Virus record (IMG/VR): IMGVR_UViG_3300020577_013934
Span: 1 to 64,000 of that record
Length of the DNA: 64,000 nt
Source of the DNA: a virus
Taxonomy: Duplodnaviria; Caudoviricetes
Strand: one strand, 5' to 3'
A program made the translations under genes and the position numbers. Below are positions 1 to 64,000 of the stretch, piece after piece. How positions within the stretch are numbered: position 1 is the stretch's first letter; the number at the start of each line of letters is the position of its first letter. The notes beneath the pieces were generated by a model. It was not told the DNA's origin. It worked only from the letters and a program-made list of their open reading frames with translations, and did no database searches.

Positions 1-812
1 CGCGCGTCGCCGACGGTCTGCGCCACCGCGCGCATCGCCGGGTCCTCGACGCCGCGCATCGCGGCCTGTCGGTTGTATTGCTCAGCGCTGAGTGCGGGCA
101 GCATGCGTTGTGCGCGCTGATCAAGCGTACCCTTGCGAGGCATCATTGTGCGCGCCATGAGTTCTTGCGTGTCTTGTGCATTAAGACCTCCAGGTTTGAG
201 CGCAACTTCACGCCCTCCCCGGAGGTACGGTTCAACTTGCGTTTCGTAGTTTGCGCCTGCACGGGCATGCAGTTGCCGATGCAAGTCTTTCCGATCATCC
301 TCGACGTAATCAAGCAAACGCTCCCGCTGAGGAGAGAGTTTCCCTGCTGCTTGTCGGGCTTTGAGTTTGTTCTGTACGTCCCGCAAACGCTTGTCGTGAG
401 CCATGAACCCAGGCAGTAGCTGATCCACAGGATTGGCCCGTTGCGCAGGATTAGGCTCCGCCCGAGCTGGACGAACGGGGGTTACGCCTCCAATCCGTTT
501 ACCAGGAAGTGTTGCTCCGGCAGGAGGCGTCGCGGGCATTCCTGCCAACGAAGACGGAGGGGCACCCCAACCACCGCCTGCCTGCGTGCCACCGTGTCCA
601 CCTACGGACGGATGTGCGATTGTTCGGGCAAACGCCTCGGGCGCGTGGCTTACGGCGGGGGCAGCCTTCAGCCGTCCTGCCATCGTCTGCGCTGCGCTCG
701 GTGCAACGTAGGAGACCGCGCGGGCCTCCTGCGCGAGAGCTGGTGCGGCGCCGCGCAGTTTGCTGGCGAGTGAGGAGAAGAAACCCGCGTGCTTGGCCAA
801 GTGTGTCGGCAT
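1..812 (-). CDS. Partial (runs off left edge) K-x-A-motif putative head/internal virion protein
   Basis: Manual translation gives an open frame from ATG 812 (MPTHLAKHAGFFSSLASKLRG...) to position 1 with no stop; missing from the ORF track; has the LAKHAGF motif like the right-hand head proteins. Confidence 0.7.
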   Translation of the reverse strand, partial: MPTHLAKHAGFFSSLASKLRGAAPALAQEARAVSYVAPSAAQTMAGRLKAAPAVSHAPEAFARTIAHPSVGGHGGTQAGGGWGAPPSSLAGMPATPPAGATLPGKRIGGVTPVRPARAEPNPAQRANPVDQLLPGFMAHDKRLRDVQNKLKARQAAGKLSPQRERLLDYVEDDRKDLHRQLHARAGANYETQVEPYLRGGREVALKPGGLNAQDTQELMARTMMPRKGTLDQRAQRMLPALSAEQYNRQAAMRGVEDPAMRAVAQTVGDA

Positions 813-847
813 GGTGCTCAGAGTATACGCCGAGCACCATGCCGACA
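804..847. other. Perfect 16-bp inverted repeat hairpin (12-nt loop) over the start codon of the 1-812 gene
   Basis: TGTCGGCATGGTGCTC 804-819 / GAGCACCATGCCGACA 832-847. Confidence 0.8.
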
Positions 848-860
848 GAGTCGGGCAGGT

Positions 861-1310
861 TTACAGCGTAGGCGTTTCTGTCGGCACGTCGGGACCCGCG
901 TCCCACGGCTTGCCGTTCAACCACAGCCCAACAAAGACGGGGACTGTATCGTTCGACGGAGCGTCGACGGGGTTGTTCCAGTGCGGATCAAGATCCGACA
1001 AGGCGGCGCACCCGCACCAAGGTGTGTGGCCGCGACTGAACCACGTCGTCAGGCCCACCGACACAACGGGTTCGATTGCACGTCGCGACGGACCCTCCGC
1101 TTGCCAAGCACTGTTCGGCTTTGCCCGGTGCGCACGCGTCAGGTCGATTACCGCGAAGCCGATCACCGGCCATTCCAGTGTCACCCGCTTGCTTGGGGTG
1201 TTCGGTGTCGGATCGTCGTTGTCCACTACCGCCACGAAACGCGCCATCAAGTTCGGAAATGGCGCGGGCGTCAACGTATGTACCTTCGTTGTCGTAATCG
1301 TGTTCGTCAT
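861..1310 (-). CDS. Hypothetical protein
   Basis: ORF 861-1370; likely start MTNTITTT at 1310. Confidence 0.6.
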   Translation of the reverse strand: MTNTITTTKVHTLTPAPFPNLMARFVAVVDNDDPTPNTPSKRVTLEWPVIGFAVIDLTRAHRAKPNSAWQAEGPSRRAIEPVVSVGLTTWFSRGHTPWCGCAALSDLDPHWNNPVDAPSNDTVPVFVGLWLNGKPWDAGPDVPTETPTL

Positions 1311-1683
1311 TCGACACAGACCTTTCCGGGCTTCCGCCCTACGTGCCGACGGGCTCCCCCAACGGCGCATGAGGGGAAACTACCACAAGTTATTGCACGC
1401 AACAACATGGGTGCGAGTCACTCAAGCGCCGCAGGGCTTTCGCACGTCGAGCGCGCCGTGCACGGTGCGGGCAGCACCCGGACGTTCGGGGTACTCAAGC
1501 GCCGTTAGGCTTTACCAAGGTGCGTCGTGCGCAACCATAAAACAACGTAAAGGTCAAGTGTTTTATATACAATTCTCGAAAGGCGAAGCCCGTAAACGGC
1601 TTGGGAGGCGGAGGAGCATCAAGGGGGCCTGAAAGGCGAGAACGTGCCCGGACGGGGCCTCTGCGTATCCGCAAAAAGTGGTT

Positions 1684-2085
1684 TCAGGGTTGGTTGTCCC
1701 AGTTCACTCCCGGCGGCTCGGGGAGGACCTTGCCGCCCTCCTGCTCGCCGTCGCTGACGGGGGTCGCCCCGAAGCCCTGGGCGGCGCGGGCGCGAGCACG
1801 GGCGTCGGGGTCGGTGGCGAGGCGCGCGGCGTCGATCGGCGCGCTCGCAGGCGCCATTCCCGGCGCCACCGGCGCCTCGTGGGGCAGCAGCCCCTGGACG
1901 CGAAACTCGGCCTCCCACTGGGCACACAGCACCATCAGCGCTTCGGCCGCGAGCTTGTTGGGGCGGCTGGGATCGCCCGTGAGCTTTCCCTGGTGTACGG
2001 CGATCTTCAGCACGCGCTCCAGGCGCTCCAGCTTGGTCATCGGGAGTGAGAGCGAGAAGGGAATTGCACGGTCCTTGGTCAACAT
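1684..2085 (-). CDS. Hypothetical protein, possible small DNA-binding (ribbon-helix-helix-like) N-terminus
   Basis: MLTKDRAIPFSLSLPMTKLERLERVLK pattern (strand then helix); GAGGTG upstream. Confidence 0.55.
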   Translation of the reverse strand: MLTKDRAIPFSLSLPMTKLERLERVLKIAVHQGKLTGDPSRPNKLAAEALMVLCAQWEAEFRVQGLLPHEAPVAPGMAPASAPIDAARLATDPDARARARAAQGFGATPVSDGEQEGGKVLPEPPGVNWDNQP

Positions 2086-2128
2086 CGGGAACACCTCGTT
2101 CCCCAGAGGTAGCACCTCTTCGTCTTGA

Positions 2129-2555
2129 TTACAAGGCGTGAGTAATTGTTTTCGAGTGTGTGAGAATAAGGTCAAGATAGATCTACCTATGCGGGCGAGC
2201 GGGCGGCGCCTCCCGCTCCCGTGTGTGCGGTGTGTAGATGTCTCCTCATGTGCGTGAGTGTGTGTCTACGTCACATAATGACTTACATTACCGTACCGTG
2301 ACGTATATATTATTTATAAGGAAGAAACAAGAGAGAGAGAGAGAGATCAGGCATTATTGCAAGATATAGGCCCGTCTAATTCGTGTGTCGTTCTAGGGGG
2401 TTACAACTGTGCCTGCCTGTTTCTGGCCGAAAAACTACCGGTAGTAGTCTTGTAAGCAAGACGGAGACGCACGCTTCCGTCCCGCTCGCCCGCATAGGTA
2501 GATCTATACTGGCTCTATTCACCACTCTTCGAGAATAATTACTCTTTGCTTGTAA
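2129..2555. repeat. Long inverted repeat flanking an AT-rich core; candidate replication origin
   Basis: Perfect 27-bp IR 2177-2203 / 2481-2507 plus degenerate outer arms sharing TTACAAG-N4-GAGTAATT-N-TT-N-TCGA-N8-GAATA; AT-rich core near 2300-2345; lies between divergent gene blocks. Confidence 0.85.
2331..2346. repeat. (GA)8 microsatellite within the IR core
   Basis: gagagagagagagaga. Confidence 0.9.
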
Positions 2556-2712
2556 AGAGAATCTGAGCCACTGTGCGCCAATACGGCGTCAACGACGCGC
2601 ACTGCGCCAGGGGCCTCGGCTCAGTTGGCACACTCGATGGCGCAGCTGTGCCGACGCCGTGCGCAGCGTTGTGCCGCGCGCGGTGAGCGCTGTGCCAGGG
2701 CTGTGCGCGGGG

Positions 2713-2952
2713 TCAGGGCTTGTGCGGACGCTCGGGCGGTGGTGGCACAAGGGCGGGCAGCGGCTCGCGCCGTCCGGCGCTGTAGCCGTCGAGCACGGCC
2801 TGCCCGACGAACTGCCGGATCTCGACGAGACGAACCGCAAGTTCGCCCTCGTCCTTGATCGACTTGCGTAGCGAAAGTTCGATCGACTGCATCGTCCGTG
2901 CGATGGTCTCGACCGGGCCGCCAATCAACCGCAACTGCTGCGATGCAGACAT
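2713..2952 (-). CDS. Hypothetical small helical protein
   Basis: 79-aa ORF; TAACCT -10 box 6 nt upstream of ATG. Confidence 0.5.
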   Translation of the reverse strand: MSASQQLRLIGGPVETIARTMQSIELSLRKSIKDEGELAVRLVEIRQFVGQAVLDGYSAGRREPLPALVPPPPERPHKP

Positions 2953-2974
2953 GCAGAAAGGTTAGGACAATCCG

Positions 2975-3901
2975 ATGGACGAGGACACCGCCAACGCCGC
3001 GCTCGACGCGGCGAAAACCGCAGCCGAGACGCAGCCGATCACGACGGTGATCGAGGGCGCACCGACCCCCGCCGAGATGCTCCGGCGCGCCCGCGCGGCG
3101 GGCAAGACCGACGCCGAGATCAATGCGTTCGCCGCGTCGCAGCCGATGAAGCCGATCGCGATCAAGGGCACGCGCGTGTTCGTGCAGGACTGCTTCGGGC
3201 GCACCTTCGGCTTCGACAACATCCCCGACAAGGAGCTCGCCGCGCTCGTCGCGAAGGGCGTGCCGTATACGCCGTACAGCAACCGCGACGAGATGCGGAA
3301 CGACGCGCGCGGTGGGCGCGACGCGGGTTCCCACCGGATGCAGCTCGCGCCGCGCGCGACGCTGCGCCAGATGCAGGCCGAGCTCGCCCCGCGCGCCGCG
3401 ATGGTGCGCGCGGCGCTCGCGCCGTCGATGCGCAACGTGCTGGCGACGATCGAGCGGGGGACGAAGGTCTCGCGCAAGGAGTACGAGACGCTGCTCGCCG
3501 AGGTGACCAAGGCGGAGGCCGCGCGCACGCCCGAGGCCGGCACCGTCGAGTTCGGCGACATGCTCGCGGCGCAGTCCTCGCCGCTCAACCCCGTGCGCGC
3601 CGCGAGCGCCGCGCTCGGCCTCGACGACGCCGTCGTCGCGCGCATCGTCGCGTGCGTGGAGGCCGCCAAGCGCGACGCGCCCGTGCCCGACGCGCCGCGC
3701 GACTTCGAGGTCGAGGACGCCGCGAGCGCGATGATCGCGCTGGCGCTGGACACGGCGGGATCGCGCGTCGAGCGGCTGAGCGCCGCGCTCGACAAGCTCG
3801 ACACGTACGCCGCCTTCCGCGCGAGCCGCAAGGGCAAGGCGCTGGAGCTCTTCCTCGCGCGCTACGAGCGCGAGGTCGAAAACGACGGAGCCACCGGGTA
3901 G
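2975..3901 (+). CDS. Hypothetical protein
   Basis: 308-aa ORF with strong GC3 bias; TAG stop. Confidence 0.85.
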   Translation: MDEDTANAALDAAKTAAETQPITTVIEGAPTPAEMLRRARAAGKTDAEINAFAASQPMKPIAIKGTRVFVQDCFGRTFGFDNIPDKELAALVAKGVPYTPYSNRDEMRNDARGGRDAGSHRMQLAPRATLRQMQAELAPRAAMVRAALAPSMRNVLATIERGTKVSRKEYETLLAEVTKAEAARTPEAGTVEFGDMLAAQSSPLNPVRAASAALGLDDAVVARIVACVEAAKRDAPVPDAPRDFEVEDAASAMIALALDTAGSRVERLSAALDKLDTYAAFRASRKGKALELFLARYEREVENDGATG

Positions 3902-3961
3902 AAGACCGTGGCGTCCCCTCTGCGGCTTCTCGCAGGCAGCGCTAACAAGGAGCACACGCAC

Positions 3962-4465
3962 ATGAACAACGAACAGACCCACACCGCGTCCGACACCCGC
4001 ACGACCGCGTCGCGCACCGAGCGCGCCACCCGCCCCACGCACGCCGACCCGGGCGGCCTCTTCGCCCGCGCGAAGGACGACCCCAAGTTCGTGGTCCGCT
4101 CGCTCGACGCGGGGCCCGAGCGCGTCGTGCTCGTGCTCGCGCGGGCGCTGCACGCCACGCTCGGCAACGAGAGCTACGAGCCCGGCGACGAGTACCGCAA
4201 GTCGTACCCGGCGATGGTCGTGCGCGAGCGCCCCGCCGCCGACGTCGGCAAGCCCGACAACGAGTCGGAGTGGACCGTGCTCGGCATCTACCGTCACGTC
4301 CAGGTGCTCGACGGCGGCACGTTCGAGTTCGTGCCTCCGGGCGCGCGCCTCAAGCGCCTGAACGGCGACGAGGCGTCGCTCGTGATGCGCACGACGGGCG
4401 CGCTGCGCACGTTCGAGCACGCCGACGACCAGAAGGTGAAGGAGGGGGACTACATCCCCTGCTGA
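3962..4465 (+). CDS. Hypothetical protein
   Basis: AAGGAG SD before ATG 3962; GC3 bias. Confidence 0.85.
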   Translation: MNNEQTHTASDTRTTASRTERATRPTHADPGGLFARAKDDPKFVVRSLDAGPERVVLVLARALHATLGNESYEPGDEYRKSYPAMVVRERPAADVGKPDNESEWTVLGIYRHVQVLDGGTFEFVPPGARLKRLNGDEASLVMRTTGALRTFEHADDQKVKEGDYIPC

Positions 4466-4552
4466 GCGTCCGCGCGGCCTGATCCCGGCTGAAGGGAGCG
4501 CGCCACGGGGCGCGTTTCTTTCGCCCTCAACGACGTAAAGAAGGAGTGCCTC

Positions 4553-4921
4553 GTGAGCGATGTGAAGACTGTGCACGACAAGGACCACCCGGTGCCCGAG
4601 CCGGTGATCCAGCTGCACGACGAGCCGGTGGTGGTGTGGGGCCCGAAGACGACCATCAACCACCTCGCCGACGCCATGGACAAGGTGAAGGCGTGGCACC
4701 AAGCCAAGGCCGAGGGCGCCAGCGACGCCGCGCTCGCCGCGATCCTCGCGGCCCCGACGCCGCCGCGTGCGGTGCTAAGCCCCACGGCGCTTGAGATCCC
4801 GACGAGGGCCCGCACGCCGACGACGATTCCCGCGCCGCCGGGCGAGGACGTGCCGCTCGCGACCAAGGCGCCGAGCGTGACGGTGAAGCTGCCGAGGCGG
4901 CAGCTCAAGCTGAAGATCTGA
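4553..4921 (+). CDS. Hypothetical protein
   Basis: AAGGAG SD, GTG start. Confidence 0.8.
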   Translation: MSDVKTVHDKDHPVPEPVIQLHDEPVVVWGPKTTINHLADAMDKVKAWHQAKAEGASDAALAAILAAPTPPRAVLSPTALEIPTRARTPTTIPAPPGEDVPLATKAPSVTVKLPRRQLKLKI

Positions 4922-5220
4922 TGAAGCGCTTCATCACCGAGCTCGGCTTCGACGAGATCGCGGCGGCGTTCGTGACGCGCCCGCTGCGCGTGCCGGCGGT
5001 CGTGCTCCGCAGCGCCAACGACGACGCGCCCGCCGTGGCCGTCGTGCCCGGCTTCGGCAAGGTCGGCACGCTCGACGAGGGGCCGACGCCGCAGTTCGTG
5101 AAGACGAAGTTCGAGCTCAAGCCGTACACCGTAAACTTGGACAAGTTACTCTCGTCGGGTAATAATCCCGGCGATGTCCAAGACCCTGATCCTGGGCGTG
5201 ACGGGGCACCGTCCCGATAA
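4921..5220 (+). CDS. Hypothetical protein
   Basis: TGATG-coupled start; 3' end overlaps the next promoter and gene. Confidence 0.5.
   Translation: MKRFITELGFDEIAAAFVTRPLRVPAVVLRSANDDAPAVAVVPGFGKVGTLDEGPTPQFVKTKFELKPYTVNLDKLLSSGNNPGDVQDPDPGRDGAPSR
5134..5166 (+). promoter_or_regulatory. Phage promoter/operator: palindrome AACTTG-GA-CAAGTT over a TTGGAC -35, 17-nt spacer, TAATAAT -10
   Basis: Near-identical to the element at 26920-26951; 7 nt before ATG 5174. Confidence 0.65.
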
Positions 5221-5650
5221 GCTCCCCGCCGACACGCCGCGCCTCGTCCGCTTCGCCTCGGCGATGATCGAGCTGCACGCCCCCGCCAAGGTCCTCACGG
5301 GCATGGCGCTGGGCTGGGACTCGATCGTCGCCGAGGCGTGCCGGCGGCTGCGCGTGCCGTTCGACGCGTACGTTCCCGGGCTCGGCCAGGATCGCTTCTG
5401 GTCGCCCGAGGACTCGCTCCAGTACCACTTCCTGCTGTCCAAAGCCGCGCGCGTCGTTCGCGTCACCGATGGACCGTGCGACGACGCCGCCTTCGAGGCG
5501 CGCAACCGCCGGCTCGTGGACGACTGCACGCGGCTCGCGGCCTTCTGGAACGGCTCGCTGGGTGGCACCGCCAACTGCGTGCGCTACGCGGTGAGCGTGC
5601 GCCGCTCGTACGACAACTGGTTCACCGACTGGAAGGACTTCCGAGGATGA
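5174..5650 (+). CDS. YspA/DUF1273-like SLOG-family protein
   Basis: GVTGHRP, GMALGWD, ARNRRLVD and WNGSLGGTANCVRYA motifs. Confidence 0.85.
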   Translation: MSKTLILGVTGHRPDKLPADTPRLVRFASAMIELHAPAKVLTGMALGWDSIVAEACRRLRVPFDAYVPGLGQDRFWSPEDSLQYHFLLSKAARVVRVTDGPCDDAAFEARNRRLVDDCTRLAAFWNGSLGGTANCVRYAVSVRRSYDNWFTDWKDFRG

Positions 5651-6852
5651 AGAAGCCAAAGAAAGCGGCGTCGCCGCCCAAGCCCCCCAATCCGTTCTCG
5701 CTCGCGCCGCTCGTCGCGGCGTGCACGACGTACTGGACGACGTTCTTCACGCGCCAAGCGCACGACGTGCGCAGCGTCTGGACGACCGAGATCCAGCGGC
5801 TGCGCGCGCTGGCGTTCAAGGCCGCCTACGACCTGATGCTCGCGTGCGACCCGCGCGTCGCCGACCTGGGCAACCACCCCGTCGTGGCGCAGCTGATGCT
5901 CCCGCTGTTCGCGATGCTGCGCGACCCGTTTCCGCTGATCTACAAGACGGCGACGGCCGACGAGATCGCGTTCGACGTCGCGTGGGCGTGCACGGCGTTC
6001 CCGACGTTCAACCTCACGCACGACCTGACCGCGAACCTGATGCTGAGCGACCCGGCGAAGGTCGACGAGGGTGACGTGCCGTGGCCCTTTACCGCGTTCA
6101 GGGGCGTGCTCGCCCCGGACACGAACGTGCAGTTCGTTGACCAGAACCAGCGCCCGCTGCGCGCGCAGTGCTTCCGCGTCTTTCGCATGGCGGTGCCCGA
6201 GCCGCCGGACGACGAGGCCCACCCCGCGAACGTCGGCGCGCCGCTCGGCGACCTGTATCGCGCGCACACCGTCGAGCTCTACCGGACCGAGCTGTCCAAG
6301 GTGCTCGACGAGCACATCGCGCGCATCGACGGTTTGCCGCTCAGCGAGCGCGTGCTCGTCCGCGTCTACGGCGCGAGCAGCCTCTCGATCTTCCACAACT
6401 CGATCTGGGAAGGCTCGGGCACGTTCTGCGGTGACTGGCTCGACGTCGACATCGAGCAGAACCCCAACCCGCTCTTCGGCGCGCACTTCGACGTCGAGAC
6501 CGCCGACGAGCGGGCGCTGCTCCTGCTGCGGCGCGTGGCGCTCAACCTCGCCCTCTACCTGCGCAGCAAGCGCGAGGACACCGGCGAGCGCGTCTGGACA
6601 CCCGAGGCCAAGGCGGCGAGCCCGTCGCTCAAGACCTGGACGGTGGGCGGCCACGTCAAGGTCGGGCGCGAGGTCCACGACGCCGCGCGCGCCGTGGCGC
6701 AGGGCCTGCCGCGCGGGGACGTGCGCGTGCGGCACATCGTGCGCGGGCACTTCAAGCACGCGGGCGCCGACAAGCGCGAGATCTACGTCGCGCCGTACTG
6801 GCGCGGCCCGGCCGCCGGCCCCGTCGTGCCCCGGGAGTACGACGTCCGATGA
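5647..6852 (+). CDS. Hypothetical phage protein with C-terminal HIVRGH...YVAPYWRG motif
   Basis: ATGA-coupled start at 5647; 401 aa; GC3 bias. Confidence 0.85.
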   Translation: MKKPKKAASPPKPPNPFSLAPLVAACTTYWTTFFTRQAHDVRSVWTTEIQRLRALAFKAAYDLMLACDPRVADLGNHPVVAQLMLPLFAMLRDPFPLIYKTATADEIAFDVAWACTAFPTFNLTHDLTANLMLSDPAKVDEGDVPWPFTAFRGVLAPDTNVQFVDQNQRPLRAQCFRVFRMAVPEPPDDEAHPANVGAPLGDLYRAHTVELYRTELSKVLDEHIARIDGLPLSERVLVRVYGASSLSIFHNSIWEGSGTFCGDWLDVDIEQNPNPLFGAHFDVETADERALLLLRRVALNLALYLRSKREDTGERVWTPEAKAASPSLKTWTVGGHVKVGREVHDAARAVAQGLPRGDVRVRHIVRGHFKHAGADKREIYVAPYWRGPAAGPVVPREYDVR

Positions 6853-7148
6853 CCACCTTCGAGAAGTGGCGCACGTACTTCAAGCTCAGCTGGAGCTGCG
6901 GCCGGCACTCCAACATCCCGTGGCACTGCATCCTCTGGTACGCCACGGCGGACTGGTGGCTGCGCTGGCCGCAGTGGTACCGCGCGCTGATCGCGCCGCG
7001 CATGGCGACGCACGGCGCGCGGTACCGCTACATCCCGTGCCCGTGGTGCCTGCTCGTACGCCGTAAACCGAACCGCGTCGCGCGCTGCCCCGACACCTGC
7101 TACCGACGCGAGTGGATTCTCGCTCGCCGCGCAAGGAGACCGACGTGA
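6849..7148 (+). CDS. Hypothetical Trp/Arg-rich protein
   Basis: ATGA coupling, 99 aa. Confidence 0.65.
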   Translation: MTTFEKWRTYFKLSWSCGRHSNIPWHCILWYATADWWLRWPQWYRALIAPRMATHGARYRYIPCPWCLLVRRKPNRVARCPDTCYRREWILARRARRPT

Positions 7149-7666
7149 ACATCGACAAGCTGTATCGCTACGAGGCGGACGGCACGGTGCAGAAGTTCTG
7201 CAAGCTCTGCGACGCCCACCTGGACTTCGCCGAGCACGCCGAGGACTGCCCCGGCCGCGTGCTGGAGGCCCTCCAGTACGAGATCCACGTCGAGGGCCCG
7301 AACTGCACGCGCAGCTGCTGCGGCTACACCGACACGCGCGTCGACGGCCCGAGCTTCGAGGCCATCGCCGAGGACGCCGTGCGCGCCGGCAGCGACGCGG
7401 TCCGTGTGCGCTACGCGGGCCGCGTCTTCGCCGACGTGGAGCTGTCGCCGAAGTTGATGGAGGAGGCGAAGGCGCGCATCGAGAAACGGGAGGAGGAGAA
7501 GAAGGCTGCCGAGAAGGCGCAGCGCGAGGCCGAGGAGCACGCGGCGGCGCACCAAGCCGCGCTCGCGCAGCTGGAACAAGACCGCCCCGACCTCTCCGAG
7601 GAGGGCTACGCGCGCCGCAAGGCGCAGATCGAGAAGGAGTACGGACCATGGCTGAAGACAAGCTGA
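7145..7666 (+). CDS. Hypothetical protein (Cys/His clusters plus coiled coil)
   Basis: AAGGAG SD, GTG 7145. Confidence 0.8.
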   Translation: MNIDKLYRYEADGTVQKFCKLCDAHLDFAEHAEDCPGRVLEALQYEIHVEGPNCTRSCCGYTDTRVDGPSFEAIAEDAVRAGSDAVRVRYAGRVFADVELSPKLMEEAKARIEKREEEKKAAEKAQREAEEHAAAHQAALAQLEQDRPDLSEEGYARRKAQIEKEYGPWLKTS

Positions 7667-8118
7667 TCGAGTTCAAGAACGAGGCGTCGGGCACGGTGTT
7701 TTCGGCCACGCTGGAGTCCGAGCGCCATCCCGAGGCGTCGTACTTCCAGTGGGTCAAGGGCCTGCCCGAGGCGCTGCGCACGCCGGGCGTGACCTTCCAC
7801 AACACCAAGGGCCCCGGGATGTTCACGCTGACCGTCGGCGCGAGCACCAAGACCGGCGGTCTCGTCACGCGCGAGGACGGCGCCGTGCTCTGCCAGATCA
7901 CCAGCGTGATCAGCCAGCACGTCATCGACCAGTTCGCGGCCGAGACCGACCCGCAGACCAAGGCCAACATGAAGGCCGCGCTCGAAGGGCTCGGCGCGGG
8001 CGCGCCCGACCTGGGCAAGACCGCGCAGGCGCTCGACGTGGCGGAGCGCTCAGTGTTTGGCGAGTCGCCGCTCACGTCGATGATTGGCGCGTTCGTCAAG
8101 TCCGAGAAGAAGTCGTGA
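7648..8118 (+). CDS. Hypothetical protein
   Basis: 156-aa ORF, GC3 bias. Confidence 0.8.
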   Translation: MAEDKLIEFKNEASGTVFSATLESERHPEASYFQWVKGLPEALRTPGVTFHNTKGPGMFTLTVGASTKTGGLVTREDGAVLCQITSVISQHVIDQFAAETDPQTKANMKAALEGLGAGAPDLGKTAQALDVAERSVFGESPLTSMIGAFVKSEKKS

Positions 8119-8429
8119 ACGACGTAAAGAAGAAGCCCAAGAAGCGCCACGCGTGGACGCAGCGCCCCGGCACGCACCACCTTCGATGGTGTCCGCGCTG
8201 CGGCGTCTACGAGGACACCAAGACGCTGCGTCGCGAGTACTTGCGCAGCGTCTCGCTCGTCAACCGGACGATCTATCGCCCGATGGGACAGCCAGGGCGC
8301 TTCTACACGAAACAGCCGGCGTGCACGCCTCCGCCCGAGGGCACGCTCATCTCGCCCCCGCCACCGTGGGGTGGTGACGCGCTGACCAACGCCGTGAAGG
8401 CGCTGGCCGGCGAGAAAGCGACGACATGA
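8115..8429 (+). CDS. Hypothetical protein with HxW...CxxCG zinc-finger-like motif
   Basis: GTGA coupling; RHAWTQRPGTHHLRWCPRCG. Confidence 0.65.
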   Translation: MNDVKKKPKKRHAWTQRPGTHHLRWCPRCGVYEDTKTLRREYLRSVSLVNRTIYRPMGQPGRFYTKQPACTPPPEGTLISPPPPWGGDALTNAVKALAGEKATT

Positions 8430-9199
8430 CGCTTCGTGTTTTGTTCCTCGACATCGACGGCGTGCTCAACAGCAGCGCCTACCTCAAGGCCAACCCAGAT
8501 TCGTTCGACCGCAGCGGCCCGAACGCCTACCTCTCGATGTTCGACCCGGTGGCGTGTGCGCGCCTCCAGGTCGTGCTCACGGTCACCGGTGCGAAGATCG
8601 TCATCAGCTCGTCGTGGCGTCACGTGCACACGATCGACGAGATCCGTGGCTACCTCGCCGCCAAGGGCATCACCGCCGAGGTCATCGACTTCACGCCCAT
8701 CGGCTACAACCCTGACCTGCCCGGCGACGACTCGTTCGGCACGTCGATGACGTGTCGCGGCCACGAGATCGCCGCGTGGGTCGACGCCCACCCCGAGCTG
8801 GAGGCATACGCCGTCGTTGATGACAACAGCGATATGGACGGCGTGCGCGAGCGCTTCGTCCAGACGACGTGGGAGCGCGGCCTGAAGATCGAGCACGCCC
8901 GTCGCCTCGTGCGCGTCTTGATGCGCCCGCGCCAGTTTCATACCGGCCAGTTGGTTCACGTCTACGGACGCCTTCCGTGGTCGGACCCGCGCGAGGGTGA
9001 CGACAGCTACGAGCTGGGGCGGATCGTCGATCCAGCGGTGCGTTTTCCGGCAGCGTCCGAACATCCGACGGGCGCCACCGTCAAGATCATCAACGCGATC
9101 GTCGATCGCCCCGTCTTCGCCCCGTACGAGAAGCTCAGCGAGCCTTTTCCCTCGTGGCAGCAGCTCGCCTACGGTTTCGAGAAAGTATCACCTCCGTGA
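8426..9199 (+). CDS. HAD-superfamily (HAD_SAK_2 / Swiss Army Knife RNA-repair-like) protein
   Basis: VLFLDIDGVLN, IVISSSWR, EIAAW, AVVDD motifs. Confidence 0.85.
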   Translation: MTLRVLFLDIDGVLNSSAYLKANPDSFDRSGPNAYLSMFDPVACARLQVVLTVTGAKIVISSSWRHVHTIDEIRGYLAAKGITAEVIDFTPIGYNPDLPGDDSFGTSMTCRGHEIAAWVDAHPELEAYAVVDDNSDMDGVRERFVQTTWERGLKIEHARRLVRVLMRPRQFHTGQLVHVYGRLPWSDPREGDDSYELGRIVDPAVRFPAASEHPTGATVKIINAIVDRPVFAPYEKLSEPFPSWQQLAYGFEKVSPP

Positions 9200-9350
9200 G
9201 CAAGGGACCCAAGTCATTGCGCGCCGACGGCGTCTACCGCGTGCGACGGGGCGAGCTCGTGCGCATCCCCGACCGCTGGGTCGGACGGCACACCCCCCGA
9301 AGATGATCCGCCAACGCTTCAGCAAGCTCGTGCGGCCCGGCGGCTGGTGA
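9196..9350 (+). pseudogene. Small gene split by a frameshift at a C6 run (or -1 programmed shift)
   Basis: Frame A MSKGPKSLRADGVYRVRRGELVRIPDRWVGRHTPRR* continues as PPKMIRQRFSKLVRPGGW in the -1 frame after C6 at 9293-9298. Confidence 0.5.
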
Positions 9351-9423
9351 ACGTCGTAAAGTGCGTGCGCGTCCCGGTATAAGTCCTTGGAGCCACACGT
9401 CGTGGTTCTCCAAGGAGATCTCC

Positions 9424-9714
9424 ATGAACGCTACCAACCGGATGTTCGCCCTCGCCCGTTACTACAAGCTCATCTCGACGCTGGAGCTCGCGCTCAAGCG
9501 TTCCTTCCGCGACCGGGCCGTGGGCCTGGACGACATCGTGCGCGACGTGGGCATCGCGCACGCCTTCCACGCCGCGCAGAACACCGAGCACGCCGCGCTG
9601 CTCTACCACGCCGACCGCGCGGGCCGGTACGCCCTCAAAGTCGAGCGCCACGTCGACGTCGCGCACAACGCGCGGCGCCTGCACGAGTCGCTCGACCGCG
9701 CGGTGGCGGCGTGA
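9424..9714 (+). CDS. Hypothetical protein
   Basis: AAGGAG SD, ATG 9424. Confidence 0.8.
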   Translation: MNATNRMFALARYYKLISTLELALKRSFRDRAVGLDDIVRDVGIAHAFHAAQNTEHAALLYHADRAGRYALKVERHVDVAHNARRLHESLDRAVAA

Positions 9715-9992
9715 AGACCGACGCCCGCTTTGTCGCGCTCTGCGCCGCGCTCAAGGCGATAACCCGCAAGCGTCCCGTCGTCCGCACCGACGTGCTCGTC
9801 ACGTGCGCTGGGCGGATGCGCTGCGAGGCGTACATCGATCTGCTGGACCGCGAGACGCCCATCGTCATCGAGGTCGAGGGCGGCCTCTTCCCGATCCGCA
9901 TCTACGCGCGCGACATCACCGTCGCGCTCGCGGCGCTCAGCCGCTACGGCAGAGAGCGCGAAGAGCTTCACCAGCTCTTCGCGTTCGCGTAG
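9711..9992 (+). CDS. Hypothetical protein
   Basis: GTGA coupling; TAG stop. Confidence 0.7.
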   Translation: MKTDARFVALCAALKAITRKRPVVRTDVLVTCAGRMRCEAYIDLLDRETPIVIEVEGGLFPIRIYARDITVALAALSRYGREREELHQLFAFA

Positions 9993-10076
9993 GTTCTCCG
10001 CGCGGATGAACAACGCGACACAAGCCTTTCGATATGCTCGCAAGATGCGTTTCACGTCGTAGGTTGAGAGGGTGTC

Positions 10077-10108
10077 CCCGGGTCGTGAGACCCGGGGGCT
10101 TTTCTTTT
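10077..10108 (+). terminator. Rho-independent terminator
   Basis: CCCCGGGTC-GTGA-GACCCGGGG followed by CTTTTCTTTT. Confidence 0.85.
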
Positions 10109-10125
10109 GGCCGCCGTTTACCGTG

Positions 10126-10791
10126 TTACGTGATCTTGTGTGCAGCCATCAACGAAGATTGGTACATGCGGATCTGGTAGTCTCGCAGGACGCGATTGTA
10201 TGCGGCGACTTCGTGGTAGGTCGCATTGCTGTAGTTGTTCAGGTACGATCGCCCGAAGCGCATGACGCCGGTCGTGACTTGCGTGGGCCCTGACGCAACA
10301 CTGGTCCACGGCCCGCCGTTCACGGAGCTGCGTAGTGTCACGCCGTCGTGTGTGACGGTTACAAGTATCTTTTGGCCGAATGTGACGGAGTATGTATTGA
10401 CTTGGGCTGCGCCGTCCCAGTTGTATACGCCGATAGTGCCGCCGAGCCGTGCAAACACGCCGAAGTACCCTAACGAATCACTGAAGACACCGTCATTGGT
10501 GTACATCGTGCCGTTGTTGTTGGTGGCTGAGACTATGTTGACGACGAAAAACAGTGTCTTTGCGCTGGCACCGAAGAATGTCGCGAGCGACGACGCCGAC
10601 GTCGGAATGATACTCTGCGTTGTGCCGTTGGTGGTCGGAATACCACTCGCCACGCTGGGCGGCGTGGGCCCGTCGCCGAAGCTGATGCCGCCCGCGCGCG
10701 TCGTCCAGACGCCGCTTGTGTAGCCGTTGGGTCGCAGCCACAAGGTGCAGTTGGGGAAGTTGGTTGCGCGGCGTCGACGTTGGAAGATCAT
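10126..10791 (-). CDS. LamG/concanavalin-like domain virion accessory protein
   Basis: TLWLRP, beta-rich, ILVTVTHDG...SVNG and EVAAYNRVL motifs. Confidence 0.7.
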   Translation of the reverse strand: MIFQRRRRATNFPNCTLWLRPNGYTSGVWTTRAGGISFGDGPTPPSVASGIPTTNGTTQSIIPTSASSLATFFGASAKTLFFVVNIVSATNNNGTMYTNDGVFSDSLGYFGVFARLGGTIGVYNWDGAAQVNTYSVTFGQKILVTVTHDGVTLRSSVNGGPWTSVASGPTQVTTGVMRFGRSYLNNYSNATYHEVAAYNRVLRDYQIRMYQSSLMAAHKIT

Positions 10792-11864
10792 GCGATGAAC
10801 CACGAGGAGCCGTTGGAGTACAGGTCGATCGAGCCGTAACCTACCTCGATCGCGACGTTCGCGCTGCCCTCGATCGTGCCCGACGGCGGCTGGATCAGGA
10901 TCTGCACGGTCGGCGACGCTGACCCGGTCTCGTCTTTGATCTTGATCGGGAACATGCCGTTGACGGCCGATGCAGCGGGCAGCGTTAGCGTGCGCGTCGC
11001 GGTCAGCCCCGTGACGCGAACGAGATTCGCCGTCACGGCGATCGTCGCGTCGGTGTCGTTGACACTCTGCTGGCGAAACACGAGGCCGGTGTTGATGTTT
11101 GCGGGCTTGCCCGTGTTCGCGTCACCGATCTGAAGGGTGTCGGTATTATCTAATCCGATGAGGATTCTTAGATTCGTACCGGCACTGTCCTGTGAGAGAA
11201 CCGGGACGAAATTTTTGAGCAGGATGCTCCCCCCGATGCCGGCTGATAGATTGGTACCGAGATCGAGCGCGCCGTCAGTCTGTACGGTGATGCGTGTGAC
11301 GCTGTTGATCTGGAGCCGGTATTGGTATGACGTTGGAACGTTGAATGTGAGGTTGTCGACGCCAGCGATCGTGCCCGGCGTGCTGACGATCAAGCCGTCC
11401 AAGAACGTCTTCGTCCCGCTGAACGACTGTGCTCCTGACGTAACGACACCTGTTTGGCCGCTGCCAGCTGGATTGACTGCGACTGTGACGTTGCCGGAAA
11501 GTGCAACGGGGGTGTTTACGCCGTTCACAGTCACCGGTGAAGTTCCGGTGACTGTTCGACTTGGGGGTACTGCGTTGGTGTCGACGTAGTTTTTCGTCGC
11601 CGCGTCGCTGTTGGCAGAGGGTGGACCCAAGTTGATGACACGGAATCCGCCGAGGCTTTGATCTCCTGTAAAAGGCACGGTGCCGTCGGCCAGGATTACA
11701 CCGCTCGGTGCGGCGGCGTCGACGTAGCCCTTTGTCGCTGCATCGCTGATTGCAGCAGGTGTCGCCAGTCCCGTAAGTCGCTGATTGCCGACGTTCCAAA
11801 TACTCGTCAGCGGTGTTGAGCCGTCGATGCGGACGAAACCTTGAGGGGATCGACTGACAAACAT
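10788..11864 (-). CDS. Tail fibre-like protein
   Basis: Two DAATKxYVD fibre repeats, T/G-rich, TRTLTLPAAS...IKIKDE C-terminus; TACACT 5 nt upstream of ATG. Confidence 0.75.
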   Translation of the reverse strand: MFVSRSPQGFVRIDGSTPLTSIWNVGNQRLTGLATPAAISDAATKGYVDAAAPSGVILADGTVPFTGDQSLGGFRVINLGPPSANSDAATKNYVDTNAVPPSRTVTGTSPVTVNGVNTPVALSGNVTVAVNPAGSGQTGVVTSGAQSFSGTKTFLDGLIVSTPGTIAGVDNLTFNVPTSYQYRLQINSVTRITVQTDGALDLGTNLSAGIGGSILLKNFVPVLSQDSAGTNLRILIGLDNTDTLQIGDANTGKPANINTGLVFRQQSVNDTDATIAVTANLVRVTGLTATRTLTLPAASAVNGMFPIKIKDETGSASPTVQILIQPPSGTIEGSANVAIEVGYGSIDLYSNGSSWFIA

Positions 11865-11956
11865 ACTCAAGTGTAAGCAGCTCCAATCTTTTGCGACCTA
11901 TGTTCTGTATGTCGCTTGGACCTTCGTCTGTTGCGTATATTTCACAAGGAGTCTTC

Positions 11957-12511
11957 ATGCGCCTCATCGAGACGATCAAAAGCCGTACAGCACTTGCCAT
12001 TGGCGCAGCGATGCGCAACGCGCTCAATGAACTTCTTCCTATTGGTCGTGCTTCGCTGAACATCAAGCACCAGCGTGTACGCCGTAAAGGTGAACTCTAC
12101 GTCCTGGAAGATGTGGGGCCTGAAGAGAAGGTATGGAATCTCATCACCAACGCAGGGCGCGACTACCTGCATCTTCAGGGTTACGGGACGGCAGGGCTCG
12201 GAACCAACGGGCTGAACTACATCGCGCTGTCGAATGACACTGTTACGGAAACGTCAGCATCAACCACGCTGTCCAACGAGATCACGCTCAATGGTCTTGG
12301 GCGTGCGCAAGGGACATATGCCCATACGGCAGGAACCAACACAACGACACTCTCGCGTGTGTTTACAGCGTCTGGTACTCAAAGCGCACAGAAAGCAGCT
12401 CTTTTCACGGCTTCTTCGTCAGGCACGATGAACCACGTCCTCGGATTTACGCAGCGTTCTTTGATCTCGGGGGACACGTTGTCTCTCACATTCACGATTA
12501 CATTGGGTTGA
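11957..12511 (+). CDS. Putative tail/baseplate-associated structural protein
   Basis: AAGGAG SD; NLITNAG, YIALS, LFTASSSGTM and GDTLSLTFTI motifs typical of phage tail-fibre-associated proteins. Confidence 0.7.
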   Translation: MRLIETIKSRTALAIGAAMRNALNELLPIGRASLNIKHQRVRRKGELYVLEDVGPEEKVWNLITNAGRDYLHLQGYGTAGLGTNGLNYIALSNDTVTETSASTTLSNEITLNGLGRAQGTYAHTAGTNTTTLSRVFTASGTQSAQKAALFTASSSGTMNHVLGFTQRSLISGDTLSLTFTITLG

Positions 12512-12513
12512 TC

Positions 12514-12903
12514 ATGGTTGTGTCCGAGATCTACGGTTTATGGCACAAAGCAAACATCGAAAACGCCGCAGGCTTGGTTGTCCTTACACCCAGCGGTGTT
12601 GTGGTTTGGTGGGTAGATGGTGTGCTCGAACAGATTGAGGGGGGGACTGTCGTCGAGGCGATTCGCATCGCTTATGGCGAGCAGTACGTTGCGCGTGAGA
12701 CACAACTGCTCCAGGTTGTGCGATACATGATCAAAGAAACGTCCTCGGATGAACCCAAAGGGTTCGCGTATTGTTTTCCTGGTGCGCAAGTCGTCATCGC
12801 TTGGAACGACAAGACGCTTGAGGTGTGGGACAAAGATGCAAAACTGGATGCGGTTCTCGCCCAGTATGCTTTTCAATTTACTTTCCAGTGTTTGGACCAA
12901 TGA
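12514..12903 (+). CDS. Hypothetical protein
   Basis: 129-aa ORF tightly packed in the operon. Confidence 0.7.
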   Translation: MVVSEIYGLWHKANIENAAGLVVLTPSGVVVWWVDGVLEQIEGGTVVEAIRIAYGEQYVARETQLLQVVRYMIKETSSDEPKGFAYCFPGAQVVIAWNDKTLEVWDKDAKLDAVLAQYAFQFTFQCLDQ

Positions 12904-14030
12904 ACACCATCACCACGCAGAAGTCGCGTTCCAATCCTTCCGCTATCACCGCTACACAGCTTGCTGCGATTGACGCTGTGCGGGGAATCGATCGGCTGTT
13001 ACCTATTATGCACGGTCGGCGCGTGGTTGGCGCGACTTTTGCGCCTCCTTGGTGGCTTTGTGCCACTAAGCCGGAGTTGTTTCCCGATGATGTGTTGTTT
13101 AAACCCCTCGATATGAGTTTGGAGCAATATCAGAAGTGGGCGGGGTTTCTGTCGTACGACGCGATTATCAACGCGATCAGCACGAATGGGGCTTTTTTTC
13201 CTGCGAAGTTCTCGAAGGGCGCGACAACAGCACCAGTGGCGAACAACTGGTACGATCTTTGGCCTGTCGGAGGCTCTCCGGCTGCGGGTGCTTATGCAGG
13301 CGCCGCTTTCACCGCCGTGCAATTCTCGGACGCCACATCTGGCGCCCTTTATCACGCAGGAAACCAGTCACCAAGTACCAAACACTTGATCTCGATGGAT
13401 GCGCGCTCGACGGGTGGTACTCCAACGTTGATTCTGTATGATCGCGTTCTGACATACGAGGCGTGCACGTTTAACGCAAGCGTCAATCAAGCGATGACGA
13501 ATACGCTTGCCGCTCAGCGCTACATCAGCTCGGGTCAACCGGGGTTGAAGATCATCACGACGTGTCAGACTGTATTCGGCGCAACAGCCTCGAACTTCAC
13601 ACAGCTTCAGTACACTGATCAAGCTGGAAACACGCTCCAATCTATGCCCGTGGCCGCGTTTAACGCGATCATTGTCAGCGCAGCGGCGCCAACGACCACG
13701 CTTGGGGCCCGTGTTGTTTCACCCAGCAACACAGCTGCAACTTTGACGCAAGGTCCGTTCATGCCCCTGGCAGTTGGCGACGGAGGTGTTCGCTTGATTG
13801 CCAACTATACTACGTCGGCGGCAAACACTGGGACCATGGCGTTTGTTCTGGGGGCCCCTCTGGCGACGATTCCAATTCAGGTGGCGGGCGTGACCACCCT
13901 CATTGACATGGTTCAGCAACTTATTGGGTTGTACCGAGTCTTCGATGGCGCTTGTTTGTCTTTCCTTGCCTTTTTTCCGGCCGCTACTGCATCTACTTTC
14001 GACGGGTCCGTTAACTTTGCTTGGGGCTAA
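12900..14030 (+). CDS. Putative virion structural protein (beta-rich)
   Basis: ATGA coupling; 376 aa. Confidence 0.8.
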   Translation: MNTITTQKSRSNPSAITATQLAAIDAVRGIDRLLPIMHGRRVVGATFAPPWWLCATKPELFPDDVLFKPLDMSLEQYQKWAGFLSYDAIINAISTNGAFFPAKFSKGATTAPVANNWYDLWPVGGSPAAGAYAGAAFTAVQFSDATSGALYHAGNQSPSTKHLISMDARSTGGTPTLILYDRVLTYEACTFNASVNQAMTNTLAAQRYISSGQPGLKIITTCQTVFGATASNFTQLQYTDQAGNTLQSMPVAAFNAIIVSAAAPTTTLGARVVSPSNTAATLTQGPFMPLAVGDGGVRLIANYTTSAANTGTMAFVLGAPLATIPIQVAGVTTLIDMVQQLIGLYRVFDGACLSFLAFFPAATASTFDGSVNFAWG

Positions 14031-14033
14031 TCT

Positions 14034-15338
14034 GTGCCGCGTATTCGAGGCTATCCTGGCGGAACGCTGATCCTCTCGTTTGATAGAGGCTTCGTCGGGT
14101 GGTCTGAACGACGCGGAGATATGTTCGTAGGCAACCAAGGTGTGCCTGCGTCGAGCACGTACAAGTATCGGTTGCCGCTAAAGTCGCCGAACTCAACGAA
14201 TTACAACGAAGCCGTTAATGAAACGCTGACGCTGTCAGGCGCTTTGTTGACGAAGCTTGACGCCCTCCAGGGCCTTAATGCGTCCGTCGCTTTCAGCGAA
14301 GGTTTGGTTGTTCTTTATTCAGCCGTTCGGGGACTTTCAGAGACATTGACATTGTCAGAAGCCTTGAGCGCTGAGCTTGTGTCTGTCCTTGCTCTAGCTG
14401 AAACGGTTTCCGGTACTGAGGCACTTAGTGCCGCGTTGGGTAGTGTTGTGTCACTAACGGAAACATTGACGACAAGCGAACTCCTCGCTGCTGTTGGCAG
14501 TGTGATTGTGGGCCTTGCGGAAACAATTTCCGCCGTTGAATTGTTGTCGGTAGTACGTGGGGTTGTAAGTTTTTTGGCAGACACTGTAACACTCGACGAA
14601 GTGACGAGTGTTAGCTACAGCGCTATTCCACAGATTTTGGAGACCATTGGTGCAACAGAATCGCTTGTTGGGCAATTCTCCACAACGGGTACTATTGTTG
14701 AAACTGTTAGCGTAACGGAAGCGTTTTCCGCTGGCATCTTGTTTTTGACTTCGGTCTTTGAGCTTGTAACTCTTACAGAAGACCTTGCTACTACTTTTGC
14801 AGGGTTTCAGACCTTCTTTGAACCTGTGCTTCTCGCGGAGACTTTGCAGACGTCACGAAGTGTGTCGGTGGTATTGAATACCGCCGTGCTTCTGCTGGAG
14901 ACGCTTGCAACTCAGCTATCGGTGGGCGTTCAGATGTCTGCTTTGGTTCCGTGGGCTACAACGCTACTGCCTTCGTTCTCTACTTTCGTTCCACTGGTTG
15001 AAACGTTGCCGTCTTTTGACAGTATTGAAGCGCGTTTAGCGGCTGCATCGCAGTTGTCGACGCAGGTACTGGTTGTTGATGTTTTGAGCTCTACGTTTGA
15101 CGGGTTTCAACTTCTTGAAGAAACGTTTCAGTATCAAGAGCAACTGGGTACGCGTTACACCATTACGCTTCCGTTGGTTGTAGGTGTTGGCTGGTACGCC
15201 GACGTGGATGGATTTAGCTTGCGTTCGTCCACGACGCGAAAGCTGGATTCTGGCGAAGCTCCATTGCGAACAAGTGGAGGGCATTTAATCCTTCCTGTTC
15301 TCAAAAAGCCTATTCGCAAGTTGAAGGATGGTGCGTGA
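14034..15338 (+). CDS. Repeat-rich putative fibre protein (about 18-aa ET(L/I)xxxE repeats)
   Basis: About 20 imperfect repeats such as ETLTLSEALSAELVSVLALA. Confidence 0.75.
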   Translation: MPRIRGYPGGTLILSFDRGFVGWSERRGDMFVGNQGVPASSTYKYRLPLKSPNSTNYNEAVNETLTLSGALLTKLDALQGLNASVAFSEGLVVLYSAVRGLSETLTLSEALSAELVSVLALAETVSGTEALSAALGSVVSLTETLTTSELLAAVGSVIVGLAETISAVELLSVVRGVVSFLADTVTLDEVTSVSYSAIPQILETIGATESLVGQFSTTGTIVETVSVTEAFSAGILFLTSVFELVTLTEDLATTFAGFQTFFEPVLLAETLQTSRSVSVVLNTAVLLLETLATQLSVGVQMSALVPWATTLLPSFSTFVPLVETLPSFDSIEARLAAASQLSTQVLVVDVLSSTFDGFQLLEETFQYQEQLGTRYTITLPLVVGVGWYADVDGFSLRSSTTRKLDSGEAPLRTSGGHLILPVLKKPIRKLKDGA

Positions 15339-15892
15339 TGGCTACGGGTGTGCGGATCTACTGGGAAGCCGATACAGACCCTGATGTGCAGAATTACGAG
15401 ATTCGTCGAGGGCCGCAAGAGGGGCAACCTATTGTCCTGTTGCAGGTCGTTCCTCATGCGATTCCGGGCCTTAATTGGTCTGCGACGAAAAATAGATTCT
15501 TTTACGACGACCCACAAGGGGGTCCCGTGAACGTCTATCAGGTTACGGCTGTTTCTTCTGGTGGGGTGGCGATCGGCCAGACAGATGTCTTTACGCCGTT
15601 TGGTCCGACGGCTGCGACACCAATGAAGATTGCCGTGGATCACAACTATGGAGGGCCAGACGCTCTCCGGTTTGTGACCGAGAGTGGTGTTGGTATTCCA
15701 GACGCAGATGTGCGTGTGTACACCAAACCCGATTATGACGCGGGACGTTTTGCAGCGCCTATGTATGTTGTTCAGACAGATGACCAAGGACGCTGGCGCC
15801 GACCTGCGTTCTTGGATGCAGGGTTGGATTACGTCCTTTTGATGGAGAAACGTAGCGCTTACGTGAGTCAACCTACGCAGATCACTGTTTGA
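15338..15892 (+). CDS. Putative structural protein with Fn3/Ig-like and carboxypeptidase-regulatory-like domains
   Basis: IYWEAD..DVQNYEIRRG, YQVTAVS, GIPDADVRVY, TDDQGRW motifs. Confidence 0.7.
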   Translation: MATGVRIYWEADTDPDVQNYEIRRGPQEGQPIVLLQVVPHAIPGLNWSATKNRFFYDDPQGGPVNVYQVTAVSSGGVAIGQTDVFTPFGPTAATPMKIAVDHNYGGPDALRFVTESGVGIPDADVRVYTKPDYDAGRFAAPMYVVQTDDQGRWRRPAFLDAGLDYVLLMEKRSAYVSQPTQITV

Positions 15893-15942
15893 GGTTCAGG
15901 CACAATAGCGCTGAGCCGGCTGTTAATGCCGCGCGGGGAACT

Positions 15943-16017
15943 TGGCGGGACGGGAGGGAGTCGAACCCACGACCATCGGGTTAACGGCCCGATGCTCTGC
16001 CACTGAGCTACCGCCCC
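15943..16017 (-). tRNA. tRNA-Asn(GTT), CCA encoded
   Basis: Cloverleaf GGGGCGG/CCGTCCC; anticodon loop CC-GTT-AA; TTCGACT T-loop. Confidence 0.9.
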
Positions 16018-16129
16018 GAAAAGCGTTCGCTGCCGGAGCATTGGCCCCGGCGGTGCGATTCTTTGAGGTGGCGAGCAAGATGGACATGGATTCGTCTCTA
16101 TCACTCAAGATAGAGGGACGTAAATACGT

Positions 16130-16543
16130 GTGTCGAGCAAAAAACACGCCACACGCATTTACGTCACGGACGTGCCTTTGTGTTATTCTGTGTTCGTGAG
16201 CTACGCAGCCAACAAGCTCTACGTCGACGGACTGAAAGCCGAGTCTTGCACCGATTGCGGGCGCTCGTTCCCGTCGGACGCGATGGACTTTGACCATGTG
16301 CGCGGCGTGAAGGGCGCAAACATCTCGGACTTGCTTGGCGGCTCGCGAGCCCGGCTTGAAACAGAGTTGCTGAAGTGCGAGCTGGTTTGCGCGACGTGCC
16401 ACCGGCAGCGCGAGATGACTCGCCGGCTCGATGCGCATGTCGACGCCGCTGACGCATTTGACGCGGATGCGGCGCTACTTGAGGCGGGCGGACGCTTCGC
16501 GGGCCTGTTCGAGGCTAGAGCCGATACGCTTGAAAAGGGCTGA
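16130..16543 (+). CDS. HNH-like endonuclease (start uncertain)
   Basis: CTDCG..MDFDH...KCELVCATCHRQR motif. Confidence 0.75.
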   Translation: MSSKKHATRIYVTDVPLCYSVFVSYAANKLYVDGLKAESCTDCGRSFPSDAMDFDHVRGVKGANISDLLGGSRARLETELLKCELVCATCHRQREMTRRLDAHVDAADAFDADAALLEAGGRFAGLFEARADTLEKG

Positions 16544-16797
16544 TGGAGTATATACGTCATCCTCGGCGCGACCCTGGAGCACGGCCTCGGCCTTGGCGTG
16601 GCAGTCGTCCTCGGTGTCGCAGAGCGTGACGCCGTTGGCGGCAACGTAGCTCCCGTTGGGCATGTCCTCGCGGGGGTGGATGTGGTGGGCGTCGAGCGGT
16701 ACGCCCGTGGCGCCGCGTCGCGCAGCATGCGCACGAGCTCGGCGTGGAACGGGTTGCGCCAGCTGGTGGCGACGTAGATCTGGATCTTGTCGGTCAT
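16475..16797 (-). pseudogene. Chimeric deletion remnant: nucleoside 2-deoxyribosyltransferase-like N-terminus joined out of frame to an HNH C-terminus
   Basis: MTDKIQIYVATSWRNPFHAELVRMLRDA then, in another frame, GATGVPLDAHHIHPREDMPNGSYVAANGVTLC..CHAKAE. Confidence 0.65.
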
Positions 16798-16949
16798 CGC
16801 GCAAGGGCCTCCTTCGCCTTCTGTTTGTTCTTGAAGCACGTGCCGCACTTTACCTTGGATGCGTCGCGCACGAGGTTGCGGGGCTCGAAGTGGCCGCACT
16901 CCAGTCGGAGCCAGCGGCAGCCGCGTTCGTCGACGCCCACGGCGAGCAC
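16794..16949 (-). CDS. Small Cys-motif protein (ECGH...CGTC); start uncertain
   Basis: Open frame coupled to ATG 16797. Confidence 0.45.
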   Translation of the reverse strand: MLAVGVDERGCRWLRLECGHFEPRNLVRDASKVKCGTCFKNKQKAKEALAR

Positions 16950-17010
16950 GGCGCGCAGGGCCCCTGGAGCGAGGCCACCTGCATCGTGCCGGGATGCGAC
17001 CGGCTGGCCA

Positions 17011-17559
17011 TCAGCGCAGCAGGCCGTGCTTGAGCAGCACGCCGCGCACGACCGAGTGGAAGATCGTGTCCTTGAGGCGCTGCGCGGGCGGCAGCTGGTC
17101 GTGCGGCAGGAAGCAGGGGTGGGTCTTCTTGATCGGGTCCTCGACCTCGCCGTAGCTCCAGTCATGCTGCGCCTTGAACGTCAGCCAGCCCTCGTGGCTT
17201 GTCTCGGGCGAGTTGCCCGCGAGGATGCCCGTGACGCCGGAGCGCACGCTGTTGCGCAGTTCCTCGGGGCACTCCTCCCACGCCGGCTTGACGGCCTCGC
17301 CGAGCGCCTTGCGGTACTCGTTGTTGACGGTGTGCGCGGTCTTGGCGGCCAGCTCGATCACGTCCTGCTTGTCCATCGGTTCGGTCCTCTCGCGGTGCTC
17401 CACGAACTTGTGGAGGTACTCTCGTCGGTACGCTTCGAGCGTGGGGTAGTCAACGTTGAAGACCTTGGCGACGTACCGCACGTCGTCCCACGCCATGTCG
17501 CAGTCGAGCGAGGCGAGGAGCTGGACGCGGACGTGGCGCGGAATCTGGAGTCCGTACAT
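17011..17559 (-). CDS. RyR-domain protein
   Basis: PETSHEGW..K..HDWSYG..DPIKKTHPCFLPHDQLPPAQRLKD. Confidence 0.85.
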   Translation of the reverse strand: MYGLQIPRHVRVQLLASLDCDMAWDDVRYVAKVFNVDYPTLEAYRREYLHKFVEHRERTEPMDKQDVIELAAKTAHTVNNEYRKALGEAVKPAWEECPEELRNSVRSGVTGILAGNSPETSHEGWLTFKAQHDWSYGEVEDPIKKTHPCFLPHDQLPPAQRLKDTIFHSVVRGVLLKHGLLR

Positions 17560-17561
17560 GA

Positions 17562-17593
17562 TACTTGACCAAGTTTACCCCGTAACGGAAACT
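17562..17593. promoter_or_regulatory. Divergent promoter region with palindrome ACTTG-AC-CAAGT
   Basis: Between divergent genes 17559(-) and 17603(+); TTGACC-17-GAAACT. Confidence 0.6.
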
Positions 17594-17602
17594 ACTCCAA
17601 CC

Positions 17603-18160
17603 ATGAACCTCACCAACCAGCCCGCCTATCAGGCTCGCCACCCCAAGTCCGTTCTCGTCACGCCGGAGTTTCCGCACGGCGCGGCGGCGCTCAACGCGCT
17701 GTTCGCCAACGACGCGTGGGAGCGCGACGAGGACATCAACGACACGATCGGCGAGGAGGTCGATCTGTCCACGGACGAGGCTCTCAAGAACTTCCACGCA
17801 GGCCCCGGCGAAAAGACCAGCCATCGCCTGCGCTGGCGCGCGCCGATCGAGACGCTGCGCGGGCCGTGCTCGCTCTGGAAGGAGACGCACGAGGTGACCA
17901 GCACGCAGACGGCGCTCATGGCCACGCTGCGCGAGCGCCGGAACGAGGCGCCGCCTGCGTCCGTCGACGACGCGGAGCGCCCGGCCGAGGCGCCGCCGCT
18001 CCCGAAGTCCTATACGGCGTACAAGCTCGTCTGCGAGGTCGACAACCTGCTCGACGGTGACTTCCAGACGCTCACGCGCATCGCCGACCGCCACAACTGC
18101 TCGCTCGGCGCCGAGGCGCTGGGCGACAAGGTGCTGCTTCAGCTCGCGTTCGTGCGATGA
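17603..18160 (+). CDS. Hypothetical protein
   Basis: 185 aa, GC3 bias. Confidence 0.8.
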   Translation: MNLTNQPAYQARHPKSVLVTPEFPHGAAALNALFANDAWERDEDINDTIGEEVDLSTDEALKNFHAGPGEKTSHRLRWRAPIETLRGPCSLWKETHEVTSTQTALMATLRERRNEAPPASVDDAERPAEAPPLPKSYTAYKLVCEVDNLLDGDFQTLTRIADRHNCSLGAEALGDKVLLQLAFVR

Positions 18161-18570
18161 TCACCCGCGACGCCCAGTTCTACCGTCGCGCGCTCGCCGA
18201 TCTCCAGGGCGCCAAGCCGACCCTCGCGTGGATCACGCGGTACTGGGCTCCCGACGGCTCCGACCCGGTGCGCCGCGCGTGGGACGCGTGCTGCGACCCG
18301 GCCGCGCTGCTCGACCTGCTGCGCGCGCTGCGGCAGCCCGTCTACGTCCGGCTCCAGGACCGCTACGTCGACGGGCAGGGCGTGCAGACGGAGGTCAGCG
18401 TGGCCGAGCGCTTCGCGGCGGTGACGCGCACGCCGGCCGGCTTCGAGATCGACCACCTCGGCCTGCTCACGATCGTGCTGCCCACGGTCTGCGACCTGAT
18501 CCGCTTCCTGCACCCGGCACCGAACCTGGACATGTTCCTCGACGGAACGCTTTCGCTCGGCGACGCCTGA
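18157..18570 (+). CDS. Hypothetical protein
   Basis: ATGA coupling. Confidence 0.8.
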   Translation: MITRDAQFYRRALADLQGAKPTLAWITRYWAPDGSDPVRRAWDACCDPAALLDLLRALRQPVYVRLQDRYVDGQGVQTEVSVAERFAAVTRTPAGFEIDHLGLLTIVLPTVCDLIRFLHPAPNLDMFLDGTLSLGDA

Positions 18571-18603
18571 CGGTATCTTCCCCAACCAGGAGACATCCAC
18601 ACC

Positions 18604-18801
18604 ATGCTCGAACTCAAGATCCAGCTCAAGATCGGCAAGAACGTCTACTCGATCTCCAAGGTCGGCGACAAGGTCACGTACTGGTCCCTCGCCAGCAACA
18701 AGAAGCTCGGGCGGCAGGTCGCCAGCAAGGTCGAGGACGCGGCGAGTCTCAAGAAGCTCCAAGCGGTCTACGCCAAGATCGAGAAGGCAGCTGCTGCCTG
18801 A
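18604..18801 (+). CDS. Hypothetical basic protein
   Basis: AGGAG SD; 65 aa. Confidence 0.8.
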   Translation: MLELKIQLKIGKNVYSISKVGDKVTYWSLASNKKLGRQVASKVEDAASLKKLQAVYAKIEKAAAA

Positions 18802-18839
18802 GAACTCGCGCGCCGCGCGCGGTACAAGGGTGCGTTCGA

Positions 18840-18884
18840 GCGTGTGGCTCGCGGGCATGGCGCTCGCGAGCCACACGCGTTTTC
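18840..18884 (+). terminator. 14-bp hairpin plus short U tract (terminator or RNase processing site)
   Basis: GCGTGTGGCTCGCG / CGCGAGCCACACGC then GTTTT. Confidence 0.6.
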
Positions 18885-18895
18885 GGAGGAACGCC

Positions 18896-19402
18896 ATGGA
18901 GAAGATCGAGTTCAACGGCACGACCATCGAAGCCGAAGTTCTGGAGCGTGACCACGACGGGCATCCGCGCCGCATCCGCTACGAGGGCGCGGACCTGCTC
19001 TACCGCGACTCGGTGAGGGAGCAGTATCGTTGGCTCATGGTGGTGGGGTCCTCGCCGCTCCAGGCGGCGCGCGAGCTGCTCAAGGCCGACTACGAGGCCG
19101 ACGTGAAGCTCATCGCGGACGACGTGCGCGAGCGCGTCGCCCGCGACGAGCTCGACTCGCGCTTGGCGATCGAGCGCTTCGTGCGTGAGAGCGTGGACGG
19201 TAGTTATCGCCTGTCGAACACGGCCGCGCAGCGGGAGATCCTGACGTACACGTCCAACCCTGCGGGAGCAGAGGAGGCTTCGGATCTCACGCTCGCGGCT
19301 TACGCCGCCTTCATCGCGGACGTGTACGATGCCCTTGGCGACATCGACGAGCTGTTGGCAGCGGAAGACGGAGATGACGACGATGAACACGACACGGCCT
19401 AA
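18896..19402 (+). CDS. Hypothetical protein
   Basis: GGAGG SD. Confidence 0.8.
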   Translation: MEKIEFNGTTIEAEVLERDHDGHPRRIRYEGADLLYRDSVREQYRWLMVVGSSPLQAARELLKADYEADVKLIADDVRERVARDELDSRLAIERFVRESVDGSYRLSNTAAQREILTYTSNPAGAEEASDLTLAAYAAFIADVYDALGDIDELLAAEDGDDDDEHDTA

Positions 19403-19718
19403 GACCCCGGAGCTCGACAAGCTCCGCGCGGCGAAGGAGGACCTCGACTACGTCAGCCTGAGCAACTTCCTCGACTGGCTCAAGGCCAACGGCTGGGAGA
19501 TCACCAGCCGCGACCCCACCCATCCCGTACCCACCAACTTCGACCAGCTCTTCGCGCGCTACGCGCAGATCGACATGTCGAAGATCGACACCGAGACCAA
19601 GGCGCTCGTCGACTGGCACGGCCACGCGCGCGTGGCGCCGACCGGGCCGCCGGCCGCGCCCCTCGTCGCGCTGGCCGTGGCCGCGACGCCGCCGCTCACG
19701 CCCAAGGAGAACCCGTGA
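19383..19718 (+). CDS. Hypothetical protein
   Basis: GGAG SD; GC3 bias. Confidence 0.75.
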   Translation: MNTTRPKTPELDKLRAAKEDLDYVSLSNFLDWLKANGWEITSRDPTHPVPTNFDQLFARYAQIDMSKIDTETKALVDWHGHARVAPTGPPAAPLVALAVAATPPLTPKENP

Positions 19719-20047
19719 CCAAGCCCAAGACCAAGCCCAAGACCAAGCCGCCCACCCGCTACGATCAGCCGATCAAGATCTTCTGAGCCGTCGTCGTGCG
19801 CTTCGGTCCGAAGTGCGAACGCGGCTTTCTCCCCGTCTACTCCGTCGCCGACGAGCGCGAGGCCGAGGACCTGCTCCTCGCCGCGTGCGGACGCAACCTC
19901 GACGGCGAGTTCGTGGCCAAAGAACTCGCCGCGCACCAGACCCTCGACAACCTCAAGGCGTTCAGCGACCGCCTCCACGCGGTCCACGCGCACCTGCGCG
20001 AGCGCGGCAAGTGCCGCTGCGTCGCCCCCGAGCCCCATACGCCGTAA
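19715..20047 (+). CDS. Gene with in-frame TGA (19784-19786); candidate selenoprotein or nonsense pseudogene
   Basis: AAGGAG SD plus GTG 19715; frame continues after TGA to TAA 20047; SECIS-like hairpin 19798-19816. Confidence 0.6.
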
Positions 20048-20111
20048 ACCTCCGGGCGGGGCAGGGTACAAGTACATAGACAGGAAGTACTGCCCCTCCA
20101 AGGAGTTCACC

Positions 20112-20948
20112 ATGAAGCAGCTCATCAAGAAGATCTTCGGCCTCTGGATTCTCTGCGCCCTGCTTGCCGCGTGCGGCGCGGCGGTCGGTGCCGGCGGCGA
20201 CGCCAGCGCCGAGCAGCAGACGCTCGTGACCCCCGACGGCGCCGGCCCCGTGGCCGACGCCGCCCAGCCCACCGACGACGCCGCCCTCGCGGACGACGCC
20301 GTCACCCTCGGCGACGCCGCGCCCGTGGGCGACGGCGCGCAACCCGGCGCCGACGCGAGCGACGCCGCCGTCTCCACGGACGGGGCGCCCCGCGCCGACG
20401 CCTTCGACGAGTCGCCCGCCGTCTGCGGCGGGTGCTTCCTCGGCGCCGCGTGCGTGCCGTCCACGCCCATGGCGTGCGGCTCGAACTCGGCGTGCGTGCG
20501 CTGCCCGACGCCGCGCGTGCCCGAGTGCCAGGAGGCGACCTGCACCGACGGCGCGTGCGGCATCCGCAACCGGCCCAACGGCACGGGCTGCACCGGCGGC
20601 GTCTGCGTGGCCGGCGCGTGCTACGCGTGCGGCACCAGCGACAACGAGTGCTGCCCCGCCGGCAACCGCTGCAACCCCGGCCTGACGTGCGTCGCCGCCA
20701 CGGGCAGCACGTTCCAGTACTGCACGGGCTGCGGCGCCGCCGGGCAGGCGTGCTGCGGCTCCGGCGTGGGTACCGTGACCAGCGGCGGCAGCATGCCCGT
20801 CGCCCGCAACCCGGGCGGCACGTGCAACGCGGGTCTGTCCTGCAACGCCGAGGGCGCGTGCACGTGCGGCGGCCTCGGCGAGGCGTGCTGCACGGGCTTC
20901 ACGTGCCGCGAGGGTCGCTGCCGCCACGACGGGACGTGCGGGGTCTGA
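20112..20948 (+). CDS. Cys-rich lipoprotein of myxobacterial type
   Basis: Signal peptide with lipobox LAAC(21); D/A-rich linker; 30 Cys in the C-terminal domain with CGxxG(Q/E)xCC repeats. Confidence 0.85.
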   Translation: MKQLIKKIFGLWILCALLAACGAAVGAGGDASAEQQTLVTPDGAGPVADAAQPTDDAALADDAVTLGDAAPVGDGAQPGADASDAAVSTDGAPRADAFDESPAVCGGCFLGAACVPSTPMACGSNSACVRCPTPRVPECQEATCTDGACGIRNRPNGTGCTGGVCVAGACYACGTSDNECCPAGNRCNPGLTCVAATGSTFQYCTGCGAAGQACCGSGVGTVTSGGSMPVARNPGGTCNAGLSCNAEGACTCGGLGEACCTGFTCREGRCRHDGTCGV

Positions 20949-20949
20949 C

Positions 20950-21447
20950 ATGAAGCTGGAAGCCGCCTGCGACAACCCGCTCTGCCCCGCGAAGTACCGC
21001 ATCACCTTCGCGCCCCACCCCAACGCCGACGACATGTTCACCCCGATGCGCGAGGCGGGGTGGCACGTCGGTCCCCACGGCGAGACCGTGCTCTGCCCTG
21101 AGCACGCGCCGCCCAAGCCCGCACCCACGGGCAAGACCGTCAAGCTGCTCGCGCAGCGCTGGACCGAGCACGAGCGCGGCTGGGGCTCGCGCCCCGACGG
21201 CGTGACGCCCCACCTCGATCAGGCGTCGCGCCTCGCGTACATCCGCGAGTTCAACGCGACGCACAACACCGCGAAGACCGCGCCCGACGAGTACACGCAG
21301 TTCGACGGCGACCCGGTGTGGATCGACGTGCCCGAGGGCGGAGAGATCCACGCCAAGGTCCTCGCGACGCTGGCCGGGGGCAAGCCGCTCTGGGTCCACT
21401 CGGTCCACCAGGACAAGGACACCGGCGCGTGGACGGTCAAGCTCTAG
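20950..21447 (+). CDS. Hypothetical protein
   Basis: 165 aa; QRWTEHERGWGSRPDG motif. Confidence 0.8.
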   Translation: MKLEAACDNPLCPAKYRITFAPHPNADDMFTPMREAGWHVGPHGETVLCPEHAPPKPAPTGKTVKLLAQRWTEHERGWGSRPDGVTPHLDQASRLAYIREFNATHNTAKTAPDEYTQFDGDPVWIDVPEGGEIHAKVLATLAGGKPLWVHSVHQDKDTGAWTVKL

Positions 21448-21725
21448 CCCGCGCCAAGCAGATCGCCGCCGAGGTGCGCGCGTGGCTCGCCACGTACCAC
21501 TGCCTCGGCGGCGAGCAGTTTCACCTCGGCCCCGAGGGCAGCGGCGTCGTCCTCGTCATGGACTTCGCCGCCTGCCCGATCGTCGGGTACCTCGACCAGT
21601 ACGGGCACGCCGAGCTGGTCAACGACCTCTTTCGACGCCTCGACAAGATGGGCCTGTACGTGAAGCGCGGGCCCGTCTTCTCGACGCTCCACGTCTTCGA
21701 CAAGTCCGACCTTCCACCCGCGTGA
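21429..21725 (+). CDS. Hypothetical protein
   Basis: GTG 21429; GC3 bias. Confidence 0.65.
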   Translation: MDGQALARAKQIAAEVRAWLATYHCLGGEQFHLGPEGSGVVLVMDFAACPIVGYLDQYGHAELVNDLFRRLDKMGLYVKRGPVFSTLHVFDKSDLPPA

Positions 21726-21774
21726 CACGCTTACTTACGCCGTAACGCCACACCTAACACGGAGCACACAACCC

Positions 21775-22251
21775 ATGTCCAACAGGATCGTCTACATCAT
21801 GCGCGGCCTCCCCGGCTCGGGGAAGTCGACCATGGCCAAGAACATGGCCGGCGCGACCGGCCGCGTCGTCTCGGCCGACGACTTCTTCATGGTCGACGGC
21901 GAGTACCGCTTCGACGTCGCCAAGCTCGGCGAGGCGCACGGCCAGTGCATGCGCCGCGCGATCGAGCACGTGCAGCGCGACGTCGAGGCCCCGCTCGTCG
22001 TCGACAACACCAACATCTCGAACGTCGAGATCGCGCCGTACGTGCTGCTCGCGCAGGCGTACGGCTGGTTCCCGCAGATCCTGACGCTCCACTCCGAGAG
22101 CGCCTACGTCGTGAGCGTCTGCGCCAAGCGCAACTCTCACGGCGTCCCCATCGAGCGCGTCACGGCGATGTTCGAGCAGCTCCTGCGGGAGCTGCCCGCG
22201 ACGCCGCCGTGGTGGAGCCAGCAGGTCCTGACGCCGGTGATCGGGTCGTGA
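21775..22251 (+). CDS. AAA_33 / N4BP2-like P-loop (polynucleotide) kinase
   Basis: MRGLPGSGKST, SADDFF, EAHGQC, VVDNTN. Confidence 0.88.
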   Translation: MSNRIVYIMRGLPGSGKSTMAKNMAGATGRVVSADDFFMVDGEYRFDVAKLGEAHGQCMRRAIEHVQRDVEAPLVVDNTNISNVEIAPYVLLAQAYGWFPQILTLHSESAYVVSVCAKRNSHGVPIERVTAMFEQLLRELPATPPWWSQQVLTPVIGS

Positions 22252-22919
22252 CGGCCGTCGTCAAGGCGTTCCGCCACCAGGACAAGCTGGTCTGCATTCG
22301 CGTCGACGAAGACCCGCAGGACCCGCGCAAGGAGTGGGACAACGCGGGGATCTTCTGGGCGTGGCACCGGCGCTATACGATCGGCGACAAGGACGAGGTC
22401 ACGCGCCACGGCAAGACGTTCCGCAAGTCGGACTTCGATCCGAGCGACTTCGGGAACTTCGGCGAGCTCGCCGACGCGATCTACGCGAAGCACCGCGCCG
22501 TGCTCGTGCTGCCGGTCTACTTGATGGACCACAGCGGACTGTCGCTCTCGGTGAGCGACTTCCGCGATCGGTGGGACTCAGGCCAGCTCGGCGTGATCTG
22601 GCTGCCTCGCGAGGGGCTGGCGGACATCGGCTACAAGATCGCGTCGAAGGGCGCGCTCGCGAAGGCCGAGGACCTGCTCAAGTCCGAGGTCGCCGTCCAG
22701 GACGCGTACGTCTCGGGCAGCGTCTTCGGCTGGGAGTCGTACGCCCTGGTCGAGCGCGACGGCGAGCCCGCCAAGGGCGAGTTCCTCGACTCGTGCTGGG
22801 GCTACTACGGGATCTCCGAGGTCCCGTACATGCTCGAATGCGCGCTCGGGTCGCCCGAGGCTGCGAAGGCGGCCGAGGAGCTCGACGAGCGCGACGCGCG
22901 CGAACTGGACGCTGCGTGA
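22248..22919 (+). CDS. Conserved hypothetical phage protein
   Basis: WDNAG..WHRRYTIGD, LPVYLMDHSGLSLS..F.DRWDSGQLG, DSCWGYYG. Confidence 0.85.
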   Translation: MTAVVKAFRHQDKLVCIRVDEDPQDPRKEWDNAGIFWAWHRRYTIGDKDEVTRHGKTFRKSDFDPSDFGNFGELADAIYAKHRAVLVLPVYLMDHSGLSLSVSDFRDRWDSGQLGVIWLPREGLADIGYKIASKGALAKAEDLLKSEVAVQDAYVSGSVFGWESYALVERDGEPAKGEFLDSCWGYYGISEVPYMLECALGSPEAAKAAEELDERDARELDAA

Positions 22920-22940
22920 ACTTCGGGTGGGTTCGGAGGC

Positions 22941-23171
22941 ATGAGCGACACCGACGCCAAGGCTTCCGAACCCACCACCCTCCGGACGCGCCAGCGCATC
23001 CGCAAGGCGATCGACAAGCACCTCGCCACCATGGAGACCTCCGAGAACCTCGACACGGCCGCGAAGCACGCGGCCATCGTCGGTTCTTTGGCCGCCACGA
23101 ACGAAGCGCTCGTGCCGATCTACCAGAACGTCGGTGGCGACCCCCGTGCTATCACGACGCCGATTGATTGA
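22941..23171 (+). CDS. Hypothetical protein
   Basis: GGAGG SD. Confidence 0.75.
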   Translation: MSDTDAKASEPTTLRTRQRIRKAIDKHLATMETSENLDTAAKHAAIVGSLAATNEALVPIYQNVGGDPRAITTPID

Positions 23172-23177
23172 CCTCCG

Positions 23178-23203
23178 GGAGTTTACCGCGTACGGTAAAC
23201 TCC
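23178..23203. promoter_or_regulatory. Palindromic operator GGAGTTTACCG-CGTA-CGGTAAACTCC directly before ATG 23204
   Basis: Core 20-mer is the exact reverse complement of 30438-30457. Confidence 0.75.
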
Positions 23204-23392
23204 ATGAAGGTCAAGCTACACAACAACCACCCGGGCGCCGTCGCCGCGACGGACAACACCCTCAAGACCCTCGGCGGTGGCGTCCACGAGCTCAAGCGCG
23301 ACCCGAACGGCAACGTCATCTTCGACGAAGATGGGTTTGCCGAGGTCGCGACCACCAACCCTGGCTTCTTCAAGTTCGCTTACACCCGCTAG
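23204..23392 (+). CDS. Small hypothetical protein; TAG stop with plausible readthrough to TGA 23419
   Basis: ...FFKFAYTR-TAG-GYVAEVRD-TGA immediately before tmRNA. Confidence 0.7.
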   Translation: MKVKLHNNHPGAVAATDNTLKTLGGGVHELKRDPNGNVIFDEDGFAEVATTNPGFFKFAYTR

Positions 23393-23425
23393 GGCTACGT
23401 GGCAGAAGTACGCGACTGACCCTTC

Positions 23426-23773
23426 GGGGGCGAAACGGCTTCGACGTGGAGAACTAGGTCGAGACTGCGTCACAGGGCTGGGCCACCTCACGGCTTACGT
23501 AGAAACGCGAACGACAACGCGATGCTCGCAGCGGCCTGATAAGCCCCTGCGACGTCCTCGGGGCAGGCCGGCTCGGGTCGGCTTCGGGGGCGCAATCAAT
23601 CCGAGCTAGCGAGCGCGGGCGGTGCGGCCGGCGCGGGCGAGACACGCAGCACCAGACCAGACGAGACCCCGCCCGTGGGGATGCTCGGCGGGAGAAGAGA
23701 CACGCGGGACAGGTGACGTAGACGTCCGGCGGAACGCTTCGCGGACCCGGGTTCGACTCCCGGCGCCTCCACC
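23426..23773 (+). ncRNA. ssrA: tmRNA (one-piece); tag (A)ANDNAMLAAA
   Basis: 5' GGGGGCGAAACGGCTTCGAC; 3' GGGTTCGACTCCCGGCGCCTCCACC; G3-U alanine pair; tag ORF 23507-23539 followed by TGA TAA. Confidence 0.95.
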
Positions 23774-23794
23774 CTTCGTTCGCAGCGACAGGAC

Positions 23795-23842
23795 CCGACG
23801 GCCGGCAGGAGTGGAGACCCTGCCGGCCGTCGGCTTTTCTTT
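23795..23842 (+). terminator. Rho-independent terminator after tmRNA
   Basis: 15-bp stem CCGACGGCCGGCAGG/CCTGCCGGCCGTCGG plus CTTTTCTTT. Confidence 0.9.
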
Positions 23843-23868
23843 GGCCGTTACGCCGTATACTTCGGGCC

Positions 23869-24639
23869 ATGAGCACCTTCCGTTTCGTCGACGCCGGCAT
23901 GTACTGCCTCCAGCAGACCGTCTCCGGGACGGGTGTGTTCAGCGGCGTGCGCCTCGGCTACGCGACGTACAGCTACAACTCGGGTGGGGCCCAATTCGAC
24001 GTGCGCTTCCCGCACCTCGGCACCGACGGCAACGCGTACAAGTTCCAGATGGACGCGCCGCCGAACACTGTGCCGGTGGCGAAGACGACCGCGTTTTTCG
24101 ACAAGTCGTCCAAGACGCTGCGCGTGCAGCTGCGTGGCACGTCCGCCGCGATCACGTCCACTGCGCAAGAGGTCGTCGACGCGATCAACGGGCTCGACCG
24201 CCCGCTTTACGGCGCCGCGCTCGTCGCGGGCGCGGTAATCCCTGCCAGCCTCGCGCCCGTCAACCTCGCGGGCGGCCTCGACCCCGACCTCGCGGCCGGC
24301 TACGCGTTCCCCAAGCTCGCGCCCCCGGCCAACACGAACGGCGGCCTGTTCTACTTCGACCAGAACCGTCCCTGGAAGCTCCAGACCGTGGGCGGCGCGC
24401 TCGGCGCAGACGCGACGCTCAAGGTGTCCATCGTCAACGTGGACAAGGCGCTGCGCGTCATCGGCACGGCGGCCGTGGTACTGTCGTCGCAGAACCTCAC
24501 GACCCCGTGGCAGCCGACCGGCACGCGCATCGACGTGCCGGTGATGCCGGGGCAGGCCGTGCAGGTTACCGCCAACACGCAGGGCACGGTCTTCGTGACG
24601 GCGGCCTCCCTCACCGCGATGGACAACATCTCCGACTGA
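23869..24639 (+). CDS. Putative virion structural protein, paralog of 28677-29471
   Basis: Shared VSGTGxFxG, TAxEVxxAxN, GGxDP, PPxNxNxG and PGQ motifs; TATACT 7 nt upstream. Confidence 0.75.
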   Translation: MSTFRFVDAGMYCLQQTVSGTGVFSGVRLGYATYSYNSGGAQFDVRFPHLGTDGNAYKFQMDAPPNTVPVAKTTAFFDKSSKTLRVQLRGTSAAITSTAQEVVDAINGLDRPLYGAALVAGAVIPASLAPVNLAGGLDPDLAAGYAFPKLAPPANTNGGLFYFDQNRPWKLQTVGGALGADATLKVSIVNVDKALRVIGTAAVVLSSQNLTTPWQPTGTRIDVPVMPGQAVQVTANTQGTVFVTAASLTAMDNISD

Positions 24640-24842
24640 TGGGCGACGCGAAGTTCACACCCCCGACCAACGCCTCGACGATCGCCGACGGGCCGTGCCC
24701 GTTCTGTTCCGGCACCTACGCCGTCTGCCGCGACAACGACACGGGCGACCCGTTCCTCACGCACACGATGGAGCCGTGCGCGCAGTTCGTCGCGTTCGAG
24801 CCCGACGTGTACCTGCGGTGCGTCCGCCAGGGCGTGAATTGA
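24639..24842 (+). CDS. Small Cys-containing hypothetical protein
   Basis: TGATG coupling; CPFC motif. Confidence 0.7.
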   Translation: MGDAKFTPPTNASTIADGPCPFCSGTYAVCRDNDTGDPFLTHTMEPCAQFVAFEPDVYLRCVRQGVN

Positions 24843-24873
24843 CAGCGCGCCCGGCGCTGCCTACGCTCCTCCC

Positions 24874-24894
24874 ATGATCACCGACCTGATGTAG
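24874..24894 (+). other. Leaderless minigene MITDLM-TAG upstream of and in frame with 24973
   Basis: TACGCT -10 six nt before ATG 24874; TAG 24892-24894; no further stop before ATG 24973. Confidence 0.4.
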
Positions 24895-24972
24895 CTGTCG
24901 CCGTCGCGCGGACCTCCCTCCGAGAGCCGGTCTCCCACCGCGTTCTCTCGTCCGAGTTCAGGAGGTTCCGTC

Positions 24973-25260
24973 ATGTCGAAGATCAAGCTGTTCATCAAGT
25001 CTCAGGCCGAGGCCCAGTCGTCGCACCGCCGCGCGCGTCCCCGCGACGCCGGGTGGGCCTCGAACCGCCTCGCGATCCGCCGCACCGCCCGCGCGGCGCT
25101 GCTGCTCTACGCGTTCTCGCGCGGCGTCGCGTACACCAAGCTGGAGCGCCGGGCGCACGAGCCACCGCCCGTGTGGCTCGCCGCCAAGCTCTCGGCGGAG
25201 CTGTGCGAGGCCCCCGTCACGGAAGGAGCGCTGTCCGCATGGACGACCGCTGCTACGTGA
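24973..25260 (+). CDS. Conserved phage hypothetical protein
   Basis: AGGAGG SD; IRRTARAALLLYAFSRGVAYTKLE motif. Confidence 0.8.
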   Translation: MSKIKLFIKSQAEAQSSHRRARPRDAGWASNRLAIRRTARAALLLYAFSRGVAYTKLERRAHEPPPVWLAAKLSAELCEAPVTEGALSAWTTAAT

Positions 25261-25547
25261 TCACGCGGTCCGACCTGCCCGTGCCCCAGCAGGCCGTGCA
25301 GGCGGCGCACGCCGCCCAGACCTTCGCCGGTCGCCACCCCGGCGACTACGCGCAGACCACGCTCGTCGTGCTCACCGTGCCCGACGAGCCGGCGCTCCGG
25401 GCACTGCGCGCACGCTTCGAGGCCACGCCCGCGCGCCTCGCCGCGTTCCACGAGCCCGACCGGGGCGGCGAGCTCACGGCGTTCTGCGCGGCCGGCGCCC
25501 CGGCGCGGCGGCTGTGCGCGCGCCTGCCGATGGCCTTCACGCCGTAA
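25239..25547 (+). CDS. Peptidyl-tRNA hydrolase, Pth2-like
   Basis: YVITRSDL..QAVQAAHA, LVVLTVPDE..L, FHEPD.GGELTA. Confidence 0.85.
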   Translation: MDDRCYVITRSDLPVPQQAVQAAHAAQTFAGRHPGDYAQTTLVVLTVPDEPALRALRARFEATPARLAAFHEPDRGGELTAFCAAGAPARRLCARLPMAFTP

Positions 25548-25567
25548 AGCCGCCTACGCTTTCGTGC

Positions 25568-25891
25568 GTGAAGGCATCGCGCTACGCGCTCGACCACCTC
25601 CCCGCCGACAACCGACGCCTCGCCCTGCGCCTCTACAAGACTGAGATCCGCGCGCTGCTCGACGCGGCGAAGGACCGGCCCTGCGCGCGCTGCCGACAGG
25701 CGTTCCCGATCTGCTGCATGCAGTTCGACCACCTGCCAGGCACGCGCAAGCGCTTCAACCTGAGCGAGGCGCGCGCCGGGTTGATCCCGCGCCACGTCGT
25801 GTTACAAGAGCTCAAGAAGTGCGAGGTCGTGTGCGCGAACTGCCACGCAATCCGCGAGGACGAGCGGCGGCGTGTGTATGTCGCTGCGTGA
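25568..25891 (+). CDS. HNH-like endonuclease, paralog of 16130-16543
   Basis: CARC..MQFDH...KCEVVCANCHAIR. Confidence 0.8.
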   Translation: MKASRYALDHLPADNRRLALRLYKTEIRALLDAAKDRPCARCRQAFPICCMQFDHLPGTRKRFNLSEARAGLIPRHVVLQELKKCEVVCANCHAIREDERRRVYVAA

Positions 25892-25892
25892 G

Positions 25893-25963
25893 CGCCCCGG
25901 ATGGGAGTCGAACCCATCTCACCGCGTTTAGAGCGCGGTGCCTGACCGCTAGGCTACCGGGAC
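25893..25963 (-). tRNA. Amber-suppressor tRNA (anticodon CUA), CCA not encoded
   Basis: GTCCCGG TA GCCT AGCGGTC AGGC A CCGCG CT-CTA-AA CGCGG TGAG ATGGG TTCGACT CCCAT CCGGGGC G. Confidence 0.9.
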
Positions 25964-26391
25964 TTGTTGCGCCCACAGTATGTGGGTAGCTGCGAGTCGC
26001 AGTTGGGACAGAGTAGACGGAGATTGCGGAGTCGGTTGTCGTTGTTGTGCCCGTTGATGTGATCGAGGCGCAGGGTAAGCGGCTTTCCGCGCCACGTATT
26101 GATCCCGCACAACGCACACACGTGTTTGAGTAGTCCCGCTTTCAGCAAGCGGCGCTTGAGAGGCCCACGGGCGTACGTGCTGTTGGCGACCAACACGGCT
26201 TTGAGCGGGGTGTCGGTGCTTCGGCGTGAGCGCCCGTGTGCTTTTCCAGTCCAGTGTGTCGTGTCGAGTTTACGCCGTTCGACTTCGCGTTTGACGTAGC
26301 GGTAGTTGCTTCCGACGATCGCGCGCCCGAGGGTACGTATGACGCCTGCGATGGAGACGTTCTGTCGTACGGCTCGCTCGAAGGCGTCCAT
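25954..26391 (-). CDS. HNH homing endonuclease
   Basis: SIAGVIRTLG..GSNYR; CALCG..LRLDHINGHNNDNRLRNLRLLCPNCDSQLPTY; stop lies inside the tRNA 5' end. Confidence 0.9.
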   Translation of the reverse strand: MDAFERAVRQNVSIAGVIRTLGRAIVGSNYRYVKREVERRKLDTTHWTGKAHGRSRRSTDTPLKAVLVANSTYARGPLKRRLLKAGLLKHVCALCGINTWRGKPLTLRLDHINGHNNDNRLRNLRLLCPNCDSQLPTYCGRNKSR

Positions 26392-26396
26392 TGGCG

Positions 26397-26912
26397 CTAA
26401 CCGAGGGTGACCCGTCCGCCGGGCGGGGTGCGGGGCATGTCGCCCGCCGAGGCGAGGCGCACGCGGCGCTGGAGGTGCTCGGTGATGTCCGTTTCGTTCT
26501 CGTACGAGACGACGAGCACGTCCTCGGCCACGGGCAGCACACCGCTCGTCTCCAGGTACGAGCGCACGAAGCGGCAGTTCTGGTAGTAGACGCCCAGGCC
26601 CCAACCGCCCTGGTCGCGGAACGCCCAGCCGATGCCGAAGAGCTTCTCCTGCCCGATGCCGGCGAGCGACGTGCGGTGGAGGTTCTCGACGAACGTCTGG
26701 AGCTGCGTCTGCATGCGCGGGGCGCGCGTCAGGACGCGGCGGATCTCGATGCCGCGCTCCAGGCCCGGCGTGAACGAGCGGCAGCCCGTCACCATGCCGA
26801 AGACGGCGTTCTGGCCCGCGCTGTCGTACTGGGGTCCGCCGAGGAACACCAGCGCGTTCTGGACCTCGAACGGCTGGATCTGGGAAGGGTCGATCTCGTT
26901 GTCGTTGCTCAT
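26397..26912 (-). CDS. Hypothetical protein, possibly tail-tube-like
   Basis: 171 aa; GVYYQNC...E.V.VSYE pattern; promoter upstream. Confidence 0.7.
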   Translation of the reverse strand: MSNDNEIDPSQIQPFEVQNALVFLGGPQYDSAGQNAVFGMVTGCRSFTPGLERGIEIRRVLTRAPRMQTQLQTFVENLHRTSLAGIGQEKLFGIGWAFRDQGGWGLGVYYQNCRFVRSYLETSGVLPVAEDVLVVSYENETDITEHLQRRVRLASAGDMPRTPPGGRVTLG

Positions 26913-26919
26913 GCCGACG

Positions 26920-26951
26920 ACACTACCACGACAGGGTAACTTGTCGAAGTA
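26920..26951 (-). promoter_or_regulatory. Phage promoter TTCGAC-AAGTTACCCTGTCGTGG-TAGTGT, leaderless
   Basis: 17-nt spacer; 7 nt to ATG 26912; similar to 5137-5166. Confidence 0.65.
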
Positions 26952-26954
26952 TGG

Positions 26955-27150
26955 AGTTGGGCCGGTCTCTCCCGGCTGTCACCCCGCCGATCACAGTTCC
27001 CTGGGGTTGGGACGTCTACGCGGATCAGTCGCGCTAACGGGGTTGTAGGCCCACTCTCCCGCTTCGGTTGTCGTCGAGACGGTGTCGCGCGAGGGGGGAT
27101 CGCGCGTGTCCGCCACGGGCCACTGACAAGAGTGGGTCCACGCTACCCGG
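26955..27150 (-). ncRNA. Candidate structured non-coding RNA
   Basis: About 200-nt intergenic stretch with long-range stem CCCACTCT/AGAGTGGG, hairpin CGCGCGA/TCGCGCG and terminal GCCGG-GAGAGA-CCGGC hairpin. Confidence 0.4.
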
Positions 27151-27164
27151 CGTTCTTTACGGCG

Positions 27165-27989
27165 TCAAGCCACCGGCGTGCGCTGGTGGTAGCCGTAGTC
27201 GATGCGCTGGGCGATCTTCTTTGGGTCGAAGTCGAGCGGGTCGTCCATCCACGCGATCTCCGGCGCGTGCACGCGCACCGCGACCCCAGCGAGGTCTGCC
27301 GACCGGAGGTCGTTGACGTAGACCTCGTCGCTCAGGATACCCGCCGCGCGCAGCCCGATGTCGATCGCGCTGCGCCCCTTCTGCACGTCCCACTCGGCCA
27401 CGTCGCCCCGCAGCGGCGAGGTCAGCACGACGTCGACCTCGGTGGCGCCGGCCTTCACGGCGTCGAGGATCGGCGTGACGTTGCGCACGCCGCCGTCGAC
27501 CCACAGGTCCCCGTCGATGTACGACGGCCGGAACGCGACCGGGAACGCCGCGCTCGCCATGACCCACTCGGCGAGTCGGTCGTCGCGCTCGGTGATCGTG
27601 CGGTAGTGGCCCGTCTTGAGGCTGACGGCGCCGAGGCGCAGCCGCACGCCGGAGCGGCGGATGACGACCTCGCTCATCGCGCCTTCGACCAGCGCGCGCA
27701 GCGGCGCGGTGTCGTACATCGCGCCCTGCCACAGCAGCGCGAGCGCGCCCATGGTCCAGCCGGTGTAGATCGACCGGTTGCCGGTGATGCGGCGCCAGAA
27801 CGCCTCCAGCGTCATGGCCCCCGCGCGCTGGGTTTGCACACTGAAGTGCGCCATATGTGCAGCGTTGATCGCGCCGACCGAGACGCCCGCGATCACGTCC
27901 CATCGACCACCTTGCTCGGTGAGTCGCTTCAGCACACCGACTTGGTACGCGCCGCGCGCGCCGCCACCTGAGAGCACGAGAGCTTTCAT
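27165..27989 (-). CDS. Patatin-like phospholipase
   Basis: LSGGGARG, GVSVG nucleophile elbow, DGG motif. Confidence 0.92.
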   Translation of the reverse strand: MKALVLSGGGARGAYQVGVLKRLTEQGGRWDVIAGVSVGAINAAHMAHFSVQTQRAGAMTLEAFWRRITGNRSIYTGWTMGALALLWQGAMYDTAPLRALVEGAMSEVVIRRSGVRLRLGAVSLKTGHYRTITERDDRLAEWVMASAAFPVAFRPSYIDGDLWVDGGVRNVTPILDAVKAGATEVDVVLTSPLRGDVAEWDVQKGRSAIDIGLRAAGILSDEVYVNDLRSADLAGVAVRVHAPEIAWMDDPLDFDPKKIAQRIDYGYHQRTPVA

Positions 27990-28026
27990 GTTGAAAAGCG
28001 TAATCGACGGCAGCTACCTTTTCGAC

Positions 28027-28635
28027 ATGCTCGCATCTCACGTGCTTGTTTTGCTCGCGGAGCTCACCGTGCAGACGATCGGAGGCTGGTTGGCCGCCGT
28101 GCTCGTCGGTGGCGGCGGACTCTGGATTCTTTTTTTGCTCATGGTCCGAGGGTTTTGGGACAAGACCGGGAAGCCGGCGATCAAGGACTTGATCGTGGCC
28201 CTGCACGCGGAGCCGGAGTATGTGAAAAAACAAAGAGAGGAGATACAGAGCGTGATTCAAACGTGGCATAACGAGCCTGAGCAGCTCAAGGTGCGTATTG
28301 AGTTCGTAAAGGGCGTTATCGACAATGAGGTTCGCCGGGACGACGGCGTGATTCATAGAGATATCACGACTAAGGTCACAGCTCTGGAGGCGGCTCTTGC
28401 CAAGAAAATCGATGATATGGCCGTCAAGTTTGACCACTTTCAGGAGTCGCAAGAGCAGCGAGACAAAGAAAACCGTGAGTTCAGCACGCAGGTACTTGCG
28501 AAACTTGCGCGCATTGAGGGCGCATTTCAAACAATGACGAACCGGAGACTTGGTGGCACCGGTGAGAGCTACACGAGTCTGCCCGCGCAGCGTCCGTCGA
28601 AGCCCGGCAGTAGTGGTTCGTCCTCGGAGGGTTGA
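28027..28635 (+). CDS. Single-TM membrane protein with long coiled coil (holin/spanin-like candidate)
   Basis: Hydrophobic GGWLAAVLVGGGGLWILFLLMV then charged helix; TACCTT 6 nt upstream. Confidence 0.7.
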   Translation: MLASHVLVLLAELTVQTIGGWLAAVLVGGGGLWILFLLMVRGFWDKTGKPAIKDLIVALHAEPEYVKKQREEIQSVIQTWHNEPEQLKVRIEFVKGVIDNEVRRDDGVIHRDITTKVTALEAALAKKIDDMAVKFDHFQESQEQRDKENREFSTQVLAKLARIEGAFQTMTNRRLGGTGESYTSLPAQRPSKPGSSGSSSEG

Positions 28636-28676
28636 GTACGTCTTTTAGTTTGTTGACTAGCTACAATCCTTTCAAG

Positions 28677-29471
28677 ATGTACCCGAGCGCTGGTCAAAAG
28701 TTTCTTATCCAGTACGCGGTGTCCGGGACTGGAGCCTTCAACGGCTCCGAGTATGGGCGCGCGCGACTCACGGTCGATCCGGGCCTCGGGCCCAACGCGA
28801 TCGTCTACTTCGCGTCGAAGCTCTACGGCACTCCGTCCAACGCGCTGACGGTGGAGTACGTCGATGCGGGCGCGGGCGTGACTGTCATTGCGACCACCGT
28901 TACGCAGGTCGGCTCGGCGATCCGTGTGCTGCTTCGGCGCAGCGCTGTCGCGATCCTCGCGACCGCCGCCGAAGTCGCCAACGCGGTCAACGCCTTTACC
29001 GCGTACAGTTCGCCGGGCTTTGCCGTTGCAGCGCGCGCCGGAGGCACTGGCGCCTCCGTCGTCGCGGCGATCGGACCGCTGACCTTCACCGGCGGCGCCG
29101 ACCCTACGCGCATCGGGTCGCAGTTTCTTTGGACTCCGCCGGTCAACGTCAATGCGGGCTTCGTGCAACTGGAGAACCCGTTCCCGATGTGGATTCTTGG
29201 TTTCTCCGCGCGCTTCAGTGTGCTGCTGCCGGGACCCTTCACAGTGACCCTCCAGCGCGTCCGCCTGGAGGCGGACCTGACGCCGATCCTCGCTGAGGCG
29301 GTCAACCTCTTTGTTTTCAATGGCTTGACGCCTAGTGCCGTTGATATTGCATACACTGACGTCAAGCAGCTGATTCACCCCGGCCAGGGCATCCTGGTGG
29401 CCACGAGCGCGCCGCTCGCGGGCTTCTTCAACATCGACGTGATGCGGGCGGCCGAGTTCCCGTACGCTTGA
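28677..29471 (+). CDS. Putative virion structural protein, paralog of 23869-24639
   Basis: Shared motifs with the paralog; TACAAT 9 nt upstream. Confidence 0.75.
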   Translation: MYPSAGQKFLIQYAVSGTGAFNGSEYGRARLTVDPGLGPNAIVYFASKLYGTPSNALTVEYVDAGAGVTVIATTVTQVGSAIRVLLRRSAVAILATAAEVANAVNAFTAYSSPGFAVAARAGGTGASVVAAIGPLTFTGGADPTRIGSQFLWTPPVNVNAGFVQLENPFPMWILGFSARFSVLLPGPFTVTLQRVRLEADLTPILAEAVNLFVFNGLTPSAVDIAYTDVKQLIHPGQGILVATSAPLAGFFNIDVMRAAEFPYA

Positions 29472-29476
29472 GGACC

Positions 29477-29926
29477 ATGAACTCCTACGAGTACCTCCTG
29501 AAGTCCGCCAACGAACAGCTCGGTTACGCGGCGCAGCCGCCGACGTCGACCCTCACGCGCTCCGGCGGCCCCGGCGCGCCTGCGCTGCCGCCCGCGCCAT
29601 CTGTTGCGCCGACGACATCCGCGCCGCCGCCGTCCCCGTCGTCCAAGATCGGGGGCCTGCTCGACGATGTCGAGACGGCGCTGCGCCGTCGCCGCCTCCT
29701 ACGCGCCGCGCAGGACTCCGCGCTCGCGAGCGCGGCGCCCGCCGCTGAGCGCTACCGCGCCGCGCGCAACACCGCACTCAAGGGCGTCGGGTTACACAGC
29801 CTGGGCCTCGGGCTCGGCGGTCTCGCGCTCTACGGCGCCGGGCGGCATCTGATGAACCGAGCGGCGCCTTCCGCGCCGGCCCACCAGCCATCGTCCGAGG
29901 ACTTCGTGGGCTCGTACGGCGGGTAG
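29477..29926 (+). CDS. K-x-A / glycine-zipper putative internal virion protein
   Basis: LLKSANE; GLGLGGLALYGAG. Confidence 0.75.
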   Translation: MNSYEYLLKSANEQLGYAAQPPTSTLTRSGGPGAPALPPAPSVAPTTSAPPPSPSSKIGGLLDDVETALRRRRLLRAAQDSALASAAPAAERYRAARNTALKGVGLHSLGLGLGGLALYGAGRHLMNRAAPSAPAHQPSSEDFVGSYGG

Positions 29927-29937
29927 TACCCTTGGGT

Positions 29938-30426
29938 ATGCCCGTCATTGGCTACCCCGTCACCTCCACCATCCCCACGCGCGCCGAGGTGCGGCGTTTC
30001 ATGCGCGACTACCCCGGTCCCGTGAAGGACACGGGGGTGCTGAACGTGCTGCTCGACAACGTCGAGTTCTCGGACACCGACATCGACGCGGCGCTCGTCA
30101 ACGCGGTCGACTTGTACAACGTCATGACGCCCATGACGACGCTAAGCATGGCGGCGATCCCGCGCCCGTTGATTCTCTACGGCGCGATCTCGCACCTGAT
30201 GCTCTCTGAGGGCATGCGCCAGTTGCGCAACCAAGCCACTGTGCAGGACGGTAACGTCCAACCCATCGGCATCGACGACAAGCAGGCGCTCTACCAGCAG
30301 TGGGCCGACTGGATGCGCAACCAATTCCTGACGATGACCCGCGCCGTGAAGACGCAGCGCAACATGGAGGCGGCGTGGGGCGGCCTCAGCTCCGGCTACC
30401 TCAATACGACGCGCAGCCACGGCTGA
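29938..30426 (+). CDS. Putative head-tail connector/neck protein
   Basis: EFSDTDIDAAL..AVDLYN..TP and LRNQ..DG motifs; TACCCT 5 nt upstream. Confidence 0.6.
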   Translation: MPVIGYPVTSTIPTRAEVRRFMRDYPGPVKDTGVLNVLLDNVEFSDTDIDAALVNAVDLYNVMTPMTTLSMAAIPRPLILYGAISHLMLSEGMRQLRNQATVQDGNVQPIGIDDKQALYQQWADWMRNQFLTMTRAVKTQRNMEAAWGGLSSGYLNTTRSHG

Positions 30427-30458
30427 AACTTGTCGTAGTTTACCGTACGCGGTAAACT
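30427..30458 (+). promoter_or_regulatory. Promoter TTGTCG-17-TAAACT overlapped by palindrome AGTTTACCG-TACG-CGGTAAACT
   Basis: 6 nt to ATG 30465; palindrome matches 23181-23200. Confidence 0.75.
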
Positions 30459-30464
30459 GCCTCC

Positions 30465-31136
30465 ATGCCTGAACTTGTCTACGACGAAAACGCGCTGACC
30501 CTCACGGCGTACCCCGACGCCGACGTCGACCTGCACACCAAGGTCATCCTGCTGCACGGCGCGACGGCGGCTGTGCACCACGCGGGCGCGTGGGCCTCCG
30601 GCGTCGCGCCCGGCATCTGGTCCGTCGGCGGCACCGCCGACCGCCTCGCGCGCAAGGGCTTCGAGGTCTTCGTGCCCGAGGCCGAGGAGGGCGCGGGCCG
30701 CCCCGGCGACTGGCTCGCGCGCGCGTGCGACTGGGCCAACAAGGACGGCGGCCCCGCGACGGTCGTCGGCTTCTCGTTCGGCGGTTCCTCCGCCGTGCTG
30801 CTCGCGCGCCACGCGCAGGACACGACGACCGACCGGCAGTTTCCGTCGGTCGCGCTCGGCCCGCTCTACCTGCTCGACCCGGCGCTGCGCAGCCTCGCGG
30901 TCGGCGCGGCGCTGGAGGGCCTCGACTGGAACATGCAGGTGCTCTTCGCCGCGAGCTACCGCACGCGCGGTCGGGGCAAGTTCGCGAGCCACCCGCGCGC
31001 CAAGGTGACGCGCGTCCCGGACACGGCGCACCGCCACTTCGCTCAGCCGCTCGGCCTCCCGGGCGACCTTTACGCCGTTGCCGACCCCGGCGTCTACCGC
31101 GCGCACCGCGCGCTGGAGCAAGCCCTGGGCGTATAA
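30465..31136 (+). CDS. Alpha/beta hydrolase
   Basis: ILLHG, GFSFGG nucleophile elbow, LLDP. Confidence 0.75.
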   Translation: MPELVYDENALTLTAYPDADVDLHTKVILLHGATAAVHHAGAWASGVAPGIWSVGGTADRLARKGFEVFVPEAEEGAGRPGDWLARACDWANKDGGPATVVGFSFGGSSAVLLARHAQDTTTDRQFPSVALGPLYLLDPALRSLAVGAALEGLDWNMQVLFAASYRTRGRGKFASHPRAKVTRVPDTAHRHFAQPLGLPGDLYAVADPGVYRAHRALEQALGV

Positions 31137-31146
31137 TCGTCTCGTC

Positions 31147-32544
31147 ATGCCCGACGAGACGACTCCGCCGCCCGCCGATCCGCCTTCGCCTTCGCCGTGG
31201 CGGGGGCGCGTCCCGCTGCTCCTCGCCGCGCTCGCGGCGACGGGTGCCGGCGCGGGCGCCTACCGCCACCTCCGGCGCCGCCGCCTCAGCACCGACCCCG
31301 CGCTGCGCGCGCTCCAGGAGCAGTCCGGGGGCAAGTTCACGCGCGTGCTCGCGGGCAGCGGCGAGGAGCGCGGGCGCGTCGGTCGCTTCCTCGACCGCCT
31401 GCTCGAAGCCGGCGGCGGCAACGTCGCGTACGAGAAGGACCTCAAGGCGCTCAAGAACCGCCTGGGCGAGAAGCCGCAGATCGCGGGCGCGCTCATGCAC
31501 CGCAAGCGCACCGGCTCGGCCTACGCGACGGGCGACGTGAACCTCGCGTCCAACCAAGCCGCGAAGGACATCCACGAGAAGCTCAAGAACGACAAGTGGC
31601 GCGAGTACAAGCTGATCGAGAAGACGACGCCGGGCGCGATGGGGCGCAGCGCGAACGTCAAGCACATCCTCGCCGACATGGGCTACGCCGAGATGCCGAC
31701 CGACCCGGCCGCCCGCGCCGAGATGCTCGACAAGCTCCAGGCCAAGCTGCGCGCCGACTACGGCAAGGGCTTCCTGCTCAAGGACACGCGCTCGGCCGAG
31801 ACCGGCGGCGCGTTCCCCACCGAGAAGCACGACTTCAAGGACCTGCTCGACCGCTGGACCAACTCCGGCTACCACGGCGAGAAGGCGCGCATCATGGAGG
31901 AGGGGCAGCTCGGGCGCCTCGGCTCGGCGAACCGCAAGGCGCTCAAGTCGAAGTACTTCGACACGTACTCGGGACGCGTCATCGAGAAGCTGCTCAACAA
32001 GCCCGGCCTCGTCATGGTCCAGGAGAAGCTGCCGCTGGAGGCGGGCTCGCCGCTCGGACAGCTGGTCGGCAAGCTCAAGGGCAACCCGTCGACCAAGGAG
32101 ATGCGCGTCCACGTCATCAACGGCGCCGTCGTGCCGCACGCCACCGTGCCGCGCTTCGACCCGGCGATGATCGCCACCGGGCGGCACCACATGCGCGGCG
32201 CCGAGGACGCGGCGCGCGAGATCGTGGGCAACCTCCCCAAGAAGTACCAGGGCGCGACCTTCGCCATGGACATCGCGCCGGTGCGCAACCCCGCCACGGG
32301 CGCGACCGAGTACAAGACGATCGAGACCAACCCCTCCGGCGTCAGCGGCATGCTGCACGCCAAGAACAACCCCCTCGCGGGCGTCGGGCTGCACCGCGCC
32401 TTCACCGGGCGCCACAGCCGCCCCGTGGCGGCGCTCGGCGGCGGCCTCGCGGGCGCGCTGGCCGGCGCAGGCACGTACGGCGCCGCGCGCGCCGCGACGC
32501 GTCCCGGTGCGCCTGCCGAGGCGCCCGAGCAGGAGACCGCGTGA
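31147..32544 (+). CDS. ATP-grasp (RimK-like) domain protein with hydrophobic Gly-rich termini
   Basis: FLLK, VQEKL, EMRVHVING, AMDI, IETNPSGVSG; TATAAT 9 nt upstream. Confidence 0.7.
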   Translation: MPDETTPPPADPPSPSPWRGRVPLLLAALAATGAGAGAYRHLRRRRLSTDPALRALQEQSGGKFTRVLAGSGEERGRVGRFLDRLLEAGGGNVAYEKDLKALKNRLGEKPQIAGALMHRKRTGSAYATGDVNLASNQAAKDIHEKLKNDKWREYKLIEKTTPGAMGRSANVKHILADMGYAEMPTDPAARAEMLDKLQAKLRADYGKGFLLKDTRSAETGGAFPTEKHDFKDLLDRWTNSGYHGEKARIMEEGQLGRLGSANRKALKSKYFDTYSGRVIEKLLNKPGLVMVQEKLPLEAGSPLGQLVGKLKGNPSTKEMRVHVINGAVVPHATVPRFDPAMIATGRHHMRGAEDAAREIVGNLPKKYQGATFAMDIAPVRNPATGATEYKTIETNPSGVSGMLHAKNNPLAGVGLHRAFTGRHSRPVAALGGGLAGALAGAGTYGAARAATRPGAPAEAPEQETA

Positions 32545-33323
32545 TGGCTTTACCGCGTAAGACGTTCGGCGGAACGACGTTCATCATCGACCGCCCCAAG
32601 GGCACCGTGAAGGTCTGGCCGCAGCCCGACGGCGGCGAGAAGCGCTTCGTCTACCCGTGCGACTACGGGTACTTCCCGCGCCTCAAGGGCGAGGACGGCG
32701 AGGGCCTCGACGCGTTCGTCGGCGACGACCCGGCCGGCCACTACGAGGCGTTCCAGAAGCTCAAGCCGCGCGACGGCGGCGGCATGGAGCTCGACGAGAC
32801 GAAGTTCCTCGTGGGGGTCTCCGACGCGGAGCGCGAGGCGATCTACCGCCTCTACGGCGACGAGACCCACGCGCGACGCGTCTTCCGCGACATGGCGCAC
32901 CTGCGCGACGCGCTGGAGAAGTTCGAGCCGAAGAAGAAGGAGCGATACGTGAAGACGGCACAGCTGGCGACCCTCAACGGCGTGACGCGCAGCCTCGACG
33001 GCTGGGCGCGCCACTTCGCCGACCGCATCAAGCGCGCGGCCCTCGCCGAGCGCGGGCTGGTCGCGGCGGCGCGCAAGGAGGCGGCGCTCAAGACCGTGCT
33101 CGCGCGCTACAAGCTCAGCGACCTCAAGCGCGCCGACATCGACAAGCTGATCCGGGGCCACGTCGTCGCGATGCCCAACACCGGGCGCCAGACGCCGGCC
33201 GAGGAGGCGTCGATCGCCGACCGCCTGACGCGCGTCTTCGACCGCGCCGACGCCAAGACGCAGCCCACCGGCGAGGAGTCTTCGATCGGGCAGACGCCCC
33301 TCGAAGGCAGCGTGTCGCTGTGA
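32544..33323 (+). CDS. Inorganic-pyrophosphatase-like (InPase) domain plus K-x-A tail
   Basis: IDRPKG, YPCDYGY, DGEGLDAFVG, DETKFLVG. Confidence 0.75.
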   Translation: MALPRKTFGGTTFIIDRPKGTVKVWPQPDGGEKRFVYPCDYGYFPRLKGEDGEGLDAFVGDDPAGHYEAFQKLKPRDGGGMELDETKFLVGVSDAEREAIYRLYGDETHARRVFRDMAHLRDALEKFEPKKKERYVKTAQLATLNGVTRSLDGWARHFADRIKRAALAERGLVAAARKEAALKTVLARYKLSDLKRADIDKLIRGHVVAMPNTGRQTPAEEASIADRLTRVFDRADAKTQPTGEESSIGQTPLEGSVSL

Positions 33324-33625
33324 GCCTGGAGAAGCTCGCGCGGGCCCGCGCCGCGCGGCGCGTCGTGGACCTGTACCTGAAGACGGCGAGCCCCGAGCTG
33401 GTGCAGCGCGCGTTCCCCGCGCTCTCGGCGGCGTTCGATTCGTACAGCGCGGTCCGCGACCAGGAGCGGCAGGCCGCGCTCGCCCGCCAGTTCTCCGCGT
33501 TCCCCGGCCTCATGGCCGAGTACACCATGTCCAACCAGGGCATGACGCCGAACACCAATCTTGGACAAGTTTCGGCCACCCCGTCGGGACACCATCATCG
33601 ACGGCACCGGCACCATTCGGGTTAG
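33320..33625 (+). CDS. K-x-A-motif small protein with His/Arg-rich C-terminus
   Basis: GTGA coupling; LEKLAR, YLKTAS; HHHRRHRHH. Confidence 0.7.
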   Translation: MSLEKLARARAARRVVDLYLKTASPELVQRAFPALSAAFDSYSAVRDQERQAALARQFSAFPGLMAEYTMSNQGMTPNTNLGQVSATPSGHHHRRHRHHSG

Positions 33626-33634
33626 ACTCCAGGT

Positions 33635-34039
33635 ATGCACGCCACCCCGTTCGACGTCTGCCTCCGCTGCCGCGAGACGCGCGTGGTGCCCGCGTTCAGC
33701 ACCACGCCGGTCGAGCCCCGCTGCGCCTGCGGCGGCCCCGGCGCGCCCGCGCCCGGCGCCTCCGGCGTCGACTTCGAGCAAGCCGTCTCGGACGCCTACG
33801 CGGCGTTCGACGCGGAGTGCGCGGGCGAGGACCCCCGCCAGACGCTGCTGCGCATGCAGCACTTCGCGTCGAGCGCGGCGGTGGCGATGCTCGAAGGCAA
33901 CACCAAGCTCTACGTGTCGTGCCTCGTGAGCAACGCCGCGCTGTCGCGGCTGCTCACGGCGCGCGCCCTCACCCCCGACGAGACCGACGATGCCGACGCC
34001 GACGAACACGTGGCTGGCGCGCCTGCGCGCGATCCGTAA
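33635..34039 (+). CDS. Hypothetical protein with N-terminal zinc ribbon
   Basis: CLRC...CACG; TAGACT 6 nt upstream. Confidence 0.7.
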   Translation: MHATPFDVCLRCRETRVVPAFSTTPVEPRCACGGPGAPAPGASGVDFEQAVSDAYAAFDAECAGEDPRQTLLRMQHFASSAAVAMLEGNTKLYVSCLVSNAALSRLLTARALTPDETDDADADEHVAGAPARDP

Positions 34040-34253
34040 GGTCGCGGCCGAGTACGGCCTCGACGGCGACGCCCTCGCCACGATCGGCGAGGTCGCGCGC
34101 TCGCCCGCCCCCGAGCGCTCGCTCGATCGGCGGCGCGAGCGCCAGAACCAGCGGGACAGCATCACCCAGGCGTTCGCCTCGAACGCGGCGATGGACCGGG
34201 TCGTTCCTTCCCACACGCCCGAACCTGGGGTAGTTCATAGGCATGTCGGATGA
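33990..34253 (+). CDS. Small K-x-A-motif protein
   Basis: IRKVAAEYGL; GC3 bias. Confidence 0.6.
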   Translation: MPTPTNTWLARLRAIRKVAAEYGLDGDALATIGEVARSPAPERSLDRRRERQNQRDSITQAFASNAAMDRVVPSHTPEPGVVHRHVG

Positions 34254-34641
34254 GCTCAAGCCGGGTGTTTTTTTCGACCTGTACGGCGTAATTACTGATG
34301 CCGGAGGCAATCTCAAGACGTACGCGCCCGTACTTGTGCAGGTTCTCGTTGTCGAGACCAATTTCGTTTTGGTTGAATATGTTACTCAAACTTCGGACTA
34401 TGGCGATCGTCTACGTCGTTGGGTTGCTCGCGTGCTCTTCCACGAGCGCGACGACAAGCTCTTTGCGGTAGCGGCACACCTGATCGATCCGTCGTCAGTC
34501 GTAAGGCGCATGACCTCGGAGCGCGATGAGGTTCGCAATATGCAGGCGGCGACATATGCCCCGTATCTGACTCGTTATCTCGCTAGCGTTGAAAGCGCCC
34601 TGAATGATGCGCAGGCCGCTCTCGACGAGGAAGGCTGTTAA
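34243..34641 (+). CDS. Hypothetical protein (lower GC)
   Basis: 132 aa; coupled to tdk. Confidence 0.7.
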   Translation: MSDELKPGVFFDLYGVITDAGGNLKTYAPVLVQVLVVETNFVLVEYVTQTSDYGDRLRRWVARVLFHERDDKLFAVAAHLIDPSSVVRRMTSERDEVRNMQAATYAPYLTRYLASVESALNDAQAALDEEGC

Positions 34642-35213
34642 TGCCCGTCGGAAAACTCACTGTCGCGTGCGGCCCGATGTTCTCGGGCAAGACTGAGGAG
34701 CTATTGCGTCGCGTGCGGCGCGCGTTCCACGCCGACGTGGGCGTGCAGATCTTCTCGCCCTCGACCGACACGCGCCGCGAGGGCCGGCTGGTGTCGCATG
34801 CCGGGACTGACCTCGCCGACCTCCACGTGCCCTTCCAGGTCACGGTGATCGACCCGCACGAGGAGTTCGCCGCGCGCGTGCGCCCCAACGTCCGGTACGT
34901 CGCGCTCGACGAAGCGCAGTTCTTCGACCCCCCGGCCGTCGACGAGGTGCTCGCGCTGATCCACCGTGGGGTTTCGGTCTTCGCCTCGGGCCTCGACCGC
35001 GACTTTCGCGGCGTGCCCTTCGGCATCGTCCCAACGCTGCTCGCGCACGCCGACGAGGTCCTCAAGTTCACGGCGATCTGCGCGCACTGCAAGGGGGAGA
35101 ACGCGACGATGTCGCACCGCCTCGTGGCGAACGACGCGCAGGTCTACGTCGGGGCGCGCGACGTGTACGCGCCCCTCTGCCGTGACTGCTGGGTGAGCGC
35201 GACGCGGCGCTGA
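34641..35213 (+). CDS. tdk: Thymidine kinase
   Basis: GPMFSGKTEELL, DEAQF, GLDRDFRG.PF, CAHC...CRDC zinc site. Confidence 0.95.
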   Translation: MPVGKLTVACGPMFSGKTEELLRRVRRAFHADVGVQIFSPSTDTRREGRLVSHAGTDLADLHVPFQVTVIDPHEEFAARVRPNVRYVALDEAQFFDPPAVDEVLALIHRGVSVFASGLDRDFRGVPFGIVPTLLAHADEVLKFTAICAHCKGENATMSHRLVANDAQVYVGARDVYAPLCRDCWVSATRR

Positions 35214-35217
35214 GCGG

Positions 35218-35601
35218 CTACTCGAAGAGCCAGATCTCGCCGCGCGCACTCGCGGCCACCGTGATGTACAACGCGCTCGCCGGGGCGTTGAAGCGGAAGA
35301 GCATCATGATCGGTCGGTCGGACGGCGGCGGCGTGGGGTTCGCCGAGATCACCGTCGCGCCGTCGCCCGCGATGTTCCACGCGAGGCTGATCGAGCCTTC
35401 GTAGAGGAACACCAGGACGAAGCGCGGGTTGGTGACCGAGCCCGCCGGCACCGGCTGGTTCGCGACCGGCGTGTTGTAGTTGAACCCGTAGATGACCTTC
35501 TCGGTGTAGGTCATCTCGAAGCCCACGGGCACGGGCGACGGCTGGGCCCCCTCCGCGAGCTGGACGAGCAGGTTTCCCGTGAGCTTGATCGTGGACGACA
35601 T
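35218..35601 (-). CDS. Putative small structural protein
   Basis: Beta-rich 127 aa; TACACT 5 nt upstream. Confidence 0.75.
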   Translation of the reverse strand: MSSTIKLTGNLLVQLAEGAQPSPVPVGFEMTYTEKVIYGFNYNTPVANQPVPAGSVTNPRFVLVFLYEGSISLAWNIAGDGATVISANPTPPPSDRPIMMLFRFNAPASALYITVAASARGEIWLFE

Positions 35602-35629
35602 GCCTTAGTGTAGGGGGTGGAGGTTTCGC

Positions 35630-35926
35630 ATGGCGTTCAAGGCTCTCGTCCAGGACGGTACCGTCTATCTCGTGCCGGCGGCGTTGGACGTGCCGCCCGA
35701 GCGGCGCGACCAGCTGCGTCCGCTCGTCTTCGCCTCGGCGTGGGACAAGGTCCCGGTGAGCGCGGTCCCGCCCGTCGGCTCGTGCGCCGACGCGCCCGCA
35801 CCGCAGGTGCTTCCGGCGATCGAGGTGCCGGTCGAGGTGCCGGCCGAGGCGCCGACCCCGGCGCCCGCCGCCGACGTCTCGGCCTCGGCCGAGACCCCGC
35901 GCAGCGAACGCCGTAAAGCCCGCTGA
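35630..35926 (+). CDS. Hypothetical protein
   Basis: GGAGG SD. Confidence 0.65.
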   Translation: MAFKALVQDGTVYLVPAALDVPPERRDQLRPLVFASAWDKVPVSAVPPVGSCADAPAPQVLPAIEVPVEVPAEAPTPAPAADVSASAETPRSERRKAR

Positions 35927-35930
35927 GGGC

Positions 35931-36851
35931 TCAGGCGAGGCCGACGCGCTGCCGCCACGCGAGCGGCCGGGCGCGCAGCCACGCGGGCACGCCGCGCGCG
36001 TCGTCACCGGGGCGCGGCACGAGCATGCCGCCCGACCCGTAGCGGCCCGCGCGGATCAGCGCGGCGCGGGTCATCGGGCCCGGGATGCCGTCCGCGTCGA
36101 GGCCGAGCTGGGCCTGGAGGTCCTTCCACATCTTCAGGTCCTCGCCCGCCTCGACGTCGAGGCAGAGGTAGCCGGCGGCCTTGAGCGCGAGGAACGGCAG
36201 GTCCGAAGGGTCGCCCGCGCCGCGCTGGGCGTAGAGCCGGCCCGTCTCCTTGTTCGCGCTCCAGATGTTGCGGTGCCCGTAGAACAGGCACAGCGAGGCG
36301 CCCGCGCCGTGGGCGCTGAGCGCGCGCGTCAGCATGCCCGCGAACGGCTTTCCGTCGCGCCACGCGATCACGCGGGGGACGCCGCAGTGGTACGACCACT
36401 CGTCGCACAGGCGCACGTAGCCGTCGAGCTGGACCTGCGTGAGTGTCCCCTCGTTGGTCTGCACCAGCTCCCACCCGTCGGTGTAGCGGTTGACCTGCAT
36501 GGCGTGCCACGACGCGCCCCGGCCGGGGTCGAAGTTCTGGATCGCGGACGCGTCAAGGTCCTTGGTGAGGGTCCACGACTTCTCGTCTACGTTGGCGTTG
36601 TACCGGGCGAACGCCCAGTCGCGGAGCGACTCGATCAGGCTCTTGCTGTCGAGCCGGCGCACGGTACCCGACGTCGTGTGGGTCACGTGGCCGTGAATCC
36701 AGTCCGTCGCGGGATCGCGGCGCGAGACCTCGGTGAGCTGCGGCACCTTGGTTCCCTTGCCGCCGGTCACCGCGCGCACGACCTCGGGCGGGTCGAGAAA
36801 GCACGCGGTGTTCGGCACGTCGATCTTCTGGTCGTACAGTACGATGCTCAT
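35931..36851 (-). CDS. Endolysin: amidase_2-like domain plus peptidoglycan-binding domain
   Basis: HVTHTT, WHAMQVN..TDGWE, YGHRN..GDP; QAQLGLDADGIPGPMTRAAL. Confidence 0.8.
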   Translation of the reverse strand: MSIVLYDQKIDVPNTACFLDPPEVVRAVTGGKGTKVPQLTEVSRRDPATDWIHGHVTHTTSGTVRRLDSKSLIESLRDWAFARYNANVDEKSWTLTKDLDASAIQNFDPGRGASWHAMQVNRYTDGWELVQTNEGTLTQVQLDGYVRLCDEWSYHCGVPRVIAWRDGKPFAGMLTRALSAHGAGASLCLFYGHRNIWSANKETGRLYAQRGAGDPSDLPFLALKAAGYLCLDVEAGEDLKMWKDLQAQLGLDADGIPGPMTRAALIRAGRYGSGGMLVPRPGDDARGVPAWLRARPLAWRQRVGLA

Positions 36852-36906
36852 ACACCAAGGGTAGGTCGATCGTTGCCTTTCGGCTGAAGTAGAGCAAGTT
36901 TGTGGG

Positions 36907-37476
36907 GTGACGACCCGCACGCCGACCCTGCCCGTACGCCTCGCCCGCGCCCTCGCGCGCGGCGCGAAGTGGAACTGGGTCTACTGGCGCGCCACCGTCC
37001 GTGTCGACGAGCGCGAGGTCCTGGTGGCGGCGGTGCCCCATCGCGTCGTCCAGGCCGTCGAGCGCGGCGAGCTGACGCGCCTGCACGCCGCGCAGCTGCT
37101 CGCGTCGCGCGCCGAGCCGTCGCTCGACGGCTTTACGCCGTACGTGCCGCTCTGGGCCGAGGCCCTCGCGCAGCTCCTCGCGTTGCGCGTCGACGCCCGC
37201 CGCGCCGCGCTGCTCGGCCAGACAGCCCACGACCTCGCGCTCGCCGGCCGCTGGGCCGAGGCGTTCGAGGCCGCCTGGGGCGCGGCGGAGATCGAGCGCT
37301 CGTACGCCGGCCGCCCGACGAAGTGGCGGTCCCTGCTTTGTCTGGTCGCGCAGGAGCTGGTACGTTCGGGGCATGTCCGAGCAACCACCGACCCCCGCGT
37401 TCGATCGGCAGCAGAAGCGCCCGCTGGAACTCCGCGTCCGCGACATGAAGGACGAGGGCGGCATCAGCGAAGCTGA
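36907..37476 (+). CDS. Hypothetical protein
   Basis: GC3 bias; tail overlaps next gene. Confidence 0.65.
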   Translation: MTTRTPTLPVRLARALARGAKWNWVYWRATVRVDEREVLVAAVPHRVVQAVERGELTRLHAAQLLASRAEPSLDGFTPYVPLWAEALAQLLALRVDARRAALLGQTAHDLALAGRWAEAFEAAWGAAEIERSYAGRPTKWRSLLCLVAQELVRSGHVRATTDPRVRSAAEAPAGTPRPRHEGRGRHQRS

Positions 37477-37831
37477 GGCCAACCGGCTCGGCCGCTACAG
37501 CGCCGACGCCCTCGTCATCGTTCGCTTTCTGGCGGACGGCGACCGCCTCGCGATGCACCTGCACGCCCAGAACGGCGCGACCCAGCAGGGGCTGGGCGTC
37601 GAGGCCCTCTTCGGCGCGTGGCTGCGCCTCACGGCGCACATCATCGCGATGCCCTCGGACGGCGACATGAAGAAGCGCCAGGGCTTCCTCGCCTATGTCC
37701 TGAAGCTGCTGGGCCTCGACGAGAAGCTCCAGATCATCCAGACCGCTTCGGGGGGTCCGGGATCACGTTATGCGCCAGCGGATGCAGCGGCGCCGCCTTC
37801 GGATTCAGCTGACCCGCCGCCCCCACGCTGA
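37373..37831 (+). CDS. Hypothetical protein
   Basis: 152 aa; GC3 bias. Confidence 0.75.
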   Translation: MSEQPPTPAFDRQQKRPLELRVRDMKDEGGISEAEANRLGRYSADALVIVRFLADGDRLAMHLHAQNGATQQGLGVEALFGAWLRLTAHIIAMPSDGDMKKRQGFLAYVLKLLGLDEKLQIIQTASGGPGSRYAPADAAAPPSDSADPPPPR

Positions 37832-38060
37832 CGCGGCTCACGCCCGGGTCGCCGTGCGAGTGCACGTACCCGGCTTTCAGCGCCTTCGAGCCCGGGAAGT
37901 CCAGCACGTAGAGGTTCTTCCACTGGTGCGGCGCCGTGAGGATCACGGGCTTCATCGGCTCCGGGCACTCCGGGCACGGCAGCGTCGCCGGCTTGGCCGA
38001 GATCGAGCAGAAGTGCTCGACGTGGTGGTCGTTCTTGCACATGTAGTCGTACGTTGGCAT
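37734..38060 (-). CDS. FmdB-family zinc-ribbon protein
   Basis: MPTYDYMC...CPEC. Confidence 0.75.
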   Translation of the reverse strand: MPTYDYMCKNDHHVEHFCSISAKPATLPCPECPEPMKPVILTAPHQWKNLYVLDFPGSKALKAGYVHSHGDPGVSRVSVGAAGQLNPKAAPLHPLAHNVIPDPPKRSG

Positions 38061-38067
38061 CGCTCAC

Positions 38068-39852
38068 CTACGTGCAGCTTGCATCAGGTTCGCCGGGGGG
38101 TCGAGGCTGCATGTCGGAGCCGAACGCGACGGGGTCGAGCTGCGCGGCGACCGCCGCCTCCGCCTCCGCGAGCGCCGTCTGGATCGAGTCGATGCCGGCC
38201 AGCGCGTCGTTCGACGACGGCGGCCCGAACAACCCCTGGAGCATCGCGAACGCCGCCGCGATGGGCGCTGGGTCGGGCCCGACGCAGAGCAACACGACGC
38301 CCGTCACGTACTCGTCGCCGGTGTCGAACGACGGGCGATTCGCGTCGCTCGTGTCGTCCATCGTCAGGACCACGTCCGAGAGGAACGAGCCGACGCCGCC
38401 GCGCCCCTGGCGGATCGTCGCGAAGACGTCGGCGTCGGGCGTCGCGAAGATCGCCTGGAGCTGGGACAGGTACCCGTTGATCTCGGAGATCTGCCGCGAC
38501 AGCCGGTCGACCTCGCGCCCGAGCAGGTCGAGGTACGCGTTGTTGCGCTCGTTGAGGTTGCGCGACGCGACGCCGAGCGACGCGAGGTTTTCGAGCGCGC
38601 GGTCGAGCAGGCGTTCGAGGCCCGGGAGGAGCGTCGCCACCGACGGCGTGCGCGCCCAGTCCGGCGCGACGCCCATGCGCGCGTCGGTGAGCTGCGATCG
38701 CGAGGTGGGCCGGCGCCACTCGGCGCACGACGAGAGCATGTTGTAGGGGTTGTTCACCGTCGTCACGGCGTCGGTGCGGGGCGAGCCGCCGGGGCGGTTG
38801 CGTGGCGGCGCGGGCGACGCGCCCTCGACGCCGGCCGGGGCCTCGGTCCGCGACTTGAACGCGACGTGGTAGAAGTACGACTGACCGGCGGTCTGCTCGC
38901 TCGTGTCGATGAAGCGGTTGAGCACGCCGTCGTACGGCGCGACCTTCAGCACGCGCGCGCCGAAGCGCCCCGTCTGACCCTCGCGCAGGTTCACGTCGTC
39001 GAACAGGTCGCGCACCTGCGTCGCGGTCTTGGCGCGGAAGTCCGTCGAGCGGATGATCGCGTACTCCGTCGGCACGACGCGCGCGCCGTCGTAGCTGAGC
39101 AGCGCGACCGACTGCGGCACGCGCTCCCACTCCAGCACCGGGAAGTAACCGCGCCCGGATGGCCCGACGCGCAGCCCGCGCGGCACGAAGTCCGAGACGC
39201 CTCGGCTGGCGCTGACGCGGTTCGCGCTGCGCGTCGTCGAGAACAACCGGTCGAAGAACGTGGCCGCGCTCAGCAGGCTGGTCACGTCGGTCGCGCCCGC
39301 GACGAGCAGCGAGTAGGCCCAGTAGCTCGCGGCGTCGAACTTCGGGCGGTTGCGGTCGCCCGGGTCGTAGAGCGCCTCGGCGATCGTCTTGACGAAGTAG
39401 GCGTTGCCGCCGAGGAACAGGTCGTCGGGGTTGAAGATCTGCGCGAACGACGGGCTCTGGCGCACGCGCGCGGCTTCGCCCGCCGGCAAGCCGTTGAGCA
39501 GGTTCTGCTGCGGCACCTGCACGAAGTTCGAGCCGGGCTCGTCGGGGTTGTTCGGTCGGCTCGCGAGCGCGACGAGGCCCTTCTTCGGCAGCGGCACGAC
39601 CAGTACGTAGACGCCCGTCGTGTCGAGCAGCTCGTTCACGAACGTCGTGATCGTCGCGACGGCCGCCTGGATCGCCGCGTTGACCAGCCGCACGCGGTCT
39701 CCCTCCTCGGTCTGCACGAGGGCCTGCGTCACGCGCGCCTGGGTCTGCACGAGGGTCAGCGCGTTCTTTACGGCGTCAAGACCCGTTCCGATCGCCTGCG
39801 CGATCGTCTGCACGGCGGGCGGAAGGGTCAGGTTCAGGCTCTGCCACGGCAT
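38068..39852 (-). CDS. Putative baseplate/tail structural protein
   Basis: 594 aa in the morphogenesis operon; helical termini, beta-rich middle. Confidence 0.75.
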   Translation of the reverse strand: MPWQSLNLTLPPAVQTIAQAIGTGLDAVKNALTLVQTQARVTQALVQTEEGDRVRLVNAAIQAAVATITTFVNELLDTTGVYVLVVPLPKKGLVALASRPNNPDEPGSNFVQVPQQNLLNGLPAGEAARVRQSPSFAQIFNPDDLFLGGNAYFVKTIAEALYDPGDRNRPKFDAASYWAYSLLVAGATDVTSLLSAATFFDRLFSTTRSANRVSASRGVSDFVPRGLRVGPSGRGYFPVLEWERVPQSVALLSYDGARVVPTEYAIIRSTDFRAKTATQVRDLFDDVNLREGQTGRFGARVLKVAPYDGVLNRFIDTSEQTAGQSYFYHVAFKSRTEAPAGVEGASPAPPRNRPGGSPRTDAVTTVNNPYNMLSSCAEWRRPTSRSQLTDARMGVAPDWARTPSVATLLPGLERLLDRALENLASLGVASRNLNERNNAYLDLLGREVDRLSRQISEINGYLSQLQAIFATPDADVFATIRQGRGGVGSFLSDVVLTMDDTSDANRPSFDTGDEYVTGVVLLCVGPDPAPIAAAFAMLQGLFGPPSSNDALAGIDSIQTALAEAEAAVAAQLDPVAFGSDMQPRPPGEPDASCT

Positions 39853-40000
39853 CGGTCGGTTCCTTCGGTGGGCTCTGGGTCGCAAGCAAGCGGCGCGCCT
39901 TCGCGAGCTTGTCCAAGGTCTGGATACGCAGTAGGGTGCTGAGCAGCTGCCCTACGTCGTGCGCACGCGCGACGAACTTCGGTTGTTTGGTCCACGTCAC
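39776..40000 (-). CDS. Small hypothetical protein
   Basis: TAGACT 6 nt upstream of GTG. Confidence 0.55.
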   Translation of the reverse strand: MTWTKQPKFVARAHDVGQLLSTLLRIQTLDKLAKARRLLATQSPPKEPTDAVAEPEPDPSARRADDRAGDRNGS

Positions 40001-40017
40001 ACCAGGAGTCTATCACA

Positions 40018-40968
40018 ATGCGTCACAGCGAGATCGTCGCCACGAGCGGCACCGTCGTCCAGCTCATCGACCCGACCACGGGGATGTACATGGACGTCAC
40101 CTTCCACCCCGGCCAGACGCACCACGCGCTGCGCGTGATGATGAACGGCAAGCAGTTCGTTGCGCACCTCCGGCTCACCAAGATCGAGACCGACGACGAG
40201 CAGGACGTGGTCGCCACGCTCCGCGTGCCCGCCGCGCCGTCGGACGCGCCGCCGGTGCGCAAGGACGCCGCGCCGCACCCCGCGACTGTGCTCAAGCCCC
40301 AGGACCGCACGCGCGCCGGGGTCGAGGGGGCGCGCGCCAACCCGCTCGCGGCGCCGCACCCGGCGACCGTGCCCAACCCGAACGCGCCGCACCCCGCGAC
40401 CGTGCTGCGCCGCGAGGACGTGACGCGCGCGGGGATGGAGGCGATCCGCGTCTCGGACGTCAAGCCCCAGACGCGCGCCGAGCGGGCCGCGCAGCAGACG
40501 GCGCGCGCCGCCGTCGAGGCGGAGATCGAGCGCGAGAAGCACGAGCCCGTGATGTCCGACGAGGAGCTCGGCGCGCTGCGCACCGACGTCGACGCCCAGC
40601 GCCAGAAGAACGCGCAGCTCGCGGGCGGCGGCCAGATGGGCGCGCTCGAACCCCTCGTCGAGAGCGACGTGGACATGCACGCGCTCGACGAGCACCCGAT
40701 GTCCGAGGAGGAGGTCGAGAAGCTGCACGCCGACGCCGCCCAGCTGCGCGACCGCAGCGAGGGCTCGCCGGAGGCCGGCGAGTCGAAGGTCGAGTTCGTC
40801 GAGGAGGACGTCGTGCAGGTCGAGGACGAGCTCGCCGTGGCGACGCAGCCCACCGAAGGCGCGGCCCCGGCCTCCGAGGCGCCCGCCGCGACGGCGGACG
40901 CTCCGAAGGCCCAGGAGAGCGGCAAGAAGGGTGGGAAGGGTGGGAAGGGCGGCGTCACGCTGCGCTGA
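40018..40968 (+). CDS. Acidic low-complexity protein with three APHPATV repeats
   Basis: 316 aa; GC3 bias; opposite strand to neighbours. Confidence 0.8.
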   Translation: MRHSEIVATSGTVVQLIDPTTGMYMDVTFHPGQTHHALRVMMNGKQFVAHLRLTKIETDDEQDVVATLRVPAAPSDAPPVRKDAAPHPATVLKPQDRTRAGVEGARANPLAAPHPATVPNPNAPHPATVLRREDVTRAGMEAIRVSDVKPQTRAERAAQQTARAAVEAEIEREKHEPVMSDEELGALRTDVDAQRQKNAQLAGGGQMGALEPLVESDVDMHALDEHPMSEEEVEKLHADAAQLRDRSEGSPEAGESKVEFVEEDVVQVEDELAVATQPTEGAAPASEAPAATADAPKAQESGKKGGKGGKGGVTLR

Positions 40969-40980
40969 GCGCAGCGCGCG

Positions 40981-42261
40981 TCACGCGACGGCGACGATCG
41001 AGGCGCTCAGGACCTTGTAGTCCAGCAGCAGGTTCACTCCGACCACTTCACCGGCCACCACGCCCGCCGCGCCCAGGGCCGCGATCGTCGCCGTCGCCAC
41101 GAGATCCGTGTCGGTGTGCAGCGTGATCGCGGCGGGGGCGCCACCGATCTGCGCCACGGCCTGCTCGCCCGCGCCGCACGCGAGGTACGTGCGCGTCACG
41201 TCGACGAGGTTGCCCGCGCCGACCGCCGTCGCCCGCACGAGGGCCGACGCGGCGGCGTCGCCGTTGATAGCCGCTGCGACCTGCGCGAGCGTGCGGTTGG
41301 CCTGCGTGAAGTCCACGACGATGCTGTTGCCCGTCGTGGTCACGGCCGCGCCGCCCTGGTTCATGCGGATGGTTACGTTGATCAGGTTGCCCTGATTGCC
41401 CGCGCGCTGCGCCTGGAGGCGCAGGCGGTTGGTCGGGTCGGTGCCGGCCACCAGGAGGTCGGCGAACGCCGAGCCCGTGCCGTCGCCGCCCACGAGGAAG
41501 CGGAACGGACGCTGGGGCACCGCGTTCGGACCGACGATCGCCTGCTTGTTGGCGAACGGCGCGACCTGCTGCGCGGCGATGACCGCCGTCGCGCTGATCC
41601 ACACCGAGGCCAGGGCCGAGCCCGCGACCTGCGCGGCGATCGACGTGGTGTCCGAGGCGCCGGCCGCCGGCACGATCGTGATCAGCACCTTGCCGTCCGC
41701 GTACTCCTCGACGGTCACCGAGCCTGCGCCCGACGCCTCCTTGATCCAGACGCCGATGTTGTTGCCGCCGGGGCCCTTCTGGACCGCCGTGAACGTCATG
41801 AGCAGCTCGGGCTTGTTGTACAACGGGGTCTTGCCCGCCGCGCTGAACGAGCCGAGGTTGACGCGCTCGCGGTAGATGTTGAGCACGGCCTTGAGGCCGG
41901 GGATCAGGTTTTCGCCGCGCACCGTGAGCGCGGCGCCGCCGCCCACCGAGACCGAGCCCTCGATCTGATGGATGCGCGGGCGGTCGCCGGGCACCCACTC
42001 CATCGAGTAGGACAGCGCCGGGCGCGTGTGCAGCGGGATCACCACGCCGTTGGTGTCGAGCGCGGGAATGCGAGCCTGCGAGAGCTTGCGCAGCTGCGGA
42101 CGGAGGCGGTCCCAGACCGCGCCCGAGCAGCGCACGATGACGGTATCGCCGCCGTCGACGGACAGGCGCGTGAACTGGGCCTCGGGCGTCGACGCCTCCA
42201 GTCCGAGCACGTCCTGCGTGACGGACGGGGTGTTGGCGACGACGGTGATCTCTGCGTACAT
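40981..42261 (-). CDS. Putative tail/sheath-associated structural protein
   Basis: AAGGAG SD; two GxxGNxI...TxAxVAxxxxG domains similar to sheath insertions. Confidence 0.8.
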   Translation of the reverse strand: MYAEITVVANTPSVTQDVLGLEASTPEAQFTRLSVDGGDTVIVRCSGAVWDRLRPQLRKLSQARIPALDTNGVVIPLHTRPALSYSMEWVPGDRPRIHQIEGSVSVGGGAALTVRGENLIPGLKAVLNIYRERVNLGSFSAAGKTPLYNKPELLMTFTAVQKGPGGNNIGVWIKEASGAGSVTVEEYADGKVLITIVPAAGASDTTSIAAQVAGSALASVWISATAVIAAQQVAPFANKQAIVGPNAVPQRPFRFLVGGDGTGSAFADLLVAGTDPTNRLRLQAQRAGNQGNLINVTIRMNQGGAAVTTTGNSIVVDFTQANRTLAQVAAAINGDAAASALVRATAVGAGNLVDVTRTYLACGAGEQAVAQIGGAPAAITLHTDTDLVATATIAALGAAGVVAGEVVGVNLLLDYKVLSASIVAVA

Positions 42262-42310
42262 GGCGAGTCTCCTTTCGACCCTGTCAGTAAGGTCGGCGCC
42301 GAAAGTATAG

Positions 42311-43777
42311 TCAGCCGACCTTCGTCGTCGTGCAGCGGGACGACGACAGGTCGAGCGTCAGCGGGTTCGCCAGCGGCGCCAGCGTCGGCGACGGCCCCAC
42401 GCTCGGCGCGCCCGTGGGGTGGACGTGCGTCGCGAGCAACCCGAAGAGGATGTCGAGCTGCGCCTTGAACGAGGCCATCGTCGCGCTCAGCTCCTCGTAC
42501 TTCGTCGCGTGACTCCCCGCCGGCCCGAGCTGCACCGCGTCGGGCTGCGACGTGATGACCTTGAAGATCGACCCCTGGGGCGTGAACTCGATGTTGCCGC
42601 CGAGCGCCTGTACCGCGTAAAGCTGGCCGTCGCGCACCTCGAACCGCATCCGCCCGCGCGACACGACGGTGCGCGTGCCGGCCACGGTCTCGCTCGCGTT
42701 GCCGCCGACCTGCACGTCGCGGTCCTGGGTGACGTACGTCGAGTGCGAGCCGCCGACGTTCTCGGTCGCGTTGTTGCCCACGTCGTGCGTGGCGTTGGCC
42801 TCGTGGTGCACGCGCGCGTCGCCGCTGACGCGCTCGGTGCTCGCGCCCTCGACCTCGGTCTCGCGCCGGCCGTGGAAGCGCACCGGGTTCACGTCGCTCT
42901 CGCCGCCGCCGCCGTGCTGGTTGAGGCCGCCGGCCGCGAAGATCTCGCACGCGCCCGTCGCGCTCACGTGGAAGCGGAACAGCGCCTGCCCCTCGCGGTT
43001 CGTGACCTCCAGCTTGACCACGTCGCCGGTGTGGCCCACGTCGAGGCGGATCGTGTAGTTCTCCTCGTCGGCGCCGGTCTGCGTGATCTGGTCGGTGCCG
43101 CCGCGCCACACGAACGACGTCTTGCCGTCCTCGTTGAGGATGCGGCTCTCGCCCATCCACGAGATCATCCGGTACAGGCCCGTGACGATCTGCACGAGGT
43201 CGCTGTCGCCGAACGCCTGGACCTTCGCCAGGGCGCCGCCGCGCAGCTGCGCTACCTTGCCGTGCAGCGCGGAGACGGACGCGCCGTCGGGGCTCGTGCC
43301 CACGAAGTCGCCGGGCAGGATGTCGCGAGGCTCGTCGGGCGCGCGCGAGTTCGCCCCCAGGTTGCGCTGGAGCACCGGGTCGTCGCCGCCGTGTCCCGTC
43401 ACGTCCGTGATCGACTGCGGCGTCTCGGAGTCGACCGACGCGACCTCCGGGGGCAGCACGCCCATGATGTACGGCAGCCCGAGCGCCCACGTCACCACGA
43501 CGATCGTGCGCGGGGGCAGCAGCGTCATGTCGCCGGGGTGGCTGCGGATGCGCCCCATCTGCATCGTGCGCCCGGAGTTGAGCGCGACGCGATAGACCTG
43601 TCCGCGCGCGTCGCAGCTGAGGATCGTGCCGCGCTCGACGTGGGGCGTGCCCGCGCCCGTCGCGCCCGCGAGGGGGCCGGCCCCGCGTGGGTCGGCCATG
43701 CCCTGCGGGATGAGCGGGTCGGGCTGGGTGTTGAGACGGCCGGAGGGGCGGGCGGCAGGCGTGCGTCGGGCGACCAT
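42311..43777 (-). CDS. Baseplate central spike (gpV/gp5/VgrG-like)
   Basis: N-terminal OB-like fold, beta-helix repeats (E.V.G....VG), C-terminal THVHPTG apex; TACGCT 6 nt upstream. Confidence 0.8.
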   Translation of the reverse strand: MVARRTPAARPSGRLNTQPDPLIPQGMADPRGAGPLAGATGAGTPHVERGTILSCDARGQVYRVALNSGRTMQMGRIRSHPGDMTLLPPRTIVVVTWALGLPYIMGVLPPEVASVDSETPQSITDVTGHGGDDPVLQRNLGANSRAPDEPRDILPGDFVGTSPDGASVSALHGKVAQLRGGALAKVQAFGDSDLVQIVTGLYRMISWMGESRILNEDGKTSFVWRGGTDQITQTGADEENYTIRLDVGHTGDVVKLEVTNREGQALFRFHVSATGACEIFAAGGLNQHGGGGESDVNPVRFHGRRETEVEGASTERVSGDARVHHEANATHDVGNNATENVGGSHSTYVTQDRDVQVGGNASETVAGTRTVVSRGRMRFEVRDGQLYAVQALGGNIEFTPQGSIFKVITSQPDAVQLGPAGSHATKYEELSATMASFKAQLDILFGLLATHVHPTGAPSVGPSPTLAPLANPLTLDLSSSRCTTTKVG

Positions 43778-43791
43778 GCCCGAAGCGTACG

Positions 43792-44577
43792 CTACAGCGC
43801 GTTGACCGTGGAGTCGCCGAGGCCCGTGTCGCCGAACGTGCCCATGCGGTTGTAGGTCGGCTCGGGGAAGACGTTGGGCGCGAGGCCGAGCACCGCGTCC
43901 ATGAGCGCGCGGCCGACGGAGGGGACCTCCATCGCGTCCGACGCCTGATAGGGCAGGATGCGGTCGCAGAAGCCGCTGACCTGCTCCATCACCATCGCCT
44001 GTCCGGCGCCGATCTGCATGCCCCACGAGTTGATCATGCAGAGCTCCAGGTAGCAGCTCGCGACGAGCGTGCGGCTCTTGGTGCGCATGATCACGGCCAT
44101 GCCGAACGGGATGTAGAACAACTCCGAGTCCAGGTTGATGAAGAACTGGGAGTTCGGCGCGCCCTCGAACGCGGCCGGGTCGTCGAACTGGTCGGGGTTG
44201 AGTCCGCCGACCTCGACCGCGTTGTGGTACAGCGCGCGCAGCAGGTTGCGCCCGTTGATCATCACGCGCTGCACGTTCCACGACGACTGCGATTTGCCGC
44301 GCAGGAAGTACGAGCGGCCGGAGCCGATCGCCATCATGGGCGTCACGGGCGCCTGGGTCTGCACCCCAAACGCCGTAAACATCCCGAGCGCCATCAGCGT
44401 GCGGGGCGTGTTGCGCTCGGGGCGAGCGACCGAGCGACGCGCCGGACCGGCGAGCAGCAGCGTGTCGTCCGGGTGCGCGGCGTCGTACGTCGCGTTGTCG
44501 AGGATGCGCTCGACGTGGTTCCGCTGAAGGGACCACGTGGCCAGGGACTTGGTGACGCCGATCGGGTACGTGGGCAT
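43792..44577 (-). CDS. Putative tail tube protein
   Basis: AIGSGRSYFLRG, GRNLLRALY, CYLELC..M.QVSGFCDRI; located between sheath and spike. Confidence 0.7.
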   Translation of the reverse strand: MPTYPIGVTKSLATWSLQRNHVERILDNATYDAAHPDDTLLLAGPARRSVARPERNTPRTLMALGMFTAFGVQTQAPVTPMMAIGSGRSYFLRGKSQSSWNVQRVMINGRNLLRALYHNAVEVGGLNPDQFDDPAAFEGAPNSQFFINLDSELFYIPFGMAVIMRTKSRTLVASCYLELCMINSWGMQIGAGQAMVMEQVSGFCDRILPYQASDAMEVPSVGRALMDAVLGLAPNVFPEPTYNRMGTFGDTGLGDSTVNAL

Positions 44578-44612
44578 GGGCTCTCTCTACTCCGTAGGAT
44601 AGGGGTCCAGGT

Positions 44613-45149
44613 TCAGTGCCCGTGTGCCTTGGCGCGGTCGTAGAGGGCCGAGCCCATCAGGGCGAGCCCGACGAGGTCCTTCGCCGACGGGGCGCGGTCG
44701 GCGGGGTTCGTCGCGAGACTGTGCGCCGTCGTGGCGCCGAGCCCGAGCAGGCCCGCCGCGTCGAGCGCGGCGTGCAGGCGCGGGTGCGTGTGCGGGTCGG
44801 TGAGCTTGGCGCCGATGAAGCTGCCGTAGCTCGCGATGTCGGCGAGGTCGCTCGCGCCCAGGCGCGCCACCTTGACGGCGACGCGGTCGAGCGCGAGCGA
44901 GCCGGTCTTGGGCGCGCCGCCGAAGCCCATGAACGAGGCGCCCTGCCCGGCGCCCATGGCGCCGGCCACCGGCGCGACCACGCCGGTGACCTTGCCCGCC
45001 ATGTTCATCGCCTTGCCCGCCTTGCCGGCCGACGAGAGCGCGCCCATGCCGAGCATGCCCTTGCCGAAGTTGCCGGCGCCGCGCGCGAGGCCCCCGCCCA
45101 TGCGGGCGAGGGTCCCCCAGAACGCGATCTTCTGCTTGGCGTTCATCAT
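44613..45149 (-). CDS. Gly-rich K-x-A-motif protein
   Basis: MMNAKQKIAFWG; AVKVAR; hydrophobic C-terminal helices. Confidence 0.7.
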   Translation of the reverse strand: MMNAKQKIAFWGTLARMGGGLARGAGNFGKGMLGMGALSSAGKAGKAMNMAGKVTGVVAPVAGAMGAGQGASFMGFGGAPKTGSLALDRVAVKVARLGASDLADIASYGSFIGAKLTDPHTHPRLHAALDAAGLLGLGATTAHSLATNPADRAPSAKDLVGLALMGSALYDRAKAHGH

Positions 45150-48100
45150 CACACCACGAGGTGGAAGGCCACCGTGTTCAAAGGCTTCGGCACCTTGCCG
45201 TTGAAGAACAGCTCGATGCGGTCCGCCGAGAACTCGCTGACGCCGATCGAGGTGATCGAGCCTTCGAGCAGCGGCGGGCCGAAGCGGGCGACGCGACGAC
45301 CCTTGAGCTGCTCGGCGCCGTCGGAGACCGCGCGCGAGATCTCGTTGATCGTCTCGGGCAGCACGTTGTACTGGCCGATGAACGTCTCCAGGATGTCCTG
45401 GAAGAACTTCGACAAGAAGTCGACGTTCTTGACGACGGACAGCTCGCCGACCTCGATGGCCGTCGGGTCCGTCGTCAGCTGGTGGATGCACTCGGGCAGC
45501 GCGCCCGGCGTGCGCTGCACGCACACGAACAGGCCGCCGTCCGAGAGGCGCGACAGCTGCGGCTCGCTGAAGTAGCCCTGCGCGTGCACCAGCTTGGTGA
45601 AGCCGATGAACGTGCCGTTGGTGAGACCGGCCTGGGGCGGGATGCCCGCGATCACGCCGCCGACCGCGCACGCGAGGTAGAAGCTCGGCTGGAGCCCCGC
45701 GAGCGTGCGCGTCGTCGGCACCGCGCGCGGCAGCGAGCCGTCGCGCAGGTCCGAGACCTCGACCTGATCAGGCCACATGATCGTCAGGCGCTTCGAGCGC
45801 ACCGACTGTGCGATCGTCACGAGCGCGAGGATCTGGTCCTCCAGCGAGAGCGCCCGCAGGATGCGGTAGTTCTGCGCGTTGGGCGTCGTGTTGTCGATGT
45901 AGCGGTCCTGGAGGCCGGTCGCGAAGAAGTGCGGCAGCTCCTTCGCGACCGACCCGGTGTCGTCCTCGCCGTTCGCGATCAGCAGGCGGTTCTCGTTCTG
46001 GACGGTGCTGACCTTGTAGCTCAGCACGCGACCCTCGAACGCCGTCGGCCCGTAGTTGTTCGGGTCGAGCGGGAACTCCACGGTGTCGCCGGGGAGCACG
46101 CCGGCCGAGAGGAACGTCGCGCTGCCGTCCTCCAGGCGGTTGAACAGGTCGTCGTTGAGCGCGACCGTCGCGGTGCACGATCCGACCACCGGCACGACCG
46201 AGGTGTACGGCCGGCGCTCGGTCCACGCGAGCGCGCCGTTGTTCGCGTCGGGGATCACCGCGCCCGCGTTGACGACGTCCACCGAGTTGGCGTTGTTGAA
46301 CGCCGCGATCAGGAACGTGCCGTTGTTGGCGCCCGAGGCCGCGCCGCTGATCGTCAGGTAGTTGCCGACGCTCAGCGCCGTCATCCCGGTCAGGCCCGTG
46401 ACGCGCATGTTGCCCACGGCCGCGCCCGCGACGATGTTCGCCGCCGCGCCGGTCTGGCCCGCGATCGGGTCGCGCGTCGCCTGCGAGGACGGCTCCACGA
46501 CCTGCCCGCCGCCCGCCTGCACCGTCGCCAGCAGCAGGGCCGAGACGACGGGGTGGGCGTTTACGGCGTTTACGACCTGGGTGTGGGTGTGCGTCGTGCC
46601 GTCGACCGTCACGGTGATCGCGAAGCCGGCGATCGTGACCGCCACCGCCGGCAGGCCGGGGCTGGCCACGTACAGCACCGTGTACGGACCGCCGACCACC
46701 GTCGGGTTCTTCATCGCGTAGCGCACCGTGCCGAGCGTGCCGCCCGCGCCGGTCGACACGTCGACGCGCGCGAGGTTCGACACCTTGACGGTGCCGTCCG
46801 GGGCGCGGATCAGCAGCTCGATGTCGCCCGCGACGGCGCCCGCCGAGTCGTCCCAGCGGGACGAGCCCGGCACCACCTCGAAGGCGCTCGGGTCACCCGG
46901 GTTCGGGTAGTCCTTCGAGCTGTTGACGTGGCTCACGGTGTGCGTGCCGCGACGGTTCTGCCAGTCCGAGGAGCTCGGCGTCAGACCGAACGTCACGGTG
47001 TCGCCCGGGAGCACCGCGCGCACGCCGATCGACCCGGTGGAGACCGCCGCGATCGAGACCGTGCGGTAGCGGTTGGTGTTCACGCCCGTGGGCTGCTGCG
47101 CCACGCCCGAGATCGACCCCGAGTAGATCGTCTCGGTCGTCGGCAGCGGGATCGAGCCGAGCACGATGCGGAACTTCTGGATGACGCCGTTGGTCTGCGC
47201 GAAGTTCGGGTCCGCCATCTGGTCGAACTCGGCCTTGTACGCGGCGTGGACGTTGAGGTCCTGCGTCATCGGCACGAAGCAGTACAGGTCGCGCCGGTTC
47301 GACATCGCGCCGCGCGCGGAGGTGTGTCCGGCCGCGTCGTCGGTCGCGACGCCGAAGTAGTAGATCGGCACCGTGCCGCCGTTCTGGAGCGCGAGGAACG
47401 CGCCGACCGCGAGCGGGTTGCGCGCGTCGATCTTGCCGAGGCCGACCAGCGTCGAGACGCCGCCGACGACCCGGATGTCGTCGCTCGTGACCGAGCCGAC
47501 CTCCTGGAGGTCCTGGCGCAGCGCGCGGTACGCGAGGTAGACCTCGGCGTACGACAGCGTGCGCGTCACCGTCGTCGTGGCCGGCGCCGGCACCGCGACC
47601 GTCGCGGCCGGGGTGAGCTGCACCGACAGGCCGACGCCGCCCTTGATCACGAGCTTGTCCGAGCCCGGCTCGGGGAACGTGACGATCGAGTCGGTCGGAT
47701 CGAGCAGCTCCTGCGTCGCGAGCGTGCGCTCGACGCGGATCTCGCCGTTGGCGTCGTAGGTCCACTGCCCCAGTCCCGCGCCCGAGTCCGGCAGCTGCTG
47801 CGTCAGGCGCAGCTTGTTCTCGTTGCCGGGAGCGACGAGGCCCGAGCCGTTCGGCTCGCCGACGCTCTGCACGACGCGCACGACCGTCTGCTCGACGCCC
47901 GCCTGGGACGACGTCATCACGACGCGGTCGCCGGGCTGGATGCCGGCCGCCACGAAGTCGGTCGTCACGCCGCCCGTGATGGTCACGAGCGTGCGATCGG
48001 CCGTCGTGGTCGTGACGCTCCCGCCGAACACCGGCGCGACGCCCGCGCCGAGGTACGTCGACCCCAGCACGACGCGCGGCAGGCGGAGCACCGCCTTGAC

Positions 48101-48388
48101 CGATGCGTGGTCGACCTTCGACCCGGCGCTCTGCCCCGGGTACCCGCCGTCGAGCACCGTGACGGCGTCGCTTCCCGTCGCGGGCGGCTGGTAGCCGGGG
48201 TACGTGCCGTTGCCGGCGCGCGCCTCCAGCTGCCCGTACGTCGACGGCAGCAGGATCGTCGCCGCGTCGTCCGGGTAGTCGAACAGGTCGTAGGCCGGAC
48301 CCACGACGATGGTGTTGAGGTCGGGGGTGTTCGGCGTCGCCTGCGGCGACGCGAGCTCCTGGAAGATCAGAACGAGGGGCCGTGCCAT
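45149..48388 (-). CDS. Tail sheath protein (1079 aa, with inserted domains)
   Basis: C-terminal sheath motifs CIHQLTTD..ELSVVKNVDF..FIGQYN...PKPLNTVAFHLVV. Confidence 0.9.
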   Translation of the reverse strand: MARPLVLIFQELASPQATPNTPDLNTIVVGPAYDLFDYPDDAATILLPSTYGQLEARAGNGTYPGYQPPATGSDAVTVLDGGYPGQSAGSKVDHASVKAVLRLPRVVLGSTYLGAGVAPVFGGSVTTTTADRTLVTITGGVTTDFVAAGIQPGDRVVMTSSQAGVEQTVVRVVQSVGEPNGSGLVAPGNENKLRLTQQLPDSGAGLGQWTYDANGEIRVERTLATQELLDPTDSIVTFPEPGSDKLVIKGGVGLSVQLTPAATVAVPAPATTTVTRTLSYAEVYLAYRALRQDLQEVGSVTSDDIRVVGGVSTLVGLGKIDARNPLAVGAFLALQNGGTVPIYYFGVATDDAAGHTSARGAMSNRRDLYCFVPMTQDLNVHAAYKAEFDQMADPNFAQTNGVIQKFRIVLGSIPLPTTETIYSGSISGVAQQPTGVNTNRYRTVSIAAVSTGSIGVRAVLPGDTVTFGLTPSSSDWQNRRGTHTVSHVNSSKDYPNPGDPSAFEVVPGSSRWDDSAGAVAGDIELLIRAPDGTVKVSNLARVDVSTGAGGTLGTVRYAMKNPTVVGGPYTVLYVASPGLPAVAVTIAGFAITVTVDGTTHTHTQVVNAVNAHPVVSALLLATVQAGGGQVVEPSSQATRDPIAGQTGAAANIVAGAAVGNMRVTGLTGMTALSVGNYLTISGAASGANNGTFLIAAFNNANSVDVVNAGAVIPDANNGALAWTERRPYTSVVPVVGSCTATVALNDDLFNRLEDGSATFLSAGVLPGDTVEFPLDPNNYGPTAFEGRVLSYKVSTVQNENRLLIANGEDDTGSVAKELPHFFATGLQDRYIDNTTPNAQNYRILRALSLEDQILALVTIAQSVRSKRLTIMWPDQVEVSDLRDGSLPRAVPTTRTLAGLQPSFYLACAVGGVIAGIPPQAGLTNGTFIGFTKLVHAQGYFSEPQLSRLSDGGLFVCVQRTPGALPECIHQLTTDPTAIEVGELSVVKNVDFLSKFFQDILETFIGQYNVLPETINEISRAVSDGAEQLKGRRVARFGPPLLEGSITSIGVSEFSADRIELFFNGKVPKPLNTVAFHLVV

Positions 48389-48443
48389 GTGGTGTCCTCT
48401 CCGGTGTCGGCTGAAAGATAGGATCTCTTTACGGCGTGAGGTT

Positions 48444-49145
48444 TCATCGCGCGTTGCGCAGATCGAGCGCGCGCAGCTCCAGCCCGTCGCCGTTGCCGAA
48501 GTCCATCTTCGCGGCGATCTCCTTGAGGAGGGGTGCGATCGGGCGGGTGCGCCACGCGAACTTGATCATCGCGGTCATCGTGACGGTAGTCACCCACGTC
48601 TCGACGTTGCTGCTCGCGGGTCGGTACGGCTGCGTGTCGCTGATCGTCGGCGCGGAGAGGTCGTGGATACTGAACGCCTGCCGGATGTGGTTCTTCGACC
48701 CGAAGAAGAACGCGAACACCACGTCGGCGAGGATGGCGCTCACGCCGCGCGTCTCCGCGATGCAGAGCACCGAGATCGGGACGTTGGCCCACGCGATGAA
48801 CAGCTCCGTCATCGACGGGCGGTCGATGTCGGCGCGGTTACCCACGACGACCTGCTGCGGCTGCGTGACGCCCTTCTCGACCAGCAGCGCGGGCGTGCGG
48901 TCGCGCGCGTCCGGCTCGTCGGTGTACTGGCTCTCGATGTAGATGCGCGTCTGCTCGGTCTCGGGCGGCAACGGCTGCGCGTCCGGGGTCCAGACGTACG
49001 GGTTGTCGTGGGCGTTGGCGCCGCTGAACCGCGCCTGAAGGCAGTTCGTGAACACCGCGACGAGCGCCATCGGCGACCCCGGAAAGATGTCCGGGTGCTG
49101 GTCGTCGACGCGGGCGGTGCCGAAGTAGGGTCGGACGTTGGGCAT
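48444..49145 (-). CDS. Putative tail terminator/neck protein
   Basis: Position directly upstream of sheath; IYIESQY..D..PALLV. Confidence 0.65.
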   Translation of the reverse strand: MPNVRPYFGTARVDDQHPDIFPGSPMALVAVFTNCLQARFSGANAHDNPYVWTPDAQPLPPETEQTRIYIESQYTDEPDARDRTPALLVEKGVTQPQQVVVGNRADIDRPSMTELFIAWANVPISVLCIAETRGVSAILADVVFAFFFGSKNHIRQAFSIHDLSAPTISDTQPYRPASSNVETWVTTVTMTAMIKFAWRTRPIAPLLKEIAAKMDFGNGDGLELRALDLRNAR

Positions 49146-49146
49146 C

Positions 49147-49971
49147 TCAGTACAGCGGCTCGATGGCGTTGGGGTTCAGGGGGTACCGATAGAGTACGTG
49201 GTCGTGCGGCAGCTCCTGGCCCGAGACCTCTTGGTGCGCCGAGTTCAGCTGGATCTGCGTCTCGACCTGCTGGTCGAGCCGGAAGCGCCGATTGTCCGAG
49301 AGCCGCACGAGGACGTCGTCGCGCTCCAGCGTCGGGTAGTCCGGCAGCCAGAACGAGCCGTCGTTGGCGTCGCTCTTCTGGTTAGGACCCACGGCCGACG
49401 TGTTCGCCGTGACGTTGCTGCGCGCGTACGTGACGAACGGCGCCCAGTAGCCGCCGACGAAGCCGGTGCCCCAGCACTCCGCGCAGTTCGGCCGCACGAC
49501 CTCCTTGGTGCGCTTGTCGGCGCACTTCAGGCAGCGCACGCCCCAGCGCCGCTTCTTGAGCAACACGACGCGCGTGCCGTTGAACTTGAGCGTCAGCCGG
49601 AAGTCGCGCTGCGTCTTGCGCAGGTACTGGCTCATCTTGCGGTCCGCGAAGAACGGCCCGGTCTCCTCCTTCGTCTCCAGCGTCGCGCCCGACGGCAGGC
49701 GGCACACGACGCGGTAGTGGACCTCCTGGAACAGGCGCAGCGAGTTCGGCTGGAGCACGTCGAGCGTCGACGCGACGCCGTTGAACTTGTCGTCGAACGA
49801 GTACTGGTCGTTGCCGGCGAAGAGCTGCTCCCACGGACCCTCGGGGCCGCCGCTGCGGTACAGCGTGAACTGGAAGACGCCGCTCTCGGTGGGCGCGACG
49901 TCGTCGATCGTCCACTGCACGAAGTAGCCGTACGGGAACAGCGCGCTGAGGCGGGTGATCTTGAGGTTCAT
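49147..49971 (-). CDS. Putative head closure/neck protein
   Basis: RRWGVRC..C...C.ECWGTGFVGGY motif; PTLERDDVLV...RF. Confidence 0.7.
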   Translation of the reverse strand: MNLKITRLSALFPYGYFVQWTIDDVAPTESGVFQFTLYRSGGPEGPWEQLFAGNDQYSFDDKFNGVASTLDVLQPNSLRLFQEVHYRVVCRLPSGATLETKEETGPFFADRKMSQYLRKTQRDFRLTLKFNGTRVVLLKKRRWGVRCLKCADKRTKEVVRPNCAECWGTGFVGGYWAPFVTYARSNVTANTSAVGPNQKSDANDGSFWLPDYPTLERDDVLVRLSDNRRFRLDQQVETQIQLNSAHQEVSGQELPHDHVLYRYPLNPNAIEPLY

Positions 49972-50645
49972 GGCTGCGGCGGCTCCACCGGGGACTCCTG
50001 CGCGTCGCCCGTCGACTCGGCCATCTGGTCGAACGCCCGCCGGAGCGCGTAGCGCTTGGTCTCCTGACTGCCCGCGAGCTCGTGCGCGCGGTTCCACGCC
50101 CGCGACTCCGGCGGACGCGGGTCGATGTGGTCGGTGTCGAACTTCCCCTCGGCCAGGGGGGTGACGTTGGTCTCGGGCGACAGGCCCGCGCCTTTCACGA
50201 GCGTGCCCACGTCCTGGCCGCTCGGCGACATCTCGCGGCCGAGCACCGTCGCCAGCACGGGGCGGCTCCGCCCCGGGACGGCCTTGAACTGCGCGTAGCC
50301 GAGCACCGCCCCGTCGCGCCCGCGCAGCGGCACGTGGTAGCTGCCCGGCGGTAGGCCCAGCGCGTCGACGGCGCGCTGGAGGGGCCGCACGTTGCTGCGG
50401 GCGAACGGCGTGCGTTCCTCCATGCGGTCGTGCGCGTGGGCGGCACCCTTTACGGCGTACGGGGGTCCCTCGTCGCGCGGGCGGTCGTACCAGTTGAAGA
50501 AGTCGTTGGCGTCGAACGACGTGCCGACCTCCAGCGGGACCTGCTCCTTGCGCGACGCCCCGTTCGACCGGCTCGCCGGGTAGGCGGCGCCGGTGCCCTC
50601 GGCCACGGGCACGAGGTGGGTGAGGCGGCGCTCGGTCGGCGTCAT
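49968..50645 (-). CDS. Hypothetical K-x-A-type virion protein
   Basis: Start MTPTERRL; C-terminal RRAFDQM motif. Confidence 0.7.
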   Translation of the reverse strand: MTPTERRLTHLVPVAEGTGAAYPASRSNGASRKEQVPLEVGTSFDANDFFNWYDRPRDEGPPYAVKGAAHAHDRMEERTPFARSNVRPLQRAVDALGLPPGSYHVPLRGRDGAVLGYAQFKAVPGRSRPVLATVLGREMSPSGQDVGTLVKGAGLSPETNVTPLAEGKFDTDHIDPRPPESRAWNRAHELAGSQETKRYALRRAFDQMAESTGDAQESPVEPPQP

Positions 50646-51028
50646 CGCGTCACCGGCATCGTCGTGCGCTCGCCGGCCTCGAACTTGTCGGCCGTCGAGC
50701 GCTGGGCCGCCGACGCGGCGGACTCCAGGAAGTTCTGCTTGTAGTCGCCCGGCCACGGCAGGCGCAGCGGGCCGCCCTTCGCCGCCTCGCTCTTGTACTG
50801 CGGGGCGCCGCTGGACGAGGACGCGGGCTTCGGCGCCGAGACGGTCATGGAGACGCCGCTCGTCGCGCCGTCGGACGCGCCGCCCTCGGCCTTCTTCTCG
50901 GCCTTCTCGGGGAAGTCCTTGCCGCGCGACGCCTCGTCGTACTCACGCACCATGGCTGGCGTGATGCCGTGCTTGCGCGCGGTGGCGGTGTGGAAGAAGC
51001 GCCGCTGGCGGTCGGAGACGTAGGGCAT
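50642..51028 (-). CDS. Hypothetical protein (MPYVSDRQRRFF conserved phage N-terminus)
   Basis: TATCCT 6 nt upstream. Confidence 0.75.
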   Translation of the reverse strand: MPYVSDRQRRFFHTATARKHGITPAMVREYDEASRGKDFPEKAEKKAEGGASDGATSGVSMTVSAPKPASSSSGAPQYKSEAAKGGPLRLPWPGDYKQNFLESAASAAQRSTADKFEAGERTTMPVTR

Positions 51029-51066
51029 ACCCGAAGGATAGCCCTACGTCCTCAGCGGCTCAGGGA

Positions 51067-51990
51067 TCAGATCGAGGAGGGCGGGGTGTCGAACACCAGC
51101 TGCTGCATCGACTCGGCGTTGCCGATGCCGATGCCGGGCGCGGCGTACGAGAAGAACGTGATGATGTCCGCGCGCTGCTCGATGAAGAGCGTCGCGTCCT
51201 GGAGCAGGAAGAAGTTCCCCAGGAAGTTCTGCGGGCTGAAGATCCAGCACTCGCGCGGGTTGTAGATGTCGGTCTTCGCGGTCGTGATGACCGGGATGCC
51301 CCAGAGGCGCTCCTCCTTGTCGATGCCCTCCTCGTAGTGCTTCCGGGCGATCGAGTCGCCGATCAGCGTCGCGGGGAGGTTCATCGCCTCGCGGTACAGC
51401 GAGTTGGTCATCAGCATCTTGCCGATGGGGCGGCGACGGTTGTCCATCGCCTGGAAGCCCTTCACGAACGCGCCGTTCGTGAACGCGCCGACCGACGTGC
51501 GCTGGTTCGCCGCGTTGCGGTTCACGAGCGTGAGGCACGTGCGGCGGAAGTACAGGTCCTCCTGGTCGGCGAGGTCCTTCACCGAGTTGTCCGCGAGGAT
51601 CTTGCGGATGTCGTTCTGGTACGACATCAGCTTGAACTTGCTCTTCGTGAACAGGTCGCTCTGGGTCTTGCCGAAGTAGACCACGTAGCGCTTGCCCCGG
51701 AACCAGCGCGCGCGCGGCGTGCCGTCGAACTGCACGTACGTGGCCGAGGAGTCGGGCTCCTTCTCCACGATCTTGCGCGGCTCGTCCGAGTCGACATCGC
51801 GGTCGATCTCGTCGTCCTGGAGCGGCTGCGGCAAGAGGACCATGCGTACGGCCGCCTCCTGGCGGACGATGCTGCGGATGAACGCCGTGCCGGCCTCCTC
51901 CGCGAGCTTGGTGTTGCCGGAGCTGAGCATGCTCACGAACTTCTGGTTCAACGCAGTCGCGTTGGCCTGGACCGTCTCGGTGTTGTACAT
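51067..51990 (-). CDS. Major capsid protein (HK97 fold, inferred)
   Basis: IDRDVDSDEPRKIVEKEPDS, RY.V.F, DIRKILADNSVKD...ED motifs; position in the head operon. Confidence 0.85.
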   Translation of the reverse strand: MYNTETVQANATALNQKFVSMLSSGNTKLAEEAGTAFIRSIVRQEAAVRMVLLPQPLQDDEIDRDVDSDEPRKIVEKEPDSSATYVQFDGTPRARWFRGKRYVVYFGKTQSDLFTKSKFKLMSYQNDIRKILADNSVKDLADQEDLYFRRTCLTLVNRNAANQRTSVGAFTNGAFVKGFQAMDNRRRPIGKMLMTNSLYREAMNLPATLIGDSIARKHYEEGIDKEERLWGIPVITTAKTDIYNPRECWIFSPQNFLGNFFLLQDATLFIEQRADIITFFSYAAPGIGIGNAESMQQLVFDTPPSSI

Positions 51991-52054
51991 CGTCGTCGTC
52001 TCCCGATCTCGTTGTAGAGGTTAGTGCCCCTCGGTTTCCTGGTTGGTCTCCCGA

Positions 52055-52573
52055 TCAGCCCCGCAGACCGAAGAACATCACGTGGAGCACGCCGTTCGCG
52101 AGACCCCGGTTGCCGACGTACGCGACCACCTGCGTGGTGAGCGCGGGGTTCGTCTTCGCCTCGAACTTGCCGGCGTTCGCCACGAGGGGCGTGCCGGGCG
52201 GGAAGCTCGCGCCGTTGAACTGATCCGTGAGGAACTCGGCGTGGCCGGTGAGCACGACGAGCTTGCCGAGCATGGCGCCGTCGAAGTCTTCGTCGCCGCC
52301 GTGCACGAAGCCCATCGGAATCGGCAGCGCAGGCGTGCCGAGCACCGGGGACGTCGCGAGGTCCCAGTAGCCGTTCGCGTTGAGGGTCACGCAGACGCCG
52401 GGAACGATCGTGCCCGGCTGGGGCGTGCCCTGCGCGTCGGGCGTGGTGACGCCGGTGCCGGCGTCGATCGCGGTGGCCGCCTCCTGGGCGAGCACGTCCG
52501 AGATCCACAGCGCGGCACGGCCGCCCGGGTTCGGCTCAGCGGAGATCAGGTCGTAGTTCGAGTTGAGCTTCAT
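52055..52573 (-). CDS. Putative capsid decoration/cement protein
   Basis: Beta-rich 172 aa directly upstream of MCP. Confidence 0.65.
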   Translation of the reverse strand: MKLNSNYDLISAEPNPGGRAALWISDVLAQEAATAIDAGTGVTTPDAQGTPQPGTIVPGVCVTLNANGYWDLATSPVLGTPALPIPMGFVHGGDEDFDGAMLGKLVVLTGHAEFLTDQFNGASFPPGTPLVANAGKFEAKTNPALTTQVVAYVGNRGLANGVLHVMFFGLRG

Positions 52574-52632
52574 GGGATCAGTACCTCGTCGTGGATGTTA
52601 GGCGTCGCGGACGCGCGGCGCGGGTCGTCGCT

Positions 52633-53022
52633 TCAGTCGGTGTCGGGCCCGTTGAGGATGGTGTCCTCGAACGCTTCCCAGGCGAGCTTGGTGGCCTCGT
52701 CGCCGCTCTCGGGCGCGGCGCCCGCTGCCCGCGTCTCGCTCGGCGCCCCGAGGGGCGTCGGGCGCTCGGGCGCAGCGGTCTTCAGCATCTTGCCGAGGAC
52801 CGTCTGCATCTCCGGGTCGTCGGCCGCCGCGAGCTTGTCGCGCACCGTGGCCGGGAGGTCTTCGCCCGTGCGCTGCCGGTACAGCTCGCGCATGAGGTCC
52901 ACGCTGCTGGCCGTCTTGGTCTCGGGCGTCGCGGCGGGCGCGGCGGCCGGCGCCGGCTGCGCGTCGAGGTCGTCGGCGAGCAGGTCGAGGGCGGTGGCGA
53001 TCTTGGTGAGCGCGGTGGTCAT
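52633..53022 (-). CDS. K-x-A-motif protein (scaffold-like)
   Basis: TKIAT, TKTAS, DKLAA, LKTAA, TKLAW. Confidence 0.75.
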   Translation of the reverse strand: MTTALTKIATALDLLADDLDAQPAPAAAPAATPETKTASSVDLMRELYRQRTGEDLPATVRDKLAAADDPEMQTVLGKMLKTAAPERPTPLGAPSETRAAGAAPESGDEATKLAWEAFEDTILNGPDTD

Positions 53023-53399
53023 GGCGACGAGATCCGTTCGCGAAGGAGTGTAAGACCCCGCACCGCACGCAGCGCGAGGGCGGACTTCTCGAAGAGCCGC
53101 ACGGCGCGCGAGTCCTCGGCGCTCCGTACGGCGTGCGCCAGCTTGCGCAGCGGCGCACCGGGACGGTCGTCGTCCCCCGGGACCTCCCGCGCGGGCGGCG
53201 CGGGCGGCGGCGAGCGAAACCCGGCCGTCTTTACGGCGTTCAGGCTCGCCCACGTGATCTGGGGCTCCGGCAGGTCGCGTAGCGCGCCCGCCAGGGCCCG
53301 GACCTGCCCCGACACCGTCTCGGGCAGCGCCGAGGCGGTCTTGGTCGCCGGGCGGGGCGCCCGGGGCAGCGTGCGCAGGACTTCGTCGAGGGTCGGCAT
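53019..53399 (-). CDS. K-x-A-motif protein
   Basis: TKTAS, VKTAG, RKLAH, EKSAL. Confidence 0.75.
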   Translation of the reverse strand: MPTLDEVLRTLPRAPRPATKTASALPETVSGQVRALAGALRDLPEPQITWASLNAVKTAGFRSPPPAPPAREVPGDDDRPGAPLRKLAHAVRSAEDSRAVRLFEKSALALRAVRGLTLLRERISSP

Positions 53400-53588
53400 C
53401 TACGGCTCCACGAGGTGGCGGCGAATGGCAGGATCGAAGGCCGCGCTCTCGGAGGCGTGCTTCGCCTCTCCGAGCGCAGCCTCGGCGTCACGGAAGTACT
53501 CCGCGACCTTGGGAGCGACGGCCTCGAACGCCTCCTTGCGCAGGTCGCGGTGCGCCTCGATCAGCGCTTGGCGGCGTGCGGCGTTCAT
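53400..53588 (-). CDS. Small K-x-A-motif protein; TAG abuts the in-frame ATG of the next gene
   Basis: RKEAF, AKHAS. Confidence 0.65.
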   Translation of the reverse strand: MNAARRQALIEAHRDLRKEAFEAVAPKVAEYFRDAEAALGEAKHASESAAFDPAIRRHLVEP

Positions 53589-54187
53589 CCGCCGCTCACC
53601 AGGAGCTTGCCGATCTCGTAGCCGTGCGCGTAGTGCTCGGCGGCCTTGACCTGGACGACCTGCTCCAGCTCGGCGGCCTCCTTGTCCTCGGCCTCCTTGA
53701 GCTGCGCGTCTTCGGCCTCGGCGGCCTTCTGCACGCGCGCGAGGAAGGCGCGCGGGTTCTCCTGGGCCTCCTTCACGAGCGCGACCATCTCCGGGTCGAG
53801 CAGCGACTCGCCCTGGAGCGTGCCGGCGGCGGCGGCGATCTTCTCGCCCTGCTGCGCCGCGAGGCTCTCCGCGACCTTCTCGTACATGCCCAGCTGGGAC
53901 ATGAACCCGTCGGCGATGGCCGCGCCGAACATGTTGCCCAGCGCGAGCGAGCCGGTCTTGTCCTGCGCCGCGAGGTCGGCCGCCAGCTTGTCGAACAGCG
54001 GGCCCGCCGCGCCGGCCGGGCTCGCCGCGCCCGCCGTCTTCTCGCCGGGCTGCGTGACCGCCGCGAGCGCGGCGGCGACGGCTCCGGCCGTCTTGGAAGC
54101 GGGCTGTCCGCCGGCCGCCGCAGCCGGGGGCTGCTGCGCGCTGGCGATCTTCGGCATCTTCTTGTTGAGCGTGTCTTCGAGGTTCAT
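53585..54187 (-). CDS. K-x-A-motif scaffold-like protein
   Basis: Eight or more KxA motifs in 200 aa; GGAG SD. Confidence 0.8.
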   Translation of the reverse strand: MNLEDTLNKKMPKIASAQQPPAAAAGGQPASKTAGAVAAALAAVTQPGEKTAGAASPAGAAGPLFDKLAADLAAQDKTGSLALGNMFGAAIADGFMSQLGMYEKVAESLAAQQGEKIAAAAGTLQGESLLDPEMVALVKEAQENPRAFLARVQKAAEAEDAQLKEAEDKEAAELEQVVQVKAAEHYAHGYEIGKLLVSGG

Positions 54188-54209
54188 GGTGGCTCCTTCC
54201 GTAGGGTAG

Positions 54210-56117
54210 TCAGCGCCAAACGCAGCGGCTGATGTTCGCGACGAGACGTGCGACGTTGAGGCCCGGCGCGCCGTGCGCGTCGCCGGTCTCGACCTCCGCG
54301 CCTTCGACGAGCGCGGCGACCTTGTCGGCCAGCGGCGTCGCCGCGAGCCATCGAGCGTACGCCGCGCCGCCCGCGCTCGCGACCTTTGCGAGCAGCGCGG
54401 CGTAGTCGGCGCGGCCGACGCGCTCGACGAGGTCGGCGGCGGCCTTGTGCACGACGTCGGCCCGCGCGGGACGCGCGAACGCCGAGACCTTCACGAACTC
54501 GGTTCCGCCCGAGACGGGCACGCCCTGGTCCGTGAGGTAGCGGCCGTAGCGGTAGGGTCGGATGCGCTTGCGCAGCGCGCGCTGCGTCGCGTAGCCGGCC
54601 GCGAGGCCCGCCGGCAGCGACCAGACGCCGGCCCCGGGGCCGAGCGCGGCGCGCAGGCCGCCCGCGTAGAGCGCGCCGAGCAGCGCCGTCGAACCGAGCT
54701 GCGCCTTCACGTCTTCGTTGTGCGCCGCCATCGCCGCGCCGCGCGTCGTCTGGTACTGGCGCCCCGTGTAGGGGTCGGAGAGCGTGAACACGTCGGTCTT
54801 CGCCGGCTCGGTCGCGCGGTAGTACGCGCCCGGTCCGATCGGCAGCTGGCCGAGGTCGCTCGGCGCGTACGCTTGCTGGCGCAGGTAGTCGAGGACACCG
54901 CCGCGCTTCTCGACCCACGCCGCGAGCGGGTCCACGAGCTCGTCGTTTACGGCGTCGACGCGCAGCGCGACGAGCGCGCCGAGCTTCGCCTCGACGTCCG
55001 GGTAGCGCGCCACGACCTCGGTCAGCACCGGCTCCAACGCGACGAGGCGGTCGAGGTCCGCCTCCGTCGGCGCGACGCCCGCCGTCTTGGCGAACAGGTC
55101 GATGACTTCGCCGGTCGCGAGCACGACGCCGCACGCCGCGAGCGACGACAGCGTGCGTGTCACGCCCGCCGTCTTCGCCGCCGCGTAGACGGCGTCGGGC
55201 AGGCGGGGCCACTCGCCGACGAGGCTGGCGGCCTGTACGCCGTAAGCGGTGCCGAGGGCCTCGGCCGTCTTCGCGGCGCCGCTGCGGATCTCGATCGCGC
55301 GCGCCTCGTACGCCCGCAGCTGCTCGCCCAGGTCGGCGCTGTAGCGCAGCGGCGCTTCGCCCGCGACCTTCTTCATCATCCACCCCGTGGGGTCCGCCGG
55401 GCGGAACACGAAGCTGATGTCGAAGAACTTCGGACTGGGGTTGAGCACCGCGACCTTGCGGCCGTCGGGCAACACGCGGCGCAGCATCCGCAGCGCGTGC
55501 TCGCAGTACTGCGCGCGCGTCGGGGCGCGGTGGCCGCAGATCGTGCAGACGTCCCACCGGACGTGGCACCCCATCGAGACCGCCGGGAAGTCGCCGTCGC
55601 CGATGCGCTGCGCGATCTCCGGGTCGCGGCCGTTGACGAACTTCAGCAGCAGCTCGACCCGGTGCATGTACGGGTTGAGCAGCGCCTTGTTGATCCAGCC
55701 GAGCGACTTCGACGGGTCCTTGTTGACGTGGTGCTTGTAGATGCCGCCGTGCTTCTCGAACGACTGGTAGTGGTGGTGCAGCGTCTCGGGCTCGGCGATC
55801 CAGCCGTCGAGCGAGCCGGTACACTCCGGGTGTCCGCACGACGCGAGCTCGCCGACCTTGTACGGCGCGTTCGGGAAGCCGTCGCCGTTGCGGTTGTCGT
55901 CGTAGAACTCGTACGCGCCGAGCGCGTTGACGAGGATGTACGAGACGCCGGCCTCGGGCTGCACGGTCGTCAGGAAGTCGTAGAGCGGGGAGTGCCCCTC
56001 GGCGAACGCGCGCTTCTCGATGCTCAGTCCGCCGCGTGGCCCGCGCCACGCGACCAACTGCACCGTCGGCTCCCCGGTCTTTGGGAAGCGCTCGTCCAGT
56101 TCCAGGAGCTTGTCCAT
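54210..56117 (-). CDS. Prohead (capsid maturation) protease
   Basis: NRNGDGF, HHVNKDP, NPYMHRVELL, VSMGC..DVCTICG..YCEH, FFDISFV..PAD. Confidence 0.8.
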   Translation of the reverse strand: MDKLLELDERFPKTGEPTVQLVAWRGPRGGLSIEKRAFAEGHSPLYDFLTTVQPEAGVSYILVNALGAYEFYDDNRNGDGFPNAPYKVGELASCGHPECTGSLDGWIAEPETLHHHYQSFEKHGGIYKHHVNKDPSKSLGWINKALLNPYMHRVELLLKFVNGRDPEIAQRIGDGDFPAVSMGCHVRWDVCTICGHRAPTRAQYCEHALRMLRRVLPDGRKVAVLNPSPKFFDISFVFRPADPTGWMMKKVAGEAPLRYSADLGEQLRAYEARAIEIRSGAAKTAEALGTAYGVQAASLVGEWPRLPDAVYAAAKTAGVTRTLSSLAACGVVLATGEVIDLFAKTAGVAPTEADLDRLVALEPVLTEVVARYPDVEAKLGALVALRVDAVNDELVDPLAAWVEKRGGVLDYLRQQAYAPSDLGQLPIGPGAYYRATEPAKTDVFTLSDPYTGRQYQTTRGAAMAAHNEDVKAQLGSTALLGALYAGGLRAALGPGAGVWSLPAGLAAGYATQRALRKRIRPYRYGRYLTDQGVPVSGGTEFVKVSAFARPARADVVHKAAADLVERVGRADYAALLAKVASAGGAAYARWLAATPLADKVAALVEGAEVETGDAHGAPGLNVARLVANISRCVWR

Positions 56118-56152
56118 CGCGGAGAAAGATACGACCGTCGCGCGCGACGGTG

Positions 56153-56902
56153 CTAGGGACGACGAGGCCGACCCGCGCGGGCGGCGGCGGCGGTCTGCGC
56201 CTTCATGAGCTCCATGCGGGCGGCGTGCAGCTCCGCGTCGCGCGCGAGCTCGGCGGCCGAGCGGTTGCGCACCTTCGACTGCTGCGCCAGCGCCTTGAGT
56301 CGCGCGTCGTGCAGCTCCTGCGCGCGCGTGCCTTCGAGCGCCTTGGCGGCGTCGGCGGCGCGACCCTCGCGCATCTCGGCGCGCAGCTGCCCGGCGCCGT
56401 GGCCGAGCATCGCGCCCATCGCGGCGCCCGGCAGGCCGAAGCGCAACGCGCCGCGCAGCCGGTCGTCATCGTCGGCCGCCGCGCCGAAGCCGGCGCCCGC
56501 CAGCCCGCCGCCGACCGCGCCGACCGCTGACGGGTGGTTCTTGAGCGCCGCCAGCAGGCTCGACGCGAAGCCGGCGTTCTTCTGGAAGCGCGCGAGGTCG
56601 CGCAGCGCGGCCTCGGCGTTGAGGTCGCGAAGGAACTCGACTTCGGGCGTCGTGTACGCGCCCTCGGCCGCGAGCTTGTCGAGCGTCGCGTCGACGAGGG
56701 CGGCGCCGACGAGCGACGCGACGAACGCCTCGCGCGTCGCGCGGTCCTCGCTCAGCTTGGTGCCGGCGTCGCTCGTGGCCCACGCGTCCAGGGCGAGGCC
56801 CGCGAGCCCGTCGAGCAGCGAGTCGCCGCGACGGAGGGCCGCCGACTTGACGGCGCCCCACAGCACCCGCGCCTCGCGCGTCTTTACGGCGTTATCCGTC
56901 AC
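56153..56902 (-). CDS. K-x-A / glycine-zipper protein
   Basis: QKNAGF; GAVGGGLAGAGFGA, GAAMGAMLG. Confidence 0.75.
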   Translation of the reverse strand: MTDNAVKTREARVLWGAVKSAALRRGDSLLDGLAGLALDAWATSDAGTKLSEDRATREAFVASLVGAALVDATLDKLAAEGAYTTPEVEFLRDLNAEAALRDLARFQKNAGFASSLLAALKNHPSAVGAVGGGLAGAGFGAAADDDDRLRGALRFGLPGAAMGAMLGHGAGQLRAEMREGRAADAAKALEGTRAQELHDARLKALAQQSKVRNRSAAELARDAELHAARMELMKAQTAAAARAGRPRRP

Positions 56903-57122
56903 CGTGCAGCTCCTTGTAGGCCGCGATGCCGTCGCGGACGATTCCCTGGTTGACGTGGTCGACGGCGACCTTCACCGCCAGGGCCTTGACGACCTCGGGC
57001 AGCGTCGGCGCGGCGGGCGGGTAGCCGCCGTTGCGGTGGAGCACCTCGAACGCGAGCTTCGCCCAGCCGTGGGTGCGCAGAGCCGCGCGGAGGCGCGGCG
57101 AGACGAGGGTGTTGATGTTCAT
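56892..57122 (-). CDS. Small hypothetical protein
   Basis: ATGA coupling; AKLAF. Confidence 0.65.
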   Translation of the reverse strand: MNINTLVSPRLRAALRTHGWAKLAFEVLHRNGGYPPAAPTLPEVVKALAVKVAVDHVNQGIVRDGIAAYKELHGDG

Positions 57123-58435
57123 GGCGTGCCGCGTCCCTTCGCGTTCTGGATGAACTTCTCGGTCTCGGTCATCAGGCGGATCGTCGCGAAGTCCGGTCCG
57201 GTGCCGTGCATCTTCGACATCGTCGCCTGCCGCAGGAACGTCCGCGTCGCGAGCGGGTTCTTGGCGATCGACGGGGCGAAGGTCTTGAGCGTGTGGAACG
57301 TGTCGGCAAGGCCCTGCGGGTTGTCGCGGTGCTCAGCCTGGAGCATCTCGTCGCCCTCCAGCGCCTGCTGGAACGCCGCGCGGTGCTTCGGCTCGTCGTA
57401 GAGCTTCTTCTTCAGCACCTTCTGCACGGCGTCGATCGGCTCGCCGACGAACTTCGTCGCGAGCTGGTTGGCCAGCGAGTTGGCCATCGCGCCCTGCATC
57501 GTCGGGTACACCGGCGCGTACGCCGCCCGCTTCTCCTCGGCGAACTCGTCGTAGCTGGCGTACACCGCCATCGTGGGCATCGGCGTCGCCATGTTTTGCT
57601 GCGCGTTGGTCATGTAGTCACGCATCCGGGCGTCCTGCTCGGCCGCAGCCGGTCCTCCACGGAGCATAGACGTGCCGAGCGCCGCGCCACCAGCGGCGAG
57701 CGCGAGGGGCGCCGCGTTGCGCGAGAGCCAGCCCTGACCGGCCGGCGGGTTTACGCCGTTTGGCACGCCGGCCGAGGTCGCGCCCGCGCTCGGAATCGCG
57801 CCGCTCGGCGGAACGTAGGGCGTCTGCGCGGCCGGGGCCTGCGTGGCGGGCGCAGACGCCGCCGGTGCCTGCGCGCGCGGCGCGGCGGCTGCCGGCGCGG
57901 CCGGTGCGGGTGCGTGGTGCGCCGGCACGGCGTGACCGTGCATCTGGAGGTACTGCGCGGGCGTCATCTTCGAGTAGTCGATGTGCCCCGCGAGCGGGTC
58001 GGCGTGCAGCCCGTGCTGCTGCGCGACCTGCGCGGCGTTGCGCAGCTCTTGCTCACCCTGCTGCACCTGCCGGAAGCGCGAGACGGCCTTGTCGGCGGCG
58101 CGCGTCGCGCCGAACTCCTGCTTCGCGCCCGACAGCGCGCCGCGCAGCTGCTGCCCCGCGCGTGCGAGCAGGCCGGGGCTCTTGTCGCCGACGCCGACGC
58201 CCATGGGCAGCGGTTTGACGGCGTTGCCGACGATGTTGAGTGGCAGCGCGTCGGCGGCGTGCAGCGTGTTCACGGCGCTCTGGAGCGCCGCGCGCGACTT
58301 CTGGTTGTGCGCGACCTGCGACGCGCCCGCGCGCATGCCGCGCAGACCGGCGCCGAGCTGGTGGAAGATGTTGGCGTTCTTCTCCAGCGCCGCGTCGATG
58401 TGCGCCAGGACCGCTTCGGCGGTGGCGTCATCCAT
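57119..58435 (-). CDS. K-x-A-motif internal virion protein
   Basis: EKNAN, EKRAA; C-terminal APSIAKNPLATRTFLRQ. Confidence 0.8.
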   Translation of the reverse strand: MDDATAEAVLAHIDAALEKNANIFHQLGAGLRGMRAGASQVAHNQKSRAALQSAVNTLHAADALPLNIVGNAVKPLPMGVGVGDKSPGLLARAGQQLRGALSGAKQEFGATRAADKAVSRFRQVQQGEQELRNAAQVAQQHGLHADPLAGHIDYSKMTPAQYLQMHGHAVPAHHAPAPAAPAAAAPRAQAPAASAPATQAPAAQTPYVPPSGAIPSAGATSAGVPNGVNPPAGQGWLSRNAAPLALAAGGAALGTSMLRGGPAAAEQDARMRDYMTNAQQNMATPMPTMAVYASYDEFAEEKRAAYAPVYPTMQGAMANSLANQLATKFVGEPIDAVQKVLKKKLYDEPKHRAAFQQALEGDEMLQAEHRDNPQGLADTFHTLKTFAPSIAKNPLATRTFLRQATMSKMHGTGPDFATIRLMTETEKFIQNAKGRGTP

Positions 58436-59279
58436 GGCGCACGACCTTCTTGAGGTTCGCGATCTTCGTCGCGACCTCCTCCTGGCGCGCCACGAGCGCC
58501 GCGAACTTGGCCCGCACCTCCATCGCCGTCTTCAGCCGTGCGGTGAGCTCGTCGGGCACGCCGACCCACGCCTCCTGCAAGGCCGCGAGCTTCGTCGCCA
58601 CCTCGTCGTCGGCGGCGCCGTCGCCGAGCGCGCCCATGCGGCAGCGGTGGCGCACCGCGTTCAGCTCCGGCAGCACGTCGGCACCAAAGAGCGCGACGGC
58701 GTTCTTCTCGAACTCGTCGTGGCTCCAGCCCTGGTACCGCGCGCGCTCCGCGACGGCGCCGAGTGCGTCGTCCCACGCGAAGTTCAGCGCGTGGCGCTCG
58801 ACCGCCAGCTCGCCGGCCAGCTTCTCCGCGCGCCGCAGCTCGACGAGCGGCGAGCGTCGCGGCGAGAGGAATCCGTCGATCTCGTGGGTGAGCGCCGCGA
58901 CCTTCTCCTGCGCGAAGAGCGCCGGGTCCGGGGGCGGCGCGAACTCGTCGCGCAGCTCCGGGTACTCCGCCGCCGCCTGCTTCGTGTGCGCGAGCGCCAC
59001 CGACTGGTGGAGGCTCGCGATCACGGACTCGGGGTCGGCGAGCTCGAAGTTGGGCGTGCGGTCCGGCTCTCCCTTGAGCGACGCGTGCTTCTGCTCGAAC
59101 GCCTTGGTGTTGGCGTTGCGGCACAGGCGCCGGATCTGTTCGGGGTTGAGGCCGTTGTCGCGCGCGGTCTTCGTCGCGAGCTCGTTGAGCGGCGCGCCGT
59201 TCTGATCGCGGCCGGCCCAGTAAGCACGCGCGATAGCGGTCGCCTCGCGGTCGAAGTCAGCGTTGTCCCATGTAGCCAT
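58428..59279 (-). CDS. K-x-A-motif head-associated protein
   Basis: LNPEQIRRLCRNANTKAF; TKQAA, EKVAA. Confidence 0.8.
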   Translation of the reverse strand: MATWDNADFDREATAIARAYWAGRDQNGAPLNELATKTARDNGLNPEQIRRLCRNANTKAFEQKHASLKGEPDRTPNFELADPESVIASLHQSVALAHTKQAAAEYPELRDEFAPPPDPALFAQEKVAALTHEIDGFLSPRRSPLVELRRAEKLAGELAVERHALNFAWDDALGAVAERARYQGWSHDEFEKNAVALFGADVLPELNAVRHRCRMGALGDGAADDEVATKLAALQEAWVGVPDELTARLKTAMEVRAKFAALVARQEEVATKIANLKKVVRHG

Positions 59280-59307
59280 CGGCGTGCCTCAAAGGTAAGG
59301 GGCGTTT

Positions 59308-60012
59308 TCAGCCCTTGATGATCTCGTCCCGCGTCACGCCGAGCTCCTCGGGCGTCTTCGTAGAGCTTTTGCTCGTGAGGGCGAACTCCAACGCCGCGAG
59401 CGCGTCGGAGACGCGGTTGGCGGCGGTCGCGCCCTTGATCGTGGCGGCCGTCGCGGCGGCGGCGCGCCCCCACTTGAACGACTCCTGGGCGACCTTGCTG
59501 GTGATGGGCTTGCCGCGATGCTCGAACGCGCGGCTGTGCGCCTCGCCCATCATGTCCTCCAACACCACCTGGGGGTCGGGTGCGGTGCGCGGCGTGAGCC
59601 GGTAGCGGTCGAGCAGACGCGGCGCGCCCTCCACGAGGGCCAGCTCGTAGATCTCGCGCTCGTCCTTCGTCAGCCGCAGCTGCTGGACGTACTGGCGCAT
59701 CGCGAAGACGCTGCCGAACACCGCGCGGTCGAAGAAGAGGGTGCGGTAAACGGCGTAAACCCCCTCGCGCAGCTCCAGCGCCGCCTCGACCTCGGTGTCT
59801 TTGGCCACGCACAGGCACAGCGCGTCCATGACGTGGCGGTACGACGAGCGGAAGATCTCGTAGGCCGTCGTCACGACCGGATCGTCCGCCTGACCGCGCA
59901 GCACGCGGAAGAGCGCGAGGTCGAGCGCCTCCGTCGGCGGCTCAACGCCCGTCTTCTCCGCGAGCGCCGCGATCTCTTCGTACTTGTGCCATGGCGCGAC
60001 AGCGGGCTGCAT
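59308..60012 (-). CDS. Hypothetical protein
   Basis: 234 aa; GC3 bias. Confidence 0.8.
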   Translation of the reverse strand: MQPAVAPWHKYEEIAALAEKTGVEPPTEALDLALFRVLRGQADDPVVTTAYEIFRSSYRHVMDALCLCVAKDTEVEAALELREGVYAVYRTLFFDRAVFGSVFAMRQYVQQLRLTKDEREIYELALVEGAPRLLDRYRLTPRTAPDPQVVLEDMMGEAHSRAFEHRGKPITSKVAQESFKWGRAAAATAATIKGATAANRVSDALAALEFALTSKSSTKTPEELGVTRDEIIKG

Positions 60013-60022
60013 GATGAGTTGA

Positions 60023-62677
60023 TTATGCTGAGCGCGCACCAGCCGGCAACAGCTGGTCGCCGTACTGCTCCAGCGACAGCACCGCGTCGCCCAGCATGCG
60101 GAACACGTCGCGCACGACCTGCTCCAGCGAGGTGTACGCCTCCTCGCCGATCCGCTCGCGGATCTGCTTGCTCTTCACGTAGAGCAGCAGCAGCGTGCGC
60201 CCGAGGCGGTCGAGCGCGTTGTCGAGCGACGGCGTGTAGTTCTGGAGCAGGTCGCGGATGCTGCGCACGTTGGCGAGCGACGCCACGGCCGACGCGTCGA
60301 ACACGCCGTCCTGCTCCAGCTGCATCGCCTGATCCAGAAACTGCGGCGCGACCTGCTCGCCGAAGAGCGCCGGGTTCGGCTCCTTCGGCATCACGGGCTG
60401 CGGCATCGGCGCCGGCTGGCCGCCCATGGCGTTCGGGTCGCCGCCCTGCATCGCCATGGCGTTCGGGTCGCCGCTCTGCATCGGCGTGCCCTGCATCGGC
60501 GCGCCCTGCATCGGAGCGCCCTGCATCGGCGCGCCCTGCATCGGAGCGCCCTGCATCGGCGCGCCCTGGCCCTGCGGCGCGCCCTGCGCGGACATGCCGG
60601 GCACCGGCGCCATCGCCGGCTGACCCATCACGTCTTGCGCGGGGCCCGCCATCATGCCCGCCGCGCCCATCGGCGCAGCCATCGCGCCGCCGCCCTGGTC
60701 GATGCCCTGGGCGCGGCCCTGAAGCTCGGTGAGCATCTGGCGCATCTGGTCGAGGCTCTGCTGCTGCTGGTCGATCAGCTGCAACTTCTCCGAGATCGCG
60801 AGGTCGATCCCCGTCGGCGGCGGGGGGGCCTGCATGGCGGCCATCGCGTTCGGGTCCATGGCCATCGCGTTCGGGTCCTGGTTCGGGTCCGCGCCCGCGT
60901 CCTCGCCCCCGCCGCCGCCCTTCGGTGCCGCCGTCTTAGGCGTCGCCCACGCGTTCAGCGGCAGGCCGTTGGACACGGCCTCGACCACGCGCGAGGCGTC
61001 CGGGACGCTTACGCCGTACAGGTTCGCGACCTTCACCACCGCTTCGAGCACCGACAGCTTGGCGCGGTCGTCGCCGACGCGGAAGCCGTCGTGGTCGCGC
61101 GCGACCTTGATGCGCGCGGCGCCGGTCTTCTCGATCTGCGCGTCGAGCGCGCGCCCGATCAGCTGCGGACGCGCGAGCACGTCGCGCTCGGCCAGCTGCT
61201 CCTTGATCGGGAACCAGCGGTAGCTCTGCGGGAAGACCATCACGTTCTGCGCGGGCGGCGCCACGATCTTCGAGCCGCGCATCTTCTTCGAGATCACGGC
61301 CGTCATGTTGTAGCCGGCGCCGAACGAAACCATGTCGCCGCGCGCGGTGGGCTGCTCGGCGAAGAACGGCTCCGTCGCGCGCAGCGTCAGGTCCTCGGAC
61401 GAGATCAGCACGCCCTGCTGGTTGGCCTGCGGGCTCTCGCGCGTCATCGACTTGAGCATCGCCGCGACCTCGTCGAACGACTCGCTCACGACGGGCTCCG
61501 CAACGAGCTCCGACACGCACCCGCCGCGCCCGTCGGCGAGCAGCACGAGGTACTTGCGGTCTCCGCCACCGTAGGGCGGCGGCACGTCGTTGATCGTCTT
61601 GCGGTTGTACGCGCCGTACGCCATCGCCTGATGGTCGGTCTTCGGCGGCGAGACGCAGACCGGGTGCGGCACGACCAGCGCCTTCGCGCTCGTGCCGTCC
61701 GCGAGGTACACGCGGTAGACGCCGGGGTACTCCGGGGCCGTCAGCGCGAGCGTCTCCTCGGCGCCCACGGCGATGTCGTTGAGCGCGCCGCTGCGGCGGT
61801 CCTTGATGTAGAAGCCGTGGTAGCGCAGCGCCTTGTACGCCTCGGGCACGTCGCCCGGCGCGATCTCCTTGCGGATCTCCTGGAGCGGCATGCCCGCGAC
61901 CGCGAGGTAGACGTCGTGCTTCTGCGGCACCTCGGTGCGGAACTCCGCCGCCGTCTTCGCGGGCGCCTCCGCGACCGCGAACGCGTCGCGCAGCGTCGCC
62001 GCGCCGTAGACCTCGGCCATCTTGCGGAGGTAACGCGGACGCTTCGCCAGCCAATTCGCGAACGCCGTCTTCACGCCGTCCGGCATGCGACTCACGACCT
62101 CGGGGAAGACGTGCGGGGCGTCGTCCGCCGCGCGCTTCTCGTTCTCGTAGGCCGCGCGGAACACGTCGAGCAGCTCGTCGTCGGTGATCGACGCCGGGTC
62201 GAACTCGTCGGCGTAGCTGTAGCGTCCCGTCGTCGGCGGGACCACGACGTTGCGGATGTCGACGTCGGTGTTGAGGTCCTTCGGCGGCTCGATGCCCTGG
62301 CCGAGCGAGCTGACGCCGCCCGACGTGGCCTTCTCGATCCACTCGGTCGTCAGCGGGTAGAACCGGTCCTTCGACCGGACGTACATCATGTCGAGGGGCT
62401 TTACGGCGTTATCTGCGATCACCGCCGGCACGAACAGCACCTCGGGTCCGCGCTTGAGGATGAACGCGCCGACGCCCTCGCCGGCCGGCGCGTCGGTCGC
62501 CAACACGCGGAACGACACGAGGTCGCCGTACAGCTCGGGGTGGGTCTTCTGGAACGCCCGGTACGCGAGGTCCGAGAAGCCCTTGGAGAAGAGCTCCTCC
62601 TCGTCGTCGGGGCTCGTGGGCTGTGCGAAGCCCTGCGTGCGGGGCGACTGCGAGAGTGGGAAGCCGTTCATGGTCAT
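60023..62677 (-). CDS. Large head-morphogenesis-associated K-x-A protein
   Basis: GAGGAG SD; VSFRVL..GEGVGAF..VPAVI.DNAVKPLD N-domain; low-complexity M/Q/G/A/P linker. Confidence 0.85.
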   Translation of the reverse strand: MTMNGFPLSQSPRTQGFAQPTSPDDEEELFSKGFSDLAYRAFQKTHPELYGDLVSFRVLATDAPAGEGVGAFILKRGPEVLFVPAVIADNAVKPLDMMYVRSKDRFYPLTTEWIEKATSGGVSSLGQGIEPPKDLNTDVDIRNVVVPPTTGRYSYADEFDPASITDDELLDVFRAAYENEKRAADDAPHVFPEVVSRMPDGVKTAFANWLAKRPRYLRKMAEVYGAATLRDAFAVAEAPAKTAAEFRTEVPQKHDVYLAVAGMPLQEIRKEIAPGDVPEAYKALRYHGFYIKDRRSGALNDIAVGAEETLALTAPEYPGVYRVYLADGTSAKALVVPHPVCVSPPKTDHQAMAYGAYNRKTINDVPPPYGGGDRKYLVLLADGRGGCVSELVAEPVVSESFDEVAAMLKSMTRESPQANQQGVLISSEDLTLRATEPFFAEQPTARGDMVSFGAGYNMTAVISKKMRGSKIVAPPAQNVMVFPQSYRWFPIKEQLAERDVLARPQLIGRALDAQIEKTGAARIKVARDHDGFRVGDDRAKLSVLEAVVKVANLYGVSVPDASRVVEAVSNGLPLNAWATPKTAAPKGGGGGEDAGADPNQDPNAMAMDPNAMAAMQAPPPPTGIDLAISEKLQLIDQQQQSLDQMRQMLTELQGRAQGIDQGGGAMAAPMGAAGMMAGPAQDVMGQPAMAPVPGMSAQGAPQGQGAPMQGAPMQGAPMQGAPMQGAPMQGTPMQSGDPNAMAMQGGDPNAMGGQPAPMPQPVMPKEPNPALFGEQVAPQFLDQAMQLEQDGVFDASAVASLANVRSIRDLLQNYTPSLDNALDRLGRTLLLLYVKSKQIRERIGEEAYTSLEQVVRDVFRMLGDAVLSLEQYGDQLLPAGARSA
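60424..60567. repeat. Coding tandem repeats: about 6 x 15 bp (GAPMQ) and 2 x 30 bp (MQxGDPNAM)
   Basis: CCCTGCATCGG(C/A)GCG units. Confidence 0.9.
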
Positions 62678-62769
62678 CGGGGTGGGTCTCCTCAAAAGCG
62701 AACGCCTGCTGCCGAAGTATACGGCAGCAGGCGTTCAGACCCAGCGCGACGCGGCTTTGGGCTTCGCGA

Positions 62770-64000
62770 TCAGCCCTGGCGCAGCTGCGCCACGTAGCCC
62801 TCGCGCAGCTCTTCCGGCATGCCCGCGAGCGCGATCACGTGGGCGCGCTTCTCGTTCTGCGACATCGTCGCCGGGAGCTGGCCGCCCCACTTCGCCGCCG
62901 CTGCCTTCACGGTGGCGTCGAAGCTCGCGCTCTTGGTCTCGCGCGCAGGCGTGGTGTCGGGGTTGGTCTTCTCCGGCCCCTTCGGCGCGTCCATCGAGGC
63001 GCCGACGTGCCCCACGTTGGGCATGTCGGTCTTGCCGTTGCCCTTGAGGTACTCCTCGGTCTTGCGGTTCTCCTGGTCGAGCTCCGCGTTGGCGTTGTCC
63101 TTCGCCGCGCTCTCGGGCGTGTTCTCGCCCACGTCGTTCAGCGAGCCGTCCGCCGCCGCCTTCAGCACGGCGAGCAGCTGCGCCTCCTTCGAGGACTCGT
63201 CCTTGCCCTTGCTGGCGGCGTGCATGGCCGCCGCACCGCCGGCCGCGCCCACGGCCGCGCCCACGGCCGCGCCGGGCCCGTGCTTCTTGGCCGCGCTCGC
63301 GATGGCGCCGCCCGCGTTCTTGGCCTTGTCCTTGGCCTTCGCCGCCGCCGCGCCGACCGCGCCCTTCGCCTTGGTCGCCGCGCCGCTCACGGCCTTGCCC
63401 GCGTCCTTGGCCTTGCCCTTGAGGCCCTTCATCAGGTCCTTCATGGCCGCGACCTTCGGGTCGGACTCGCCGCCCTCGTCGCCGCCCATGTCGGGCGGGC
63501 CGTGGTCGTCGCCGCCGTCGGGCGCGCCGTCGTCGTCGTCGCCGTCGAGCAACCCGTGCTCCATGAGCACCTGCTCGATCGCCGCGACGAGCGCCGGGTC
63601 GGGCTCGGCGCCGTGCGCCTGCTGCGCGCCCATCACGTGGTCGAGCATCCCGTCGAGCTCCTCGGCGGTCTTCACGTTCTGGACGATGTGCGCCATCACT
63701 TCGAGGCCGGCCGTCCCGCCCTCGGCGAGCGCCGCCGACGCGAGCACCAGCTTCGGCGTCACCGCCGCCTCGCGCTTCGCGAGGCCCTGCACGAACGTCG
63801 CGGCGCGCGCGACCTTCTCCTGGGCCTGCTTGTCGAGGTGCGTGAGGCTGTTGTTGATGGCCGGGCCCTTGGGCGCCATCGGGTGCGGCATCTGCTTGCC
63901 GATCACGCCGCCCTCGGGCATGTCGGTCTTGCCCATGCCGACGAGGTACTGGAGCGACGACCGGTTCTTCTGGTCGAGTGCCGCGACCGCGCTGGTCTGC
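62770..64000 (-). CDS. Partial (starts beyond right edge) K-x-A scaffold-like protein with duplicated YLxGxGKTDMP motif
   Basis: Frame open to window end; KQA, KTA, KEA, KSA motifs; GAAV repeats. Confidence 0.8.
   Translation of the reverse strand, partial: QTSAVAALDQKNRSSLQYLVGMGKTDMPEGGVIGKQMPHPMAPKGPAINNSLTHLDKQAQEKVARAATFVQGLAKREAAVTPKLVLASAALAEGGTAGLEVMAHIVQNVKTAEELDGMLDHVMGAQQAHGAEPDPALVAAIEQVLMEHGLLDGDDDDGAPDGGDDHGPPDMGGDEGGESDPKVAAMKDLMKGLKGKAKDAGKAVSGAATKAKGAVGAAAAKAKDKAKNAGGAIASAAKKHGPGAAVGAAVGAAGGAAAMHAASKGKDESSKEAQLLAVLKAAADGSLNDVGENTPESAAKDNANAELDQENRKTEEYLKGNGKTDMPNVGHVGASMDAPKGPEKTNPDTTPARETKSASFDATVKAAAAKWGGQLPATMSQNEKRAHVIALAGMPEELREGYVAQLRQG

What the first reader, a model, noticed from the sequence alone, without database searches (positions are those of the whole stretch)
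2129..2750. Candidate bidirectional replication origin: ~80-bp inverted arms around an AT-rich core, plus TGTGC[CG] iterons
Seen: a perfect 27-bp IR (2177-2203 / 2481-2507). Its outer arms have diverged but keep exactly spaced blocks (TTACAAG, GAGTAATT, TCGA, GAATA), the pattern of protein-binding sites under selection. The core has TATATATATTTTATAA and (GA)8. About ten TGTGCC/TGTGCG or GGCACA words occur at 2408-2750. It sits at the switch from leftward to rightward genes. Inference: origin with two helicase-loading arms, or a packaging/terminal site.
Basis: partly seen in the sequence, partly recalled or inferred. Interest (0 to 1): 0.7.

Follow-up and report, generated by a model that had tools for sequence, protein, structure and literature searches.

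The report
Conserved dyad control region, possible origin
A 627-base non-coding stretch of a large, poorly known phage keeps the same mirror-image layout in seven related phage lineages, so it is a working DNA control site, possibly the replication origin, but no test available here could show which.

Summary
The sequence features are real. There is a 75-nt gapless inverted repeat (2129-2203 / 2481-2555) whose inner 27 nt are perfect. An (AG)8.5 tract and an AT-rich box lie between the arms. Eight TGTGCS words fall in 178 bp, against 0.19 expected. The element lies between two leftward genes; the gene-direction switch is about 400 bp further right, at 2952/2975.

It is not an artefact, a mobile element or a known RNA. 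Independent assemblies from three studies bridge it collinearly. Seven diverged lineages keep the same module: 133-aa gene, element, 79-aa gene, 308-aa gene.

All lineages keep a GC-rich box on each side, roughly equidistant (126-135 and 125-138 bp) from a central polypurine (GA)n tract. All keep a TATATT box upstream of the tract and a leftward promoter whose -35 is the TTACAAG block. The outer arms change in concert between lineages, but L004/L006 have lost them.

Best reading (about 0.35): a protein-binding assembly site with back-to-back promoters that serves as a transcription-activated origin. A purely transcriptional control region is nearly as likely (0.30). An invertible promoter, an RNA gene and a packaging or partition site remain open. 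GC skew is uninformative, and only contigs, not raw reads, were available. The scan holds no look-alike on other DNA.

The parts
1684..2085 (-). 133-aa gene. The true start is MLTKDRAIPF at 2085. Its N-terminus reads like a strand-helix-helix (ribbon-helix-helix-like) DNA-binding motif.
   Evidence: 51-97% identity in seven lineages. It is present in every locus that has the element and absent where the element is absent. No Pfam, NCBIfam or PDB hit. The RHH reading is inference from the sequence pattern plus a weak MetJ lead.
2106..2134 (-). P_left: TTGTAA (2134-2129), 17-nt spacer, TACCTC (2111-2106). The Shine-Dalgarno GAGGTG follows at 2097-2092.
   Evidence: Read from the sequence. The same positions in relatives give TTGCAA-17-TACGTT (L004), TTGCAA-17-TATGCT (L006) and TTGTAA-17-TACCTC (L007, L017, L026). 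This is a consensus resemblance only; no transcript data exist.
2129..2203 (.). Left arm of the inverted repeat, with blocks TTACAAG, GAGTAATT, TCGA, GAATA and then the perfect inner 27 nt
2183..2208 (.). Left inner box CTACCTATGCGGGCGAGCGGGCGGCG, nearly invariant in six of seven lineages; L020 keeps only its core CCTATGCGGGCGAG
2209..2282 (.). G/T-rich segment of alternating purines and pyrimidines. It includes the 8-bp repeat TACGTCAC (2267-2274) / GTGACGTA (2298-2305) that brackets the -35 of P_core.
   Evidence: (GC skew +0.28 to +0.40)
2283..2311 (+). P_core: TTACAT, 17-nt spacer, TATATT. A sigma-70-like promoter pointing right, unique in the window.
   Evidence: The TATATT box is kept in all seven lineages. 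The -35 is kept in window, L007, L006, L017 and nearly in L004 and L026, but not in L020. This is the most conserved 30 nt of the gap (0.89).
2304..2346 (+). AT-rich box followed by a polypurine run (2320-2346), the whole containing two pyrimidines after the box (T2318, C2328) and ending in (AG)8.5 at 2330-2346. This is the dyad centre of the repeat.
   Evidence: The tract is 15-19 nt long in all eight loci where both boxes could be placed. It lies 126-135 nt from the left box and 125-138 nt from the right box.
2354..2366 (.). Invariant block TTATTGCAAGATA, holding the second TTRCAAG word
2434..2462 (.). Loop-less palindrome ACTACCGGTAGT (2434-2445) and palindrome GTCTTG-TAAG-CAAGAC (2447-2462), which holds the third TTRCAAG word
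2481..2555 (.). Right arm of the inverted repeat. The inner box CGCTCGCCCGCATAGGTAG lies at 2483-2501 and the fourth TTRCAAG word at 2549-2555.
2572..2749 (.). Array of TGTGCS / SGCACA words with an imperfect palindrome at 2639-2652 and a period of about 21 bp. It overlaps the last 37 nt of the 79-aa gene.
   Evidence: Relatives carry the perfect palindrome TGGCACAGCTGTGCCA and an 11-bp period. In L020 the array is replaced by unrelated 33-bp repeats.
2713..2952 (-). 79-aa gene, highly conserved, modelled as a helical hairpin
   Evidence: No fold or family match.
2975..3901 (+). 308-aa gene with a conserved N-terminal domain of about 100 aa and a variable C-terminus
   Evidence: Only 12 representatives were found among 1.84 billion proteins. 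No fold match.

Best explanation
The 627-bp gap is a single-copy, conserved protein-binding region of a conserved phage gene module (133-aa gene, element, 79-aa gene, 308-aa gene). Its core layout is two GC-rich boxes in mirror orientation, about 130 bp either side of a polypurine (GA)8 tract. A sigma-70-type promoter, P_core, fires rightward into that tract. A second promoter, P_left, lies back-to-back with it and drives the 133-aa gene. A helically phased word array (TGTGCS) lies beyond the right arm. I think the most likely role is a transcription-activated replication origin. In this reading, host RNA polymerase starts about 7 nt after TATATT (near 2318) and makes an RNA that reaches a 27-nt run (2320-2346) with a single pyrimidine within two or three bases. 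That purine RNA would form a stable hybrid with the (TC)n template at the dyad centre, in the low-GC part of the core. This would open the DNA and could prime synthesis. The arms and the array would hold module-encoded DNA-binding proteins that organise or regulate the complex. Shown: the anatomy, its uniqueness, its conservation, its geometry, and the concerted change of the arms. Inferred: that the promoters fire, that an R-loop forms, that replication starts here, and which protein binds which site.
For: Real and not an artefact: contigs from X1, X2 and X4 bridge the element collinearly. In X11, a relative that differs at 2-10% of positions depending on the segment, three overlapping or abutting contigs show the same order. 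Single copy: the element occurs once in the 77.6-kb record, and P_core, the word cluster and the (GA)n tract are unique in the window. Conserved: seven lineages whose 308-aa proteins are 50-90% identical keep the gap and its blocks. Non-coding identity is similar to that of the coding flanks. Fixed geometry: the (GA)n tract of 15-19 nt sits within a few bp of the midpoint between the boxes in eight loci. The tract differs by one repeat unit between close relatives (L017 17 nt vs L018 19 nt; L026 16 nt vs L027 18 nt). Its overall range nevertheless stays narrow. Low-GC core: 49% GC against 68% for the window. Array: period 21, 11 or 33 bp, multiples of about one helical turn. The array is replaced by different repeats in L020, where the neighbouring 308-aa homologue is also the most divergent. 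Iterons that change together with their initiator would look like this. DNA-level rather than RNA-level constraint: there are loop-less palindromes. Arm mismatches show no G:U bias, and 39 of 63 are transversion-type. The core has almost no covariation support (-13.9 kcal/mol, covariation term +0.64). There is no Rfam match. From established knowledge: T4 oriF/oriG, the T7 primary origin and ColE1 use a promoter next to an easily opened region, with the transcript acting as primer. Purine-rich RNA paired to pyrimidine DNA is unusually stable.
Against: No direct replication evidence exists. GC skew changes sign near 2.9 kb only as it does at every change of gene orientation. The leftward block is only three genes long in relatives, so there is no genome-scale strand switch here. 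No replication gene was recognised in the window, and there are no DnaA boxes or IHF sites. The -35 of P_core is not kept in L020. The long arms are missing in L004/L006, so they are not essential. The left arm's outer block is explained by P_left. All features also fit a transcription-only control region.
Confidence: 0.35

Rival explanations
1. The region is a transcription-control region only. P_left and P_core are a back-to-back promoter pair. The arms, the palindromes and the TGTGCS array are operators for regulators encoded in the module, such as the RHH-like 133-aa protein. A protein bridging the two GC-rich boxes could loop the 277-bp core and shut P_core. The P_core RNA would run antisense through the 79-aa gene toward the 308-aa operon.
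For: P_left is conserved in position in all lineages, and TTACAAG is its -35. P_core matches the promoter consensus. The palindromes have no loop, as dimer-binding sites do. An 11-bp array period suits RHH-type cooperative binding. The element and the 133-aa gene are always present or absent together. The array differs where the neighbouring protein differs.
Against: Six hundred conserved non-coding bases are far more than a promoter pair with operators usually needs in a densely coded phage. The exact central placement and length conservation of the (GA)n tract has no obvious role in repression. No DNA-binding family was detected in any of the three proteins.
Confidence: 0.3
2. The region is an invertible promoter switch. 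The 25-90-bp inverted repeats would be recombination sites, and flipping the 242-277-bp core would point P_core at either the leftward or the rightward operon.
For: The geometry matches known promoter invertons: inverted repeats flanking a short segment with a promoter inside. The arms change in concert within genomes, as expected if they recombine.
Against: All seven lineages and all bridging contigs from four runs show the same core orientation. No serine or tyrosine recombinase is present on the 77.6-kb record, though that record is only about 45% complete. L006 has a degenerate right arm. Contigs hide minority forms, so a strongly biased switch is not excluded.
Confidence: 0.07
3. The region is a non-coding RNA gene. 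One version is an RNA from P_core that starts with the polypurine run. Another is a long stem formed by the two arms within a leftward polycistronic RNA, for example an RNase III processing site between the 79- and 133-aa cistrons.
For: P_core has no start codon behind it, and the 43-codon frame across it is broken by a 2-nt indel in L004. The 60 nt after the promoter are conserved. The 481-nt stretch 2100-2580, which spans the element, folds far better than shuffled sequence (z -9.2 and -6.7). That is expected for any inverted repeat.
Against: There is no Rfam match even at E 5. The consensus structure of the core is weak and lacks covariation support. Arm mismatches are mostly transversion-type with no consistent G:U strand bias. 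Palindromes without loops do not make RNA hairpins. The left arm lies upstream of P_core.
Confidence: 0.1
4. The region is another single-copy cis site, either a packaging (pac/cos) recognition site or a partition (centromere-like) site bound by a small RHH protein.
For: It is unique, conserved and built of many blocks, with phased repeats next to a small RHH-like gene. Some short contigs of relatives end inside or near the element.
Against: No terminase gene or partition ATPase was recognised nearby. Long contigs run straight through the element. Contig ends fall at different places. No relative was found in 185,579 bacterial and archaeal genomes, so there is no sign of a plasmid or prophage lifestyle.
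Confidence: 0.08
5. The region is an assembly misjoin or a mobile miniature inverted-repeat element inserted by chance.
For: It is bounded by an inverted repeat and has lower GC than its surroundings.
Against: Independent assemblies from several studies give the same sequence. It sits at the same position in seven lineages. There is only one copy, no target-site duplication and no copy elsewhere in the viral collection.
Confidence: 0.01

Closest known systems
Transcription-primed origins (phage T4 oriF/oriG, T7 primary origin, plasmid ColE1)
   Same: A promoter sits next to an easily opened, AT-rich stretch. The proposed RNA would stay hybridised and open or prime the DNA.
   Different: Those origins have no flanking mirror-image arms, no central dinucleotide polypurine tract and no adjacent word array. 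Nothing about priming was tested here. The comparison rests on general knowledge.
Iteron-type origins (lambda ori, P1 oriR, iteron plasmids)
   Same: A cluster of short repeated words with helical phasing lies beside an AT-rich region. A poorly conserved neighbouring protein varies together with the repeats.
   Different: The words here are short (6-8 nt), are partly arranged as palindromes, and repeat only 2.6 times at 76% identity by Tandem Repeats Finder. There are no DnaA or IHF sites. No initiator family was recognised.
Dyad-symmetric viral origins (herpes simplex oriL/oriS, SV40 core origin)
   Same: Mirror-image protein-binding sites surround an AT-rich centre, close to divergently transcribed genes.
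   Different: Those origins span 45-144 bp and are true palindromes. Here the arms are 277 bp apart, the spacer is not palindromic, and the long arms are dispensable in one lineage.
Promoter invertons (E. coli fimS, Salmonella hin, Bacteroides invertible promoters)
   Same: Inverted repeats of 25-90 bp flank a 242-277-bp segment that carries a promoter.
   Different: Only one orientation was seen in seven lineages. No invertase is present on the record. Conserved blocks extend well beyond a recombinase core site.
RHH-protein operator or centromere arrays (for example parC/ParR, parH/ParG, omega sites)
   Same: A small strand-helix-helix-like gene has an upstream region full of phased short repeats around its promoter.
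   Different: The RHH fold is not confirmed. No partner ATPase was found. The region is several times larger than such sites.

Membership tests
Iteron-containing replication origin | Three or more direct repeats of about 17-22 bp, helically phased | tested here: inconclusive
   Tandem Repeats Finder gives period 21, 2.6 copies, 76% match at 2640-2696. Relatives give period 11 (5.6 copies, L018) and period 33 (2 copies, L020). Many words are inverted rather than direct.
Iteron-containing replication origin | AT-rich unwinding element next to the repeats | tested here: met
   The core is 49% GC against 68% for the window. TATATATTATTTATAA lies at 2304-2319.
Iteron-containing replication origin | Supports initiator-dependent replication; the initiator binds the repeats | not testable with these tools
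   This needs an origin-plasmid assay and footprinting. The neighbouring proteins match no initiator family.
Iteron-containing replication origin | Host-factor sites (DnaA box, IHF); common but not universal | tested here: not met
   No DnaA box within 1 mismatch and no IHF consensus in 2000-2800.
Promoter inverton | Inverted repeats flanking a short segment that contains a promoter | tested here: met
   The promoter is a consensus match only.
Promoter inverton | Both orientations present in the population | tested here: inconclusive
   Only one orientation appears in seven lineages and in the bridging contigs of four runs. Contigs drop minority forms, and no raw reads were available.
Promoter inverton | Site-specific recombinase encoded nearby | tested here: not met
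   PF00239 and PF00589 are absent from the 77.6-kb record. The record is estimated to be 45% complete.
Miniature inverted-repeat transposable element or insertion sequence | Several copies, target-site duplication, presence/absence between relatives | tested here: not met
   There is one copy and no duplication at the arm ends. The element is present at the same site in all seven lineages.
Structured RNA (Rfam family, or a stem kept by selection on pairing) | Match to a curated model, or compensatory changes with G:U tolerance on one strand | tested here: not met
   No Rfam match at E up to 5. The core covariation term is +0.64. Among arm mismatches, 15 are G:U on the plus strand, 9 on the minus strand and 39 are other types.
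Genome terminus or packaging site | Read starts pile up at fixed positions; a terminase gene is adjacent | tested here: inconclusive
   Only contigs could be laid, and they cannot show molecule ends. Long contigs pass through the element. No terminase was recognised nearby.

The most novel reading that the evidence does not exclude
This is a previously undescribed kind of phage replication origin. A host-type promoter writes a polypurine, primer-like RNA exactly at the dyad centre of two GC-rich boxes. These are flanked by long arms that evolve in concert and by a lineage-specific word array. The whole belongs to a three-gene module with no known protein families.
Probability: 0.2. Interest if true: 0.75.

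Novelty: new variant of a known kind. Interest (0 to 1): 0.5.

Why it matters
To my knowledge, origins and other single-copy cis-acting sites of large, divergent phages are almost unknown. This element gives a precisely delimited and easily cloned candidate (2086-2760), with clear predictions and seven natural variants for comparison. If it is an origin, it would show a transcription-primed start organised around a conserved polypurine tract. It would also link three orphan protein families to DNA replication. If it is only a control region, it is still an unusually large and ordered one. It would then be a good system for studying how mirror-image binding sites evolve in concert.

Tried and rejected
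- **Exact-pattern scans of the viral collection.** Arm and core words gave nothing or only chance hits. L008-L011 share no other similarity with the element.
- **Other searches for relatives.** The 308-aa protein found no relatives in viral contigs. A nucleotide search against 50,697 phage records gave only a 50-nt chance match. The 79-aa family has no relative in 185,579 bacterial and archaeal genomes.
- **Family searches on neighbouring genes.** Pfam, PHROGs and NCBIfam gave no informative hits for the neighbours or for about 55 other open reading frames.
- **Structure models.** The 308-aa N-domain (pLDDT 75) and the 79-aa protein (pLDDT 80) matched no solved fold convincingly. Atlas look-ups gave only weak leads. 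A PDB sequence search with the 133-aa profile gave nothing relevant.
- **RNA-library run X2.** Its contigs cover genes and the gap at a uniform depth of about 9. That looks like DNA in the library, so I draw no conclusion about expression.
- **Gaps in contig cover and contig breaks.** Breaks near the (GA)n tract in X11, L013 and L019 fall at different places, so I do not read them as molecule ends.
- **GC skew.** It follows gene orientation throughout the window, so it neither supports nor refutes an origin.
- **Other promoter candidates.** A mirror-image promoter in the right arm and promoters at the two inner TTRCAAG words were looked for by eye and not found.
- **Literature searches.** They found no description of a comparable element.

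Full report
**Context.** The window is the first 64 kb of a 77.6-kb virus record (IMG/VR; linear; estimated 45% complete). GC content is 68%. The record carries a tmRNA, tRNA-Asn and a tRNA with a CUA anticodon. Almost none of its proteins match Pfam or PHROGs. A 903-aa protein is distantly similar to structural proteins of 180-187-kb phages. This is therefore a large phage of a poorly known group. The 2-kb stretch around the finding (1500-3500) is held by wastewater, river and freshwater runs from seven studies. I laid four runs from four studies.

**The observation.**
- The repeat finder reports arms 2129-2203 and 2481-2555: 75 nt, 76% complementary, 277 nt apart.
- The arms align without gaps. 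The inner 27 nt are perfect, and the blocks TTACAAG, GAGTAATT, TCGA and GAATA are in exact register.
- (AG)8.5 lies at 2330-2346. It is the only dinucleotide repeat of 6 or more units in the window.
- TGTGCS words number 69 in 64 kb. Eight fall within 2572-2749, where 0.19 are expected (P about 4e-11). No other 178-bp span has more than three.
- Two details needed correction. The AT-rich string reads TATATATTATTTATAA (2304-2319).
- The element is not at the gene-direction switch. The leftward 133-aa gene really starts at 2085 (MLTKDRAIPF, by alignment with relatives). The next gene, 2713-2952, is also leftward. The switch to rightward genes is at 2952/2975.

**It is real and it is conserved.**
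- Contigs from X1 (234-5000), the RNA-library run X2 (2013-3571) and X4 (1997-5000) bridge the element in the same arrangement. In X11, a relative that differs at 2-10% of positions depending on the segment, three contigs show the same order.
- I fetched relatives through homologues of the 308-aa and 79-aa proteins. They come from Logan and JGI assemblies.
- Seven lineages keep the order 133-aa gene, 590-740-bp gap, 79-aa gene, 308-aa homologue. The lineages are window/L005, L017-19, L004, L006, L007, L020 and L026/27/L013.
- More distant homologues of the 79-aa protein (L021-L025) lack the 133-aa gene, the gap, the boxes and the (GA)n tract together.
- Non-coding identity across four lineages is 0.4-0.9 per 30-nt bin, like the coding flanks. 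The highest bin is 0.89, over 2284-2313.

**What is kept.** Alignments A2 and A9 and L026 show the following conserved parts.
- The left box CTACCTATGCGGGCGAGCGGGCGGCG and its mirror on the right.
- GTGTGCGG.
- A block that reads as a sigma-70-type promoter pointing right, TTACAT-17-TATATT. It is unique in the window. The TATATT box is present in all lineages. The -35 is kept in most lineages but not in L020.
- A purine run ending in (GA)7-9.
- TTATTGCAAGA.
- The loop-less palindrome ACTACCGGTAG.
- The word array beyond the right arm.

The (GA)n tract is 15-19 nt long. It lies 126-135 nt from the left box and 125-138 nt from the right box in all eight loci where both boxes could be placed. The dyad axis therefore passes through it. 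Close relatives differ by one repeat unit (L017 17 nt against L018 19 nt; L026 16 nt against L027 18 nt). The overall range nevertheless stays narrow.

**The arms.**
- Arm length and quality differ by lineage: 75 nt at 76% (window), 90 nt at 71% (L017), 80 nt at 88% (L007), 64 nt at 89% (L020) and about 81 nt at about 97% (L026). L004 has only 25 nt, and the right arm of L006 is degenerate.
- Outside the invariant box, the two arms of one genome are more alike than the same arm is between lineages. Within-genome identity is 0.77-0.98, against 0.43-0.73 between lineages. The arms therefore change in concert.
- The mismatches show no consistent G:U bias: 15 on the plus strand, 9 on the minus strand and 39 of other types.
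- The core has a weak consensus fold with no covariation support. Rfam finds nothing.
- I conclude that the symmetry is kept at the DNA level. Gene conversion between the arms, or selection for two like binding platforms, or both, would do this. Selection for an RNA stem does not fit.
- L004 and L006 do without the long arms, so these are not essential to the locus.

**Promoters.** On the minus strand, TTGTAA (2134-2129), a 17-nt spacer and TACCTC (2111-2106) lie just before the Shine-Dalgarno GAGGTG (2097-2092) and the start at 2085. The same positions give TTGCAA-17-TACGTT in L004, TTGCAA-17-TATGCT in L006 and TTGTAA-17-TACCTC in L007, L017 and L026. The right arm has no matching -10 beyond it. 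Four of the eight TTRCAAG words in the window lie in the element. P_left and P_core stand back to back, about 150 bp apart. These are consensus matches. No data on transcripts exist, because the RNA-library contigs have the flat depth expected of DNA.

**The array.** The TGTGCS words repeat with a period of 21 bp in the window, 11 bp in L018 and 33 bp in L020. In L006 and L013 they form the perfect palindrome TGGCACAGCTGTGCCA. In L020 the words are replaced by unrelated repeats. The adjacent 308-aa homologue is most divergent there. This fits a lineage-specific DNA-binding protein encoded next door. No DNA-binding family could be shown for the 133-, 79- or 308-aa proteins (models; fold searches). 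The N-terminus of the 133-aa protein reads like a ribbon-helix-helix motif. That is my inference, with only a weak MetJ lead from the atlas.

**Interpretation.** The element is a single-copy, multi-block protein-binding region. Its size (627 bp in a densely coded phage) points to something more than a promoter pair. So do the low-GC core, the promoter firing into a conserved polypurine tract at the exact centre, and the adjacent phased array. A transcription-activated origin would use all the parts, and I give it 0.35. There is no direct evidence for it:
- GC skew follows gene orientation.
- The leftward block is only three genes long in relatives.
- No replication genes, DnaA boxes or IHF sites were found.

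A transcription-only control region with operators and looping is almost as likely (0.30). An invertible promoter fits the geometry. Against it stand one orientation in seven lineages and the absence of a recombinase on the record. I give it 0.07, and raw reads would settle it. An RNA gene (0.10) and a packaging or partition site (0.08) remain possible. An artefact or a mobile element is excluded.

**Other points.** Two strain comparisons change divergence level across the element. X4 is identical to the window right of 1997 and about 9% different left of 1912. X11 differs by 6.5% on the left and 1.9% on the right. The element therefore lies at a junction between exchangeable modules. The scan's own index holds no look-alike of this stretch in other genomes.

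Noticed in passing
window 81-660: A hypervariable stretch. In X11 one contig replaces 82-625 with 556 other letters. X1 and X4 contigs diverge right after position 81. The main X1 contig carries a dense cluster of differences at 264-660.
   Followed up: no
window 1912-2480: Divergence changes abruptly across the element in two strains. X4 is identical to the window right of 1997 and about 9% diverged left of 1912. X11 is 6.5% diverged on the left and 1.9% on the right. This suggests a recombination junction between modules.
   Followed up: partly
window 2975-3901: The 308-aa protein belongs to a very rare family, with 12 representatives among 1.84 billion proteins. It has a conserved N-terminal domain of about 100 aa (invariant V68, V70, D72, R76, G95, P97, N103, R104, R108) followed by a basic tail and a variable C-terminus. 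The model (pLDDT 75) matches no solved fold.
   Followed up: partly
window 2713-2952: The 79-aa protein is far better conserved (66-92% among the closer homologues, 34-47% in three distant ones) than its neighbours. It also occurs, at 43-50% identity, in a different gene context without the element (L021-L025).
   Followed up: partly
window 23426-23774 and 25892-25963: A complete tmRNA (tag ANDNAMLAAA) and a tRNA with a CUA anticodon, which ARAGORN labels Pyl, lie within 2.5 kb of each other.
   Followed up: no
window 10000-16000: A low-GC island (51-60% against about 70%) ends at a tRNA-Asn gene at 15943-16017.
   Followed up: no
window 8378-9199, 21664-22251, 27165-28013: These are among the few recognisable genes: a HAD domain of RNA-repair type (PF18143), an AAA_33 kinase-like domain and a patatin-like phospholipase. 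A thymidine kinase is also present somewhere among the 37 frames scanned together.
   Followed up: no
L017 vs L018; L026 vs L027: Closely related assemblies differ by one GA unit in the central tract (17 vs 19 nt; 16 vs 18 nt). This is microsatellite slippage within a narrow allowed range.
   Followed up: partly

Follow-up and report, generated by a model that had tools for sequence, protein, structure and literature searches.

A single short word recurs on both strands along a tailed-phage contig, frequently inside genes, and the question it raises is whether the word is a DNA-level signal and, if so, what would read it. The window analyzed here is the first 64,000 nucleotides of a 77,622-bp contig, which represents about 40% of a jumbo phage chromosome of ~180 kb carrying roughly 70 sites. 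The phage encodes a multisubunit RNA polymerase (RNAP) with a fusion of beta to the N-terminal portion of beta′, and most of its proteins have no family assignment.

A word under selection

A first-pass annotation had reported 25 exact copies of ACGNCGTAAA in the window and about 0.2 predicted by chance. All 25 were found, with positions and strands as reported, and dinucleotide shuffles give an expectation of 0.23 +/- 0.49; the whole contig holds 31 copies. The edges of the word are sharp, W-ACG-S-CGTAAA-S (10-12 bases), with A and T equally frequent at position 0. The two strands of the contig together contain only 42 CGTAAA and 77 TAAA, and 31 fall within the motif. The near-copies that had also been listed exist, and the one-mismatch class is itself in excess (44 against ~9 expected), several of its members being symmetric TAC-GSC-GTA cores; TACGSCGTA occurs 15 times where 0.6 are expected. 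The full palindrome TTTACGSCGTAAA has no occurrence in three genomes of the motif lineage, and the word in this lineage is only half-symmetric. Sites are given below in window coordinates, with their state in two relatives, G001 (85% DNA identity) and G002 (72%).

4530..4539 (+), ACGACGTAAA, intergenic, 13 nt ahead of start codon 4553; region unalignable to G001 or G002
7058..7067 (+), ACGCCGTAAA, within weakly called ORF 6849-7148
8119..8128 (+), ACGACGTAAA, immediately 3′ of the TGA stop of gene 7648-8118
9351..9360 (+), ACGTCGTAAA, intergenic, 63 nt ahead of start 9424; intact in G001
11515..11524 (-), ACGGCGTAAA, in a low-GC stretch (11-16.8 kb) without confident gene calls
12079..12088 (+), ACGCCGTAAA, full context GTACGCCGTAAA; intact in G001
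15590..15599 (-), ACGGCGTAAA, lost in G001, with a new copy there at a distance of 172 bp
20039..20048 (+), ACGCCGTAAA, overlaps the 3′ end and stop codon of gene 19796-20047; intact in G001
25539..25548 (+), ACGCCGTAAA, its TAA is the stop of gene 25239-25547; next start 19 nt on
26269..26278 (-), ACGGCGTAAA, intergenic
27156..27165 (-), ACGCCGTAAA, abuts the stop of patatin-like gene 27165-27854(-); intact in G001
31069..31078 (-), ACGGCGTAAA, antisense in gene 30465-31136(+); intact in G001
35908..35917 (+), ACGCCGTAAA, close to the 3′ end of gene 35630-35926(+); intact in G001
37132..37141 (-), GTACGGCGTAAA, stretch without confident gene call; intact in G001
39767..39776 (-), ACGCCGTAAA, sense, phase nAC-GNC-GTA-AAs, gene 38068-39852(-); intact in G001, one change in G002
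44370..44379 (+), ACGCCGTAAA, antisense in gene 43792-44577(-); intact in both
46560..46569 (-), ACGCCGTAAA, sense, middle of 1079-aa gene 45149-48388(-); intact in G001, lost in G002
48428..48437 (-), ACGCCGTAAA, intergenic, 39 nt ahead of the start of the 1079-aa gene; intact in G001, one change in G002
50449..50458 (-), GTACGCCGTAAA, sense, gene 49968-50645(-); intact in both, flanking synonymous sites differ
53230..53239 (-), ACGCCGTAAA, sense, gene 53019-53399(-); intact in both
54946..54955 (-), ACGCCGTAAA, sense, protease-like gene 54210-56117(-); lost in G001, intact in G002
56883..56892 (-), ACGCCGTAAA, 5′ end of gene 56153-56902(-); intact in G001, one change in G002
57750..57759 (-), ACGGCGTAAA, sense, gene 57119-58435(-); intact in G001
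59750..59759 (+), ACGGCGTAAA, antisense in gene 59308-60012(-); intact in both
62400..62409 (-), ACGCCGTAAA, sense, 884-aa gene 60023-62677(-); intact in both
3266..3278 (unstranded), weaker symmetric copy TATACGCCGTACA with TAC-GSC-GTA core; paired one-mismatch matches on both strands
18011..18023 (unstranded), weaker symmetric copy with TAC-GSC-GTA core; one-mismatch matches, core enrichment
21734..21746 (unstranded), weaker symmetric copy CTTACGCCGTAAC, the near-copy listed earlier at 21735
23847..23859 (unstranded), weaker symmetric copy, listed earlier at 23848
34280..34292 (unstranded), weaker symmetric copy TGTACGGCGTAAT, listed earlier at 34283
55234..55246 (unstranded), weaker symmetric copy TGTACGCCGTAAG; one-mismatch matches, core enrichment
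61008..61020 (unstranded), weaker symmetric copy CTTACGCCGTACA, listed earlier at 61009

Enrichment survives a codon-aware null in which synonymous codons are shuffled within each gene: 19 genic copies are seen against 1.13 +/- 0.99 expected (maximum 4). GTA makes up 2.2% of Val codons here, yet the motif is the exact spelling of 11 of 23 [NYDH][AGDV]V[KN] peptides. Most sense genic copies use the cheap reading phase nAC-GNC-GTA-AAs (11/13 with the final gene calls, 13/13 with the first-pass gene caller). Related phages keep the sites, the motif being intact at 23 of 25 alignable sites in G001 (background 0.31) and 10 of 16 in G002 (background 0.043); in these alignments motif columns are 0.81-1.0 identical versus 0.72-0.82 for the flanks. 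Since the word is kept in G002 despite its far lower GC content (49% versus 68% for this contig), it tracks the phage and not host composition. As the first-pass annotation had claimed, the word is a real DNA-level signal, maintained by purifying selection on the DNA in all reading contexts.

More distant lineages carry other words of one design (GTACG-S-CGTAC, TTCACG-N-CGTGAA, TTCAC-NNN-GTGAA and TTAACC-N-GGTTAA). A variant search made without prior assumption returned GTACGSCGTAC in G004, G007 and G013, TTCACGNCGTGAA in G003 and G009, TTCAC-NNN-GTGAA in G011 and G012, and TTAACCNGGTTAA in G005. These sister words are perfect palindromes with parS-like half-sites (...AC, GT...) 3 bp apart. 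Canonical ParB sites are likewise symmetric, unlike the word of this lineage. Four sister lineages use the canonical half-sites TTCAC/GTGAA of parS, TGTTTCAC-GTGAAACA (PMC7383237).

Spacing, orientation and gene context

The mean interval between sites on the contig is ~2.4 kb. The near-periodicity noted earlier holds in that the sites are spread more evenly than chance would give (CV 0.54, P ~2e-4), but with gaps of 0.56-5.5 kb they are over-dispersed rather than periodic. Even spacing is found in 11 genomes (CV 0.49-0.67; reversed-pattern controls, 0-2).

Promoters of known jumbo-phage RNAPs are short words close to the start site, and this phage has its own RNAP, with a sigma70-type factor encoded in relatives, so a promoter or other transcription signal for that polymerase and sigma must be weighed. 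On this contig 24 of 31 copies lie on the strand of the nearest gene (24:7), sense copies outnumber antisense ones inside genes (13:6), and six copies fall 13-63 nt upstream of a start codon, a few of them (13-39 nt) in promoter-like placement. The earlier count of ~20/25 copies co-oriented with transcription thus stands loosely here but fails in the two closest relatives, where genic sense:antisense ratios are 17:19 (G001) and 15:14 (G002). Moreover, antisense copies are the best conserved class, ~60-75% of copies are intragenic and often mid-gene, the next start is 13 to several thousand nt away, even spacing disregards gene boundaries, and the sister words are palindromic. We therefore judge a promoter improbable, and the earlier remark that the word is not a simple promoter is borne out by the start distances and the balanced orientation in relatives.

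A polar, strand-specific signal could be Chi-like (RecBCD/AddAB-type), KOPS-like (translocase) or a primase site setting Okazaki-fragment starts. The ~2.4-kb spacing resembles Okazaki-fragment length, such signals are known within coding sequence, and '+' copies prevail at 4-25 kb of the contig and '-' copies at 26-77 kb. Runs tests for strand polarity are nevertheless non-significant in G000, G001 and G002 (P = 0.33-0.62), palindromic sister words carry no polarity, and known Chi, KOPS and primase words have only 3-8 nt, which leaves this reading highly improbable. T5-like and tf-like phages are known to carry localized nicks at consensus words, and the word, being short, specific and dispersed, might be where a site-specific nickase (like those of T5, tf and LUZ24) or a DNA-modifying enzyme acts; PD-(D/E)XK nucleases are in fact encoded beside the ParB gene described below. 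An enzyme cutting or marking the palindromic sister words, however, would do so on both strands, and no DNA methyltransferase accompanies the motif consistently, PF01555 occurring in G002 alone and PF00145 in none of the genomes. Neither activity accounts for the selected high, even density either, which makes such targets quite improbable. Together, the failure of co-orientation in relatives and the non-significant polarity disfavor the promoter, nick, Chi/KOPS and primase readings. Among the interpretations first proposed, nick sites, Chi/KOPS signals and transcription-linked orientation would all require an asymmetric polar word and find no support, while sites for a DNA-organizing protein come close to the reading favored below.

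A ParB-type protein in the relatives

The first-pass annotation held that no gene annotation explains the word; this is superseded by a ParB/KorB/Noc-type gene located in eleven related contigs, canonical in 11/11, with weaker ParB_N matches in two more (G006 and G014). The protein has a CTPase-type N domain, ParB_N, and HTH_ParB (profile match) and a C-terminal domain, with Pfam scores near or below curated cut-offs in this lineage. The PDB entries closest to it in sequence are Spo0J, Noc and ParB; in structure, its AlphaFold model (pLDDT 77) resembles M. xanthus ParB-CTPgS, Noc, KorB and Caulobacter ParB-parS, with TM 0.70-0.74 of target. GxxR is present in 12/12 sequences and the ENxxR box is intact in 10/12, its first residue being altered in two (TNHER, ANLTR). 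The first 34 residues are predicted to be disordered and are rich in T, E and K. ParA was found in none of five contigs searched, nor was a ParA-binding motif found in the phage ParB sequences. The gene is absent from this contig; in syntenic G001 it lies ~2 kb past the equivalent of the contig end, and a search for a contig extending this one returned none. It is adjacent and convergent to the sigma gene in 11/11 genomes. Grouping by ParB sequence, like grouping by HTH recognition-helix sequence, agrees with the motif types, a co-variation confounded by phylogeny, as any phage protein would cluster alike.

We propose that the word is probably a lineage-specific form of a dispersed parS-like array, the docking sites of the phage's own partner-less ParB/KorB/Noc-type protein. 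We infer binding from the shared occurrence of protein and word, from the design of the sites and by analogy. If the protein works as in ParB-parS, Noc-NBS, KorB-OB and BisD-bisS, the HTH of a ParB dimer would recognize the WAC-GSC-GTA core together with the GTAAA arm; the N-terminal gate would close when CTP binds, and the clamp would then leave the site and slide a limited distance until CTP hydrolysis. Because the sliding range would be limited, dense loading sites, one each 2.3-3.4 kb, could keep the whole chromosome clamp-covered, and this need for full coverage may be why density and even spacing are conserved across lineages with different words. The purpose of such a coat is the least certain step. 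We lean toward a role in controlling or marking phage DNA genome-wide for the phage's own sigma-dependent multisubunit RNAP, because of the constant pairing of the ParB and sigma genes and the KorB and BisD precedents; that the coat compacts or sequesters replicating phage DNA is nearly as likely.

Another phage-encoded dimeric DNA binder, for instance a global repressor or an organizer of the nucleoid-associated, MatP- or SlmA-like kind, might occupy the sites instead. Many dimeric HTH proteins typically have sites of this sort, palindromes 11-13 bp long whose central base is free, unseen binders may exist among the many proteins without a family, and selection, spacing and lineage-specific variants would suit any co-evolving binder equally. 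Yet four lineages use canonical parS half-sites, ParB homologs recur across the relatives, and no further conserved sequence-specific binder was identified; we consider such a binder unlikely, though deserving some weight. Use of a ParB-type clamp in this way was found described for plasmids, and no publication on it was found for such phages.

Comparison with known systems

The genome harboring the motif resembles the mReC (metagenomic RNAP-encoding Caudovirales), large uncultured tailed phages with cellular-type beta and beta′ (PMC7481178). Searches of the text of that paper turned up no mention of promoters, and the word 'motif', where found, refers to sequence motifs of RNAP rather than to DNA words or ParB. 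The beta-beta′ fusion distinguishes the present phage.

Plasmid RK2 (~60 kb) has 12 OB sites. KorB of this IncP plasmid, a CTP clamp of the ParB family, loads at several dispersed 13-bp OB palindromes, some far from promoters, and controls transcription genome-wide by sliding (PMC11790492, PMC13768133); the operator, TTTAGC(G/C)GCTAAA, has a 6+1+6 layout with central S (PMC13768133). The phage array likewise has dispersed sites of this layout on a mobile element, and the predicted phage ParB matches the KorB fold (8qa9, TM 0.71). In contrast to the several OB sites of RK2, the phage has ~31 on 77.6 kb, mostly intragenic; KorB has a ParA partner, IncC, and clamp-locking KorA and TrbA, whereas the phage contigs searched lack ParA; and the element here, a jumbo phage that looks virulent, has its own RNAP and an only half-symmetric site.

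About 70 NBS sites occur on a Firmicute chromosome. Noc, a ParB paralogue that like the phage protein is partner-less, has many sites scattered over the chromosome rather than clustered and spreads in a CTP-dependent manner, according to the account in PMC7383237 (Wu et al. 2009 cited there), and is among the top structural matches (7nfu, TM 0.70). Noc tethers DNA to the membrane by an N-terminal amphipathic helix, where the phage protein has its predicted disordered segment, and the half-sites of the NBS, a 16-bp palindrome, abut instead of lying 3 bp apart as in the phage. ParABS (ParB/Spo0J) shares family, domain order and nucleotide-binding motifs with the phage protein, and identical half-sites with the sister lineages, but its sites cluster near one locus, unlike the dozens of evenly dispersed phage sites with a 3-bp spacer, and it has the ParA and ParA-binding peptide that the phage contigs and proteins searched lack.

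BisD of ICEclc is a ParB-like CTP clamp that loads at intragenic parS-like palindromes with a free central base, slides tens of kb and activates promoters with a partner (PMC12409273). It parallels the phage ParB as a clamp on a mobile element with sites inside genes, but has only two bisS sites, and it comes with a ParA-like gene and an additional activator domain; the many phage sites would stand in for its long-range sliding.

Counts, spacing and genomic setting of the word

The window, which is the first 64 kb of a single virus contig (77,622 bp, 68% GC), has 25 copies of the 10-bp word ACGNCGTAAA, at every coordinate and on every strand that the first-pass annotation had reported, where dinucleotide-preserving shuffles give 0.23 +/- 0.49 copies; the whole contig holds 31. 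The flank logo has sharp edges and reads W-ACG-S-CGTAAA-S. On the two strands of the contig CGTAAA is found 42 times and TAAA 77 times, 31 of each lying within the motif. Copies with one mismatch are enriched as well (44 against about 9 expected); the near-copies noted earlier are present among them, and several are symmetric TAC-GSC-GTA cores, TACGSCGTA itself having 15 copies for 0.6 expected. Two other enriched 8-mers, TTGCGGAT and AAGCTCTA, were set aside as genic peptide or codon artefacts.

Codon-aware null. Genes were modelled with a self-trained codon-usage gene caller, and synonymous codons were then shuffled within each gene, which keeps the protein and the codon usage, including the rare GTA codons contributed by the motif. 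The enrichment persists under this null, a control that the first-pass annotation had proposed: 19 genic copies are found on the contig against 1.13 +/- 0.99 (maximum 4), and 36 against 2.3 and 29 against 3.9 in the two closest relatives. Only 2.2% of the valine codons on the contig are GTA, yet 11 of 23 [NYDH][AGDV]V[KN] peptides are encoded by the exact motif spelling. The reading phase nAC-GNC-GTA-AAs, which costs only one rare codon, is used by 11 of the 13 sense genic copies (13/13 with a preliminary gene caller). The array also explains why GTA and AAA codons, odd for a genome of 68% GC, occur here.

Spacing. Copies are more evenly spaced than random, both on the contig (CV 0.54, P about 2e-4) and in the close relative G001 (P < 5e-5). 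The earlier description of the signal as near-periodic overstates this, since gaps range from 0.56 to 5.5 kb.

A separate 22-bp element, AGTTTACCGCGTACGGTAAACT, lies at window positions 23180-23201 and 30438-30459, one copy being the reverse complement of the other, with a 4-nt centre between 9-bp inverted arms. Each lies between genes, its end 2 nt (ATG at 23204) or 5 nt (ATG at 30465) upstream of a start codon. The GGTAAA half-site of the element also occurs in a minor variant of the motif, ACGCGGTAAA, of which there are 7 copies. The element may act as a hairpin or an operator, or be a composite site of greater strength.

Besides an SNF2 helicase and the features below, few proteins of the contig match any family.

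Annotated features (window coordinates unless marked as contig)
8441-9199 (+), HAD domain of 'Swiss Army Knife' RNA-repair proteins
15943-16017 (-), tRNA-Asn(GTT)
23426-23773 (+), tmRNA with tag ANDNAMLAAA
25892-25963 (-), amber-reading tRNA with anticodon CUA (ARAGORN label Pyl)
27165-27854 (-), patatin-like phospholipase
32541-33323 (+), inorganic-pyrophosphatase-like domain
contig 65040-66845 (-), C-terminal part of RNA polymerase beta', a separate protein of 601 aa
contig 68050-72594 (-), RNA polymerase beta fused to the N-terminal part of beta', 1514 aa

The fused polymerase gene holds two motif copies at conserved offsets, 499 (antisense) and 2551 (sense). The IMG/VR contigs that encode relatives of this polymerase (33-96% identity) reach 191 kb, and two have terminal repeats and are complete; by that measure the present contig covers about 40-45% of a jumbo-phage genome. 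Megablast of 24 kb of its sequence against 50,697 phage records gave no match. It is similar to the metagenomic RNAP-encoding Caudovirales (PMC7481178); searching the text of that paper brought up neither promoters nor DNA words of this kind.

A 5.7-kb stretch of low GC (window 11082-16793, about 53% versus 68%) is probably a foreign insertion. Its long ORFs at 12825-14030 and 14034-15338 have no Pfam match and misfit the phage codon usage; the stretch is kept in G001 at 74% identity.

Conservation, orientation and sister words

Closest relatives. Two related contigs carry the same word at a density like that of the present contig: G001 (119 kb, 63.5% GC) with 48 copies and G002 (123 kb, 49% GC) with 37, where a reversed-pattern control gives 0-2. 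Being kept across a 20-point shift in GC, the word follows the phage and not host composition. Whole-contig alignment gives DNA identities of about 85% for G001, which is syntenic, and about 72% for G002. The conservation in related phages that the first-pass annotation had asked about is seen in both: G001 keeps the motif unbroken at 23 of its 25 alignable sites and G002 at 10 of 16, for background chances of 0.31 and 0.043 that nine specified bases all persist. Motif columns have identities of 0.81-1.0 against 0.72-0.82 in the flanks, and antisense genic copies are at least as conserved as sense copies. Site gain near a lost site was seen twice (15590 to 15762 in G001; 75712 to 75188 in G002), too few cases to claim compensation.

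Orientation. Co-orientation with transcription, also reported earlier, holds on the contig, where 24 of 31 copies lie on the strand of the nearest gene, but gives way to near parity in G001 (25 same strand, 23 opposite) and G002 (21 and 16). Sense and antisense genic copies number 13 and 6 on the contig, 17 and 19 in G001, and 15 and 14 in G002. About 60-75% of copies are inside genes, and the distance to the next start runs from 13 nt to several kb. Runs tests for regional strand polarity in the three genomes were not significant (P = 0.33-0.62). With near parity of orientation and no significant polarity, promoter, Chi/KOPS and primase readings lose their main support.

Sister words. More distant relatives were scanned for enriched k-mers with no prior assumption of the word. 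The top signal of each was a different word of the same design.

Sister words found by the k-mer scan, with the related contigs that carry them
GTACG-S-CGTAC, in G004, G007 and G013
TTCACG-N-CGTGAA, in G003 and G009
TTCAC-NNN-GTGAA, in G011 and G012
TTAACC-N-GGTTAA, in G005

All follow one template, a half-site ending in AC, 3 bp, and a half-site beginning with GT. Their control counts are 0, their density is one per 2.3-5.4 kb and their spacing is sub-random (CV 0.49-0.67). Genic copies in G004 favour the equivalent reading phase, TAC-GSC-GTA. Example sequences are TGAACGCCGTAAAG for the word of the present lineage and GTACGCCGTAC and TTCACGCCGTGAA for sister words. Sister words are perfect palindromes with parS-type half-sites. 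The word of the present lineage has symmetry only in its WAC-GSC-GTA core, with an extension of one arm; A and T are equally frequent at position 0, and the full palindrome TTTACGSCGTAAA has no copy in the three genomes. The half-sites TTCAC and GTGAA are those of parS, TGTTTCAC-GTGAAACA (PMC7383237), and the KorB operator TTTAGC(G/C)GCTAAA (PMC13768133) has the same 6+1+6 layout, with a central S.

The copies of TTTCCGGAAA in the distant relative G006 were rejected as a dispersed array, since they are iterons clustered locally within non-coding, AT-rich sequence. That stretch (63.2-64.1 kb) holds five TACTTTCCGGAAAGTA palindromes, with NBS-like half-sites, interleaved with AAACGGAAAGTA repeats, a layout suggestive of an origin or of a centromere of the classical, clustered kind.

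The palindromes and the orientation data bear on several readings at once. A promoter of the phage-encoded RNA polymerase should have fixed orientation, a fixed distance to the start and mostly intergenic placement, and copies of the word have none of these, in agreement with the earlier remark that it is not a simple promoter; with palindromic sister words also in conflict, a promoter function is improbable, the bias on the contig notwithstanding. Nick or modification sites, which conflict with the same two lines of evidence, are more improbable still: palindromic variants argue indirectly against programmed nicks of the T5 or tf/LUZ24 type, and a search for methyltransferases conserved with the motif found none. 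The Chi/KOPS-like option of the first-pass annotation fares worst, and a polar traffic signal of any of these kinds (Chi, KOPS, primase) is very improbable given the palindromes and the strand runs.

A candidate ParB-type partner

A protein of 330-450 aa with ParB_N and ParB-HTH domains was found in 11 related contigs; ParB_N matches are weaker in G006 and G014, and the small fragment G010 has none. Among proteins of solved structure, Spo0J, Noc and ParB match its sequence best. The AlphaFold model (pLDDT 77) resembles M. xanthus ParB-CTPgS, Noc, RK2 KorB and Caulobacter ParB-parS (TM 0.70-0.74 on the target). All 12 aligned ParBs have the GxxR box, and ENxxR is unchanged in 10, its first residue differing in the other two (TNHER, ANLTR); in the closest relatives GRRRREG and ENLKR align to GERRYRA and ENLQRE of Spo0J. 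By these alignments the putative nucleotide-binding motifs GxxRxxA and ENxxR are conserved in the family.

In 11 of 11 genomes the neighbour of the ParB gene (45723-46775 in G001) is a convergent sigma70-type gene. The sigma protein, of about 270 aa, has regions 2 and 4 (G001 44893-45717, +), and PD-(D/E)XK nucleases lie on either side of the pair in G001. The present contig lacks the ParB gene; it stops about 2 kb short of the G001-equivalent position, the gene lying 1,975 bp past the equivalent of the contig end in that syntenic, 87-89% identical relative, and on this ground we infer a ParB for the present phage. A metagenome scan for an extending contig with ParB returned only distant, probably bacterial ParBs.

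Partition and occlusion. ParA (PF13614, PF01656) is absent from two complete and three partial relatives, the same profiles matching 14 of 14 cellular genomes, and the ParA-binding peptide (L/F/I)G(K/R)G(L/F/I) is absent from 12 ParBs; both results speak against a ParABS system. Noc-type nucleoid occlusion is disfavoured by a weak, model-only test: ParB residues 1-34 are T-, E- and K-rich with pLDDT < 50, and no helix is predicted where a membrane-targeting amphipathic helix would stand.

Specificity. ParB sequence clusters coincide with motif types, and the HTH recognition helix is invariant within a type and differs between types, both patterns being confounded by phylogeny. Between types ParB diverges faster than the polymerase (20-37% versus 63-71% identity). 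Co-occurrence and this co-variation of HTH and motif make the ParB a candidate reader of the word. Binding by another dimeric protein is unlikely, and we consider the word to be probably the loading site of a CTP clamp of the ParB/KorB/Noc type, encoded by the phage and partner-less.

Proposed mechanism and comparison with known clamps

By analogy with ParB-parS, Noc-NBS, KorB-OB of plasmid RK2 and BisD-bisS of ICEclc (PMC11790492, PMC13768133, PMC12409273), the word would be a nucleation site for ParB dimers, which CTP would shut into clamps; closed clamps would slide away and come off after hydrolysis, and with one loading site per 2-3 kb the entire chromosome would stay covered. Such loading would explain why spacing is even, why single sites are under purifying selection in any reading frame or on either strand, why densities are alike among lineages with different words, and why gene orientation does not matter.

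As the role of the clamp, our first choice is genome-wide transcription control or marking of phage DNA for the phage RNA polymerase, preferred because of the ParB-sigma pair in 11/11 genomes and the precedents of KorB and BisD; DNA compaction or sequestration comes close behind. A more specific version, which we regard as doubtful, is that clamps from about 70 even sites coat the chromosome as a mobile mark of self DNA coupled to the phage sigma factor and multisubunit polymerase. If so, transcription or its timing would be confined to phage DNA without base modification or a phage nucleus, and the conserved ParB-sigma pair would be the genetic trace of the coupling.

If clamp loading is correct, a whole family of large phages with a cellular-type polymerase would use a clamp whose sites, about every 2.4 kb, are forced into coding sequence against strong codon bias, a new viral way to organise, mark or regulate an entire chromosome. 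The site variants, at least five in number and matched by HTH variants, would form a natural series of orthogonal protein/site pairs in which the evolution of ParB specificity could be studied and from which tools could be drawn, for example orthogonal DNA-labelling or loading systems.

Known roles of ParB-type CTP clamps are centromere binding (ParABS), membrane tethering (Noc) and long-range regulation, by KorB in a plasmid and by BisD in an ICE. Our full-text literature search turned up KorB, Noc, BisD and a survey of phage ParB-CTPase folds, but no account of a virulent-looking jumbo phage tiled with an array of ParB-type sites. The self-DNA mark would be a ParB-based counterpart of the 'mobile enhancer' formed by the T4 gp45 sliding clamp or, alternatively, of clamp silencing of the KorB type.

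What the first reader, a model, noticed from the sequence alone, without database searches (positions are those of the whole stretch)
19715..20047. Candidate phage selenoprotein: in-frame UGA with a bacterial-SECIS-like hairpin at the canonical distance
Seen: AAGGAG SD and coupled GTG start give MTKPKTKPKTKPPTRYDQPIKIF-TGA-AVVVRFGPKCERGFLPVYSV... with typical codon bias for 86 more codons. The post-TGA part has no SD of its own. Exactly 11 nt after the TGA an 8-bp stem begins (GCGCTTCG-GTC-CGAAGTGC, 19798-19816), with GGUC at +19 to +22. Established (from memory): the E. coli fdhF SECIS upper stem starts 11 nt after UGA with apical G/U at these same offsets, and many Myxococcota/deltaproteobacteria have Sec machinery. 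Inference: the phage may use host SelB/tRNA-Sec to make a selenoprotein or gate expression on selenium.
Basis: partly seen in the sequence, partly recalled or inferred. Interest (0 to 1): 0.75.

Follow-up and report, generated by a model that had tools for sequence, protein, structure and literature searches.

The report
Phage gene family encoding selenocysteine
A small gene of this uncultured high-GC phage has an internal UGA "stop", kept by 47 distinct related phage sequences and always followed by a co-varying RNA hairpin of the bacterial selenocysteine-insertion type; it therefore most likely encodes a selenoprotein, which I found reported for no virus of bacteria.

Summary
On its own it is weak: the hairpin folds only 1.7 sd better than shuffles. 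Comparison with relatives makes it strong.

- I fetched 47 distinct relatives from contigs of 34-71% GC. All have UGA at this codon, never UAA, UAG or UGG.
- Codons on both sides of the UGA show third-position wobble in one frame.
- 13 of 42 relatives have no start codon within 4 codons after the UGA.
- A 5-11 bp hairpin follows in every relative. Its loop is usually GGUC at +22..+25 (U of UGA = +1), as in the E. coli fdhF minimal element. Five of 7 stem pairs show compensatory changes.
- The two sense-codon homologs whose DNA I could fetch (Cys TGC, Thr ACG) lack the hairpin. Among database homologs Cys is the commonest sense residue. All three "Trp" entries are TGA read by code 4.
- AlphaFold (pLDDT 90) puts the residues before the UGA in a beta-strand of the same domain.

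Best reading: a phage selenoprotein family of unknown function, decoded by host SelB (about 0.7).

Weak points: the host is unknown, 16 viral records of the family carry no Sec machinery, and some homologs have Thr or Ala.

This scan has reported other candidate phage selenoprotein families on other DNA. This protein family is not among them.

The parts
19704..19709 (+). Shine-Dalgarno AAGGAG, 5 nt before the GTG start
   Evidence: read directly
19715..19717 (+). GTG start codon, overlapping the TGA stop (19716-19718) of the upstream gene (GTGA coupling)
   Evidence: Relatives start with ATGA or TGATG overlaps, or with an SD
19715..19783 (+). N-terminal 23 codons. The Lys/Pro-rich part is variable; the end is conserved (RYDQ-PIKIF). 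In relatives this segment is mostly 11-30 codons and ends [PR][IV]KI[FY]
   Evidence: GC3 0.96. Period-3 conservation. The AF2 strand 20-24 packs into the domain
19784..19786 (+). In-frame UGA, proposed selenocysteine codon (residue 24)
   Evidence: UGA in 47 of 47 stop-containing relatives, never UAA or UAG. In IMG/VR the same motif occurs with TGA in 19 contigs, with TGY in 0, and with TRR in the same 19
19787..19797 (+). 11-nt spacer, coding Ala-Val-Val-(Val)
   Evidence: Ala is kept in 41 of 42 with GCC/GCG/GCA/GCT all used. Val is kept in 41 of 42 with four codons
19798..19816 (+). SECIS-like hairpin: 5' arm 19798-19805, loop 19806-19808 (or GGUCC 19805-19809), 3' arm 19809-19816
   Evidence: Model R1, built without this sequence, finds it at 29.2 bits, E 7e-8, the only clear hit in 64 kb; the next best scores 12.8 bits without the hairpin
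19787..20044 (+). C-terminal 86 codons of the same protein (family core: beta2, beta3, three helices; conserved Cys58; C-terminal CxC)
20045..20047 (+). TAA, the true stop
19329..19718 (+). Upstream gene. Its N-terminal about 50 residues are fused in frame to the selenoprotein N-terminus in relative L007

Best explanation
Window 19715-20047 is one gene for a 110-residue protein of a phage-specific family with no known fold or function. Codon 24 (UGA) is read as selenocysteine. The ribosome starts at GTG 19715, coupled to the upstream gene, and translates 23 codons. At UGA 19784 the hairpin 11 nt downstream (7-8 bp stem, GGUC in the loop) recruits the host's SelB.GTP.Sec-tRNA(Sec). Sec is inserted in competition with RF2, and translation continues in frame to TAA 20045. 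Shown here: UGA is invariant; both sides are under coding constraint in one frame; many relatives lack a usable restart codon; the hairpin covaries with fdhF-like geometry; the hairpin is lost where the codon is Cys or Thr. Inferred: SelB binding, Sec as the inserted residue, and a redox or metal-binding role of Sec24, perhaps together with the conserved Cys58 and the C-terminal CxC. One consequence is that full-length protein would be made only in a Sec-competent host supplied with selenium; otherwise a 23-residue peptide results.
For: (1) All 47 distinct stop-containing relatives, from contigs of 34-71% GC and down to 36% protein identity, have UGA and never UAA or UAG. A degenerate-motif count in IMG/VR gives TGA 19 contigs, TGY 0, and TRR the same 19.
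(2) Period-3 conservation holds in one frame on both sides of the UGA. Ala at +1 is kept in 41 of 42 using all four codons, and Val at +2 in 41 of 42.
(3) 13 of 42 have no ATG/GTG/TTG within 4 codons after the UGA; the first is at codon 8-20 or absent. Only 4 of 42 have an SD-like motif.
(4) Every UGA form has a hairpin of 5-11 bp. The loop starts at +22 or +23 in 38 of 47. GU is in the loop in 42 of 47. The Gly codon is GGT in 36 of 42 despite high GC.
(5) On 25 sequences 95.4% of cells are paired against 70.8% in shuffles (0 of 500), 5 of 7 pairs have changes on both sides, and slid registers give 22-50%.
(6) The window's hairpin meets all four bSECIS constraints quoted in PMC13188914. Its loop is the GGUC of the E. 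coli minimal element ggttgcaggtctgcacc (PMC3834832). PMC4605307 describes a 6-8 bp stem with a loop G about 20 nt after the UGA.
(7) The Cys homolog L019 (TGC) and the Thr homolog L020 (ACG) have no hairpin, at -0.2 and -3.1 kcal/mol.
(8) Cys is the commonest sense residue (6). The three 'W' entries are TGA read by code 4.
(9) The AF2 model (pLDDT 90.1) makes residues 20-24 a strand paired with 27-31.
(10) TGA is the normal stop in this phage: 37 of 49 likely genes. About two thirds of the family's genes also end in TGA. The code is therefore not reassigned.
Against: The host is unknown, so no SelA/SelB/SelD/tRNA-Sec could be shown. Only about 21.5% of sequenced bacteria use Sec (PMC5029168), yet the UGA form spans contigs of 34-71% GC. 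No tRNA-Sec was found in this record or in 15 related viral records, two of them complete, and no selB or selD in the subsets searched. The one bacterial MAG that holds a family member has no selA or selB and only tRNA-Ser(UGA), but that contig is itself a phage contig. Some sense-codon homologs have Thr, Ala or possibly Gly instead of Cys, so Sec/Cys is not essential to the fold. Hairpin loss was checked on only two sense-codon homologs. The bulged U of the E. coli element (recalled from memory) is absent in most members. Five of 47 loops lack GU. No Rfam hit. The Sec is not in a recognisable redox motif, and the fold matches nothing solved.
Confidence: 0.7

Rival explanations
1. Sec-independent programmed readthrough. 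The UGA is read by a near-cognate or suppressor tRNA (Trp, Cys or Arg), the hairpin acts as a stimulator, and the cell makes a fixed ratio of a short peptide and the full-length protein.
For: Readthrough in frame is supported but the inserted residue is not determined. No Sec machinery was found for any phage record or for the one associated MAG. Thr and Ala homologs show that the residue is not chemically critical for the fold.
Against: There is no genuine TGG homolog; all three 'W' entries are TGA. Cys is the commonest sense residue. The hairpin has the spacing, stem length and GU loop of SelB-type SECIS elements. From my own knowledge, no bacterial hairpin-stimulated UGA readthrough system is known. 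No opal suppressor tRNA is present in the window or in the related records.
Confidence: 0.14
2. Two cistrons. A short leader peptide ends at the UGA and the downstream protein is made by termination-reinitiation at a nearby GTG. The hairpin masks or regulates that restart, or binds a phage repressor.
For: Gene callers annotate it this way. 29 of 42 have a GTG at codon +2 or +4. The hairpin starts at the last base of GTG 19796. The N-terminal part varies in length.
Against: 13 of 42 have no start within 4 codons; the next start would delete conserved strands. An SD-like motif is present in only 4 of 42. Codons +1 to +4 show protein-level constraint with free third positions. The stop is always UGA even at 34-46% GC. 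AF2 builds the pre-UGA residues into the domain. Cys and Thr homologs are single ORFs. In L007 a 60-residue N-terminal part is joined in frame.
Confidence: 0.08
3. Nonsense mutation, sequencing error or pseudogene, or a genome-wide reassignment of TGA.
For: A single in-frame stop in a metagenomic contig. Some pipelines translated relatives with code 4.
Against: UGA is conserved in 47 distinct sequences from many samples. TGA ends 37 of 49 likely genes in the window, including the overlapping upstream gene. The code-4 calls run through further TGAs into spurious extensions.
Confidence: 0.01

Closest known systems
Bacterial selenoprotein genes with an in-ORF SECIS bound by SelB (prototype E. coli fdhF; bSECIS consensus as quoted in PMC13188914)
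   Same: In-frame UGA. Hairpin directly downstream inside the coding region. 11-nt spacer. 6-9 bp stem. Apical GGUC with G and U at +23/+24. Cys homologs without the hairpin.
   Different: The gene is carried by phage genomes that have no Sec machinery of their own. The protein family is new: no Pfam, PHROG or PDB relative. There is no bulged U in most members. A minority has a hairpin shifted by 2-5 nt with a CGUGA or CGUGU loop. Some homologs have Thr or Ala rather than Cys.
Selenoproteins of eukaryotic viruses (poxvirus glutathione peroxidases; reviewed in PMC6769590, PMC8310308)
   Same: A virus relies on the host's Sec insertion machinery to decode its own UGA.
   Different: Those are captured host GPx genes with eukaryotic 3'-UTR SECIS elements. 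This is a bacterial-type in-ORF element in a protein with no cellular homolog found. The details of the poxvirus cases rest on the titles and abstracts listed and on my own knowledge.
Programmed UGA readthrough in phage Qbeta (coat protein extended to A1)
   Same: A phage UGA that is partly read through to give a longer product.
   Different: From my own knowledge, Qbeta readthrough inserts Trp, needs no dedicated hairpin, and the extension is a separate domain. Here the UGA lies inside one folded domain and is tied to a covarying SelB-type hairpin.
Other candidate phage selenoprotein families reported earlier by this scan (e1-5362015, e1-5739076, e1-5778751, e1-5388806 and others)
   Same: The same signature: a conserved UGA, a covarying fdhF-like hairpin, Cys in some relatives, and uncultured large phages.
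   Different: They are different protein families. A look-up by sequence found this protein only in this genome. I did not re-check those reports here.

Membership tests
Bacterial-type selenoprotein gene (UGA + in-ORF SECIS) | In-frame UGA conserved among homologs, with coding constraint continuing in the same frame | tested here: met
   47 of 47 are UGA. Period-3 conservation on both sides. 13 of 42 have no nearby restart codon.
Bacterial-type selenoprotein gene (UGA + in-ORF SECIS) | Hairpin meeting the bSECIS constraints of PMC13188914: loop 3-9 nt, upper stem 4-16 bp, G in the first two loop positions, 16-37 nt from UGA to the loop, MFE <= -7.5 kcal/mol | tested here: met
   Window: loop GGUCC or GUC, 7-8 bp stem, 18-19 nt spacing, -11.4 kcal/mol. 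Family: G in the first two loop positions in 44 of 47, MFE <= -7.5 in 42 of 47. Criteria.
Bacterial-type selenoprotein gene (UGA + in-ORF SECIS) | Structure maintained by compensatory changes | tested here: met
   95.4% paired against 70.8% in shuffles (0 of 500). 5 of 7 pairs have double changes. Covariation score 0.64 against 0.20. Caveat: I picked the 25 sequences as the 4-nt-loop class.
Bacterial-type selenoprotein gene (UGA + in-ORF SECIS) | Homologs with Cys at the Sec position, lacking the SECIS | tested here: met
   Six Cys homologs. The one with DNA (L019, TGC) has no hairpin. Caveat: 2 Thr, 2 Ala and 1 unverified Gly homolog also exist, and only one Cys homolog could be checked at the DNA level.
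Bacterial-type selenoprotein gene (UGA + in-ORF SECIS) | SelA, SelB, SelD and tRNA-Sec available in the cell where the gene is expressed | not testable with these tools
   The host is unknown. The phage records lack them. The MAG G006 lacks them, but its contig is a binned phage contig.
Bacterial-type selenoprotein gene (UGA + in-ORF SECIS) | Selenium actually incorporated at the UGA | not testable with these tools
   Needs 75Se labelling or mass spectrometry.
E. coli fdhF-type minimal SECIS | Upper stem-loop starting 11 nt after the UGA, with loop GGUC (G23, U24) | tested here: met
   Window stem starts at +15 and GGUC lies at +22..+25. GGUC at +22..+25 in 34 of 42. E. coli element sequence from PMC3834832. 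The numbering of G23/U24 is from memory.
E. coli fdhF-type minimal SECIS | Bulged U in the 5' arm (U17; recalled from memory) | tested here: not met
   The stems are continuous in the window and in most relatives. Only L050 shows a bulged U, by eye.
Rfam SECIS families | Match to a curated covariance model | tested here: not met
   No SECIS family among the hits up to E = 10 in 15000-27000. I did not establish which bacterial SECIS models Rfam holds.

The most novel reading that the evidence does not exclude
Viruses of bacteria encode their own selenoproteins. This is a phage-only protein family with a new fold. Its production depends on the host's SelB and tRNA-Sec and on selenium supply, so an early phage gene would be gated by the host's selenium status and the phage's productive host range would be tied to Sec-competent bacteria.
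Probability: 0.65. Interest if true: 0.85.

Novelty: new variant of a known kind. Interest (0 to 1): 0.8.

Why it matters
Selenocysteine insertion is described for cellular genes and for a few eukaryotic viruses. Three full-text searches found no phage-encoded selenoprotein. A 2026 review of the prokaryotic selenoproteome does not contain the words phage, virus or viral.

If the reading is true, several things follow:
- Phages exploit a specialised host recoding system.
- Gene callers systematically truncate these genes or read them with code 4. Most database entries of this family start after the UGA.
- Selenium availability could modulate phage gene expression.
- The presence of such genes could serve as a marker of Sec-competent hosts.
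- It provides a compact natural UGA-plus-hairpin cassette with many sequence variants for studying SelB specificity.

Tried and rejected
- Rfam scan of 15000-27000 at E <= 10: no SECIS family.
- Pfam and PHROGs on the read-through protein, the 83-aa ORF and the neighbours: nothing for this gene.
- PDB sequence profile search: nothing significant.
- Foldseek against the PDB and a VIA-align wide search of the AF2 model: best E 1.4 and best Z 3.9, so no fold assignment.
- INPHARED tblastn: no cultured phage carries the gene.
- tRNA-Sec in this record and in 15 related viral records: none. selB was searched in this record and 5 related records, and selD in 5 related records: none. The best 'tRNA-Sec' hits are tRNA-Ser or tRNA-Leu with other anticodons.
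- Host through a bacterial genome: the only true hit (L028, Xanthobacteraceae MAG) lies on a contig that is itself phage, with a major head protein, RecE-like exonuclease and all genes on one strand. The absence of selA and selB in that MAG therefore says little.
- L029 was a spurious motif hit.
- An alignment of 42 diverse members was too divergent for a genome scan.
- A second locus of the same kind in the window: model R1 finds only this one.
- Genome-wide TGA reassignment was rejected from stop-codon usage.

Full report
WHAT IS THERE. The window is bases 1-64000 of a 77.6-kb IMG/VR virus record, linear and estimated about 45% complete. It has about 70% GC.

- AAGGAG lies at 19704-19709.
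- GTG 19715 overlaps the TGA stop of the upstream ORF.
- 23 codons follow (MTKPKTKPKTKPPTRYDQPIKIF), then TGA at 19784-19786.
- 86 further codons run to TAA at 20045-20047.
- An 8-bp stem, GCGCUUCG-GUC-CGAAGUGC at 19798-19816, begins 11 nt after the UGA.
- With the U of UGA as +1, GGUC occupies +22..+25.

GC3 is 0.96 before and 0.92 after the UGA in the same frame. Taken alone the hairpin is unremarkable for this composition: z = -1.68, and 11 of 200 shuffles fold as well. No Rfam family matches it.

RELATIVES KEEP THE UGA. A word-based protein search returned seven homologs, six of them called from a start just after the UGA and one from a start further in. I fetched DNA from several sources:
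- viral contigs;
- assemblies holding the homologs;
- JGI metagenome contigs;
- one bacterial MAG.

This gave 49 distinct 75-nt stretches. Of these, 47 have UGA at this codon, one has UGC and one has ACG. None has UAA, UAG or UGG. The contigs range from 34% to 71% GC, and protein identity to the window falls to 36-40%.

I also counted a degenerate DNA motif for K-I-[FY]-x-A-V-x-V-x-[FY]-G in IMG/VR. It occurs in 19 contigs with TGA, in none with TGY, and in the same 19 with TRR.

The code is not reassigned. TGA ends 37 of 49 likely genes in the window. About two thirds of these family genes also end in TGA.

THE UGA IS READ THROUGH IN FRAME. Nucleotide conservation has period 3 in one frame on both sides of the UGA:
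- Before it: P/R, I/V, K and I with wobbling third bases, then F/Y.
- Codon +1 is Ala in 41 of 42 (GCC 14, GCG 13, GCA 10, GCT 4).
- Codon +2 is Val in 41 of 42, with four codons used.
- Codon +4 is Val in 40 of 42.

In 13 of 42 sequences no ATG, GTG or TTG occurs in the first four codons after the UGA. The first possible start is at codon 8-20, or absent in L018. A start there would delete conserved strands. Only 4 of 42 have an SD-like motif.

AlphaFold2 on a 39-row alignment, with Cys standing in for Sec, gives mean pLDDT 90.1 and pTM 0.76. Residues 20-24 (IKIF-Sec) form a strand next to strand 27-31, with pLDDT about 96.

In relative L007 a 60-residue N-terminal part is fused in frame to ...RYDQRIKVF-UGA. 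That part is homologous to the window's upstream gene.

These results argue against two separate cistrons.

THE HAIRPIN IS A CONSERVED, COVARYING RNA ELEMENT TIED TO THE UGA.
- Every UGA form has a hairpin of 5-11 bp.
- The loop starts at +22 or +23 in 38 of 47.
- GU is in the loop in 42 of 47.
- Positions +22..+25 are GGUC in 34 of 42.
- The Gly codon in the loop is GGT in 36 of 42 despite high GC. The third base of the preceding codon, which forms the closing pair, is C in 40 of 42. Other third positions are nearly free.

On 25 sequences of the 4-nt-loop class:
- 95.4% of cells pair, against 70.8% in shuffles (0 of 500).
- 5 of 7 pairs carry changes on both sides, for example CG 12/AU 6/GC 3 and GC 13/CG 11.
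- Slid registers pair only 22-50%.

The amino acids encoded by the 3' arm differ between relatives (PKC, RTV, AKP, RSA), as expected for selection on the RNA.

A minority (L050, L067, L069, L071, L095) has the hairpin shifted by 2-5 nt, with a CGUGA or CGUGU loop.

A covariance model built without the window's sequence finds the window's site at 29.2 bits, E 7e-8. It is the only clear hit in 64 kb; the next best scores 12.8 bits without the hairpin.

The Cys homolog (L019, TGC) and the Thr homolog (L020, ACG) have no hairpin, at -0.2 and -3.1 kcal/mol.

COMPARISON WITH KNOWN SECIS ELEMENTS. The consensus quoted in a 2026 review (PMC13188914) requires four things:
- an apical loop of 3-9 nt;
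- an upper stem of 4-16 bp;
- a G in the first two loop positions;
- 16-37 nt between the UGA and the loop, with MFE <= -7.5 kcal/mol.

The window meets all four. PMC4605307 describes a 6-8 bp stem with a conserved loop G about 20 nt after the UGA. The E. coli minimal element, ggttgcaggtctgcacc, has the same GGUC loop (PMC3834832). The bulged U of the E. coli element, which I recall from memory, is missing in most members.

WHAT STANDS AT THE COLUMN IN SENSE-CODON HOMOLOGS. A profile search of 1.84 billion representatives found 270 family members at E <= 0.001. Most begin just after the UGA column, which means they are truncated gene calls.

Among the listed hits that I aligned because they extend upstream of the column:
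- six have Cys;
- three have Trp;
- two have Thr;
- two have Ala;
- one has Gly.

All three Trp entries translate only with TGA = W. They are UGA forms called under code 4, two of them with the usual GGUC hairpin and one (L047) with only a weak variant. Cys is therefore the commonest true replacement and Trp is never seen. This favours Sec over near-cognate readthrough. The Thr and Ala forms show that the residue is not indispensable for the fold.

WEAK POINTS.
- I found no Sec machinery. There is no tRNA-Sec in this record or in 15 related viral records, two of them complete, and no selB or selD in the subsets searched. The phage must rely on its host, and the host is unknown.
- The only bacterial MAG with a family member (Xanthobacteraceae) lacks selA, selB and tRNA-Sec. 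The contig concerned is phage DNA binned into the MAG, so this says little.
- Only 21.5% of sequenced bacteria use Sec (PMC5029168).
- The protein has no Pfam, PHROG or PDB relative and no structural match. Its function is open. A conserved Cys58 and a frequent C-terminal CxC, sometimes extended by a Cys-rich tail, hint at redox or metal chemistry.

VERDICT. Confidences:
- Phage selenoprotein family decoded by host SelB: about 0.7.
- Sec-independent readthrough: about 0.14.
- Leader peptide plus reinitiation: about 0.08.
- Error or pseudogene: about 0.01.

No paper in the searchable library reports a phage-encoded selenoprotein. Earlier follow-ups in this scan reported the same signature in other phage protein families. 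A look-up by sequence found this family only in this genome.

Noticed in passing
window 23426-23774 (+): A complete one-piece tmRNA gene inside the phage record: Rfam RF00023, 84.8 bits, E 3.6e-32. ARAGORN reads the tag peptide as ANDNAMLAAA.
   Followed up: partly
window 25892-25963 (-): A tRNA with anticodon CUA (amber-suppressor type; ARAGORN labels it 'Pyl'), 59.4 bits to the general tRNA model. TAG still ends 8 of 49 likely genes in the window.
   Followed up: partly
window 15943-16017 (-) and 10000-16000: A tRNA-Asn(GUU) sits at the edge of a low-GC stretch (52-58% against about 70% elsewhere). This may be a mosaic or recently acquired segment.
   Followed up: no
window 19329-19718 vs L007:2809-2991: In relative L007 the upstream gene's N-terminal domain (TPELDKLRAAKEDLDYVSLSNF.DWLKANGWEI..DPTHPVP) is fused in frame to RYDQRIKVF-UGA. 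In the window an inserted stretch of about 75 codons, containing a stop and a new GTG start, splits it into two coupled genes.
   Followed up: partly
L018:332-802, L046:607-1161, L047:61-450: Database proteins P0009, P0076 and P0127 were called with genetic code 4. They show Trp at the UGA, and P0076 and P0127 also read further TGAs as Trp (a 3' extension in P0076, codon 2 in P0127). This annotation artefact hides UGA-containing genes of this kind.
   Followed up: yes
L050, L067, L069, L071, L095 (first 40 nt after the UGA): A second hairpin class, shifted by 2-5 nt, has a 5-nt loop CGUGA or CGUGU (for example GGUACGG-CGUGU-CCGUACC). L050 has a bulged U in the 5' arm, as I recall for the E. 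coli element.
   Followed up: partly
L089-L091 (G006 contig C256, 67.8 kb): A contig binned into a Xanthobacteraceae MAG is phage DNA throughout the parts read: major head protein, head morphogenesis protein, RecE-like exonuclease, and nearly all genes on one strand. It is a weak host hint or a binning artefact.
   Followed up: partly
window 20112-20948 (+): The gene just downstream encodes a 278-aa protein with a lipoprotein-like signal (LLAAC) and about 30 Cys. It has no Pfam or PHROG match.
   Followed up: no
L115:2400-2477 and L117:456-533 (G016, 199.6-kb relative): ARAGORN reports a tRNA with a 4-base anticodon (ctcg) in the tRNA cluster of a related jumbo phage. It could be a frameshift-suppressor-like tRNA or a miscall.
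   Followed up: no
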